From Octopus vulgaris (Eukaryota), in contig OX597840.1 in NCBI GenBank assembly GCA_951406725.2, positions 13,454,001-13,518,000 of the forward strand: DNA of 64,000 bases, given 5' to 3'. The notes beneath the pieces were generated by a model. The model ran no database searches. It saw only the letters and a list, made by a program, of their open reading frames with translations, and was not told where the DNA came from. The translations under genes and the position numbers were made by a program. Below are positions 1 to 64,000 of this stretch, one piece after another (the first letter of the stretch is position 1; every line of letters begins with the position of its first letter).

Positions 1-87
1 AAGTGCTCTGGGCCCTACAAGATGTGAACCCAGTCCTGCGCTCCACACATGCACAAATAGATAGATAGACAGACAGATAAATATAGG

Positions 88-119
<32 letters not shown>

Positions 120-593
120 TAGATAAGTTCCATTTGCTGTGAGGAACGAAGAATCCGCATGAAAACATAGATTATAATTATGGTGCCTAATCTGGAGAAA
201 TAAAGGTCAGAATCAGAATCAGGACAATTTTTTGACCCAGAAACAAGTCTTACTTAACTTGTATTTCTTTTGAACCTGAAATTTGTTGCACAGTGTTATT
301 AAACTCTTCTATTAAATCTTGGACTGAGCAGAATGGTTCTCTTGCAGAGTTGAAATGCTCAAGAACACAACAGGCGACCCAGTCCGGGATTCGAACTCAC
401 AACCTCACGATCGTAAGCTCGACTCTCTAACGGATAAAAATTTCTTAGCTTCTCTTCCCAATTTTGCAATATTTCTTTATTACAAAAATATCATTAAACT
501 TTATAACTTGTTGGTCGACATCTCGAACAATTTCTTGCTTACAGGACAGAAGGTTCAAACTATTTCCAATTATTTTGATTCTATTCTCAACAG

Positions 594-708
594 GATGATT
601 TCCCTGGTTTAATTCCTCTCATACACAAATATCTTGATTATAATTACGATACCGGTAGCAGACCTCAAAATATGAAATACCTGAAATATATTTCAGACAA
701 AGCTGCAG
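594..708 (+). CDS. Penultimate coding exon of an upstream tandem GCLC-like paralogue (copy A; rest of gene lies before the window)
   Basis: ctcaacAG acceptor at 593, GTAAGA donor at 709. Reads DDFPGLIPLIHKYLDYNYDTGSRPQNMKYLKYISDKAA, homologous to 59499-59616, with the flanking intron also similar. Confidence 0.88.
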
Positions 709-1248
709 GTAAGATGATTCATTTGTTTCCGTCGACTCATCCACCTTCAAATAGTTTTGAAAGCCCATAGAAAATGCGAGCCTTTTACGTGAAAAACTGT
801 GGATTTGTATAAAGGACACACAGACACACAGATACACAAACATTTTGCCGTTTATAGATATAGAGATGTTGCTGCAAATACACAACATTTAATCTCTAAT
901 GATGCTAGTTTGTTCTTTTTAATTATAAAATATAATGTTAAACTATCTTTTAACCTTGTAACAACCATCGTTAATAAACCATCAAACTCCAAATACTACG
1001 TACTTATATGAAGAAAACTGTGTGTGTGTGTGATTCTATCACAGTTAAACCATTCTATCACAGTTTGGTTTTAAGCAATGTTTTCAAAACAGTTATCACA
1101 GCTAAAACGAATAAAGAAAAGAAACAATTAGGGCTTTATCTGTTTTTGCCTCAGATCACGAAGTCAGGATATTGTTACAGAATACAGCAAATAATTTCCA
1201 TATAAAATAAATAATAAACCTTTTTTTTTATTTTCATTTAATTTATAG

Positions 1249-1415
1249 GAAAGATAAGGACAATGGCCCAATGGACAAGACAGTTTGTAACAAATCATGA
1301 AGATTACAAGAATGACTCTGTTGTCAGTGAGAGAATCGCTTATGATTTTATGATGGAATGTGAGAAGATTGTCAACAACGAAGAAGGATGTCCTCAAGCA
1401 TTTATCAGGAGTTAA
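1249..1415 (+). CDS. Terminal coding exon of GCLC-like paralogue copy A
   Basis: tttatAG acceptor at 1248. Reads (G)KIRTMAQWTRQFVTNHEDYKNDSVVSERIAYDFMMECEKIVNNEEGCPQAFIRS-stop (TAA 1413-1415). Same 167 nt length as 60933-61099. Confidence 0.88.
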
Positions 1416-1845
1416 CAAAAACTACAGCAATTTCACTTTGTATTCAGTCGAATAAAATTATGCCAGTGCTTATTATTTTCTACCGGTAGCTTTTGTCAAA
1501 CCGCTAAGTTACAAGGATATAAGCAAACAAACTCCAGTTGTTAAGAGATGATGGGTACAAAGACAGACACAACGCTTTATAGGTGCGAAAACAATGGTCA
1601 CTCTCTTACCGGCCATAACAAACGACCTTATATGTATGTGTATCAGGTATTATATCTATGTGTATATCAGGTATCAGGTGTTAACAAAAGCCATAATTTT
1701 GTTTAACTTATAAATAGGTGAAAAGAAAAACATGAAATCGGTACCAGAGGAATTTGAACTCAGAACGTAAGACGCTTAAAGAAATAACACTAAGAATTTC
1801 GCCCATGATTCTACTTTCTCACTGCTTTGTTGCTACTAAGCATGT

Positions 1846-2172
1846 GTGAAGGTGCGTGGCTTAGTGGTTATGGCATTCGGCTCACGATTGTAAAGTCGTG
1901 ATTTCGATTCCCGGCGACGCGTTGTGGCCTTGAGCAAGACACTTTATTTCACATTGCTCCAGTCCACTCAGCTGGCAAAAATGAGTAGTACCTATATTTC
2001 GAAGGGCCAGCCTTGTCACACTTTGTGTCACGCTGAATCTCCCTGAGAACTACGTTAGGGGTACGCGTGTCTGTGGATTGCTCAGTCACTTGCACGTTAA
2101 TTTCATGAGCAGGCTGTTCCGTTGATCGTATCAGCTGGGACCCTCGTCGTCGTAACCGACGGTGTGATCCTA
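1846..2172 (+). mobile_element. tRNA-derived SINE (family with CCTTGAGCAAGACAC core)
   Basis: A-box TGGCTTAGTGG and B-box-like TTTCGATTCC; flanked by an 11 bp direct repeat ACTAAGCATGT; same family as 38189-38517 and 40139-40469. Confidence 0.9.
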
Positions 2173-2220
2173 ACTAAGCATGTTGTCCGTCATATGCAAT
2201 ATATAATAAATGTCTATATA

Positions 2221-2347
2221 CAGGGTGATTCAAAAGTCGCCATACATAAGAACAATTAATTTTTTTTATAAGAAACAGTTTTTTTAATTAACTGTTTCTT
2301 ATAAAAAATAAATTTTTCCTATGTATGGTGACTTTTGAATCACCCTG
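2221..2347. mobile_element. Small Tc1/mariner-type MITE
   Basis: Terminal inverted repeats CAGGGTGATTCAAAAGTCGCCATACATA and TATGTATGGTGACTTTTGAATCACCCTG. Confidence 0.8.
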
Positions 2348-2379
2348 TGTATGTATATAAATATATATATATATATATA

Positions 2380-2610
2380 GGCGTGGCTGTGTGGTAAGTA
2401 GCTTGCTTACGAACCACATGGTTCCGGGTTCAGTCCCGCTGCGTGGCACCTTGGGCAAGTGTTTTCTACTATAGCCTCGGGCCGACCAAAGTCTTGTGAG
2501 TGGATTTGGTAGATGGAAACTGAAAGAAGCCCGTCGTATATATGCATGTGTATGTATATGTTTGTGTGTCTGTGTTTGTCCCCCCAACATCGCTTGACAA
2601 CCGATGCTTG
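2380..2610 (+). mobile_element. tRNA-derived SINE (family GCGTGGCTGTGTGGTAAG...GAAAGAAGCCCGTCG)
   Basis: Recurs at about 14882, 24123, 25086, 54787, 59860 and, inverted, at about 37010-37150. Confidence 0.85.
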
Positions 2611-3044
2611 TAAACCGTAACCCTCCCCCTTTCGGAGAAGGGGCTTTGGTTATTGTTTCAAAATTGAATTGTGTCCCTGTTTGGGGAAATTGACAATATT
2701 TTTACCGTCTTTACGGAAGCATTTTTGTTAAAATGCCTTCCATAGAAGAAAGTCAAAAAATGAATTTCGCTGCAGCCGTACACTTCTATACAAGATCCAA
2801 TTGATCGAAATTGCAAGAGATGGGCCGACAATTCCAGTCTGTTAGATATTTTGAGTATTGTTATCACTAGCGATATCAAAATATAACTTTGTATTTTGTA
2901 TTTTATGTGTAGATGTATATATATATATATAGATGTACATGTAATATGTACACATATATATACACACATATATACATGCATAATATATCTACCCATACAC
3001 ACACACATACATAGGGGCAGGTGTGGCTGTGTGGTAACAAACTA

Positions 3045-4355
3045 CGTTCGGAGATACTGTACTTGATATGGGCGGTAGTGCCTTGCCGGTTTATGGCCTA
3101 CCTTCAACAAACCGGGAAGGCACAAATACTCTGTCTTCACATTTGCTGCGTGAGACATGTTTCAATGTTGACGAGCTTGCCGAGTACATAGCCGACAATG
3201 AGCCAAAGCTCCTTCCAGAACACAAGTTCGCTTACAACTCCGTTGTTAATTCAGTCCAGGCCAAAACTGGGAGGATTTTTTTTCCTGGACGCTCCTGGGG
3301 GCACTGGGAAAACTTTTGTCAACAAATTAATATTGGCTGGGATTAGGCGAACACAAGGCATTGCCCTAGCTGTGGAATCATCTGGAATTGCGGCTACTTT
3401 GTTGCCAGGCGGCAGGACAGCTCACTCCACTTTCAAGCTTCCGCTTCACTTAGCGAAGACTGAGACACCAACTTGCAACATCAGTAACAGCTCCGATCAG
3501 GCAGAAGTCTTCAGACGATGCAAGCTTATCGTTTGGGATGAATGCCCGATGGCTCACAGACGTGCTCTTGAAGCACTAAATAGATCTCTCAGAGACATCA
3601 AACACTCTTCACCTCCGATGGGAGGCATAACACTTCTTCTTTCAGGGGACTTCCGACAAACACTTCCCGTTATTCCCAAAGGGACTACAGCTGATGCAGT
3701 AAGTGCGTGTCTTAAGTCATCCACATTGTGGCCACTGGTGAAGACTCTCAAACTTCACACCAATATGCGTGCTCATATGCGATGTAATATCACATCAGCT
3801 GCATTTCCTCACACCCTCCTTGCACTTGGCGAAGGCAAAATACCAGGGGATGAAAATGGTAATATTGCCATCGATTCCATTTGTACCATTGTTAAAACGC
3901 CTTCTGATCTCAGAGATGCAGTGTTCCCAGATCTACAAGCTAATTATCAGAATATGGATTGGATTGGCCAAAGGGCTATTCTGGCCCCGAGGAATAAAAC
4001 TGTTCACCATATGAAATGCTAAAACTCATTCTTGGGGAAGTCTATGTATATCAGTCTATCGATACAACTCCTGACCCAGAGGACGTCATCAACTATCCAA
4101 TAGAGGTACTCAATTCCTTTGAGCACCCCGGACTACCACCACACATTCTCAAACTTAAAGTCGGTGCCCCTATAATGCTCATCAGAAATTTGGTTCCCCC
4201 AAAACAATGCAATGGCACACGTTTGATCGTTAAGTCCTTATCTCCCACCGTAAACTTATATCAATATTTGCCTGAATAATCATCATAATTCAGTGCAATC
4301 ATTAACAGTACTTTCAAGCAATTCAGCCCCGAGCATCGCCGGGCAATTCTGCTAG
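3045..4355 (+). mobile_element. Helitron 3' portion: frameshifted PIF1-type helicase domain of RepHel
   Basis: Motifs DAPGGTGKT, GGRTAHSTFKLP, IVWDECPM, GDFRQTLPVI, ILAPRN, LKLKVGAPIMLIRNL..CNGTRL spread over three ORFs; ends with GC hairpin CCCGAGCATCGCCGGG followed by CTAG at 4352-4355. Confidence 0.93.
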
Positions 4356-4374
4356 TTATATATATATATGTATA

Positions 4375-4878
4375 TGATCTCCCTTTGCAGGCTAGCAAGG
4401 ACACCGTGATGGTGTCGGCTCTTCTGGTGACGTCGATAGTCGCCTGGGGCTAAATGCATCAGTAACACCCCCACCACCCCTCCCTGTCCCTAGCCACATT
4501 CAGATGGCTGATCCCGCTTATATTATAGAGCAGTTACTGTTTATACCTCGCTCAGAGATTTATTATTGTCTTCGAACAGATTTTCTACGCCAGTGACTGT
4601 AGTTACTGTGAAAATCTATATATATCTAGCCTGTACAGGAAGTCCCTCAACGAAGAACGGTGCTTGCCATGCGCTGACAAGAGGCAATTACCTCGAAACC
4701 GGTCCGTGTGTAGCATCCGTATCTTCGGGGAGGCTGATCTCCCTTTGCAGGCTAGCAAGGACACCGTGATGGTTTCGGCTCTTCTGATGACGTCGATAGT
4801 CGCCTGGGGCTAAATGCATCAGTAACACCCCCACCACCCCGCCCTGTCCCTAGCCACATTCAGATGGCTGATCCCGCT

Positions 4879-4886
<8 letters not shown>
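4375..4886 (+). repeat. About 150 bp direct repeat at 360 bp period, with a hammerhead-like motif between the copies (retrozyme- or Penelope pLTR-like)
   Basis: TGATCTCCCTTTGCAGG...CCCGCTTATATTATA occurs at about 4375-4527 and about 4736-4886; embedded in (TA)n. Confidence 0.75.
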
Positions 4887-4927
<41 letters not shown>

Positions 4928-5259
4928 CATACATATTATATATATACATATATACATATATATATATATACATATTACATATATACATATATATATATAT
5001 ACATATTACATATATACATATATATATATATACATATTATATATATATATATACATGTTACTCTTTTACTTGTTTCAGTCATGTGACTGTGGCCATGCTG
5101 GAGCACCGCCTTTAGTCGAGCAAATCGACCCCAGGACTTATTCTTTGTAAGCCTAGTACTTATTCTATCGGTCTCTTTTGCCGAACCGCTAAGTTACGGC
5201 ATCAGTTGTCAAGCGATGGGGGAGGGGGGGGGGGCAAACACAACACACAAACATATATG

Positions 5260-6430
5260 CTAAAATGGAAATAACAATGGGGCATGTTCGGTATATCTTG
5301 CTTTATGATTTCAATAAAGGCAACAACGCGACGGAAAGTGCGAGGAATATTAATGCAATATATGGGGGTCGGACAATAAGCGTAAGCCAGTGTCAACGGC
5401 TGTACCAGAAATTCTGAGCCAGAAGCTGCAACCTAGAAATGAACCTTGAACTGGAAGATCTGTAGAGCTCGACGAGGATGTCTCGCAAAACCTGGTGGAA
5501 CAAAATCCCACCGTAACTATTGAGGAACAAGCAGAGAAACTTGAATTTGGTCGGTCAACCATGCATCGACACCTGGATGCCATTGGTAAAGCCAGCAAAT
5601 TGAGTCAGTGGATTTGTCACAAACTTTCTGAGTCTAATCGCATGGAGAGAGTGAATATGTGCTCTTCTTTATTGTCACGTCTCAAGAACGAACCTTGTTT
5701 GGCCCGAATAGTGATTGGTGACGTGAAACGAATTCTCTATAAAAATGTCACGGTGGGTAGGGAAAGGAGAAACACCGGCACCGCAGGCTGATGAAGGTCT
5801 TCACTCACGTAAGTTGTTGTTATCTGTTTGATGGGATATGAACAGTTTCGTCCAATTTGAACTTTTAAACCCGAACCAAACGATAACACTGGAGATCTTC
5901 TGCGAGCAGCTTGGGCGGCTTAAGACACTACTAGAAGGAAAACAAATAACCAGCTTTGGTTTCAAGATGAGAGGTGTTCTTCCATCAGGATAATGCTTGG
6001 ATACATACAGCGAGGATGACACCGCAAAGGCGGGAGCAGTTTGAATGGGAAACGATGTCCCACCCTTCATATTCACTGGACTTTGCCCTAACTGATTATC
6101 ATTTATTCCACAGTCTTCAAAATCATTTTATTTTTTATTTTATTTTATCTAGTTTCAGCTCACGAGCTGTGGCCATGCTGGGGCACCGCCATTTGGACAG
6201 AAAAAAATATAAATTCTGTAGACGAAGTCAGAACAGTAGCAGAGGAGTATTTTTCATCATGGACAACTGAATTTTGGAAGAGGGACCTTGCAAGTTTACC
6301 AGATAGATAGAAGAGCATTGTAGAAAATGAAGGAGAGTATATTTTAGATTAAAAAAGAAAGTTCTTAATCTTAATTTTAACAAATAAAAAAGTATTTAAA
6401 GACCAAATTATCTATAGGATGACCCATTAT
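5260..6430 (+). mobile_element. Degenerate mariner transposon
   Basis: Broken ORFs with HTH-like MEQNPTVTIEE..., IVIGDVKRILYKN, FHQDNAWIH, HPSYSLDFALTDYHLFHSLQNH; 3' TIR-like TTATCTATAGGATGACCCATTATA near 6410-6432. Confidence 0.88.
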
Positions 6431-6445
6431 ATATATGTGTGTCTG

Positions 6446-6481
<36 letters not shown>

Positions 6482-7249
6482 AATAAATAAATGGAGTTTA
6501 ACACAGGTGTTAAATCAAATATTTTTACTTTCGACACATGTTTCGAAAATTCCACTGATACTATTCAAAAAAATAAATGGTATAAAACTCAACTTGTGTG
6601 TCTCTGTGTTTAACTTCCCGGCACATCTCCTCCTAGCCAACAAATCGTTGAACCACCAAAAATGGGTCACTTAAACTTTTGGCGAATGAAAATTGAACTG
6701 CGCTATTTCTGTTCCGAAATTCATCTCGCACGTGCAAAAATTGATAATGTGTTTGTTTAGGCCTTATCCCATGCATTGAATAGTGAACTTTACTCAGTCA
6801 GCTGTTTGACGTGAACTGTGTTCACCACGCGTGCAAGCATACGTAAATTGCATAAAAAATAAAAAATCAAGATATAAAAACGAATCGCCGTAAACATTGT
6901 AGAAATTCTGCAAAGAAATGAATTTTCGGGATGTAGCCTGAAGGGTTTTTTCGTATTAATCGTTTGGTCTTTGTGAACAATTGTTTTCATAACATTTTTA
7001 ACGCTTTGAATTAAATGTGGCCATTTTGCGTTTGAATCACTTTAACCAAATTTTAGCAGGCCGGATTTTTGATCATCATGATACATCGCCAGCGACTCCT
7101 TGAAACTCTCCCCTGAAATCCCCGTTGAGAAATACTGATCTAAAAGAATAATTCAACAATGCAATTATTTGATCAGCAAAAATTTATGAAACGCTTCTAC
7201 GTACTTCCTATTGAGGAAATGGAACACATAAGCGCAAAAATAGAGGGCA

Positions 7250-7364
7250 TTAAATGCTTGATTTTAAAACCAAAATAATTGAATTTTGATTGAACTTCAT
7301 CCAAGTTTAGCTTAATTCGCGCGTGCATAGAACGCACGAGCGCACGAGCCGGGCAATACTGCTA

Positions 7365-7365
<1 letters not shown>
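7250..7365 (+). mobile_element. Second Helitron-type 3' terminus (non-autonomous; 5' extent not determined)
   Basis: GCCGGGCAATACTGCTAG at 7348-7365 nearly matches the Helitron end GCCGGGCAATTCTGCTAG at 4338-4355. Confidence 0.65.
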
Positions 7366-7407
<42 letters not shown>

Positions 7408-7984
7408 CAAAATAATCAACAAGAATATCCAGAGGTAATGCAGTGCGATCGTTTCAAGCAACTCCATTTAATTGACCAATACAATAATTTTTGTGTGACT
7501 TCAATCGTAAGAAGATATAACAATAATGTCAACATTGCGTTGATAGCACGTGTTTTTAATCATTTAATAAGCGAAAAAATTACCAAAAAAAAAAGATTAC
7601 CAACACATTTTGTTGTTTTAAGCATTCAATATGCATTTAAAGTGAAAAAGTAAAACGGTAAACAACCCATTTTGTAGTTTCCAGAGTAGAAAAAAGAAAC
7701 TGTAAAAAAATTAAATATGTCATAAACAAATAAAATATTTCGTAAACAATGCATGCGAGCACAGAGACAGCAATTTAGCGACCTTTATGTCAGACAGATA
7801 GAAGTTGTCATTTGGCATGATACGGCAACATAATTTTTTTTTTCTGAGATCTTTTCAATCTGCGAAGTTTCAAGGTGTTTAGTTTAAAAAAATTAATTCA
7901 AAAATCTGGTCATCATATTGAAAAGAATCCAGAAGGATCTTTCTCAGAATCGTTAGCACACCTTGCAAAATACTGGGATCTGTT

Positions 7985-10900
7985 ATTTTATTACCCATTA
8001 AGGGCCAACATAGAGGGGACAATACAGCATGATCGGGGTCACACATAAACGAATGATACAATAAAACTTTACATGAGTAATGAAAACGAATGGGTTACAA
8101 TACAATAAATAACAACAGTAAATAACAAACAATAATTACAAACAACAGGTTACAAACAATAATATACACGGTGAGATGTTAAAAACGGGTATGCTCCGAC
8201 CCCGCGAGCCCTGTCTTAAAGACACCGATCTACTGTAAGTCACACTAGCGTGTTCACGCAGCGCCTTTCACTCCCAAAATGCGTGCTACACGCGTCCATC
8301 GTTTTCTAAACTCACTCTGTGACAAACACCTCCTTTCCAGCCCCACCTTCCTTTTCAAATGAAAAGCGAACATATTCACGAGGGCGAGGCCGGAGACGCA
8401 GGTGTGTATCACTATACCTTTCATTCTCGACTTCCATATCACCTCTCTCATAATTGCTACTATCACGAGAAAGAAATTCTTACCTTCTTCCGTTGGGAGA
8501 TGCAGCGGGTTAATTTTTACAATTGGGCAAGACGGAAAGACGGAAAGACGGAACACGATGACCGATGCGATAAACACATTGGCCACATCTGCCCTCCCTT
8601 TCAAGAATAGCCACCGCCAAGACCAGGTCCTGACTATGCTGGCCACCTTGCTGGAGACCTCAGCCCAGTTCTTTTCTATCTGGAGATCTGGGCCAACCCA
8701 AATTCCTAGCAACTTAATCGGGCCCTCCGTCCAACGTCCTACGATGCTATTCGAAGGCATCGACTTGCCCCTCCAGGTGCCGAGTTGCAAGCCGACCGAC
8801 TTTTCCCGGTTAACTTTTGCTCCTGCCACCGTCTCGTAAACCTTAATGGTTTCATCTACTTGCTGCAGATGTCCCATCTTGATCTCGATGATAGTGATGT
8901 CGTCCGCGTAGGCTGTAACCGATCCTCCACCTCCTGGATTCATCGGGATGCCGTTCAGCTTTCTCAGTAATGGCTCTAGGGCCATCACGTACAAAAGCAC
9001 AGAGAGCGGACACCCTTGGCGAACCAAACGTTTGATGCAGAACGGCTTTGATAAAAAGCCATTCACCCGAACGACCAAGTCGATGTTATCGTACACCTAA
9101 CTATATGATCCACCTGAGAAAACCAAAACCCAGTCCGAACCGCGCGAGAACAGAAACCAGGTATCGAATGCTTTAGCTTGGTCTAAATGGACCAGTGCCC
9201 CGCCCTTGCCAGCTTTTTTACCATACCCTTCTACAGTGTAGCGTATAAGATGAAGATTATCCTGGATGGTTCTGCCGGGGACAGCACACGTTTGAGCCCC
9301 TCCAATTAGGCCATCCGTGACACGCGTCAATCTTTTTGCTAACACTTTGGCCAAAATCATCTCTGCGTTCAGCAGAGTGATGGGCCTAAAATTATCTATA
9401 TTATCCCCCTTGTCTGAGTCCTTCCTGACCAGCGTCACAACTCCCCGGTGTACAGATCTGGAGATAAGCCCATTCTGCTGCCAGTTTGTGTAAACGCTAG
9501 CCAGTATGTTCCCAAACAAATCTGGCATACTTTTATACAGCTCGTAGGGAAGACCATCGAGACCCGGCGCCTTATCACCACCGCAGTCTGCTATGGCCTC
9601 AATAATTTCCCTAGTTGTGATCGACCCTTCACAGCTCTCCGCATCCTGCCCCGAGAGAGCGGCAGGCCGGCGAGGAAGTCCGTAAGGTCCATCCTGCAAT
9701 CCGGCCCATCGCTTCCCCCGAAAAGCTGGGCGAAGTGTTCTGGATAGGTCCGACACATCTCCTCGGGTTTGTTTATCAAATCACCTTGCGCATTCACCAC
9801 AGATCGAATTATGGAATCATTTCCATGTTGAGCTTCCACAACCCGTGCCCATCCAGCGGCCTTGATTCCCTCGCTCCAGATTGCACGAAGTCTAGATCTG
9901 ACTATACACCCCATGTGTTTGGCTTCGAGGTGCTGGTTTAATTCCAGTCTCTTCACTTTCACCTGGGATGCGTCGCAAGATAACATGGCTTCCTCTAGGG
10001 CCTTAACTAATTCTTTTTCTTCCTTACGCCCTCTAGCCACTAATCTTATGCTATATCTAATAGACTCAAATTTAATTGCTCTTTTGAGGGCGTACCACCA
10101 TTTGTTGTTGATAATGAAACCGGTTAACACCCTCTGTATTAGTACCTTGATCCGGCTCCTGTACTCCTCAATCGCCAAAAGGGACTTATTGAGTTTCCAG
10201 TAGCCGGAACCCTTACTATATATCCTATCTAGATTCAGTTTACATGTTACCAACTTGTGGTCACTGTAACTGACCAAGTGGAATTGTGGACGCGTAACTA
10301 TTTCTTTATCTAATTTTATAATAAATATCCTATCTATGTAAGACCTAAATGACCCGTCGCTATTTGACCATGTCCACAATGGAGCGTTCGGGAATTCTAT
10401 TCTGTAGGGATTTACTAGCTGAAAGTGACTTAGTAGATCCTGGAAACCTATGTTCGGTTTTCAATTGGGATTCGAACCGACACTATCTACGCGCGCATCG
10501 AGAATAGTGTTGAAGTCTCCTAACACAACTAGTGAACGTGACGTGCCTAGAAACTTCTCCAAATCTCGGTAATAATCAGTCTGACTTGAACTAGGTGCAT
10601 AAACTGCAACCAGCCTGATTTCCTTACCACTGAACGTCAAATCTAAAACGACCAGCCTACCTTCTGGATCAGAAAAATCAACTTTTTCTCTGAAACTTGG
10701 TTTCTTTTAATTAGGACCAACACCCCACTCCGCCACCTGGTAGGCCTGGAGAAGCGAACCTCTCGTAACCATTCAGGAGCGGAGAGCAGATCTCTTGGCC
10801 CTTTTAATCAAGTTTCAGTAGCAACAATGACATTGTGCCCTGACGTCATTTAGGAAACGTCCTAGTTTCCAGCTCGACGCCAGGCCACGCACATTTATAC

Positions 10901-12540
10901 ATCCTACGTGAACATTCATTTAAATGACTTACCTCAGTCGGTGTCTGGAGGCGGAGGGTTATCCGCTTTCTCTTTTTTTCCGGGCTCGCGGTGTCGGGAT
11001 GATGAGGCCATCATATATATCTCGGTAATGTCATGTCTGAGAGGGCCTACATCATTTCGAAACTCACTCTGTAACCTGTTATAATTTTTTGGGTCAGTCT
11101 TAAAAATAGAAAACCCATCCATACCTTCAGTTTCTATTTTGGGGGCATGAATTACTGCCACGGGCTTCGCTAGATCTCGATTCGAGCTGCGAACCGCCAT
11201 GAAATAGTCTTCTACCTCACTTTTCCTTGGCCTTTTTTTTTACTTGTCATTTTTTTTCTCTTTTTCCTTCTCGGAAAATTTTTCTCTCATGGTTCACCGC
11301 TTCCCACCCCTCGCCTGCCTTTGCCTCTGGTATTGATGTCTGTTCCTTCGGTTTTGCTGTGTTTTCTTCTGCTTCATTTGTCTTTTTCTGATTCCTTGGT
11401 CTTGCAGTCCGACCTGAGGTGGCCCTTTTTTCCACACTGGAAGCATCGAAGTTGGCGACCCTTCACCACGACCACTAATCGGGTCTCACCAACCTCGATA
11501 ATTTCTGTTATTTCTTCCAGTTTTGCTCAGTCTGCATAATAATACGAAGGCTCTATCCAAACCAATTACGTGGCTCCATCGCGGCAGCTTCCACTATGCT
11601 TATTTTTTTTCTTCCAAACCCATAGTGACTGCCGCGACGAGCCACTCGGGGTCCACCTCAGGGAGAATATTACTTCTAGTCACTCTCGGTGTTCTTCTGC
11701 CCATATATATATACTGGTAGAAGTACCAACTCCTCAGTCATTAGTGGGTCGACTGAATAAAGTCATGGTGCCTTTTCGTACCCCATTCTTACTTCCACGG
11801 CGGCATACCAATTTCTTAATTGTCTACCGGGGGCCAAACATAGAAATGGAAAGAACTGATGGGATCAGTAAAGCGATATGGCTTTACATATAATGTGACT
11901 TTAAAAATTTAAATAAAATATTAAAAAATCGAATGAAATTAACAATACAAAGACAATACAAATGAAGCGATGATCAGACCACGCTCCGACCCCGATCTAT
12001 CACTGGTACCGTTTTTGCCGGGATTTTTTTGTTCTTTTTCCACGGCGGCATAGCGCCTACCTCGATTGACCTATTTGACCAAATGCCATATCGGCTTCAA
12101 ACATTTTTCTATTTCGCTTTCAATTACATAATCTATTTTTTTCTTTTACTTTATACATTTTATGGGTGATGGTCTTTTTTTCAATGTCTTGTTGTATTTC
12201 TTTTGCAGGGTCCACTTTAATTTCGTTCCCCTCCTTTTTTAAAAGTTCTTTGTGTTTTCCTAGGTTATCCACGTTATTCAATTTTACTTTAGTTCCTGCT
12301 GCTGCAGCAAAGTCTAATTTTTTTGTTTTTTTCTTTTCATTTTTTTCCATGACTTTCTCCGATGTATTTAAACTTTCGACTTCAATATTTTTTCTTGACG
12401 TTGATGGTCTCGGTGAGTAAATATCCGTTGCGTCTTCAATAAGCACCTTTTCACAAATCTCCTCTTCACTTGTTACTTGTTCACTGTTGGGTTTTCTTGA
12501 GCTTGCCATAATGCAAGCCTCCCCACACTAGGTAAACCAC
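7985..12540 (-). mobile_element. Largely complete but degenerate Tx1/L1-clade LINE (ORF1 with CCHC knuckle; ORF2 APE plus RT)
   Basis: RT motifs KAPGLDGLP, FRPITLLN, LDQAKAFD, RQGCPLS, AYADD; APE end SYIDRIF/SDHKLV and GSGYWKLN; ORF1 CFQCGKKGHLRSDC on the minus strand near 11403-11444; several frameshifts. Confidence 0.92.
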
Positions 12541-12809
12541 ACAAATAAAGTTTTCCCAAAAATTGCACTTCAATAATACTGACACGCTCACCTCCTCGTA
12601 AACAACCGCAATAATTCAACGATAATTAACACAACTCGCACGCGCTGGTTAGACTTGGGATCGATCCGCCGGACAAGGATTCTGGATTATTTTTCCTGCC
12701 TCTTTACTTAATTTTTGAGAGCGGTCAAGTTCATTTTTAGTATTCTTATTTGTGAGAGTAGTTGAGTTTATTTCAGATATTCTCATTTAAAAAATCATCT
12801 CCAGCTAAA

Positions 12810-14215
12810 TCGTGGTGAAATGGTGGAAGGAAAGTGTAAGAGCGGTGAGTACTGGATTGAGTTTGTTATTGTATTTGAAAATTGTAGTTGTTGAACCTGT
12901 TGAATTTATATTGTTATCGAAATTCCTTTCTACCCATTGTCGGGGATGGAAGCGGGAAGCTACGCTGCGGCAGCGGGAAGCTACGCTGCGGCAGCGGGCA
13001 AAAGCCTGTCTGCCGACATGATGAATTGAACTTAACAAGGAGTTGAAAAAATATAATACATTATTTAAGAAGGAAGGAGACTGCCTCCGGTTAACACCGC
13101 CAGCAGAAGCAGTGCAGAAAGCAGAAAAACAAAAAATTATTAACTGGACTCTTAACATAGAGTCTAAAAAGTGGAAATAGTCAACACAGAAGAAACTGAA
13201 GAGGCGTTAAATGCTATCAAGGATGTGGCCACATTTTACACACGTGGAAGGAAGTTCGGTAGAGTGGAGGTGCGCTTCGGGAGTAAGGAGGAAGCAAAAA
13301 GTACTCCACTGTACTTTTAAGAACTGCAAAGTGAGCACTCACCTATTGCAGAAAACGTGCTGCAAGAGTGAGAATAGGGAGAGTGCCCCCGGAGATAGAC
13401 GAGGCGTGGTTGGTGGTGGCCATCTTCTTCAATTGCGAGGAGGAGGTTGAGATAATTAAGGTGGGGAGGTCGAGGGAGATCAATTGGTGGGGGTGTGGAC
13501 TCGTAGTCCTACTTCATATTTCCCTACCAAATCTCCACATAGTGGTAGAAGAGTTGGTACTCCCCGGTGAGACCTAACTGAGAGTTGTGGCGGAAGGGAG
13601 GCGCCCAATTTGTTACAACTGTAGGAATAGGGGACACATGCAAGCAAGGTGTCCCCATAAAAAAGACCGAATACAAACAGAAGTGGAGGAAGTAGTTGTG
13701 GAAGAGTCGAAGGTGGATAGAAAGCATGCAAGGTTGGAGTTGGCACCAAAAAACAAGAAAAAATAAAAGAAAAGATGAAGAAGAACAGAGTAATGTAGTT
13801 GAGGAGGAGGGTTATGGAGAGAGTCGAACCACGTTACCAGAGATGTTAATAAGTTATGAGAATGAGGAAACAGTTTTGCCGGAGGAATATATAGGAGAGA
13901 GACGGAGGACAAAGGAAAGGGTGGATGAACTTGACAGAAGAGACTTGAAAGTAATGAATGCGTATATACAGAATGAAGAGATTGATAAAAAAAAGTTTAA
14001 AAAATAAAGAATAAAACCTGGGTGATAATGGGTGAGAAGTGGTATAGCAAGGACTCAAGAACATTACTAGTGGCAAACAGAAAAGCAGAGATGTTATTGG
14101 AATTGTTCGATAAGAAAATAAAAAATACAGAAATGTACTTCGAGTACAAAGTCATGCCGAAAACCGTAAAATTCGATGATTTGGTGGCAACACAGATCGA
14201 TTTTTTTTTTTAAAA
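12810..14215 (+). mobile_element. 5' part (UTR plus gag-like ORF1) of another LINE, degenerate
   Basis: CCHC knuckle CYNCRNRGHMQARCP at about 13611-13655 preceded by VWRKGGAQ-like RPxxC context; acidic and basic low-complexity tail; 21 bp tandem repeat in the UTR at about 12952-12998. Confidence 0.7.
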
Positions 14216-15576
14216 GGATGAATTACATAAACCCAATCATATTTATACGGCACAGAATGTTTTCACCTCAATAGACGTCATTAATTGGTTGAAATTGCAG
14301 AAATTGAAGAAAAAAAACCCAACAAATATCTTACAAATTATAGAATTTTCTCAATAAAGCCAAGAGAAAAAGATGTTTTATAAACACATTCTACCAGTAT
14401 ACGAAGTTTAAAAGTGTTTAGTTACGTGGAAATTATTTTTAAAAACTGCCGGTCAAACCGAAAAGATCCTTCAATAATATAGACTAGTGACTTATAAGAC
14501 CGTTGAGGGGTTCATATAAGATTTTGCTGTTAAAATATATGGACAATATAGGCGCGGTCGTGGCTCTGTAGTAAGAAATACATACATGAACATAAGAACA
14601 GTAAAATGGAACTGCGAGCTTGGGGTGAATGGGGCTCGTAAGCCATTACATTTTTTTTTCTCATTCGATTTTATTGTCATACACATTTTCATTTATTCGT
14701 TTTATGTACCCCACGTTTTGTGTTGCCCGTCTTTGTAATGTCCCCTCTTTTTTAGGCTAATAAAGATAAAACGACGTTGGTATTGCCTTGGCGGAGGTTT
14801 GCGCTCTCTGAGTGCTCTTGCTTATATGTGAATCGTTTTGGTTCCTAATGAACCCTCCCAGTTATTCAATATCCAAAAAGTCGTATGGCTGTGTGGCAAG
14901 AACCCTGCTTCTCAACCATATAGTTCTGAGTTCAGTCGCACTGCGTGGCACCTTGGGCAAGTGTCTTCTACTATAGCCTAGGGCCGATTAAATCCTTGTG
15001 AGTGGATTTGTAGACGGAAACTGAAAGAAGCCCGTCGTATATATATATATACGCGTCTGACCACTGTCCGAAGTCAGGACGCCATGATAGATCGTTAGCT
15101 CCTACACGCATTTTTTTCTCTCCTTGTTTCTCTCCTTGTTTTTTCCGTGTATCTTTCTGTCGAAGAGCATAGGCTCGAAACGTAAAAGACTTTTTCTATT
15201 CCTGAGCGCTATACTAATACATTTATTTGTTTGTACTCCACCTGCCTTCATCTTTTGTTTATTTTCGTAAACTTTCCCTTTATATATATAACTATGTGTA
15301 TGTCTCTTTCTGTCTGTTTGTCCCCCACCACCGCTGACAATCGGTGTTGGTTTCTTTATGCCCCCACCCCAACTAAGGTTTGGCAAAATAGATCAATATA
15401 ATAAAATTCCTGGTATCGATTCATTCGACAAAAAATTCTTCAAGGCAGTGCCCCAGCATGGCCGCAGTCTAATGACTGAAACAGGTAAAAGATAAAAAGA
15501 AAAAAAGACGGTAAAAGATAATTTTATGATTAAATATTATTAAGAATTGTATAAAAAAATATGTTAAAATGGTAAA

Positions 15577-15614
<38 letters not shown>

Positions 15615-15616
<2 letters not shown>

Positions 15617-16013
15617 TTATATTTCGGAATGGTCATTTTGCCAGTTTAGCCAATAAAACACACGCACTATATATATTTGTTGTTACTGTGCTTCAGCGTT
15701 ATTTATTTTTTACATTAATCTTAATCTTATTTCGGCCAGAGTTCTTTCGTCACACTCCTGTGACCGCATCAGTGGTCCTTTGTTTTCTTCTTTCTTATTT
15801 GTGTGTCTCTCCTTACTAATGGTCAGCCATTTTGTATTTTGTATTCCTAGGACCACTGATGAGGTCACAGGAGTGTAACGAAAGAACTCTGGCCGAAATA
15901 AGATTAAGATTAATGTAAAAAATAAATAACGCTGAAGCAAAGTAACACCAATATATATAGTACGTGTGTTTTTATTGGCTAAACTGGCAAAATGACCATT
16001 CCGAAATATAACA
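15615..16013. repeat. Foldback element with about 165 bp inverted arms containing a CTGATGA...GAAA hammerhead-like core (Penelope pLTR-like)
   Basis: 15615-15779 is the near reverse complement of 15849-16013. Confidence 0.8.
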
Positions 16014-16084
16014 ATATGTTTCAACACACGATTTCACATAAAAAAATCTTGCAAAAGAAATATATAAACGTATATATATATATC

Positions 16085-16345
16085 TCGCGAAGGACCTGAG
16101 AGACCTGCATGGGGTGGGTGTAGGTGTCTTCAAAATAAAACTGGACCTCTTCCTGTCAGCTGTCCCAGATGAACCAACTTCGCGGCAGGAGGTGCAGATG
16201 AGGGCAGCTGCATCAAACTCTCTCATGCACCAAATATCAATTCCTAAAAAGCATTCGTGAAGTAAAATTATGTAGCAACATCAAATGGCGGTGCCCCACC
16301 ATGGCCGCAGCTCGTGAGCTGAAACTAGATAAAATAAAAATAAAG
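16085..16345 (+). mobile_element. 3' fragment of a CR1/L2-type LINE
   Basis: Reads KDLRDLHGVGVGVFKIKLDLFLSAVPDEP, typical of a LINE ORF2 C-terminus, followed by a tail CATGGCCGCAGCTCGTGAGCTGAAACTAG and an A-rich end. Confidence 0.6.
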
Positions 16346-16597
16346 AAATTATATTTATGACGAGCTTCTTTCGGTTTCCATCTACCGAAGTTACGCACCA
16401 AGTTTTAGTCATCCCGAGGCTATAGCGAAAGACACTTGTCCAAGGGGCCACTCAGTGAGATAGAATCTAGAATGACGTGGACGGAAAATTTCTTACTACA
16501 GAGCCACGACCGCGCCTATATTGTCCATATATTTTAACAGCAAAATCTTATATGAACCCCTCAACGGTCTTATAAGTCACTAGCCTATATTATTGAA

Positions 16598-17010
16598 GGA
16601 TCTTTTCGGTTTGACCGGCAGTTTTTTTAAATAATGTCCACGTAACTAAACACTTTTAAACTTCGTATACTGGTAGAATGTGTTTATAAAACATCTTTTT
16701 CTCTTGGCTTTATTGAGAAAATTCTATAGTTTGTTAGATATTTGTTGTTGTTTTTTTCTTCAATTTCTGCAATTCAACCAATCACTGACGTCTATTGAGA
16801 TGAAAACATTCTGTGCCGTATGAATATGATTGGGTTTATTTATATTTCTGAAGAAAAAAGATACCCTTCCCCCACCCCTAACCCTAACTAACCCTAACTC
16901 TAACCCTAAAACAGATTGAAATGCAATAGATCGATACTAGGGTCATAATTATGGGTGACAATTTCACATGACACTGCTAGAAAAAACTGCTGTTCAAACC
17001 GAAAAGATCT
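16598..17010. mobile_element. MITE with about 30 bp TIRs and 8 bp target duplication; internal CCCTAA repeats
   Basis: GGATCTTTTCGGTTTGACCGGCAGTTTTTT ... AAAAAACTGCTGTTCAAACCGAAAAGATCT; TTATTGAA on both flanks (16590-16597, 17011-17018). Confidence 0.85.
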
Positions 17011-18359
17011 TTATTGAATATTTCTTTGAAAAAAAAAACGATTATTTCAATTTCAAGGAGATTTGACTGTTATTTCTAGCAGGCCGAACATCCATATAGA
17101 AGCCACCATGTAAGCTTCTTTAACCACCGACCTACTAATTTTCAATTGTTTATTCATACGCTTCGTCTCATTCGATACCTTGACCCCAATGTTTGTTTTG
17201 TCTGTCCTCGTATCGCCCCCTCTTTTTCTCAACCTCATGGTTAATAAAGAAATTGACCTACTTATCCTCATCACTTTACGTCCTCTTTCCCATACCCTGT
17301 GTTGACTTTTTCTCAACAACACCACTACCAGCTATGCTTAGGCTTATATCAAAAGGCATATCACTGTTTGAAGAGACGGTAGTGTTATTTGCAACAGTGG
17401 CACACGCAATACTCTACTTCTACAGCAAAGCAAGTTACTTCAACCGCAACATTTTCTTCAAAAGTTCGGCTATTTTGGTGTACGAACCAACACCCAAGTA
17501 AATGGCAATTGTATATCAATCATAGCAATTGAGCAAACCATTGTAGCAACTAGCACGGTGTTGGCATTATGAAGTGCAACATTTTCAGCGGCAGACGACA
17601 TTTCGGAGGTTGATTATTACTCTATTCAGAACATTTTTTTGGCAATCAACCGTATCACTCGACACTATTCTAGCTTAACTTTTATTGAGGGTGCACTGTC
17701 GTGAAATGCCTTTATGCATACTTATATGCATGTGAGTGTGTGGGTACCTTACAATAGAAAGATCACTGCATATCTCAAGTTCAGTGCATAAAAACACATT
17801 TACATTCCTTCAATATTGCTGCAGACTTGCTCGTATATGCATACACAGACACAAATGCACTCAATATAAAAAAAAACATAAAGAAAAAATTATGAGAAAA
17901 AAGTGTGAACTTCTTGTGTTTAGAAATAAAGAAAAAGAAGGAAAACCTGTTTAAATCATGTCCAAATGTAACCACTCAACTTTGGGGTTCGAGTGGGCAT
18001 TACGCCTCATTTTATCATTATTCATAATTTCATTCGTTTCTTTTATTTTTTTCTTTCTCACTTGATTGCCTTTTTGTATTTTTATTCCCCCGATTTTATG
18101 TTTTGTATTTGTCATTGTGCTGTGTAACGTCTTTATTTAGCCCCTTGGTGGTAATTTTAAAAAAGGAGACAGAGAACGGCCATTTGGAATAACGTATGGC
18201 CTTTCTATTTAGGACTATGACTAGAAATTAGTTTGTTTAAATCAGGATTTACTGGTCATACATAACAATCAAAGAAACAAATTTCTGAAAAATACACAAT
18301 TGGAGAAGTTGCTGAGCAGGCTATAGAGAAAGGACGTGGGAAAGGATTTGTGAAAGGAC

Positions 18360-21300
18360 GTGTCCGATATGAAAAGATACTTGAAATCTGACAGATTGAA
18401 TGTAAACCCAAATTCCACAAATGCTGATAAAACTTTTAATCACTGGTTTAGAACTTTCACCAACTTTATAGACTCACTACCCGGGCAAGAAGGTAGGATT
18501 AGCGATAAACTTTTGATTATGTGGAACGGAACGTATACGAACTCATCAGTGAAGCTAAGAACTACGAACAAGCTGTGAATACACTAAAGAGTGTGTACAT
18601 TCAACCAAAGAACATCGTAATGGCACGCCATCTTTTAACCACAAGAAAACAGAAACCAGGGGAATCTCTAGACCAGTTCTTAAACGAACTCAAAATATTA
18701 GCGAAAGACTGTGACTTTGTTGCACTGAGTGCTGAGCAGTACCGGTCTGAAATGATTCGAGATGCATTTATAAATGGGTTCACTTCGAATCAAATTCGAA
18801 TCAAATATTAAAAAACAAAAGTGTTGACCTCAGTACAGGTTATGAGCGAGCACGTTCACTAGATGTGGCGCAAAAGAGTTCCAGTGTATATCTAAACTCT
18901 GAGGGTGCCAACTTCAGTCCAACTGCACCCTTTGTAGCTAAGCCAATAGATTCCGCAAAGCTGGAAGGAAAACACTCTGCCGCGACCCGAAAAAGGAGAC
19001 CCCTTCCCAATGTTGGTTTTGTAGCTATTCCAGAGACCGACGGACTCACTGCCCTGCACAGAAAGCAGTCTGTCACAAATGCCAAAAAAATAGGGCATTT
19101 TGGAAAATTATGTAGGAGCAACGCAGCAACTGTAACACAGGATGATGGTAAATATGATTTGCCATTGGCAGTATGAGCTTCAACAGGCTCACCCTTCTGA
19201 GTAATCTCTATGGTTATACTGAACAATAGCTGCAAAGCCGAAGCATTAATTAATAGCGGTAGCACTGAGAAGAGCTTCATCAGTGAGAAGCTAGTGAACA
19301 TACTCAACATCAAGACGGTCAAATTGAAGAACGTCATTGGTATGGCGTCTGGATCTCTTTCTGTGGAATCCAAGGGATACTGCACTGTTTCACTCACCCA
19401 GAATAATCAGAAATACTATCATGTGAAACTGTACGTGCTCAGAAACTTGTGCACTGACCTCATTCTGGGTACTAACTTCCAAGAACGTCTGTATTGATTT
19501 CCCAGAACTTATAAGCTTTTTTGTATTTCCTCACTTCTGCTGTCTGCTTTTCTGGTAGTAACACACACACATGTGCCACCCTGCTATGTTCGTATATCCT
19601 TTTCTATCGACAAATTTTGCCGTCTTCCAATCTGTTACTTTCCGAATTAGTTCCCTATTCTCCTTGTCCGTCGACATACAAACGTAATTTAATTCACGGG
19701 GAGGGGAATTCTTTGTACTTTGTTGTGATTGCATTTCTTTTTCCTTTTTGGATCGTGTAGGAGTGAGATGGGTGGGTTCGGTGCCTGTAGGGTGAGGGTG
19801 GGTCTGAGAGGGTATGGGTCAGGTGGGTAAGGTTTGAAGTTCCACATCACACTCTTTCAGTGAGTGAATGAATTTCTTTATTGCCTATAAGGGCATTCTT
19901 AGAAGATACAAAAGGAGGGGCCTGGGACAAACAACGGACAGTCTTACAGGGGAAGGGGTAGTGGTGTTGGGGTTACAAACATGAAAACTGTGATGAAAAA
20001 CTGTATGAGTTAAAAAATTTTAATGAATAAAAAATACTGAAATATATATTTTCCGGGTTTATTTTTAACCCGCCAATTTGGAACCATTGTCTTTTTTCTC
20101 CTTTTTGGGAGTGCAAGAAAACGTTTTCTTCCCTCTCCGTTTGACCGACTATACCAGCATTCATACTCAACTCCCTTACATTTGTCCATCTTTATTCATA
20201 CACGCTAAGAGGCAGGTACTTTCTCTCCAGACGGATCTTCCTTACCAACCCTTGTCCGAAGATAAAGTGGCCTGCCCCAATCCCTTTTGCACAAGTCCTC
20301 CACACTCTCTTTCAGTATGGCCACTACGCAGAAAAAGGTTGCCTTCCTTTCCTTGTTCAGGAAGGGAGGCGGTACAATCTTAACTATGGTCTCAATCGAG
20401 AGCTGTACTCCTTCCACATCCGACATCAGTTGTTCGACATAGACTATCAACCCCTTCAAATCCCCCACAGTGTACGAAGACATGCATGACAGTTTCACTG
20501 ACGCGCCCACACTCGGACATGTGGGGGTGTTGAAACCGTATCTAGACCACCTCTCTCGAACCGGTAAGACCGATCAGTAGCACAACCAAGCCAAGGATTT
20601 CTGGAAATTATCCATATGCCTCGGCCCGAATGTCCTTCCGAACAGGTTGGCCAGTTGTTCGTCATCAAAGCCTAGAGTCTCCCACAGGACGTCATCGGAC
20701 TTAAACTCTACCAACCCTCTATAGAAATCCGCAGTGGTAACCTCGCTGCCGGTATTACTCGCTCGGGAGAACAGGGTAAGTGCTTGTCTGCACCCCTTTT
20801 GCCATTCTCCCGTCTTAGGTCTCCGCTTGATCCATGTACCTAAGTCCCAGAGGGACTTCAACTGTGGGAAAAGTTGCTTGTCATGCAGTAACCACACCTG
20901 CTCACCATCCAGGTAGCGCCGGAGGTCCTCAGCCTCAACACATGCTTGCACATCATCATCAGCTAAGGCATCCCCAGCCTACCCTTTAACGGTTTCTGGC
21001 AGCAGATAGGGCGCTTCATAAGTGGTGATTTCCCCTTTCACAAAAAGCGGAAAAGGATCCGTTCCAGCTCGGTCAGTCACAAACCAGGGCCAGGCACGAC
21101 GGTCAAGCGGTAGGTTATCACATGCTATAAACACCTGTGCAACCTCAGTCCTCCCTGGGTTATGGCCGTCACCTTACTCGTTACCTCACTCCAGTTCTTC
21201 TCCACCTGAAGATCTGATGTAAACTAGATTCCGAGCAATTTAACCGGGCCCTCCGTCCAGCGTCCGACGACGCTGTTGGGAGGCATCGACTTGCCACGCC

Positions 21301-21790
21301 AGGTGCCGAGGTGCAAGCCGACTGATTTTTCCCGGTTAATTTTTGCCCCTGCCACCGCTTCGTATCCTTTGATGGCGTCTTCTACACGAGGTAACTACCC
21401 TTCATCAGATACGGTGATGGTAACATCATCCGCATATGCCGTCGCACTTCTACCATAACATAGATCTGGCCATCAAATTGAAAAGATCCCGATTCTGCCA
21501 GTTCGCTGCCTTCAGATAGGAAAATAATGATTTGTATTTTCCTCCTCCTTCTCCGTTTGACCGGCTACACCAGCACGGCCCCATTCATACTCGACTTGTG
21601 CACTGACCTAATTCTGGGTACTAACTTCCAAGAACGGCATGAAAGTATTACCATACAATACGGAGGACAGAAACCATCGATAGCATTTACTACAGTTACA
21701 GCTATAAAAACTGATCCCCCAAAGCTATTCGCGCATCTCAGAGAGGACTGTAAACCTATTGCAGCCAAATGCATGTGTGGTGATTCGTAA
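18360..21790 (+). mobile_element. Degenerate Ty3/gypsy gag-protease region, interrupted by an insertion at 19488-21593
   Basis: gag-like TFNHWFRTF, RHLLTTRKQKPGESLDQF, IRDAFING; protease-like ALINSGST ... DLILGTNF, resuming at 21594 (QERHESITIQYGG...PPKLFAHLREDCKPIA). Confidence 0.85.
19870..21460 (-). mobile_element. 5'-truncated Tx1/L1-clade LINE (RT C-terminal half) nested in the gypsy element
   Basis: Minus strand reads AYADDVTI, GAKINREKSVGLHLGTWRGKSMP and DNFQKSLAW; closely related to 8254-9096. Confidence 0.85.
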
Positions 21791-22860
21791 AAGTTTATTG
21801 TTCTTGGAGTAAGTTACAAAAAAATTCTAAGATTCTCTCGACTTGTAATTCAAACCGCCTCATGGACCCGGCGTTACACCGGAAGATGACGAGGGGAGGC
21901 GCACTGAAACAGCCACTCTGAATAGTTCCGAAGCCTGATAAGCTGGCTGGGTTGTTAAGAAGTAGAGTAACTGAGAGTGAAGGAATAGACAGGAATTTAT
22001 AGGAGGTCAATCACCGTAGATACATGCGGCATACCAACAAAAAAGTTTAAGAGTAACGATCCTAATTACATGCTAAAAGAGTGTTGCCCCGACCTCATGT
22101 TCAACTCTTGTTTGTCAATGCTTTTTATAGACTGCCTTTTCTTAACATATTTGCTCAATCAACCAAGCAATTTTCTACATTAAACATCCATTCAGTCGGT
22201 CTGTCACTCTACTCGCAAGTTTACATTGCGGTCAAATCTTATTGAAACTACATATATTCGTCTTCAAAATAGTATAAGTTTCATAAAATGTTAACAACCT
22301 AAATACTGTCTGACACACAAAAACAAAAAAAAAAATCCGACACTTAAACAGGAGAAGCATTAAAAATTAGCAGCAGCTGAAGCAACGAGTGGCTAGCGTT
22401 ATTTTGTGCCAACACCTCACAGCATATGCTTCTTATTATTATTCTGGAGGGTGTGATAAAAGTTTCAAACATTCTCAAAACAAACCTTAAGGTTTTTCAC
22501 AATTTTTCAACACTTGGCGTTTTTTTCTATTTCTAGAAACTTGTAAATGTTTTCATGTCAGCAGTTAACTAGTTGTATGTATTTATCTGCAGCAACAAAT
22601 ATACTGTAACATTTCAGAATTAGCAGACGCCGTCTCTTTCAACATCGCAGTAAGTCCCGATGCTTTTATTATTATTATTATTATTCAGTAGTTATATTTT
22701 CATAGCGTGCTTTCACTTCACTGCCGAGCGCAGCTCTGTAGTGCCTTGGGTTTGTTGTGATGTTCTTTCTTTTATTGTATTGAAAATGTTTTACGTAGGA
22801 TGTGTGCAATGCCTACTAGTGCTATCTTCTGTGTGTTATATTTGTTATTCCTGGTGTAGT

Positions 22861-24304
22861 GCAGGCGCAATGGCCCAGTGGTTAGGGCAGCGGACTCGCG
22901 GTCGTAGGATCGCGGTTTCGATTCCCAGACCGGGCGTTGTGAGTGTTTATTGAGCGAAAACACCTAAAGCTCCACGAGGCTCCGGCAGGGGATGGTGGTA
23001 ATCCCTGCTGTACTCTTTCACCACAACTTTCTCTCACTCTTACTTCCTGTTTCTGTTGTACCTGTATTTCAAGGGGCCGGCCTTGTCACTCTCTGTGACA
23101 CGCTGAATATCCCCGAGAACTACGTTAAGGGTACACGTGTCTGTGGAGTGCTCAGCCATTTACACGTTAATTTCACGAGCAGGCTGTTCCGTTGGTCGGA
23201 TCAACCGGAACCCTCATCGTCGTAACCGACGGAGTGCTTCCATCCAGTCCTGGTGTTTTTATGTATTTGTCTGAATATTTTTTTATCATACCGAATGAGC
23301 TTACTATGATAAGAATTGCTTCTGTTTTTAAACTCCACATTCGAGTTACCTCTATTTCAAAGTCTTTGTATTTTGAAAGTTTCTCCATTTCTTTTAGAGA
23401 AACGTTGTCATCTGTTGGAATTAATTCATCAATTAGAAAGCATTTTTTTTATTGATAATCTCTGACAACTATATTCAGCATATTGGCCTTAATTTCTCTA
23501 TCTGTGTGTATTGGCATATCCCATAGTATGGTTGCTTTCTCATTATTATTATTTGTTTTGGTTTTGCTTTTATTTATAATTGTTGCACCCAAGTTTCAAC
23601 CAGAGATGTTAAAGGACTACAAGATTTTGCCTCTGATGATTTGTTATATTTATTTCTTCACCTTAGATGTAATGTAATTGTGTGGAGGCGCAATGGCCCA
23701 GTGGTTAGGGCAGCGGACTCGCGGTCGTAGGATCGTGGTTTCGATTCCCAGAGCGGGCTTTGAGTTTATTGAGTGAAAACACCTAAAAGTTCCACGAGGC
23801 TCTAGCAGGAGTTGGTGGTGATCCCTGCTGTACTCTTTCACCACAAATTTCTGTCACTCTATCTTCCTGTTTCTGTTGTACCTGTATTTCAAAGGGCCAG
23901 CTTTGTCAAACTCTGTGTCACGCTGAATCTCCTCCGAGAACTAGAACTATGTTAAGGGTACACGTGTCTATGGAGTACTCAGCCACTTGCACGTTAAGCA
24001 GGCTCTTCCGTTGATCGGATCGACTGGAACTCTCGTCGTCGCAACCGACGGAGTGCCACGTTGCCCTTTTAATGCGATTGGCAATTATTGAAGTAATTGT
24101 TATTGTTATCATTTAGTTATGTGGGAGTGGCTGTGTGGTAAGTAGCTTGCTTACCAACCACATGGTTCCGGGTTCAGTCCTACTGCATGGTACCTTGGGC
24201 AAGTGTCTTCTACAATAGCCTTGGATCGACCAAAGCCTTGTGAGTGGATTTGGTAGACGGAAACTGAAAGAAGCTCGTTGTATATATGTATGTATTTATG
24301 TATG

Positions 24305-24339
<35 letters not shown>

Positions 24340-24890
24340 TTGTGTGTCTGTGTTTATCCTCCCAACATCGCTTGACAACCGATGCTGGTATATTTACGTC
24401 CCCGTAACTTAGCGGTTCGGCAAAAGTGACCGATAGAATAAGTACAAGGCTTACAAAGAATAAGTCCTGGGGTCGATTTGTTCGACTAAAGGCGATGCTC
24501 CAGCATGGCCGCAGTCAAATGACTGAAACAAGTAAAAGATTATGAGTGAAGGCGCATGGTTCAGTGGTTAGAACGTCGGACTTAGAATCATGAGGTAGTG
24601 AGTTCGATTCTTGGACTGGGCTGCGTGTTGTGTTCTTGAGCAAGACACTTTGTCTCACGTTGCTCCAATTCACTCATCTGTAGAAATGAGTTGCGGCATC
24701 ACTGTTACCAAGCTATATCGGCCCCTTTGCCTTTCTCATGGGTAACATCGGTGGCGTGGAGACGGGTGGCTGGTATGAAGGGTGTGACTGCTGGTCTTCC
24801 ATAAATAATCTTGCCCGGACTTGAACCTCAGAAAGGAATTTTCTACGCGCAATTCCATGGTCGTTCATGACTGAAAGGGGTCTCTACCAT
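22861..24890 (+). mobile_element. Cluster of tRNA-derived SINEs (about 22861-23240, 23686-24060, 24123-24540, 24548-24890)
   Basis: Each begins with a tRNA-like head (e.g. GGCGCAATGGCCCAGTGGTTAGGGCAGCGGACTCGCGGTCGTAGGATCGCGGTTTCGATTCCC) and shares body segments with other copies in the window. Confidence 0.85.
23245..23540 (-). mobile_element. Fragment of a non-LTR element with restriction-like endonuclease (R2/R4/NeSL-like)
   Basis: Minus strand WDMPIHTDREIKAN..IVV and EKLSKYKDFEIEVTRMW. Confidence 0.65.
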
Positions 24891-25358
24891 TCACCCTTTA
24901 TATTGGTAGGGGACTCTTCAAATTTTTTAACCATTAAATAGCAAGAAAAATTTGCGTGAATGTGTATTGTGAACAAGCAAAAGATAAAAAGTATGTTTCT
25001 TATGGGTAATTTTTATATCTATTTTCACTTTAAATAAACAAAAGAAAATGTATCGTCATTCTTAGTCTCCCACGCAGTAAAATTTGGCGTGGCTGTGTGG
25101 TAAGAAGCTTGCCTCCTAATCACATGGTTCCGAGTTCAGTTTCATTACATGGCATCTTGGGAAAGAGTCTTCTGCTATAGCCTCAGGCCGACCAAAGCCT
25201 TGTGAGTGGATTTGGTAGATGGAAGCTGAAAGAAGCCCAAAGTGCGTGTGTGTGTGTTTGTATTGATTTGGTAGTTGGAAACTGAAAGAAACCCGTCGTA
25301 TAAATATTTGTCCCCCTCCTCTGATTGACAACCGGTGTTGTTATGTTCGCCGAGCTGG

Positions 25359-25588
25359 CGGCGAGCTGGCAGAAACGTTAGCACGCCGGGCGAAATGCGT
25401 AGCCGTATTTCGTCTGTCGTTACGTTGTGAGTTCAAATTCCGCCGAGGTCGACTTTGCCTTTCATCCTTTCGGGGTCGATAAATTAAGTACCAGTTACGC
25501 ACTGGGGTCGATGTAATCGACTTAATACCTATGTCTGTCCTTGTTTGTCCCCTCTGTGTTTAGCCCCTTGTGGGTAACAAAGAAATAG
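25359..25588 (+). mobile_element. tRNA-derived SINE with GTCGACTTTGCCTTTCATCCTTTCGGGGTCG core (Meta/MESC-like) and LINE-like tail
   Basis: Copies, often internally tandem, at 39376-39784 (-), 41160-41470, 45560-45970, 47295-47770 and 48704-49118. Confidence 0.85.
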
Positions 25589-26630
25589 GTGTTGTTATGT
25601 TCGCCCTCTATAAATCTTTGCGTTACTGAGAAATTTCTAGAGCGAAAAAAACTTCTAAGCACACAACTCTAGACTTGTTTTTTAAAAAGACATCTATAAG
25701 TCCGTCTACGAGTTCTTGTAAATGGGGGATCACGTCTACAAGTGATGTGTGCAAGTCTAGTTCGAGTGAAAGTGATTCAGAAAACGGTTATGATTAAAAT
25801 ATTTTGACATTCTTTTTACATTACATAAAATATTCTTTACATTCAACTGTTGTTTTATTACCATTTACTCACGAGTATTATAGATTTTATAGGTAAACTA
25901 TTTTTCTGGGAACGAATTACGATTTATGACATTGCTACTATGGGAAATTATCGCTCTGCTTTACGAGTTTTCGCTTTATTAGCGGTTTGTGGGAACAGAT
26001 TAACTCGTATATCGAGACATTGCTGTATAAATATTTGGTCTTTCAATAAATAGCAGTAATTGTGGGTGATACAACAGCCTACCCGACTCCTGTGAAATGA
26101 GGACTGCTATAACATGTGGTAGTTTAGCAGTACCATGTTTAATGTGGCACGATTTAATCGTAAATAATCGAAATAAATAAAGTATGATAAAAGTAACATG
26201 TAGGTCAATGAATATATATATATATATATGTGTGTGTGTATGTGTGTGTGTATATATATAGCTATATATATATATCTATATATATATGTGTGTGTGTGTG
26301 GGTGTATATATGTTTGTGTGTGTATATATATATGTATGTGTGTGTATGTATGTATATTTATATGTATGTATTTACATGCATTTATATATATATATATATA
26401 TAATGATAAGAGTAAATAATTTCTATAAAGGCTTTTAAAAAAAAAACCCAATTATTTACTGGTAGAATTCGGTATGTAAATATAGCCGATTACCGGCAGG
26501 AACTTCTGTAAAGTTCAGTATATATATTGTATATAAGAAAAAGGGACAGGCAAAACAGGTTGCTTGACCGCATACCGAAAAAATAGAAATAGCAGTCAAG
26601 CATTCTTGACTGTTTTGCCTGTCCCTTTTT

Positions 26631-26669
<39 letters not shown>

Positions 26670-26730
26670 TCAGCTCACGAGCTGTGGCCATGCTGGCCAC
26701 AGCTCGTGAGCTGAAACTAGAATCAATCAA

Positions 26731-26833
26731 TCAATCATATATATATATATATGCGTATATATATATATATATGCATATATATATATATATATGCATATAT
26801 ATATATATATGCATATATATGCATATATATATA

Positions 26834-26875
<42 letters not shown>

Positions 26876-27038
26876 TATATATATATATATATGCATATAT
26901 ATATATATATGCATATATATATATATATGCATATATATATATATATATGCATGCATATATATATATATATATTGCGTATATATATATATATATGCATATA
27001 TATATATATATATGCGTATATATATATATATATATATA
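26731..27038. repeat. (TA)n / TATGCA microsatellite
   Basis: Direct reading; mirrored by 28712-29120. Confidence 0.97.
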
Positions 27039-27070
27039 TTTATAATAGGATTAGCTCGTATACGAGTAGG

Positions 27071-28707
27071 TATATATTTGTAAAAAATGAAGTTCGAAAA
27101 TGCTGCTGTATTATACAATTTTTAATTTTTATATATACATTATAACATGTTTCAGTTCCTGAAATGAACCTTATCAAAAAAAAGTTATATATAAAAAGAG
27201 ACAGCTCATGCCGTCAAACACAAGAAATTCATTTATAATACACAACGGAGTCAGACATCTTAGAGTTCATGTATAGTTGATATATAGTTTGAAGTATATG
27301 TTCAAAGTGTTCGATGCAGTGGCCCACGGTGGCGATACGTATTCAATACAAAAAACAGATCAAAGTGGTGGAAAGCGGTCAATACAGAAGATTGATGTTT
27401 CCGAAAGAGCGAGGAATTCATTTTTACCTTAAGCAATTGTGATGACCCATGGTGGAAGTTCGCTGGGTGGTTCTAGTGAGAGGCCATACAAAAAATAGCT
27501 TACGTAACAGGATGGCGGTGCATAAATCACAAATTAGAAACCCTGATTACCGCAAAATACCGGTCAGCGGACACATAGATAGATGTGCTGGAAATGTAAA
27601 TCCGAAATTTACAACTAACCCGCTCTACAAATTCAGTGACAACGCAACCTTCACACAACGCCAAAATAAAGAACTATATTTCATAAAAAAATTTAGACCA
27701 AGTTTAAACACCCTGGGCCAGGAATACTAAAACAAAAGATAAGTCCTCCGAAAAGGAGAACAAAATTTCACCACGGCCGCTACTTCAAACAGACACTCAC
27801 TCTGACGGAAATATGCCTTAGTAAAAAAGGAAAAAAATTCTTTCGTGCAAATCTGACCCTGATACATACGATACAGCTAAGGGTCAGACCCGATTCTGAT
27901 TGGTCAACAAGTTGATGACGTCTAGCTCTGCTAGAATGGACAGGATACAAACAGGGGACAGTCATTAGTCAGAATATTGATGACGTCCTTTTCTGCTTGA
28001 ATAGTCACCTAACAAGTACAGACAGGGGGCAGATCTAATGTAGCTATAAGTCGTGATTGGGCAGAATCTGGATGACGTCCCGCTATGCTTGACTAACGAC
28101 GCGACTGGTCAAGACAGGAAACAAACAAGAGGGAGTTATAATGCAGCGATTGGTCAAAATAATGATGACGTCCCGTTCCACTTGATTAAAGCCACCTAAC
28201 GAAACGATTGGTCAAAACATTGATGACGTCACGCTACGCTAGATTGACCACCTAACAGGCATTATAAAACCGAGCATTTCACAAAAACTCACTAGAACCA
28301 CCCAGCGAACTTCCACCATGGGTCATCACAATTGCTTAAGGTAAAAATGAATTCCTCGCTCTTTCGGAAACATCAATCTTCTGTATTGACCGCTTTCCAC
28401 CACTTTGATCTGTTTTTGTATTGAATACGTATCGCCACCGTGGGCCACTGCATCGAACACTTTGAACATATACTTCAAACTATATATCAACTATACATGA
28501 ACTATATATCAACTATACATGAACTCTAAGATGTCTGACTCCGTTGTGTATTATAAATGAATTTCTTGTGTTTGACGGCATGAGCTGTCTCTTTTTATAT
28601 ATAACTTTTTTTTGATAAGGTTCATTTCAGGAACTGAAACATGTTATAATGTATATATAAAAATTAAAAATTGTATAATACAGCAGCATTTTCGAACTTC
28701 ATTTTTT

Positions 28708-28718
<11 letters not shown>
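27071..28718 (+). mobile_element. 5'-truncated Penelope-like element: GIY-YIG endonuclease C-terminal part with inverted pseudo-LTRs
   Basis: ORF 27449-27730 GHTKNSLRNRMAVHKSQIR...HIDRC...RQNKELYFIKKFRPSLN; 27071-27480 is the near reverse complement of 28288-28718; (TA)n on both sides. Confidence 0.88.
27899..28269 (+). promoter_or_regulatory. Array of five ATTGG-N12-TGACGTC (inverted CCAAT plus CRE) modules followed by a TATA box
   Basis: Modules at about 27899, 27964 (ATTAG variant), 28056, 28149 and 28207, all with a 12 nt spacer; TATAAAA at 28263-28269. Confidence 0.65.
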
Positions 28719-28742
<24 letters not shown>

Positions 28743-28805
28743 TATATATATATATATATATGCATTTATATATATGCATATATATATGCATATATATATA
28801 TATAC

Positions 28806-28868
<63 letters not shown>

Positions 28869-28882
28869 TGTATATATATATA

Positions 28883-28936
<54 letters not shown>

Positions 28937-29430
28937 TGTATATATATATGCATGTATATATATATGCATATATATATATATATATATATATATGCATATA
29001 TATATATATGCATATATATATATATGCATGTATATATATATGTATATATATATATATGCATGTATATATATATATGTATATATATATATGCATATATATA
29101 TATATATGCATATATATATAGAGAGAGAGAGAGAGATTGATAAAGATTCCTAACAATGGGCTACATGGAAATAATCATTTACCAGGAATTATTATGTATG
29201 TATGTGTGCGTGTGTTGTGTGTGTGTGTGTGTTGTGTGTGTGTATGTGTGTTATATATGTGTGTGTATTATATATAAATACATGTTATATTTGTGTGCTG
29301 TGTGTGTATATTATATATGTGTGTGCGTTGTGTATGTGTGTGTTCTGTGTGTGTGTTGTGTGTGTGTGTGTGTGTTGTGACGTTTTTATATTATGTGTGT
29401 GTGTGTGTTGTGTGTGTGTATGTGTGTGAC
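28712..29430. repeat. (TA)n/TATGCA then (TG)n microsatellite block
   Basis: Direct reading. Confidence 0.97.
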
Positions 29431-30097
29431 AAACAGACGCCGTCTGACCAGATACTGCGGGCACAGACACATCTATTCACACTCACATACTCACCTCCTG
29501 ATAACCCCAAAATCATTGATGCTTGAAGGGGAGCCATAAACAAAACAAAACTGGGTACTTTTCTCTCAAATCAACATTTCTGCTAAAACGAACAGGTCAG
29601 TAAAAACAAACTCTCGCCTTCAATTCAAAATATTCTGAGATGTATAAAATATTCATTTTAATTTTTTCTGTCAATATTACAAATTTTCTCACCATACTAT
29701 TGCACTTCCTTATGTCTTTAACATGTCCTTTCTACCAAAGACTGTATATATATACATGTAATGTGACAATTTGCAACAACCAATAATTAACGCAACCAAA
29801 TTTCCAATAATATATTTGTTTTATTCTTTTCTGCCAATTTTTCCAAATATTCTCATCACACTGTTGAAATTCTTTATGCCCTTAACATATCTCTGTTACC
29901 AAACACTATATTTATACATGTAATGTGACAATTATGTAAAAAAACTTTTTTGAATTCATAATATTCAATGTGGCAATTATGTAAAAAACTTTTTTGAATT
30001 CATAATATTCAATGTTACTTTTGACAATCTTTTACCAAAGAGTGAAACCGGTTAAGTAAATAAACATCTTTTAAATTGCATTTTCAAACCTTCTTTC

Positions 30098-30159
<62 letters not shown>

Positions 30160-30646
30160 ATAAACACACACACACACACACACACACTCACACACTCACG
30201 CATATTCCTTCTTCAGATATTCTCAGATGGAATCACTGCTATAATCGGCTTTCTAAGACGTTAGAAAACACATCCACACACATACACACATATATAGAGA
30301 GAGATATACGCACCTACATAATCACACACACACACACACACACACATACACCCACCCACCCACACACACTCACACACACATTCCCACTCTTAAGAAATTA
30401 TTACACACACACACACGCACACATACACACACGTTCACTTTAAACATACTTCGAAGTTACACACAACCCCAAAAGACCAATAAAGAACTTGCTTGCTTGC
30501 ATAGTCATAATTTTGGCAATGTAGGATAAAGAATGATCTGAAAATATTTTGAAAGTTTCACGTTTCGTTTTATTTCTACTTTCAGTCCTCGTTTGAACAA
30601 AGAAGATCTGTCAAAGTTAAACTGGTTTAATAAAATCAAAACAAAG

Positions 30647-30796
30647 ATGGTATTTATAACAGACGGTACCCTAATGACATGGGAAGAAATTTTACCCCAC
30701 ATTTCAAATGTCAAGAAACAAGGAACGATGCAGTTTCTTTACCAGTATAAGAAATATAAAGACGAAAAGAATTATCCATTTTACTGGGGCGATGAG
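30647..30796 (+). CDS. GCLC: GCLC-like coding exon 1
   Basis: MVFITDGTLMTWEEILPHISNVKKQGTMQFLYQYKKYKDEKNYPFYWGDE, donor GTAAGT, phase 0. An acceptor tttcAG at 30585 suggests an upstream UTR exon. Confidence 0.93.
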
Positions 30797-31447
30797 GTAA
30801 GTACAACGCACGATAAAAACTTGCATGAAAATAGAGAGGGGGGGAAGGAGAAAGGGCACTTGCTGATTTTAATTAAGATCAATGGCCAAGCGTGGCCACG
30901 TGGTAAGAAGTATGCTTCCTAATCACGTGGTACCGGGTTCATTTCCACGCTGAGGCAGTTTGCGCACTGAGACGTTCTGCTAAAGCCTCGGGTCGACTAA
31001 AACCATGTTGGTGAGAGGATTTGTGAGAGGGAAACTGAAAGAAGCCTGTCGCATATATATATATTGTGTGTGTGTATATATACCTTTCTTTCCTTCCTTG
31101 AGCGTCTGCTAATATTTTGCATGTACCACGTCCTCGCGCTATCGTTTTTTCTTGTGTTTTTTCTTCGTTTCTTTTTTTGTGGTGGGGAGATATGATTATA
31201 TATGTGGAGCCACAATGGCCCAATGGTTAGGGCAGCGGACTCGCGGTCGTAGGAATTTCCGTCTACCAAATCCATTCTCGGGCTTTGGTTGGTCTGAGGC
31301 TCTAGAAGACACTTACCCAAGTAGGGAACATGCAGTGGGACTGAACCCGGAACCATGTGATTGTGAAGTAACCCTTTTACGGCACAGGTACGCCTGCGCC
31401 TATATATATATATATATTTGAGTTGCCTAATAGTGGTTTTATCTCTA

Positions 31448-31512
<65 letters not shown>

Positions 31513-31894
31513 AATTGAGATAGGGGTTGTAAATGCAACCCTCTATGGGATAACGTATATCCAATATACTACTAGTGAAGTACCCAACAAAGTTAATACA
31601 TAAATGTTAATGATTGCGATGCAATCAATTCATTTACTGTATTATATGGGCAAAGGTAAAATGACTTACCACAAATTACTAATACAAGATAAGAAAATGG
31701 AGAAACACATCTAAATCAAATATCAATTACCAGATAATACTCAATCACATACTTTATTAAACCACCACATAAGAGACTTCTGCTTTTTATATTTAACCCT
31801 ACAGTCTCTTATGTGGTGGTTTAATAAAGTATGTGATTGAGTTTTATCTGGTAATTGATATTTGATTTAAATGTGTTTCTCCATTTTCTTATCT

Positions 31895-31978
<84 letters not shown>

Positions 31979-34900
31979 ATGTATACATATATTTAGAAAA
32001 CCTAAGCTGTGGAAATTATAAGAGCGTTAACATATTTCTTTTCTACTTTTGGTAAGCAGGATTGCATTTCTATTGTTTAGAAATTTCTCTGTGATTTCTT
32101 TTCAGACTGAATATTCTTTAATACGGTTTGACCACGAAGAACGAGTTGTCCAGTTACCTTTGACTTCCACGTCTTTCTTTGAATCCCCTCAAGTACAAGC
32201 ATTAGAATCAAGGTGAGTGTCATTATCTGTATCAAATGTGAAATGGTCTTTCATAAACCCAACATATGTACAGTTCTATATTTAAGAAATGAGGAATTAT
32301 GTACATTATATACATTCGACGGATATTTGTCCTCATCTTGTTTGTTGTTAACGTTTCGACTTCTTTAGGTGTCTTGGGGAAATTTCGAACCTGGTTCTCA
32401 TTCCTACCGTATTTTTCGATGTTATTATTATTATTATTGTTCAGGTCACTGCTTGGAATCGAACTCGGAATCTTGGGGTTAATAGCCTGCGCTCTTAACT
32501 ACTACGCCATATGCCCGTGGCCATATGGCTACCTATTGGAATCGTTTAGCATCGCTCGTTCGATCCGTCAAAGATGTCCTCTCTCACCTCTTCTGTACGT
32601 ACTGGTTCCCGAGCCATTGCTGCGGTTACCTGTATATTTCCAGGGGCATCCCGCGTGATCTAGGATGTGAAAGGTTCGTGTCGGCTTACGGGGACGACGT
32701 CACCATAATAGTGTCGGACATCTGAGAAATCAAAATGGTCGGCACTGCTCCAAGGGAGTACGAAGCGGTGGCCAGAGAAAAAAAATCACCCAGGGCAAGT
32801 CGGTGGGTCTGCAGCTCCGCACCTCGAGAGGAAGGTCCATGCCAACCGGCAGCGTTGTAGGGCGCTGGACAGAAGGACCGGTTAAATCGCTCGGGGTCTG
32901 GTTTGGTCCCGGTAGCACTGCCAGGCTAGGGATTTCTGAAAGTTATCCATAGGCCCGGGCCTGAAAGTTCTCCGGAAAAGATCTGTCTTTACGTTCTGAG
33001 TTCAAACTCCGCCAAGGTTGACTTGGTCTTTTATCCTTCCAGGGTCAATGAAATAACTACCAGTTGAACTCTGGGGTTGATGAATCCGACTTGCACCCTT
33101 CCCCGAACCTGATGGCTTTGTGCCAAACTTTGAAAGCGGTGTTGTTGACGTTGTAGCGATGGCTCATAAGTGGAAGCCGCTGCATTTCGTGTTCTGCTGC
33201 CGAGTATCCTCTCTGGTGTGTTATCCAGTTCTTACTCTCCCAGTATAGGGTGATCGATAGGATCCAAACCTGGGCAGAATAGTATGAAAGACAGATTGTT
33301 GTCCACACAGCTTGTCCCAGTCTCCGGGAGGACAAGCTGCACGGTTATACACAACATCGAACTGCTTCAGCGGCTCCGACTCCGACCAACCCAACATTAG
33401 GATGATAAGTCAGAAACTGTCATTCTTGCATATTTTGGACGAGTGTTTAACTTTTGGGAAACATTCGTTGAGGAATGACGACGTCATTTGAAGATTTTTT
33501 TCCAACACAAGCAAACAGAATCAGCTCTCCCATGTATGGGTTTCTAAATTTAATATTATTCATAATTGTATTTTTATTGATTGAACAAATTTCTGATAAC
33601 TAGTTTGGTAAACATAATCTCATTTTTTAATACCGAAATATCAAAGTCTATGGACCCCAGAATATGCCGAATTTATGATGGAAGGCAAACCCAGAAATCC
33701 ATTTGGTACTGCCATCACCGATTTGAATCGTACAGAAGAACATTTTATAGAAAGGTAACCATAATACTTTGAATTTGCTTTACTTTTTTTTTATCTTTTA
33801 CTTGTTTCAGTCATTTGACTGCGGCCATGCTGGGCCACCACCTTGAAAGGTTTTAGTCGAACAAATCGATCCCAAGACTCTTTTGGGTATGAGCTTATCT
33901 CCTAAGATTTTGTTTAAACTAGAGGCACAACTAAAAGATTCTTAAGGTATGTCTATCAAATATTTCTCTGTAACCACGCAGTTGAGGAAAGTGTTTATTG
34001 ACTAAACTTAGATCTTACCGACACAAATTTTTACGTTCAGGGAGGAGGGTTGAACCACAAAACATTGCGGTAACGTTTGCTCTTGATTGGGGTTTGAGTT
34101 GGGTGTATAACTAATCTTATCCTTAGATCTATTCGCTGCCAGTTTCTTGTACTACGGAACCACGGCGTCGAAATTCTCTTTACTCGATGTGTGCGTGTGC
34201 GTGTGGCTTACGCACACGCACGCACGCACACACACACACATACACACACACACACACCTCTACACAGTTTCCGTCAATTTAGTTTTCACTAAGAATGCGT
34301 TGGTGAAGCCGAGGTTATAGCAGGAAATACCTAAAGTTCCATGTAGTAATATCAAACTTGGACCCACGTAATTTTGAAACGAATTTCTTAACCATAAAGC
34401 CATGGTTTAACTCAGTGGACCTCAACCGGGGTCCATCTAATATTTAATAAAAATACTTAAAGATTTTTTTATAGCATTGAATAACTATGAGGGTCTAGGA
34501 GAGTAAAAGAGGTTCTTGGGGGGAAAAAAACGGTTGAGAACCACTGGTTTAAGCCAAATTCAGACCCCTCCAGCCACTGATGTATATGAAATATACAGGA
34601 TGGTCATAGTTGGAACGTTATTGATCACAAGTCTGCTCTTCAACTAAGCAACAACCACAATATACTAATTTTTTTCCTGTTCTAAAATTTTATTTCCTTA
34701 TTTTTTATTGCTTTTTGTTGTTACTTCCTACGTATTGAAATGTATGAAATGTCTTTTGTCCAGTTTCGTGATGCTAACATCAAGAATCCATTTTGTTTAT
34801 ATTTTAGACGCAAAGCGATCAAGCAATTCTTGGGCCCAAATGAAAGTTTAGTGTCTTTGACAGCTTTTCCCAGGTGTGTGAAATCTTGGAACTAATGTTT

Positions 34901-36970
34901 ATTGGTTCCATTTTGTTAAATTTTTGGTTTTGAATGTAAATATTTTTGTGCTTTTATGGCAATATTTATGAGCTTTCAGAATCGTTAGCATATCGGAAAA
35001 AATGCTTAGCAACATTTCTACCGGCTTTTTTTCCGTTCACATCTTGCTGAAATAAATTTTGCTTTTCCTACCTCCTCCTTGAGGTCGATAAATTAAAGTA
35101 CCAGTAAAATAATGGGTTCAATGTAATCTACTAAACCTCTCCACTTAAAATTATCGGACAAATTTAGAAACATTGGGGTTTTTTTCAGATTTAATTTCTG
35201 TACGTTTTTATATGAATGTATTTGTGGGGTTTTTTTCTGTAAATATTTAAGATTTTACGGTAATGGGTCTCAATTAAATAATTATGTCTTTAAGTAAATA
35301 TTTAGTATTTTTGTTACCTATGTTTTTTATGTGAATATTTGAGTGATTTTTATTTCAATGTGTGTGTGTGTGTAAAATATAGTTCGTTGGTTTGTGTCAA
35401 ACCAGAGGAATGCTCAATATTTGTTTTAAAGAACTATGACTTTTATTGAAACTGAAACTTAGAGTTTGTCTCGCGACTCTAACTTCATGCCACTGCGTTC
35501 TCGCCTAAAGATCGCAGTCGCGTGAAACTTGACTGACAGTTTCAATAAAAGATACATATGAAATAGTGTCCAGTAGAGCTGTTGCAAAAGTTTGCCTCCT
35601 TGGCATAGCCAGAATTACCAGAATAGTACCAGATAGTTGAAGAGAACAAGTTGCACGGTACTTAAGGCTATAGGCGGCAAACCCGCTACTCATGCAAGAT
35701 TTCAGGAGTTCCAACAAACCGTAAATTAAAAGAAATAATAATGTATTTTATTTGGCATTATAGTGGATGGGTGATGGTAGTGTTACGTAGACAGGTTACA
35801 AAACCGTCTGGTGTTTTACAAAGAAATCGGATAAAGGAAAGGGGGGAAATGACATTAATTATAAATGCATTTCATAAGTTACAACTTTGTTTTTCTATTT
35901 CAGGTTGGGCTGTCCTAATTTCAGTTTCCCTTCCTATGAGGTAAACAAGCATCCAACAGAATTTTACAAATCTGTTTTCGTACCAGATGGTGCACTGTCT
36001 TCCCGGCTTCCTTTATTTCTGTGAGTCATTGTTCTTCTTTTTGCAATTCATTAGCGCTTTCCTATGTTAAGGTGTATTAGATGGTTGAATTTCCTCCAAG
36101 CTGAAAAGCCACAATCTGTGCAGACTTTTAGACTAGCACCGGGCTAATTAGGCATGTGGCCCCAAACAAAACAGAGCTAAATACCATAACTACAATACGT
36201 CTGTAATGACTATGTGCCTCAGTGGTGTTTGATCAGAGGTTAAGGATGGATGAGAATTAATTCTGTAATGCAATCATTCTATTGTTCCAGTCCCAAGTTG
36301 AATTCCAGCTGTTGGTCAATTTGTCTCAAAGTTCTTATCTCGACGTAAAATTAACGAAGCGAATGTCATTTATCTCCCCTTGATCTCTGACCTCATCTGA
36401 CAAACACCAAATAGGATGGCGTAAATCAACCAAGCTAGAAATAGCAACCCAAATGCTTTTAAATCAGATCCCAATGCTGGATGTTCAAGAACCAAATGAA
36501 GGACAGGTTTTTCTTCCCGGGATCATTCTTATTCCAAAAATATATAATATATCTATGTAGAGCAAATGTAGACCGAAATACAGGAGTCCTGTCGTGTATT
36601 TGCGCGCGCGTGTGAGTGCGTGAATGTTCTCCAGCACTGCTTGGCAACCGGTGTCGGTGTGTTTATGACCCCCGAAACTTATCGGTTCCGCATAAGAATA
36701 AGTACAGGGTTCCATTCATTCGACTGAAATTTCTTCAAGGCTGTGCCCCAGCATGGCCGCAGTCTAATGACTGAAACAAATAAATGTAAAAGATATGTAT
36801 ATATGTATATTTTTTATTATTCTTTTACCTTTAGTCGAACAAATCGACCCTACAACTTATTCTTTGTAAGCCAAGTACTTATTCTGCCGGTGACTTTTGC
36901 TGAACCGCTTGGTTATAGGAACGTAACCACACCAACATCGGTTGCCGAGTGACGGTAGAGAAACACACAA

Positions 36971-37003
<33 letters not shown>

Positions 37004-40000
37004 CACGATAGGCTTCTTTCGGTTTCCGTCTACCAAATCCACTCACAAGGCTTTGGTCGGCCCGAGACTAAAGTAGAAGACGCTTGCCCAAGGTGCCACG
37101 CAGTGGGACTGAACCCGGAACCATGTGGTTAGTAAGCAAGCTACTTACCATTCTGCTACTTCTGCGCCTTTTCACTTTACTTGTTTCAGTCATTGGACTT
37201 TGGCCATGCTGGGGCATCGCCTTGAAGTTTCCGCATTCAAATGAATCGTCTCTAGTACTTTATTTAAGCCCGGTTCGCTTTGTCAAACCGCTAAGTTACG
37301 AGGTCATAAGCAAACCAACACTGGTTGTCAAGGGGTGGTGATGGACAACTACACACACACACACACACACACACGACAAGTTTCCTTTCAATTTCCTTCT
37401 ACGACACCCAGCCACAAGGTTTTGGTCGGCCCAGGGCACTAATAAAAGACACTTGCCCAAGGTGCCACACAACAGGAACTGAATCCAGAACCATAAGGTT
37501 GGAAAGCAACTTTTTACTGACCCTATAAACTCTGTGTATAAGACACCTGTTGAGTACTGTAGTGAACTGTAGTCGTCTAAGCTTTGTATTTGAGAATATC
37601 CAAACTATTTCTTTTATATATTAGCAAGATCAAAGATTAAGGAATCTTGTCTTGTATCATTGAATGAAGGGAAGTTTCAGGGTGGCGTTGGCATCAAGAT
37701 TTTTCGGCTTAAATCCACGCAATATACTGTGTTTATGGAGAGAAAAATATTGAAAAACATCAAAACGTCAGAGTGACATATAAACGAGGGCAGTATGAGG
37801 TGATCATGAGATGTGCTAAAAATAGCAGCTAAATACACATTAAAAAAACACAATTTTAATTTTTATTTTATTTTATTTTATTTTATTTTGCTTTTTGTTT
37901 CGGTTTTGCATGGTCGTATGATTTCCTGTGTGTAGAACACAAATTGGCGAAAAGTGTTCTAAAAATTCCAGAAAATAAAATGTTATGAGGGGTTTTATAC
38001 TGTGCTTAAAGTATCGGGTTGTCCGAAAAGTTCGTGCCGATTTATAGTAGCTTACCTTTCGACTTATTTTAGAACACAGTTGAGTCCATAATATAGGACT
38101 TCACCTCCATTTAGAGCACAGTTTAAGCTATTTTTTCGTGGAAGAAGGTTTATGTTCTGTGTTAATTAACCTGTGTTAATTCTGTAACGTGAGGGCGCGT
38201 GGCTTAGTGGTTAGGGCATTCGGCTCATGATCGTAAGGTTGTGAGTTCGATTCCCGGCGACGCGTTGTGTCCTTGAGCAAGACACTTTATTTCACGTTGC
38301 TCCAGTCCACTCAGCTGGCAAAAATAAGTTGTACTTGTATTTCAAAGGGTCAGCCTTGTCACTCTCTGTGTCACGCTGATTATCCCCGAGAACTACGTTA
38401 AGGGTACATGTGTCTGTGGAATGCTCAGCCATTTGCACGTTAATTTCACGAGCAAGCTGTTCCGTTGATCATACCAGCTGGGACCCTCGTCGTCGTAACC
38501 GGCGGAGTCTTTTTTTAAATTCTGTAACCCTTTAAAATGGAAGATAAGAAAGTTCATTTTCGGCACTTGATGCTTTGGGAACCAGACAAAAATTGCTGCA
38601 GCTTGGCTGGGATGTGTTACCCCACCCTCCATATTCACCAGATATTGCTCCTTCGGATTTCCACTTATTCAGGTCTCTGCAGAATAGTCTTAATGGTAAA
38701 AATTTCAATTCCTTGGATGACGTAAAAAGATACCTTGATGAATTCTTTGCCATGAAATCACCTCAATTGTGGGAAGAGGGTATTTTCAAGTTAAAGGAAA
38801 GATGGCGACGCACTGTGCAACAAAATGGTTCATATTTGGTTGATTAAAAATGTAATGGCAAGTATTTATTGACCCTTTTCCTTTCCTTTAAAAATCGGCA
38901 CGAACTTTCTGGACAACCCAATAGAATTCCTCCAATATGATTATGCATAAACTATAATCGTTAAAACAGTCAAATCCTCAGGAATAAACTGTTTTGAATT
39001 TTCCTTTTCAAGAAACATGAGGGAAAATTTTACGACCAGAAAGGAAGAAAGAATTTCTATCAATGTGCCAAGTAAGTATATCAGCTATCAAATCTTTTAT
39101 CTTGTTTTAGTCGTTAGATCGCGACCGTGCCCGTCTTATATATGTACATATATATACACGTCTGTGTTTGTGTATGTGTGTGTCTTCATGTCCCTATTTG
39201 TCCTTACTACCGTTCGGCAAAAGAAACCGATAGAATAAGTACTAAGTATTAAAAGAAAGTCATGGAGTCGATTTGTTCGACCAAAACCCTTCAAGGCGGT
39301 GCTCCAGCATGGCCTCAGTCAAATAACCGAAACAAGTCAAAAATAAAAAAGATAGATATTAAACATTTTTCTAAACTTATTTCTTTATTGCTCAGAGGGG
39401 GCTAAATATAGAGAGGACAAACAAGGACAGACAAAGGGATTAAGTCGATTACATCGACATCAGTGCGTAACTGGTACTTATTTAATCGACCCCGAAAGGA
39501 TGAAAGGTAAAGTCGACCTCGGCGGAATTTGAACTCAGAACGCAGCGGCAGACGAAATACCTATTTCTTTACTACCCACAAGGGGCTAAACACAGAGGGG
39601 ACAAACAAGGACAGATAAACGAATTAAGTCGATTATATCGACCCCAGTGCGTAACTGGTACTTAATTTATCGACCCTGAAAGGATGAAAGGCAAAGTCGA
39701 CCTCGGTGGAATTTGAACTCAGAACGTAACGGCAGACGAAATACGGCTACGCATTTCGCCCGGCGTGTTAACGTTTCTGCCACCATTTTTCTAAACTAAA
39801 ACAATGAAAGTCAACAATAAAAGACATTAGTAATTAAAGTGAATGGTTAGTATTTATCTACTTTGTATTTAAACATCTCGGGGTTAGGACCCCTTCTTCA
39901 GGAAATCTTCAGAGAAATTAGCTCACGGGACCATTTCTCCAAAGATTTCCTGAAGAAGGAGTCCTAATCCCGAGATACTGAAATACAACAAAAGAGTACT

Positions 40001-40783
40001 CCATGGAATTATATCATAACTTGCATTGTTTTGGCTTTAAAAAATAAACACACACACACACACACACACATATGCACGCATACAGGGTTGGCCAAAAGTC
40101 ACCTGACAGTAAATCAAAACCATTTAATCCCAAGATTTGTGAGGGCGCGTGGCTTAGTGGTTAGGGCATTCGGCTCATGATCGTAAGGTTGTGAGTTCGA
40201 TTCCCGGCGACGCGTTGTGTCCTTGAGCAAGACACTTTATTTCACGTTGCTCCAGTCCACTCAGCTGGCAAAAATGAGTTGTACTTGTATTTCAAAGGGT
40301 CAGCCTTGTCACTCTCTGTGTCACGCTGATTATCCCCGAGAACTACGTTAAGGGTACACGTGTCTGTGGAATGCTCAGCCATTTGCACGTTAATTTCACG
40401 AGCAAGCTGTTCCGTTGATCGTATCAGCTGGGACCCTCGTCGTCGTAACCGGCGGAGTCTTTTTTTTTAAATCCCAAGATTTATTTATATTTAACAACTG
40501 AATGAATTTAATAAAAGCCTCTAAATATGAAAACTCATAAAAAATTGTTCAAATTGAAGTCCTTCTTGAGCGACACATTTTTCCATTCGAGTTTATACAG
40601 AATTAAAGATAGTATTTGTGGCATATTCGCCATTACCTTCTGCGGGAGCCGCGTGGCGCTTAGGTGTTTCTCTCTTAAACACACACATTCTGAGAGTCGA
40701 ACCCGCCATCCCTCGGCCGCGAGTTCGCTACTCTAACCACTAGGCCATGTTCCTCCATGTATTTGTATAGCCTATAATATATG

Positions 40784-40851
<68 letters not shown>

Positions 40852-42436
40852 ACGTGTGGTCTATACTATATATGTGTGAGTGTGTAGTATAAGCCACAAC
40901 TTCGAAGTCACTGTCACCACTCTTTCTGTAAATGAATTGAGTAATCCTTTAGTTTAATTGGAAAGTGTTTGCTTTATAACTCCACTTAAGAACAAACGTG
41001 AGAGAGAGAGGGAGAGGGAGGGAAGGCAGGAGAGAGCGGAAGGGAGAGGGAGGGAGAGAGAGGGGGAGGGGGAAGGCAGGAGAGAGCGGAAGGGAGAGGG
41101 AGGGAGAGAGAGAGAGAGAATTTATAACAAGATTATGTCATTATTTCAGTATGTGAAGGCGGTGAGGTCGACTTTGCCTTTCATCCTTTCGGGGTCGATA
41201 AATTAAATACCAGTTACGCACTGGGGTTGATATAATCGATTTAATCCGTTTGTCTGTCCTTGTTTGTCTTCTCTGTGTTTAGCCCCTTGTGGGTAGTAAA
41301 GAAATAGGTATTTCGTCTGCAGCTATATTCTGAGTTCAAATTCCGCCGAGGTCGACTTTACCTTTTATCCTCTCGGGTCGATAGAGTAAGTACCGCTTGA
41401 ACACTGAGGTTGATGTAATCGACTCATCCCCAGCTCCCCAGCCCCCTCAAGCTGCCCTTGTGGCAAAAAATAGAAGTAATTATTTCTGTATGTTAGTTTG
41501 TGAAGGCGCATGGCTCAGTGGTTAGATCGTCGAGCTTACGATCACGAGGTTGTGAGTTCGAATCCCGGACCGGGCTGTGTGCTGTGTTCTTGAGCAAGAC
41601 ACTTTATTTCACGTTGCTCCAGTTCATTCAGCTGTAGAAAGGAGTTGCAACATCACTGGTGCCAAGCTGTATCAGCCCCTTTGCCTTTCCCTTGGATAAG
41701 ATCAGTGGCATAGAGAGGGGAGGCCTGTATGCATGGGCAACTGCTGGCCTTCCATAAACAACCTTGCCCAGACTTGTGCCTCAGAGGGTAACTTTCTAGG
41801 TGCAATCCCATGGTCAGTCATGACCGAAGGGGGTTTCAGATGTTAATCTATACAAAGCATGATACTTCAAAATAAATCTTGTCTTATTCTGTATTTCATT
41901 TTGATTTCTTTTAAATGATTTTATCTCAAATATTGAAAATTCTTGTTTCAGTTTATAAAGATAAAAATACCATGATGCCATACGGGGAAGATATGTCCGA
42001 ATACGGAGACAATGAAGAGATGAAGAAATATTTAACACCAGGCTTTATCTACATGGACGCACCAGTATTTGGGGCTGGTTGTTGTTCCCTCCAAGTTACA
42101 TTTCAAGCTGCTGATATAAAAGAAGCTGCTTATCTTTATGATAATCTGGTACCTCTTACTCCAATTATGGTAAGGATGACCTTTTGGGGGTGGGGGACGG
42201 TAAAGTCACGAGCAGAACATCTCCATTTAGACAATGTGTGTTCGTAACACATGATGCTCAGCAGTTGTGTAAGGGGATACCGAGACACTGGGATGTTTCG
42301 ACCTTACTGCATGTCTCCTCAGTTAAAGCTACTCTACCTGACTGAAGAGCTACGGCATTGAGATTATTCTTAGTTGGTCTTCTATTGAAGTTACCTTTAC
42401 TAGCGAGTGTCTCCACTTAATTACAAACTCAGATCC

Positions 42437-42470
<34 letters not shown>

Positions 42471-42782
42471 TGAAGTATATTTGCCACTTAAATGTGGCTA
42501 ACCCTTAAGGGTAGCTGTTACTGTAGCCGGCTTTTGACACACTTTGTGTATCACGTCAGGTTGGAGATGGAAAGAATGGCTTCCCTTTGCAAATACTGAT
42601 AGGTCACAAAAAGTGTCAATAGCCAGCTGGAGGAGGTGTCTTCCTGAGGCTACAAGCTACAGTAGCAGCTACCCTTAGGGGTTAGCCACATTTAAGTGGC
42701 AGATATACTTCACGGTGTCGTGCAGCTACTGTTTATACCTAGCTCAGAGATTTATTATTGCTTATATATATATATATATACA

Positions 42783-42822
<40 letters not shown>

Positions 42823-43953
42823 GGTAAGATCGAAGGATCCAAGTGTAGGAAGTTAGTAAGCTTCGAGCAGTCCGTTGAAGGTATAAAAAACAGCTTTCAG
42901 AAACAATAGGGGGAGGGGCCTTTTGACATAAAAGGTTGTGAATTTTTCCCCATGTCGTAGTTCGATAAGTTGAAAATGTTATTTTATAGTTCACGGTTAG
43001 CAGCTGTGGTTGCTGTGGATGCGAATAAAAATTCAAAATTAGGTGATAGAGCAGATAAAATCCAGGTTAGATGTGTTTCATAGCTAACAGAACCTAGGAA
43101 GGCCCGACGAGTAGCTAGCGGATTACCCCTCGTTTGGGTAATTATCACTTCAGAGGTCCTTCTAGCTATGAAACATATAGCCTGGATTTTATCTGCTCCA
43201 TTCCCTTACTTTGGAGATAGATATATAATTCCTTTTTATTTATCGGTTTCAGCTCAAAGCTGTCGCCATGCTGGGGCACTGACGTTTTTCTACTGTTATT
43301 GACACCTTCTTCTGATATGTGGCCCTTGGTCAATAAAGGAGTTTGATGTCGCTACTCTCATTTGCGCCTCCTACCGCGAGGTATGTTCATCTGGGACACT
43401 CAACAGGAAGAGATCCAGTTTTGTTTTGAAAACACCTACATCCACCTTGTGTAGGTCCCTCAGGCTCTTGAGAGAATATTAAAAAACTGTGGGCCCCTAA
43501 ATCACAGGCTGTTGCAGTAACTGGTCCTGAAGCGTGACGACATTGTCGGGATCTTTGGCACTGTGCAGTGACGATCCGTTCTGGTATTTGTGTAGCTTTC
43601 AATGCCAAAATTTGGCACAATTATTTCCAGGATCTTCCAGGATCGCCACTCCATCTATGGCTAATATATCTTCTTCGCCAATGTCGATGTAATCCATCGT
43701 AACTGCCTCACTGGTTATAGCTGAGGCGGCAAAGAAATCCACTGGTTCGTTCTCTTGCCTGTGTTCCAACGGGATAGTAAACACACTTTTGAATTGGTCA
43801 TTAAGTACCCCACTGATCCTGGTTGGGTTATTTGTGATGGAGCCATCCTTCTGGAAGAGGGGTCCTATTTTGCAGCGTACTGAGACCCCTCCTTTCGCAT
43901 AAAGAAAGAAAGCCTTTGGATTTGACTTTGTTTTTTATAACACAGGCTTCTTT

Positions 43954-44013
<60 letters not shown>

Positions 44014-47000
44014 ACATAGGATTGTTGCAGACGTTCTTCAATCTCCATCAGTGTTCTTTTTAGGCGGAACCTTTCACTGCTTTTGGAATGTTGGTTGAAA
44101 CGATTTGCAACTTTCGTCCGTCGCCTCATGAGGATTTTCCTCTCCCTTGGAATCTCGTTCTTTTTTTTTTGTGTTAGCCTTGTGCTCTGGGACATATTTC
44201 TGACATATGGTTTGTATAACAGACATGAAATACTCTAGTTTCATGCTAATGTCTGGTGTAGAGAGACATTTTCGTCAGTCCTGAGGTTCTCTTTTTGGAT
44301 ATATTTCCAGTCTGCTTTGTGGAAGTTCAGATTGGAGAGATTTTGCGTGCTTCCTTTAGATTGTATGACTCTCGCTACTTTTTTCCTGTACATAGACAGC
44401 TGTATTATGTTGATCCGAAACTAATATCGGCGTCACTTTCACATTATGAACGATGTCTATATTGTTTGTGAAGCAGAGATCCAATATGTTATTTTCTTTG
44501 GTTGGTCGGAGCACAATTTGCTCCATGACTAGAGCGTTAGTGAGGTTGAACAGGGACGCCGCCTGTATTTGTTTGCAATGAGTCATTCTTGAGAGCATGA
44601 GGCCCTCGGGCCATTTGACAGTTAGGAAGTTGAAATCGCCCGTAAGAAACACGCTCACGTGATATTCCAGTTTCATGGGAGTTTCTTTTAATTTTGTGAA
44701 GCAATCTTCAGACTTGCCCGTGTGGTTTGGAGTATCCGGTGGGCGATATGTACTGCATATGACTGTATTGTGTTGTCTTATGTATACAATTTGAGTGTCA
44801 CATGCTGAATTTTAGTAGAGCATGGGGCGCGAGGTCAACTCCACCATGGCTCCTTTTCCTTCTGTCCGTTCGCAGTACGGTATATTTTGGCACGTGACTT
44901 CCTGTATTCTCTCTATCAGGCCTATAATGAGTTTCTACAAGTGCTATGCATAGGGCTTGATGGCATGCAGTAAGATCTCTCAGGAAAAAAGATTTTGATT
45001 TTGTTGTGATACAACAGGCCTGAGGCTATAGTAAAAGACAGTTGCCCAAGATTCCACGCAGTGGGACTGAACCCAGAACCATGTGGTTGGGAAGCAAACT
45101 TCTTACTACACAGCCATCTGTCCGTTCGCAGTACGGTATATTTTGACACGTGACTTCCTGTATTCTCTCTATCAGGCCTATGATGAGTTTCTACAAGTGC
45201 TATGCATGGGGCTTGATGGCATGCAGTAAGATCTCTCAGGAAAAAAGATTTTGATTTTGTTGTGATGCAACAGGCCTGAGGCTATAGTAAAAGACAGTTG
45301 CTCAAGATGCCACACAGTGGGACTGAACCCGGAACCATGTGGTTGGGAAGCAAAACTTCTTACTACACAGCCATTTAAAAAAAATATTTGCTCATTTGTC
45401 TTTCTTCTTTTCAGCTTCCATTCACTGCTGCGGCTCCCATTCATCGTGGCTTTTTGACTGATGTTGACACTCGCTGGCTTTCCCTTTCTCAGAGTTGTGA
45501 TGATCGTACCAGACAAGAACGTGGATTAGAAGTGAGTTTTAATACGTTTACCTAACTCAAGGCGGTGAGCTGGCGGAATCGTTAAGACGCCAGGCGAAAT
45601 GCTTAGCGGTATTTCGTCTGCCGTTACGTTCTGAGTTCAAATTCCGCCGAGGTCGACTTTGCCTTTCATCCTTTCGGGGTCGATTAAATAAGTACCAGTT
45701 ACGCACTGGGGGTCGATATAATCGAATTAATCCGTTTGTCTGTCCTTGTTTGTCCCCTCTGTGTGTAGCCCCTTATGGGCAATAAAGAAACAAGAATAGT
45801 TAGGACTCCGGGCAAAATGCTTAGAGGCATTTCGTCTGTCCTTACATTCTGAGGTCGACTTTACCTTTTATCCTTTCAGGGTTGGTAAAATAAGTACCAG
45901 TTGAGCACTGGGATCGATGTAATTAACTTAACCCCACTCCTGATATTGCTGGCCTTGTGCCAAATTTGAAACCAGTATATATATCTCAATGGCGTCTAAA
46001 GTAAATTTTTTAAAGATTCCTCCTCAGTTTCTTAACAAAAATCGTCTTGAAGAATACACGTTGAGTGTTTGGGCAAAATTTGATAGTTGGCATGCGAGGT
46101 CTGATCAATTAGTATCCGAACTGTTGCCATAGTAACGAATCTAAAGCAGGCAGAGTAAAGTCGCTTGGTAAAAATTGACCTTAAATTCTACTGTGTATGC
46201 GCACTAAATTTTAATGTTCTAGCTCACTTCCGCTGTTTACTGCAGTGCTTGAAAGGAACGTGTGTAGCGTGTGATCGTCGCATTGACCATGACAGAGAAC
46301 GTTGTCTTGGCGATACCTGCTCAGAAGTCTACACAAAGTTGCAGAAAGTGTCTGGAGAGGAGTGTATGAGCCGCATACAAGGGTACGGGTGGTTCAGGCG
46401 TTTCCAAAATGGTCGAAAAATTTCGAACATTCTACGAGATACGCAACCAGCAGAACTGTGAAAAACATCGCAGATGTGCGTACAGCCGTGAGTGGAAATT
46501 CTCGAATCACCATCCGTGAGTTATCAGAGGATGTGCAGATTAGTTACGGTTCAGTTCAGTCCATTATCACTGAAGATTTGGGTATGAGACGCATGTCTGC
46601 CAAAGTTTGTGCCAAAACTGCTTTCAGCTGACCAAAAAGACACTCGGGTTTCAGTTACACAAGATCTCCTTCATTGTGTCGAGAACGATGAAAACTTTTT
46701 GAAAACTTTGCGCAGGCCTCTGAGCTGGTATCTCCAAGCTTTTGGCAAAACTTGATGCAGATCCTCTGCTCAACTTTCTCCATCATGGTCAATGCGACGA
46801 TCAAACACTACACACCTTACTTTCAAGCACTGCTGTAAACAACGGAAGTAAGCTAGAACGTTAAAACTTAGTGCGCATGCACAACAGAGTTGTACAGAGT
46901 TCCAAACGGCTTTACTCTGCGTGCTTTAGTTTCGTTACTATGGCAACAGTTCGAACATTTGTTGATTAGACCATGTACAAAGAAAAGAAAATGCAATATC

Positions 47001-50000
47001 CCATCTAATAAAAATTGTATTTAAAAAACTTCAAAAAATATCAACTAGATTATGGCTGAGAGATAACAGGTTACTCAAAGTAACCGCCTTCCGCTTCCAT
47101 CGTAGCCTTAAGAAGGTTTCGGAATCCCTGTGTCCCTGGAAAGATCTTCAAGCACCTTCTTGATCTTGGTCACCAGCTCGGTGTTGGTGTTGCAGGCAGA
47201 GCGGTTGGCGTCTTCCCCAACCACGCCCTACACATAGTAATCCATGGCATGACAATCGGAGGAATTAGGAAGCCAGAAATTGGGGCTAGAAAAAGGTGGC
47301 GAGTTGGCAGAATCGTTAGCACGCCGGGCGAAATGCTTAGCAGTATTTTGTCTGCTGCGGCGAGCTAGCAGAATCGTTAGCACGTCGGGCGAAATGCTTT
47401 GCGGTATTTCGTCTGCCGTTATGTTCTGAGTTCAAATTCCGCCGAGGTCGACTTTGCCTTTCATCCTTTCGGGGTCGATAAATTAAGCACCAGTTACGCA
47501 CTGGGGTCGATGTAATCGACTTAATACCTATGTCTGTCCTTGTTTGTCCCCTCTATGTTTAGCCCCTTGTGGGTAATAAAGAAATAGGTATTTCGTCTGC
47601 CGTTACGTTCTGAGTTCAAATTCCGCCGAGGTTGACTTTGCTTTTCATCCTTTCGGGGTCGATAAAATAAGCACCAGTTAAGCACTGGAGTCGATATAAT
47701 CGACTTAATCCATTTGTCTGTCCTTGTGTGTCCCCTCTATGTTTAGCCCCTTGTGGACAATAAAGAAATAAGAAACTGGGGCTAATGAAGTTGCAAGCAT
47801 TCTCAGCCAACCAATTCTGAATCTTTCCCAAGATGTGGCAAGGAGCTGAATCCTGCTGCCACACATTATGGCCTTCCATCAGTGACCCTCTCCATCCAGG
47901 GTTTGACCACAGTCTCCATCAGTTTCACATAGCCGTCTGAACTAAGCCAAAGACCCTGTTCAAAGATGTAAGGCGGCATGATGTTACCCTTACTAGAGAC
48001 ACATACAAAGACCGTCACAGTTTGGGGAACCTTGATTTTCATGATTCATGACGCATTACATGGATTGTGGGTAAACCACGTGTTCTTTTGGGTGTTGTGA
48101 AACTGGTCCTGGTAGACCTTTTTACATGAGAAGGTCCAGACGATCCCCTTGATCAGCTTGTTCGGGAGCTTCTTTGCGTTTGTCAAGCTGTTCTCCTTAG
48201 TCTTGGCTGTCAGAATTTGTCCCTTGCGCCTCTTGTATGAGTTGTAACTAAGGTCCTCATTCAGGGCCATCTTCATGATGGTGACTCCAACACTTATCAC
48301 TCTCGCCAAAGCCTGGATTCCTTTACTTAGATCTTCTATTATGTTGTCCTGCAGTTGTTGGATGAATTCTGGCGTGCAGAACGCCTGCTTTGTTCCTTCC
48401 TGTTAGCAACGGCTTCACACAGTCTCCCTCTTGCAGCTGGCCATATCACGTCTTACAGCCTTTACACTGTTCTCAAAGCTTTGTGCTGCAGACATGATGA
48501 CAGCATTTTGATACCCAGCAATAATCATCATGGCACAGGTAATTCTTTTTTAATATTCAGACCGTCGACCGTTCACCTGTACATTAAGCTGTTTCTGAAA
48601 TGAAGACATAAAAAAAATCGCCAGATTGAGTCGGGACACTCTATATTAAAGAAGACCTTGAAGCAGGTGAGAAGTTTAGTTGTAGAAAATCTGTCTCCAC
48701 GAAGGCGACGAGTTGGCAGAAACGTTAGCACGCCGGGCGAAATGCGTAGCCGTATTTCGTCTGTCTTTACGTTCTGAGTTCAAATTCCACCGTGGTCGAC
48801 TTTGCCTTTCATCCTTTCGGGATCGATTAAATAAGTACCAGTTAAGCACTGGGGTCCATATAATCGACTTAATCCATTTGTCTGTCCTTGTTTGTCCTCT
48901 CCGTGTTTAGCCCCTTGTGGGTAGTAAAGAGATAGGTATTTCGTCTGCCGTTACGTTCTGAGTTCAAATTCCGCCTAGGTCGACTTTGCCTTTCATCCTT
49001 TTGGGGTCGATGAATTAAGTACCAGTTACGCACTGGGTCGATGTAATCGACTTAATCCATTTGTCTGCCCTTGTTTGTCCCCTCTCTGTGTAGCCCCTTG
49101 TGGGCAGTAAAGAAATAAGAAAATCTGTCTCCACAAATTCTGTCTGATTCATGCGAGCATGGAAAGTGTACGCGTTTAAACTATGATGGTAATAGTACTA
49201 ATCTAAATATGAACCGCTTATGGCCGTGGGTGAGTTGGTATTAGTTAAAGAATAAATGTCTTGAAATCGTTTCTTTTACATATATACTTTATAATCTCTT
49301 GTCTTCATTTAGCCTTTGACAAATGGAAGTGTTTTTATTCCAACAACGCGTTTTGATACAGTATGCAGTTACCTTTCTGTGAGCGACCAATTTTATAACG
49401 ACTATGATTACAGTTATGATCCTGAGCAGTATGAATTATTGAAGGCTGAAGGTATTTAGAAATTATTTAAAACATAAAAATAGTTTTGGGTTTATTTTGT
49501 ATGAAAATATTATCATTAACAGAATTATCTTTTTTACTTTTCCGACTTTGTATCGAGTTGCAAAAATTTACTCTCAATTTTTTTTATTTATGCGCCCTTT
49601 TCAAGCCTAGCTAGGCTCATGGGCCCGGTTTCCCGGTTTCTGTGGCGCATGTGTTCCTCACCAGCTGGACGGGACGCCAGTCCATCGCAGCGTTACTCAA
49701 GAAACAGAAAGAAAGAGTGAGAGAAAGTTGGGGCGAAAAAGTACAACAGGGGTCACCACCATCCCCTGCCGGAGCCTCGTGGAGCTTTAGGTGTTTTCGC
49801 TCAATAAAAACACACATTGCCCGGTCTGGGAATCGAAACCGCGATCCTCCGACCGCGAGTCCACTGCCCTAACCACTGGGTCATTGCGCCTCCACTTACT
49901 CTCAATTGCATTCATTAAAGCATCTAAGATTCGTGTTAATCGTTCAAAAATACACAGAAACGAATAATTTCACTTAACTGCTTGGTGTCAAAATCATCGT

Positions 50001-53000
50001 TGCACTGTCTGTAATCTGGTTAGGAATGAGGATTTTGACACCAAGTAATGCCAAGGACCACTCCGTCGTTTACGACGAAGAGGGTCTCAGCTGATACGAA
50101 GGTATGTCTACGAAATACTAGATTAGGTATTTGACGGCAATAAAGGACATTTTATTTCTTGAAATAAATCTTTAAAAAATGGTCTCTATTTACCTTTGAT
50201 ACATATTACTCAATTATCAATTTTTCTCTTGAAAACATGCTACAATTTTATAAATTTAATTAATTAAAATATTTTTTTAATTAATCAGGTGTTGATGAAA
50301 TGATGGCCAAATATGTTGCCCAACTTCTTGTTAGAGATCCAATCACTTTGTACAAAGAAAAGGTTCATCAAGACGTGGAAGACACTGATCACATTCAGGT
50401 GAGACATCGGTTGAACACTTTATTTGTAAATAAGTCCATTAAATAGTAAAGGAACGTAGCTAAAGTGGTTGAGGTGTTCGGTTCACAATCATAGTGTCGT
50501 GGGTTCAATTCGTAGTGAATAGGACGCCAAAGTGTTACAGAGTTAACTTCCTAACTGCTCCTACTACTTCTTTCTTTTTCTTTTTCCTCTTTTTCCATTT
50601 CTTTTATCCTTTTCTTTTTCTTTTTCTTTTATTTTTCTTTTCTTTTTCTTCTTCTTCTTTTTCTTCTTCTAATCAGGACTCACGCCATTAGCCACACAGA
50701 ATAATCGCTAATTCGAGCCTACCCTAAGCTACTAAGAGTGCATGTGGCAACTTGAAGATCCACCCACCACACATGATAGACTGGCGGTTGCACGGGCGCG
50801 AAAGCTACGTTGTTATACGCATTCCGTAAACGGTGGCTTTTAACGGGTGGAGAGCTGAACCATCATTGGGTACAGAGGATTCGTAATCTAGACTAGGGTT
50901 TGAAAGTTTACCACCCCATAGTGGATTACACATTGGTTCCTCCTGCCACAAAGCTTTGTGGCAGAAGTAAGAAAAGAGTGAGAGAAAGTTGTGGTGAAAG
51001 AGTACAGCGGGGTTCACAACACCAACACCCCCCTGCGCCGGGGCCTCGTAGAGCTTAGGTGTTTTGCTCAATAAATACTCACAATGGGAATCGAAACCGC
51101 ATTCTTACGACTGCGAGTCTTCTACCCTAACCATTCTTACGACTGTGAGTCCGCTACCCCAACCACTGGGCCATTGCGCATCCACCTAACTGCTGCTGGA
51201 ACTCTGTGCCACATAAAAAGCACTGGTGATGGTGCCTTGTAAAAATCACTGGTGATAGTGCCATATAAACGGCGCTGGTGTTGGTGCCACATAAAAAGCA
51301 GCGGTGATGGAACCATAAACATAGGATTCCTTGAAGAGAAGCAAACACTCATAAGAATCTTGTACTCTGCTATTTTATTTATCCAACCCAAATAGTTGAA
51401 AGCAGGATTTGAACTCATACTGGAGAGAACTAGAAGAAATAAGTGGTACATTTATAGGAACTCTAACAACTCTGTAGTCTTGTTACCTAATGCAAGAATT
51501 AATATATTGTGGAACACGATTTTTGTCCTTGGGCAGCAACTGTTATTTCCTATTTGCTTACCCTAAGAAAGTAAGAAAAATAACTAATATTTCCTTCAAA
51601 CTTTACTTTTCTTATATTTATTCAAACCCAAAGAATTCCTCTCAACACATGGCTATGATGCTCCTCCATTACTGCTGCTCATCATCAGAGATGCACATAT
51701 TGTCAGCCACTTAGGGACTTGCTCAAGTGATTAAGGTCAAGCAACTGTTAAGTAAATCTGTGCTATTGAACAGAATATTTGATTCAGCTTCTGCAACTCA
51801 GTGCTGAATTTGTCTGAAATTTAAAGGAAAATAGGTCAATTTCAGAACATCGATGTCCAAGTGACAAAGGCAAACTATGAAGGGGATAGTAGTCATTTCC
51901 TTTGATTTCTAGATAGAAGCAAATAGGAAATGTAACACTTACTGGCAAACACACACAAAAATAATAAAATTTTTTTTTTACAGTGTTATCAATGTGCAGG
52001 AAAGTTGAGACAAATGCGTGATAGCATAATTGCTTGAATTCAATAATGTTGTTGAAATATAAGGAATCTTTTCTTGAACTTTCAAATTTCTTACATTTTT
52101 CGTAAAAGAGGACCATTAAAGGGAATAAAAGTATTATGAACAAAAATGTTGAAGGGTTAAATGTGATATTTCGATACAATATCGATAAAGTCAGTAAACC
52201 ATTTATTGATATTAAAAGGCGAAGCTGAAAGCTCTGTGCAATAGTAATTGTCAATAGATGTTTGTTATGAATCTTTATCGAAGGATTCCAAAAAATCAAT
52301 GAGAAAATTCTATTGGATGTGTTTTAATTGAAAAATTTTTCACAGCTTTGACCTCACAAAATATACACTTTTACATCATACATTGGTAAAGGTCAAAGGT
52401 CACTTTAGATTTTGCTTTTTGTTTAAAATATGTAAACATTTTCTATTCATTTTACACAGCAATTATAACAAACATGACTAAATACTTTTTCTACACATCA
52501 TAATACTAAATAACAATTAGGTGTACGTTATAAATGTGAGCTATGCCCTACATTTTATCATAACCAACAATTTGTGATGTGCATTATACTCTAGTATGTA
52601 TTATGAACGGATGAATATATTTGTTATTAAATCAATTATATATATATATACACGTTCTATATATGTGACTAAAGTTGTTTAACATTCTGTTTTAGACCAT
52701 TATTGGAAGTAATTGGCACACCTTGAAACTGAAACTTCCTGATGAGAAATCTGGATGGAAAATAGAATTCAGGACAATGGAGGTAACATTTTACTAGAAA
52801 CTGTCTCCGTAAAAGATATTTCTGTATACTTCATTGTATATAGGTGCAGACATAGCTTTTTGGTGTTGGTTTCATATCAGCATGGTTATGAGTTCAATCT
52901 CAGTGCAAGACACCTTGCAAAAATATTTTCTAATAACATTGGGTTGATTGATACTTTGTGAGTGGGATTTGGAAGAATTTGTTATATTATTTGACTTGTT

Positions 53001-56000
53001 TGAACCATCGGACAGCAACCATGCTACAGGCACCAGTTCCAAGGATTCGATCAGTCATATCAATTCCAGAACTTATATTTTTAAGTCCAGACTTTATTTT
53101 CTCGATCTCCATAAACACCAAGACTGGTAGTTTGTAAATAGTCAGTGAACCATGAAGCCATACACACACACACTCACATGCATGCACACACACATAGATA
53201 CATATATAAATGTATGACTTGTTTGAACCATCAGACACACAGAAGCATGCACACATATGCACACAGACACACATAAGCATGCACACATACATACACACAT
53301 AAGCAGGCACACAGACACACATAAGCATGCATACATACACACACATAAGCATGCACACATACACAAACATGTTCACATACACACACACACACAAGCATGT
53401 ACGCATACATACACGCATAAGCATGCACACATACACACATAAGCATGTACTCATACACACAGACATACATAAGCATGCACACATACACACACACACGCAT
53501 AAGGATGTACACACACACACACACATACACACACATAAGCAGGCACACTGACACACATAAGCATGCACACATACACACACACACATAATACACATATATG
53601 ACAGGCTTCTACACACTTTCTGGCTACCAAATTCCACTTGGATTTTCACTTTTCCATATATCATTGTTATGATACCTGTATATTATATCACTCTCCATAT
53701 ATCTATATTACCACCTATGTATTATTATACATTCTGTATATATATCTGTATATACATTCTGTATATATCGCTGTCTGTTATATTCATGTCACGGCATAAA
53801 CAGTAGTATCATTACCTATAAATTAGTAAATGCTGATGTCGGCATGAAAATTATACGGAAAATAAAATTAATATTAAAAGATTACACCCTTTATTTAGTA
53901 ATTACTTCAACACCACGTTTCTAGTGAAAACCCTTGCCAAGCTGGAGGGGAGTGATTCGCTCCCTTACTCACAATATATCAGACATAGGTTGTGTTTCTT
54001 ATTTACATTATTTACATTTGACGGATATTTGTCCTCACCTTGTTTGTTGTTAACACAACGTTTCGGCTGATATACCCTCAAGCCTTCTTCAGGTGTCTTG
54101 GGGAAATTTGGAACCTGGGTTCTCATTCCCCAAGACACCTGATGAAGGCTGGAAGTTATATCAGCTGAAACGTTGTATTAACAACAAACAAGGTGAGGAT
54201 AAATATCCGTTGAATGTAAATAATGCACATAATTCCTCATCTCTTAAATATAGAACTGTATAGGTTGTGTGTCGTTAACCAGCTGGAAAAGTCGTTTTCC
54301 TGGGGCTAAAATGTAGTAACAGCGTTTTAAGATTTTATGCTTGTAAGTCTTAAAGATATCAGTATGTATCAAAAACAAATAAATAATGCAGAATAATTAA
54401 CCATAAAAAAATTTAGCGGAAAGACAGATCCAAAGGAGACAAACTCCAAAATATGCCACTCTACTGTAACATCCTTGATTCATTGCTTCATCCACGTGAA
54501 TTTACGAGAAATCCCATGAATGAAGTGAGATTGTTTTCCAGAATGGAGGTAAACACCTTTCTCCATGTGATCGGCTTGAAAAATTAAGACACTATTTTGC
54601 TACTTTTCTTAATATGAAACCACTGGTAGCCTTAATTAACAAATAAAGAAATTATATATCCACTAATGTGGTGTTGAGCACTCTTTTCTTCATTCGACAT
54701 TTACATGCACACACACACACACACATACATATATATAATAACATGCGTTGCTGTGTGAAGGTGCAGGTGTGGCTGTGTGGAGGTGGAGGCGTGGCTGTGT
54801 AGCAAGAAGCTTGCTTCCCAACCAGATCGTTCTGGGTTCAATCACACCTTGAACAAGTGTCTTCTACTATAGCCTTGGAGTGACCAAAGCCTTGTGAGTG
54901 GATTTGGTAGATGGAGCTTGAAAGAAGCCCGTCGTATATTTACTTTGCATATATCTGTGTTTGTGTCTGTTTGTCCCCACTCTGCCATCACTTGATAACC
55001 AATGTTGGTATGTTTACATCCAGTAACTTAGCAGTTAGGCAAAAGACGCCGATAGCATAATTACTAGGCTTACAAAGAATACGTTCTAGGGTCGATTTGT
55101 TCAACTAGAAACCCCTTACTAGACTAGAAACATTGTCCAAGAATAAAATAATTGACTGTATTTCCAGCTTCAATTGACTGACTTTGAAAACGCTGCCCTT
55201 GTTGTATTTATGGTTCTTCTTACTCGAGCCATTGTTACCTTCAAACTGAACCTTTTGGTCCCAATAACAAAGGTAAATATTGATTTCTCTACAATAAATA
55301 TTGAACTCTTTCATTTAACTAAAGATATATATGAACTACAGTTGGCGTTTAATTATATCTCAAAACATTGCTTTCTTAAGATTGTTTTTTAAAAGTTAAT
55401 ATCTTTTTTAATCATGAAACATTTTTAAATATTTACACTATATTTCAACCGGTTTGGCTTCAGCCACTATCATGTTTTAGGTTTTGGGATGGAAACAGGA
55501 AACTGCTTCGTGAGATTAGGGCAAAGCAACTGAGATTTCTAGGAACAGCGCCTGGAAAATTTATAACCAGTTCTTTTTCTTAAATCATTTACAATCTGCC
55601 GCATGTCACAGCCCATGTTTCACTGTCATGTAGCATAGCTGTTTGCACACAGGCATCATACAATCTACCTTTCACTCTAAGGTGGGGTCCCATTGTTAAT
55701 AACAAAACTGGTAGCTCTCTGTACTTTGCCCAGCTTGTTCTTATTCTAGCAACTATGCTCTCAGAACTTCTTCCACCACTGTTAACTTGATCATTTGGGT
55801 AATGGAAGTTATCTTCTGCTTCCAAGGATTTTCACAGATATTTGAAGAAGCTTATTTTCTGTACCTTCCGAGTTTTTATTGTACCCACTCATCTGTCACA
55901 CATAAAGACTACTTTCTCTGTTAATTTTCCTGTAGCACTGCTGCACCTCTTATGTATCCATAGCTTGCACTGGGTACCCTGTATGAAGTACCTACAAACA

Positions 56001-56703
56001 CATTTTCTACATACGATCAGTGTTAGTGATTTGTCCACTTTTGCTACTTACTAGAACTTTGTTCAATACCTGAAAGTTCTTTAGTTCTTGTAGGGATTCA
56101 GCTACAAAAACAAGGTCATCAGCTAGAGAAGCTCCCAAGCGCAGCCAGTCTTAAATTCCACTGTTATGTCCTGGAGGACTATGATAAACAAGAGGAGGCT
56201 GAGAACTGATCCTTGGTGAACTCCTACCTGTACACTAAATTCCTTGCTATGCTCATTGCTGATTTTCACCTTATCGACATCTCTGCACATGGCAGGTACA
56301 GCTCTCACCAACCACTCATCTATCCCTTGCTTCCACATTAATCACAAGGTAAGAGAGTGGAGGATCTTATCACCGGCTTTCTCCATATTGCTAAAAGCCA
56401 AGTACAGAGGTTTATTTTTGGCTAAATATTTTCCCTACAGTTGTCTTAATAGTTAATATCACCAGAAAAGGATTAAGTCTGAACAACTCAATATTACACA
56501 TGACACACTAATGTATTTTATTCTCTCCGTCTTTTTTGTAATAATATATATATATATACTATGTCATTGGCCAGTGCTGGTGAGTCATAAAAGGCACCCA
56601 TTACACTATTGGAGTGGTTGGTGTTAGGAAGTGCATCCAGCTGTAGACACCAAGCACAATCAGACTAAAGCCTGGTATAGCTCTCTGGCTTACCAGTTCC
56701 AGA

Positions 56704-56743
<40 letters not shown>

Positions 56744-59700
56744 TAATCGAAGTGTGCAATATTATATATCCATTACAGCTGATCGGTTTCACATCAGGAG
56801 TTCAAAGGTGCGTTAGGTAACAGTCCAGTTAAGCAACCCTGCGCTCTTTAAAGGTAGCTGTTATGGAATGTAGAATGATGGCTACCTCTGAAGAGCGTGG
56901 GGTTATATAATTCAACTGTTACCTAACACTGTGCGAAACCGATTGGTAAGATCTGCTGTGGTGGATATATAATATTGTAGACTTTGATTAATATACCCAC
57001 TGCTGACAGATATATGAGTGCATTTTTTCCTGACTTATGGACTCTTAGACAGCTTACAGATACACACACACACACATATATATTCAATGTATCATATAAT
57101 ATACCCGAAAAAGAAGAACATTCCAAGGCATAGACGTAATGTATTTTTATGTAGTTAAGTCTAAGTGCGGTCATAGTGATCAATGGTTTCGCATCAAGCC
57201 CTATGGATGGTTCGTCAGACTCTAAAGCCGAAGGCCCATATAACTCTTCAACCCTGGAAGGCAGGAATCCGTTATGGTCTGTTAGCAAGTAACCGAAGAA
57301 TAAGCAATACAGGTCGGCGAGGATGGGTTATCTCCTTTAGACCGGTTCATCTGGGCCAAAATGTGTGTGTGTGTGTGTATTAAAATATCTTCTTACATGT
57401 AATTTTTCCTTCTCCAAGGTTACTGAAAACTTCCCACCAGCACAAAAACGAGATGCCATTACTAAAGAAAAGTTTTACTTCAGGAAAAATGTTCAACAAG
57501 GTAAGAATTGAATTTCTTGGAAATTCTGAGAACGAAAACACAATTTTAACTTTGACTAAATTTTGTAAAGGATTAAAAAATCTAATAGGGATACCCAAAA
57601 CGGCCCCTAATATTTTCTTGTTTAGACACAGATCATAACAATCAAGAGTTGCGATATCCTTAGTCATCATAAACAGTATTTAAGGATTTCTCGATGTTAC
57701 CATATGGGTATATATTTTCTGTATGGAACACTATGTATCTAAAATACCCGGAGGTTAGGGTGACTGGGTTACGAATACACAGACAAGCACCGTTATTTAT
57801 CACCGAACATGCACAATTAAATGTATTTACTATAGCTAATCTATAATTTTTTCTGCTAATTAGAAGTCGCTGATTGTGAACTAACTGGTGATATTTATAC
57901 CTTGATGACTCTAAACGAAATCATGAATGGAAAGGTAAAAGATATTTTTAATAATCCTTTAATCTTTAACTCTATATATTTCATTGTAAATGCTAGTTTT
58001 TCTAAACATCAACTTGTGATTTCCCTAGCCACGTCATTAGCGATGTTTCAGAAGTCACTGGACATTTTGCATCTATTATCAATCAGACAATTTCATACAA
58101 GTAACACAGCCATTGTAAATCAAGTTCAAGCATAGCAAGTTCAAGTTAGCATGGGGCCTTTCAGATTTGTGCTAACTGATCACATATTATGAATCAGTTT
58201 AAAAAACATGACTAGTTTTGATATTATATTTGAACTTCTATCATGTCAATAAGGAATAGTTAAGTTTTGAATCCAAAAATTGGTAAGTTTCTGTATCAGG
58301 AAGCATTTCTGTAAAGGAAAGCTTTTAGTAAAACTGAGTAAGTAAAATCCTTAGCTGGGGACCAGAGTGGAGGCTCTCAACCAATATTCTGCTATGGGTG
58401 CTGCTGGATGACAGATTCTGGTGATGTTGTTATTCCATACTTTCCGATCCACAGCGCTGGCCTAAGCAGTCTTGTGGTCGAGGCACTGCAAGTAAAATCT
58501 GTAGCTGGCGACTGGAGGGGAGGCTGTCCTCTCATCCAATATGCTGCTGGATGACGGACTCTGGCGACAATGTTATATCACACTTTCTGGTCCATGGTAC
58601 TGGTCCATGGTACATTCTTGACGTCAAGACGCTGTAACTTCAGGACTTCCACAATTTGTTTTGCTCATGTCTTCTGGATTCTTCAGTGCAAGGTTCACTG
58701 TTACCACAAAAGTGAGTGTAGTAGTCTTTCAGTGCTCATCCTGCAGACGTGGCCAAACCACTGAGGCCAGCATTGCTGGACTTGATCTTTAGTGGTCGGC
58801 TGCTGCTGGCATTGTACAACATTGCTTGCTTCGCTCAGCTTTAAAGACTCAGGATCAACAGGGACAAGAAAAAAGTCCTAACAACGGATGGCTTCCTAGC
58901 CATTGTGCATCTTGATGGCATTCAGATTAAAAACTGTGAAAAGAGAAGAATCATCATGGAAGCTGATGAGTTTATTAATCCTCTCTGAACTCTTGTATTG
59001 AATTTCCATTCAATAACTTGTAGAGTTGAAATAATTTCCAAGAGATTAGTTAATCTGAGATTTGATAAGATCAATTACTGTGAGAAGAGGGAAGAGGGTA
59101 GAATCTCTAGAAGTGCTTTCTCATAAAAATATTAAAAAACTTTTGTAACCAGCTGTCCGACCTCTTAAACAATTTCGAAACTTCAGGGAAGAAAACTGAA
59201 ACTATTTAATTATTTTGCTTCTATTGCCAACAGGATAATTTCCCTTATTTGCTTCCTCTCATCTACACACATCACTAATTTTCCTTGTCATAATTTTCTG
59301 CAATTCATCGTTAGTCTTCTCTCTAGTGTTTTAATGATTCACCACATTTTATGTTAGAAATCATCATAGTTTCATTAAAAGCGGGGTCAAAGACTGCCAT
59401 AAATATATTCCAGATTATATAATGAAATTTTCTTTGGTCAACATCTCCAACAGAAAAACTCAAACTATTTCCAATCCTTTTGATTCTATTCTCAACAGGA
59501 TGATTTCCCTGGTTTAATTCCTCTCATACACAAATATCTTGATCATGTTGACTACGATTCCAGTAAAAGACCTAAAATAATGCAATACCTGAAATTTCTC
59601 TCAGACAAAGCTGCAGGTAAGACGATTCTCATTTGTTTTCATCAATATTAAACAAATGTTATTAGAAACATTCAACCTTAAAACTCATTGTTGAAAGTAT

Positions 59701-60628
59701 TTATTTAAATAAAAATTCGACATAGGTTTCCATAATCGATATTTATATAATATATGTCCATCATTCCATTAACAATTAAAATCCAAATGTTTAAAATTAA
59801 GGAAAATATCGCGTTTACTACACAAAGAAGATTATCTCCCATGCAATAGAAATGTCCAAGCTTGCTTCCCAATCACATGGTTCTAGGTTCAGTCCCACTG
59901 CGTGGCATTTTGAAAGTGTCTTCTATAAACTCGGGTCAACCAAAGCTACGTGAGAGGATTTGGTAGACGGAAACTGAAAGAAGCCCGTCGTATGTGTGTC
60001 TGTGTTTGTCCCCCCACCACTTGACATCCAGTGTTGGTGCGTTTACATCCATGTAACTTATTAGATCGGCAAAAGGACTGATAGAATAAGTGCGAGGCTT
60101 TAAAAAGTGCTAATGTTGTTTGATTCCACAGAAATTCACCAAGGCAGTGCTCCAGCATGGCCGCTGTCAAATGACTGAAGCTAGAAGACAAAACACACAC
60201 ACATACACAGACAGAGAGATGCATACACATATAGTAAAGACCGTTTTTGGTCGCGAATGACCATTGCATTGCACCTAGAAAGTTCCCATCTGAGGCAACT
60301 GTCTGGGCAAGGTTGTTCATGTAAGACCAGGCATCACCCATGCATACCAGCTTCCCTTCTCCACGTAACCGATGTTATCCAAGGGAAAGGCTAAAGGGGC
60401 CGATACAGTTTGGCACCAGTGACATCGCAGCTCATTTCTGCAGCTGAGTGAACTGGAGCAACGTGAAACAAAAAGAAAACCCAGTCCGGGAATTGAACTA
60501 GCATCCCGAATATAAGTCCCACACTTAACCACTGTGGTATGCACCTTCACAAAAAGTTGTCGACAAACAACCACGTGATTTTATATATACACATATGATT
60601 GAAAACGTACGCACTCATTAATATTTTA

Positions 60629-60669
<41 letters not shown>

Positions 60670-61099
60670 CTTTTGCTCTTGTACTTGTTTCAGTCATTTG
60701 ACTACGTCCATGCTGGAGCAACACCTTAAAGGGTTTTAGTCGAACAAATCGACCCCAAGACTTATTCTTTGTAAGCTTTGTAGAAACAATTATCACTGCT
60801 AAAACTATTAGGGCTTTATCTATTTGTACCTCATTTGACGAAGCCAGGATATTGTTACAGAATACACCAAATAATTTCCATCTGAAATGAAAAACGAATT
60901 ATTTATTATTCTAATTTATTTTTATCTTACAGGAAAGATAATGACAATGGCCCAATGGACAAGACAGTTTGTAAGAAATCATGAAGATTACAAGAATGAT
61001 TCTGTTGTCAGTGAAAGAATCGCTTATGATTTTATGATGGAATGTGAAAAGATTGTCAACAGTGAAGAACGATTTCCACAAGCTTTTATCAGGAGTTAA
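30647..61099 (+). CDS. GCLC: Divergent glutamate-cysteine ligase catalytic subunit-like gene (copy B), 16 coding exons, 1821 nt CDS, about 606 aa
   Basis: Hand-spliced exons join in frame with GT-AG introns and no internal stops, collinear with eukaryotic GCLC from the N-terminus (TWEE...WGDE) to the C-terminus (YKNDSVVS). The symbol denotes family; orthology to canonical GCLC is doubtful. Confidence 0.92.
31683..31899. repeat. About 96 bp inverted repeat (foldback) between (TA)n tracts in intron 1
   Basis: 31683-31778 is the near reverse complement of 31803-31899. Confidence 0.85.
32106..32212 (+). CDS. GCLC: GCLC-like coding exon 2
   Basis: tttcAG|TEYSLIRFDHEERVVQLPLTSTSFFESPQVQALES, donor GTGAGT, phase 2. 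Confidence 0.92.
32525..32912 (+). mobile_element. Tx1/L1 RT fragment in intron 2
   Basis: SIRQRCPLSPLLYVL, SAYGDDVTII, GRWTEGPVK; related to 8254-9096. Confidence 0.8.
33647..33754 (+). CDS. GCLC: GCLC-like coding exon 3 (5' boundary uncertain)
   Basis: (S)LWTPEYAEFMMEGKPRNPFGTAITDLNRTEEHFIE(R), donor GTAACC. The only nearby in-frame AG is a weak caaAG at 33646. Confidence 0.82.
34808..34873 (+). CDS. GCLC: GCLC-like coding exon 4
   Basis: ttttAG|RKAIKQFLGPNESLVSLTAFP(R), donor GTGTGT. Confidence 0.9.
35904..36020 (+). CDS. GCLC: GCLC-like coding exon 5
   Basis: tttcAG|LGCPNFSFPSYEVNKHPTEFYKSVFVPDGALSSRLPLF(L), donor GTGAGT. Confidence 0.9.
38012..38923 (+). mobile_element. Internally deleted mariner element with intact TIRs, carrying a SINE insertion
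   Basis: TIRs TATCGGGTTGTCCGAAAAGTTCGTGCCGATTT and AAATCGGCACGAACTTTCTGGACAACCCAATA; ORF HPPYSPDIAPSDFHLFRSLQNSL. Confidence 0.92.
38189..38517 (+). mobile_element. Young tRNA-derived SINE
   Basis: TSD AATTCTGTAAC; almost identical to 40139-40469. Confidence 0.92.
39013..39071 (+). CDS. GCLC: GCLC-like coding exon 6
   Basis: ttttcaAG|NMRENFTTRKEERISINVP, donor GTAAGT, phase 1. Confidence 0.9.
40139..40469 (+). mobile_element. Young tRNA-derived SINE inserted in a Tc1-like end (CAGGGTTGGCCAAAAGTCACC at 40083)
   Basis: TSD AATCCCAAGATTT. Confidence 0.92.
41952..42169 (+). CDS. GCLC: GCLC-like coding exon 7
   Basis: tttcAG|(I)YKDKNTMMPYGEDMSEYGDNEEMKKYLTPGFIYMDAPVFGAGCCSLQVTFQAADIKEAAYLYDNLVPLTPIM, donor GTAAGG. 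Confidence 0.95.
42469..42760. mobile_element. Short element with about 59 bp inverted arms
   Basis: 42469-42527 versus 42656-42714; the tail GCAGCTACTGTTTATACCTAGCTCAGAGATTTATTATTG matches 4530-4568. Confidence 0.75.
43300..44900 (-). mobile_element. Degenerate CR1/L2/Jockey-group LINE (APE domain and linker)
   Basis: Minus strand YRPP, FLTGDFNF, PTKENNILDLCFTN, SATGPV-like pre-RT motif. Confidence 0.8.
45415..45531 (+). CDS. GCLC: GCLC-like coding exon 8
   Basis: ttttcAG|LPFTAAAPIHRGFLTDVDTRWLSLSQSCDDRTRQERGLE, donor GTGAGT. Confidence 0.95.
46095..46977 (+). mobile_element. Non-autonomous mariner derivative with about 200 bp inverted arms
   Basis: HTH-like RITIRELSEDVQISYGSVQSIITEDLGMRR; about 46095-46290 is roughly the reverse complement of about 46785-46977. 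Confidence 0.85.
47080..48640 (-). mobile_element. Degenerate Tc1/mariner (maT/DD37D-like) transposase interrupted by a SINE at 47295-47770
   Basis: Minus strand WQQDSAPCH, FWLPNSSDCHAMDYY, LNEDLSYNSYKRRKGQILT. Confidence 0.8.
49313..49451 (+). CDS. GCLC: GCLC-like coding exon 9
   Basis: catttAG|PLTNGSVFIPTTRFDTVCSYLSVSDQFYNDYDYSYDPEQYELLKAE(G), donor GTATTT. Confidence 0.92.
50289..50398 (+). CDS. GCLC: GCLC-like coding exon 10
   Basis: aatcAG|VDEMMAKYVAQLLVRDPITLYKEKVHQDVEDTDHIQ, donor GTGAGA. Confidence 0.93.
51205..51320. repeat. About 26 bp minisatellite GTGCCACATAAAAAGCACTGGTGATG
   Basis: Four to five imperfect tandem units. Confidence 0.8.
52696..52782 (+). CDS. GCLC: GCLC-like coding exon 11
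   Basis: ttttAG|TIIGSNWHTLKLKLPDEKSGWKIEFRTME, donor GTAACA. Confidence 0.93.
53235..53595. repeat. CA-rich minisatellite (CATAAGCATGCACACATACACA)
   Basis: Direct reading. Confidence 0.92.
54007..54225. repeat. Foldback element with about 100 bp arms, each containing a minimal hammerhead ribozyme motif
   Basis: 54007-54105 is the near reverse complement of 54126-54225; CTGATGA-stem-GAAACGTT core. Confidence 0.82.
55168..55272 (+). CDS. GCLC: GCLC-like coding exon 12
   Basis: ttccAG|LQLTDFENAALVVFMVLLTRAIVTFKLNLLVPITK, donor GTAAAT. Confidence 0.95.
55595..56450 (-). mobile_element. Degenerate RTE-group LINE RT fragment
   Basis: GIDEWLVRAV, FSVQVGVHQGSVLSLLLFIIVL, VKGRLYDACVQTAMLHDSETW. 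Confidence 0.85.
57419..57500 (+). CDS. GCLC: GCLC-like coding exon 13
   Basis: ctccaAG|VTENFPPAQKRDAITKEKFYFRKNVQQ, donor GTAAGA. Confidence 0.92.
57864..57934 (+). CDS. GCLC: GCLC-like coding exon 14
   Basis: aattAG|(E)VADCELTGDIYTLMTLNEIMNGK, donor GTAAAA. Confidence 0.88.
59499..59616 (+). CDS. GCLC: GCLC-like coding exon 15
   Basis: caacAG|DDFPGLIPLIHKYLDHVDYDSSKRPKIMQYLKFLSDKAA(G), donor GTAAGA. Confidence 0.93.
60933..61099 (+). CDS. GCLC: GCLC-like terminal coding exon 16
   Basis: cttacAG|KIMTMAQWTRQFVRNHEDYKNDSVVSERIAYDFMMECEKIVNSEERFPQAFIRS-stop. Confidence 0.93.
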
Positions 61100-63599
61100 G
61101 GAAACATTCCAAGAACTTTATCGCATATTTAATTAACTGAGCTACAGAGAACGTTGTCTACATAACCAAACTAATTTACATCACACTAACTAAACAGGAT
61201 ATATATATATAAATGGAATTAAACACAGGTTTTATTCAAATTCTTTTACTTCCGACACATGTTTCAAAGATATCACTTGTATTATTCAAAAAACAATCTC
61301 TTACAAATTATCTCTTCACATAATATTAACTTGTTAAATATTGGTACATTTACTAATACTAACATTAATTTAGCTAATACCATCCATCCCCCTAGAAATA
61401 TTAATAACAATGTTATTGTATTTGAAGTCAATTACAACACAATCAAGTTTGTGTCAAGTAACTCTAAAATTAAAAATCCCATATTCCATTGTAAAATTAC
61501 TAATGGTAATGAAGTATTTTTTTTTATATAAGAAGCACATCTTCTCAGTTATCTAAAAGAATTTCTAATCATTACTATACATTTAGGGATAGGAATAAAC
61601 GTAACAGTACAGGGCTTAATAAATTAATTTTGGATCTAAAAGACCACAATAAACAATTTAATTTAGATTGGTTGATTCTTTCAATCTCGATACCTTATGA
61701 CAAGGAATTCTGTCTTTGTAATTCTCAACTATTTTTTATACTTTTTTCTAAAAATCCGCTTGTAAACACGGTTATAGAGCGTGCATACCGATGTAAACAT
61801 TGACTCCAGCATGGCCGCAGTCAAATAACTGAAACAAGCAAAAGAAGACACAAATAAAGGAATATAAATATCATATTTAGATATACATACACACATTCTT
61901 ACATTTTCTTGTTTCGGTCAAGCTGGACCACTACCTTAAGGGATTTGAACCAAATAAATGGCCCCCAGAGCTTATTCTCTGTAAGCCTAGTACTTATTAC
62001 TCTGATATAAGAAATCAATTTCGTTATAGCTGCCACAAAAGGTGTATTTTCTGTCATGAAAAAGTACAAAAAAATGTCAGCTGGAGGAAGGAGAGATTGT
62101 CAGAGGTTGGCGAGATGCAACGGCATAATTCTGCTTAGCGATGGCATCTGGAAAATGTATAACTGCTGTCATTCACAGAAAAATTATTATTTTACCGTGA
62201 GAAGAGCGCTGTTGAAGTGTTAAGTGAAATTTGGTAATCAAGGATCGAACCCATGCTATGCCTGCATGAAGCCACTACAAATACGTTGTGGAATAAAAAA
62301 TTTACCTACTGTCATGGAAAAAGTGTAACAGTAAAAATGCAGAATTATTGGAGTAATGGGCATTCAAAAACATATGAATGTATAGAAATGTATGAATGAA
62401 GTCTTTAAAGTTTAAGATTCAAATTAAGGAAGTGCAATAATAATGTTTAGCAGTTCAAAACTGTGAGCAATGAAATGCAGAATTAGGTCGGCTGATCGTG
62501 CGAATCAAATGTTGATTGCTTCACTAAAATCTGCAGATGGTATGGGTTACTTCCTTTGGGTTGTTTAAATATTAGTAATATATGGTAGATAGAAGGATCC
62601 ATTGGAAGGGCCCTATTATCGATATTTTCAACAGTCTAAGTATGTCATGAGGTTTCGAGACATGAGTTCTACTCACGTGTCAAATAAAGTATGAAAGTGA
62701 TAATGTCTGCAAAATTAGAAATAGGACACACAAAAAATCAATATTCAAAGTAATCGAACATAAACCATGAAATGGGATATTTCCTTTGAGTGTTTAAAAA
62801 ATAGTGCTATGAGTTATTTCCCTTGGGTGTTTAAAAAATATTTGTTTTATGAGGTAGATATAAAGGTCCCTTTTTTCATCAATTTTCATTGAAATCAATA
62901 AAACGATGTAGGAGGAGTTAGCTAACATAATCAAATACAGAGATCGTGCCCCTCGTGGCCACAGTCCACTCACTGATTGTTTTAACTAATGTTGCTATAA
63001 ACTTTTTATAACATAATAAACAAATTTCTATCATGCTTTATTGTAACGACATTTTGAAAATAAATGAAATATCAAAGTTGTGAAAAGAGCATAAACCTCT
63101 GTTTTGTTTTTTTAAACAGACTTCTTAAGAATATTTTCGTTAACTTGAATGCAGTAAATTAGCTACCGAGAGAGACTCAAAACGTTAAGGCTTTAATCCC
63201 TGGAACGAAGGCGGAAAAAACAATCTGCAATATACATCTGAGAGATTCTGGAATGACTTGTCCCAAACTTTGGCATTGAAATAATAATAATGATAATTAT
63301 GATGATGATGATGTAATAGTAGTAGTAAAAGGATTGGCATAACTTTTCACAAAAATAAACAGACAAGACGAAAAACGCGAGGCGATTGCAATAGATATTT
63401 TATTGGTTGAACGATATTTCAACAGCAAGTATGTCTTTGACGAGTTCAAAATAAAAAGTGAAAGAAATTCAAAATTATGGAAATACAAATCTGAAGTATG
63501 AACGAGAGCAACCAGCGTCCACACGCTTAAGTTGCAATTTTATAACTGGTGAAAAGAAAAAGACAAGAAAGAATGAAGAAAAGGAAAAAAAGAATATTT

Positions 63600-63930
63600 A
63601 ATCAAACAGTTTTGTACAAATTTGATGATATTCTCCTGTCATTTTATTCATTCCTCCAGGGCGTGATGTTAAAAAAAGCACAAACATATTTCTCTTCAGG
63701 CAATTTGAGAAGTGAAAATGAAGTAGATTCAGAATATTTTTTGAGAATATGTACTTTAAAATCTTTTTCAAAATTGCAGCCGTTTGAAGTAAAATGTTCG
63801 GCAAGTTCTGTGGAACTACTGTTATTGTGCCTGACGTAATATCTGTGCCCATTAAACCTTTTGTTTAATTGTTCTGTGGTAAAACTAACATAAATCAAAT
63901 TATGTTTCGTGCATTCTGCAAGATGACAAG
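63600..63930 (-). mobile_element. Penelope-like GIY-YIG endonuclease remnant
   Basis: ORF 63644-63898 (-): YVSFTTEQLNKRFNGHRY...LAEHFTSNGCNFEKDFKVHIL. Confidence 0.7.
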
Positions 63931-64000
63931 TGTGTTTGTGCGTGCGTGTGTGTGTGTATGTGTATTTTTGGTGAATAAAGGTAATGACAAAGCCAGCTGT

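What the first reader, a model, noticed from the sequence alone, without database searches (positions are those of the whole stretch)
594..61099. Tandem array of GCLC-like paralogues, a normally single-copy gene
Seen: the last two exons of a second copy (594-708, 1249-1415) lie about 59 kb upstream in the same orientation, with open frames, intact splice sites and the same stop. Intron flanks are still alignable (CAAACTATTTCCAAT..TTTTGATTCTATTCTCAACAG at about 556 and 59461; GGATATTGTTACAGAATACA.CAAATAATTTCCAT at about 1167 and 60847), so the duplication is fairly recent. Established: GCLC is single-copy in most model animals. Inference: a lineage-specific expanding cluster.
Basis: partly seen in the sequence, partly recalled or inferred. 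Interest (0 to 1): 0.75.

Follow-up and report, generated by a model that had tools for sequence, protein, structure and literature searches.

The report
Octopus glutathione-ligase copies, remodelled pocket
Octopuses keep a normal gene for the first step of glutathione synthesis and also carry about six fast-evolving extra copies, two of them here, that keep the catalytic core but have a rebuilt substrate pocket, so they probably join glutamate to something other than cysteine.

Summary
The duplication is real. Copy B is a complete 16-exon gene (30647-61099, 606 aa) with spliced contigs in 3 public runs. Copy A's two exons are the tail of a separate annotated gene. They match O. vulgaris CAI9741798.1 and CAI9741797.1, two of six divergent GCLC-like proteins on one chromosome; four have consecutive accessions. 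It is neither a haplotype artefact nor very recent: A and B are 76% identical, each has its own O. sinensis orthologue (99%), and the A/B split predates O. bimaculoides (~34 Mya). 3' ends are partly homogenised. All 10 full-length copies keep the Mg/ATP/catalytic residues (yeast E50, E52, E96, E103, K451, E470, R472). All lose R196 (189 of 189 canonical keep it) and M262, and 9 lose M258, each paralogue differently. Best reading (~0.6): neofunctionalised ATP-dependent gamma-glutamyl ligases with new acceptors, possibly amines. That R196, M258 and M262 line the cysteine pocket is recalled, not checked. No substrate or tissue is shown, and I found no paper describing the family.

The parts
594..708 (+). 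Copy A, penultimate coding exon (equivalent of exon 15); one codon shorter than in copy B
   Evidence: AG/GT ends; with the next exon gives the C-terminal 93 aa of CAI9741797.1 exactly
1249..1415 (+). Copy A, last coding exon to TAA; AATAAA at 1451
22624..22649 (+). 3' part of a candidate upstream (probably untranslated) exon of copy B, used by the public O. vulgaris model; donor GT at 22650, acceptor ending 30585
   Evidence: translation matches the model's N-terminal extension; splicing not tested
30647..30796 (+). Copy B exon 1 (ATG; aa 1-50; carries yeast D49, E50)
   Evidence: exact exon solution reproducing CAI9741798.1 from its MVFI start
32106..32212 (+). Copy B exon 2 (E52)
33647..33754 (+). 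Copy B exon 3 (E96, E103; T105 replaced by K)
34808..34873 (+). Copy B exon 4
35904..36020 (+). Copy B exon 5 (H194 and R196 both replaced by L)
39013..39071 (+). Copy B exon 6 (L200 replaced by M)
41952..42169 (+). Copy B exon 7 (M258 to P, M262 to A, C266 to S; C264, Q268, Q272 kept)
45415..45531 (+). Copy B exon 8 (R313 kept)
49313..49451 (+). Copy B exon 9 (Y362 to F)
50289..50398 (+). Copy B exon 10
52696..52782 (+). Copy B exon 11 (W445, K451, E470, R472 kept; Q441 to I, R449 and R468 to K)
55168..55272 (+). Copy B exon 12
   Evidence: joined to exon 13 in contigs of 3 of 4 runs laid
57419..57500 (+). Copy B exon 13
57864..57934 (+). Copy B exon 14
59192..59323 (+). Decayed partial duplicate of exon 15 and its acceptor inside intron 14 of copy B
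   Evidence: local score 108 vs maximum 47 among 500 random window pieces; blastn E 1e-4; skipped by the exon 14-15 joint
59499..59616 (+). Copy B exon 15
60933..61099 (+). Copy B exon 16 to TAA
   Evidence: exon 15-16 joint in 1 of 4 runs

Best explanation
An octopod ancestor duplicated GCLC at the DNA level. The canonical copy stayed on a large chromosome and presumably still makes gamma-Glu-Cys. The other copy evolved about ten times faster and then expanded locally to about six genes in Octopus; copies A and B are two neighbours of that set (shown). The copies keep the residues that bind three Mg2+ ions, ATP and the glutamate gamma-carboxylate, so they most likely still form gamma-glutamyl phosphate and transfer it to an amine nucleophile, with E96 as base (inferred from conservation). 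The wall of the acceptor site is rebuilt: R196 becomes a hydrophobic residue, M262 a smaller or branched residue, and M258, H194 and L200 vary from paralogue to paralogue. They are therefore most likely gamma-glutamyl ligases for acceptors other than cysteine, each paralogue with its own preference (inferred). Loss of the arginine recalled to pair with cysteine's carboxylate favours acceptors without a carboxylate, such as biogenic or dietary amines (speculative).
For: Canonical gene retained: O. vulgaris CAI9722052.1 (176.7-Mb contig), O. sinensis, O. bimaculoides and Argonauta orthologues; the two scored keep 172 of 172 invariant columns. Divergent clade is sister to octopod canonical GCLC: 100/99 support, stem 0.73 vs 0.075-0.087; SH-aLRT 99 with eight other long-branch proteins added; 22 rare shared residues vs a median of 3 among 189 canonical proteins. 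Of 10 yeast contact residues in Table 3 of PMC5613772 (section read), eight (D49, E50, E52, E96, E103, K451, E470, R472) are kept in all 10 full-length divergent proteins, while only 88 of 172 invariant columns are kept in all 10. R196 is R in 189 of 189 canonical and 0 of 10 divergent proteins; M262 0 of 10, L200 0 of 10, M258 1 of 10, H194 1 of 10. Five of the 12 invariant columns with four or more different residues among seven paralogues are H194, R196, L200, M258 and M262. Intact 16-exon frame; spliced joints in contigs of 3 runs from 3 studies, none in the large DNA-like run; orthologues 89-92% identical across ~34 My; fold matches yeast GCL 3ig5, TM 0.72.
Against: No activity, substrate or tissue is shown. 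That R196, L200, M258 and M262 line the cysteine pocket is recalled from the yeast structure papers, which could not be read. The two cysteine contacts I could verify in print, E96 and W445, are kept in A and B, as are Y97 and F197. The changes are not confined to the acceptor site: about 28% of invariant columns are changed in each copy, including Y362 to F in 8 of 10 (a glutamate contact), T105, Q441, R449 and R468, so general relaxation could explain part of the pattern. The AlphaFold model is below pLDDT 50 over the pocket segments. FastTree placed the clade with other long branches, and the AU test did not reject an origin outside canonical molluscan GCLC (p 0.064). For amines specifically, a review says gastropod monoamine catabolism by gamma-glutamylation differs from that of cephalopods (PMC6454038, passage).
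Confidence: 0.6

Rival explanations
1. Still gamma-glutamylcysteine synthetases: extra copies that raise or deregulate glutathione synthesis in some tissue (changed kinetics, less feedback, no modifier subunit).
For: E96, W445, Y97, F197, R313 and C264 are kept in A and B; all copies pass the Pfam GCS cut-off (454-455 bits vs 25); C266 and the column of human C553 (recalled as tied to feedback and to the modifier subunit) are changed in all 10.
Against: R196 is kept in 189 of 189 canonical proteins and lost in all 10. Paralogues differ from each other most at these invariant sites, which dosage does not need. A fully conserved canonical gene exists.
Confidence: 0.2
2. Ligases in which the acyl donor has changed too (aspartate, aminoadipate, a D-amino acid or a pigment precursor), for example in an octopus-specific product such as adenochrome.
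For: Y362 to F in 8 of 10, I317 changed in 9 of 10, C266 in all, and R313 lost in paralogue F. Adenochrome is described from the O. vulgaris branchial heart (PMC7545470, passage).
Against: E52, C264 and R472 are kept in all 10 and R313 in 9 of 10. Nothing links these genes to that organ, and adenochrome's peptide chemistry is recalled only.
Confidence: 0.1
3. Pseudo-enzymes co-opted as structural or binding proteins, as cephalopod S-crystallins arose from GST and vertebrate lengsin from glutamine synthetase (both recalled).
For: Long stem, tandem expansion, and loss of several residues near the nucleotide site (T105, R449, R468). Paralogue F also lost R313, W445 and R327.
Against: All metal ligands, K451 and R472 are kept in 10 of 10 proteins while half of the invariant columns are not.
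Confidence: 0.07
4. Redundant duplicates decaying without a function, or a haplotype mis-assembly.
For: Repeat-rich region; exon 15 dN about equal to dS between A and B (0.137 vs 0.121, only 22 synonymous sites); several public models of the paralogues are truncated or mis-spliced.
Against: A and B are 76% identical against a reported heterozygosity of 1.22%; separate orthologues in O. sinensis at 98.8% and 99.3%; open frames kept across three Octopus species and Argonauta; exon 16 dN/dS 0.038/0.256; spliced contigs.
Confidence: 0.03

Closest known systems
[quoted passage not shown]
   Same: Same Pfam family and fold; same Mg, ATP and catalytic residues; derived from the octopod canonical gene; copy B is 52% identical to it.
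   Different: About 28% of otherwise invariant columns changed; R196, H194, L200, M258, M262, C266, Y362 and Q441 replaced; the C-terminal tail and the insert near residue 490 are missing; about six copies on a different chromosome.
Public annotations 'glutamate--cysteine ligase catalytic subunit(-like)' in O. vulgaris, O. sinensis, O. bimaculoides and Argonauta hians
   Same: They are these genes: B = CAI9741798.1 and A = CAI9741797.1.
   Different: Automatic names only. None of my searches listed a paper on the expansion or the changed active site.
Gamma-glutamylhistamine synthetase / gamma-glutamyl-amine conjugation of gastropods (Aplysia, Helix)
   Same: The chemistry proposed here for the boldest reading: glutamate joined to a primary amine. 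The activity is named in reference lists and one review passage; its ATP dependence and its lack of a known gene are recalled.
   Different: No gastropod protein falls in this clade: Aplysia, Biomphalaria, Littorina and Pomacea GCLCs are canonical. Cephalopods are said to differ from gastropods in monoamine catabolism. At most a convergent function.
Bacterial carboxylate-amine ligases of the same superfamily (YbdK/GCS2, PafA)
   Same: Same fold (Foldseek 1r8g, 1tt4, 4b0t); precedent for new acceptors on a kept gamma-glutamyl-phosphate core (recalled).
   Different: 9-14% identity; no direct relationship.

Membership tests
Eukaryotic GCS/GCLC family (PF03074) | Whole-protein match above the Pfam gathering score | tested here: met
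   B 454.6 bits and the A orthologue 455.4 bits vs cut-off 25, profile 1-372 covered
Eukaryotic GCS/GCLC family (PF03074) | GCL fold | tested here: met
   Model pTM 0.73, mean pLDDT 65.5; top Foldseek hit 3ig5, E 7e-32, TM 0.72
Canonical GCLC (EC 6.3.2.2) | Mg ligands E50, E52, E96, E103, E470; ATP contacts D49, K451; catalytic R472 | tested here: met
   All eight kept in 10 of 10 divergent proteins; roles from Table 3 of PMC5613772; numbering from the alignment to 3ig5
Canonical GCLC (EC 6.3.2.2) | Glutamate alpha-carboxylate contacts Y362 (in print) and R313 (recalled) | tested here: inconclusive
   R313 kept in 9 of 10; Y362 kept in 2 of 10 and F in A and B
Canonical GCLC (EC 6.3.2.2) | Invariant HPRF and MDxMGFGMG motifs (R196, M258, M262; recalled as the cysteine pocket) | tested here: not met
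   R196 189 of 189 canonical vs 0 of 10; M262 186 of 189 vs 0 of 10; M258 186 of 189 vs 1 of 10
Canonical GCLC (EC 6.3.2.2) | Cysteine contacts E96 and W445 | tested here: met
   Both kept in A and B; W445 kept in 8 of 10, lost in paralogues D and F
Canonical GCLC (EC 6.3.2.2) | Is the genome's GCLC orthologue | tested here: not met
   A separate short-branched orthologue exists on another chromosome in three Octopus species and Argonauta
Canonical GCLC (EC 6.3.2.2) | Forms gamma-Glu-Cys; inhibited by BSO and glutathione; binds GCLM | not testable with these tools
   needs enzyme assay
Gamma-glutamylamine synthetase activity of molluscs | ATP-dependent gamma-glutamylation of histamine, serotonin, dopamine or octopamine | not testable with these tools
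   no sequence of that enzyme was found to compare; needs assay
Haplotype duplication artefact | Near-identical copies without separate orthologues in other species | tested here: not met
   76% protein identity; separate O. sinensis orthologues at 99%

The most novel reading that the evidence does not exclude
The cluster is an octopod-specific family of gamma-glutamyl-amine ligases built from the glutathione enzyme, each paralogue tuned to a different amine or small metabolite (biogenic amines such as octopamine, tyramine, serotonin or histamine, or dietary amines). It would give a first gene family for an amine-glutamylation chemistry long known in molluscs. The other unnamed long-branch GCLC-like proteins with rebuilt pockets seen would be repeated, independent inventions of the same thing in other animals.
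Probability: 0.25. Interest if true: 0.82.

Novelty: new variant of a known kind. Interest (0 to 1): 0.6.

Why it matters
GCLC is among the most conserved metabolic enzymes and is single-copy in the usual model animals (recalled). A family of six copies with a kept catalytic core and six different acceptor pockets points to an unrecognised branch of small-molecule metabolism in octopuses. It offers named, cloneable candidates for gamma-glutamyl ligases with new specificity, and a natural mutational series for what sets cysteine specificity in GCL. It also warns that octopus stress studies reporting 'GCLC' expression may be measuring one of these paralogues rather than the glutathione enzyme.

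Tried and rejected
Whole-genome copy count: no genome is held for the window, so the count comes from annotated proteins, and tandem order outside the window is inferred from consecutive accessions and a shared contig length. Tissue of expression: no RNA holder was listed on record and no tissue labels were given. Supplement searches of three octopus papers found nothing, but only 393, 3,805 and 24,410 characters were readable (one PDF not searched), and a fourth paper's file was too large; these supplements may bear on expression and prior notice. The yeast GCL structure papers were not held and two searches found no usable text on Arg196, so pocket roles stay recalled. A Fisher test of catalytic vs pocket sites is not relied on, because I chose the sets after seeing the alignment. 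An ancient shared origin with other long-branch GCLC-like proteins appeared in FastTree; I set it aside as long-branch attraction after the mixture-model tree and the shared-residue count, but it is not formally rejected (AU p 0.064). Whether the expansion predates Argonauta is unresolved: Argonauta groups with B at SH-aLRT 96-97, is open, AU p 0.278. One search returned the quick tree because the careful search did not finish. The ESM Atlas gave only generic GCL clusters. The AlphaFold model was too weak over the pocket to measure it. Whole-gene dN/dS was not possible without DNA of the other paralogues. No third copy or relic lies in 1416-30646. Earlier-scan look-ups returned nothing on this locus. 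Absence from squid and cuttlefish is not shown: no named decapod GCLC of either kind appeared in the listed hits (120 shown per search).
Full report
Observation. The two exons at 594-708 and 1249-1415 are real. They have AG/GT ends, splice into an open frame of 93 residues ending in TAA, and align to 59499-59616 and 60933-61099 at 88% and 93% nucleotide identity. Both last exons and the exon at 41952-42169 hit Pfam GCS. A self-BLAST of the window showed these two blocks as the long matches for the first 1.5 kb; the printed output was cut and otherwise showed repeats.

Anatomy. Copy B is a complete gene. A search for GT-AG exons that reproduce a database protein gave 16 exons from 30647 to 61099, encoding 606 residues identical to O. 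vulgaris CAI9741798.1 from its MVFI start. Copy A's tail is identical to the C-terminus of O. vulgaris CAI9741797.1, whose O. sinensis orthologue XP_036370512.1 is a full 606-residue protein. So copy A has upstream exons outside the window. The 29 kb between A's stop and B's ATG hold no further GCLC exon (best tblastn E 0.01 for 12 queries), but they do hold transposon relics: PIF1 helicase, reverse transcriptase and aspartyl protease. Intron 14 of B holds a decayed duplicate of exon 15. Contigs of 3 of the 4 public runs laid (three studies) join exons 12-13-14-15 at GT..AG, and one also joins 15-16. The fourth, large DNA-like run (about 76% read) shows none of these joints. One contig has no mismatch over exons 12-14, which differ between paralogues. 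None of the runs is on record as RNA and no tissue is given. Copy A's expression was not tested.

The family. O. vulgaris has six divergent GCLC-like proteins on one 40.2-Mb contig: CAI9741796, 97 (A), 98 (B), 99, CAI9742054 and CAI9742280. O. sinensis has the same six on one 20.3-Mb contig, one split in two models. O. bimaculoides has at least four plus a fragment, and Argonauta hians has one among the listed hits. That the first four are adjacent is inferred from consecutive accessions; only A next to B is seen directly. All four species also have a canonical GCLC on a different, much larger contig (O. vulgaris CAI9722052.1). The O. vulgaris and Argonauta canonical proteins keep 172 of the 172 columns that are at least 97% conserved among 189 canonical hits; the divergent copies keep 63-76%. 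The 189 are top hits plus three others, rich in vertebrates and insects, and not independent.

Origin and age. In a 19-row maximum-likelihood tree of exons 1-14 (exon 6 left out), the divergent clade joins the octopod canonical proteins with 100/99 support, on a stem of 0.73 changes per site against 0.075-0.087 for the canonical tips. The grouping holds under a mixture model with eight other long-branch proteins added (SH-aLRT 99). Octopus canonical GCLC shares 22 otherwise rare residues with the clade against a median of 3. Against this, FastTree on 172 rows put the clade with other long branches, and an AU test did not reject the alternative (p 0.064). An unnamed cephalopod-like canonical protein branches just outside (SH-aLRT 93). 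A and B are not haplotypes: they are 76% identical, each 99% identical to its own O. sinensis orthologue, against 1.22% reported heterozygosity (PMC10700109, passages). They are not very recent either: over exons 7-14 B is 92% identical to its O. bimaculoides orthologue and 81% to A, and that paper dates the species split to about 34 Mya. The 3' exons mislead on age. B and its neighbour C are identical over 94 residues of exons 15-16 but 80% identical over exons 7-14; within each species B and C share residues that differ between species; A and D are 95-96% identical in exon 16. This is the pattern of gene conversion. For A against B itself, the tail gives dS about 0.19 on 51 sites and flanks of 78-84%.

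Active site. Yeast numbering was read off the alignment to 3ig5. Table 3 of PMC5613772 (section read) lists ten yeast contact residues. Eight of them (D49, E50, E52, E96, E103, K451, E470, R472) are kept in all 10 full-length divergent proteins scored, as are Q268, Q272 and C264, although only 88 of the 172 invariant columns survive in all 10. The other two are Y362 (glutamate carboxylate; F in 8 of 10, including A and B) and W445 (cysteine carbonyl; kept in 8 of 10, including A and B). The sharpest change is R196: R in 189 of 189 canonical proteins, and L, V, F or Y in all 10 divergent ones. M262 and L200 are changed in all 10, and M258 and H194 in 9. These five sites are among only 12 invariant columns where seven paralogues show four or more different residues. 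From memory of the yeast structures, which I could not read, R196 pairs with the cysteine carboxylate and Y97, F197, L200, M258 and M262 form the side-chain pocket. The predicted model matches 3ig5 (TM 0.72) but is unreliable over these segments.

Mechanism. Shown: a retained canonical gene, an accelerated and expanded sister clade, an intact and spliced copy B, kept metal and catalytic residues, and changed invariant motifs that differ among paralogues. Inferred: the copies still activate glutamate with ATP and transfer it to an amine, but to acceptors other than cysteine, with different preferences (about 0.6). Speculative: the acceptors lack a carboxylate, as biogenic amines do (about 0.25). 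Gamma-glutamyl conjugation of monoamines is known in gastropods (review passage PMC6454038; reference-list entries only in PMC4472778 and PMC13281674). The same passage says gastropods differ from cephalopods in this, and the gastropod GCLCs in my trees are canonical, so any link would be convergent. Rivals are deregulated gamma-Glu-Cys synthesis (0.2), a changed acyl donor (0.1), a structural pseudo-enzyme (0.07) and decay or artefact (0.03).

Known or new. The genes carry automatic 'GCLC-like' names in public annotation. Five searches aimed at octopus and this enzyme (listings and abstract starts only) listed no paper on the expansion. Main-text searches of three octopod papers (PMC7656900, PMC12607849, PMC11431876) and the O. 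vulgaris genome paper had no relevant mention. The library lacks most subscription papers, and several supplements were unreadable. It is a member of the GCS family but fails the test for canonical GCLC on orthology and on the invariant motifs, so I file it as a new variant of a known kind.

Verdict. Observation confirmed; interpretation partly supported. The cluster is real, older than suggested, and more interesting for its rebuilt active site than for its copy number. Interest 0.6, limited by the lack of any substrate or tissue evidence and by the recalled pocket assignments.

Noticed in passing
window 59192-59323: Decayed duplicate of exon 15 with its splice acceptor inside intron 14 of copy B; not seen at the matching place in copy A; skipped in spliced contigs.
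   Followed up: partly
proteins P0124/P0005, P0011/P0126, P0127/P0009: 3' exons homogenised between neighbouring paralogues (B and C identical over exons 15-16; A and D 95-96% in exon 16), with species-specific shared residues: gene conversion.
   Followed up: partly
proteins P0136 vs P0236, and P0135: The deposited O. vulgaris protein QHX41528.1 matches paralogue E but has a different last exon from the genome model CAI9742054.1, closer to an O. bimaculoides fragment. This could be a seventh copy, an alternative last exon or a mis-joined model.
   Followed up: no
proteins P0133, P0131 (paralogue F): The most altered copy: lost R313, W445 and R327 while keeping all metal ligands; may have changed donor or lost activity.
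   Followed up: no
proteins P0248, P0253-P0256, P0262, P0264, P0267, P0304 (unnamed representatives): Other long-branch GCLC-like proteins with changes at R196, M258 and/or M262 but kept catalytic residues, not sister to the octopod clade under a mixture model (five of them tested). Possibly repeated independent remodelling in other animals; 10 of 149 representatives have a residue other than R at 196.
   Followed up: partly
window 3038-4279 (+): Broken PIF1 helicase reading frames, Helitron-like relic (PF05970 E 2e-59, PF21530).
   Followed up: no
window 8254-12527 (-): Frameshifted LINE-type element with reverse transcriptase matches; a further endonuclease/RT relic at 43599-44811 (-) in intron 7 of copy B.
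   Followed up: no
window 18509-19497 (+): LTR-retrotransposon relic with an aspartyl protease match; mariner-like frames at 5450-6270, 38548-38847 and 46293-46631 judged by eye only, no Pfam hit.
   Followed up: no
window 22624-22649 and 30586-30646: Candidate upstream exon and acceptor that the public O. vulgaris model uses to add 32 residues before the conserved start; more likely 5' untranslated.
   Followed up: partly
window 26700-27050 and 28700-29120: Long (AT)n-rich arrays of about 350-420 bases upstream of copy B's start; further tandem duplications of 256, 184 and 61 bases at 44861-45374 and 47298-47770.
   Followed up: no
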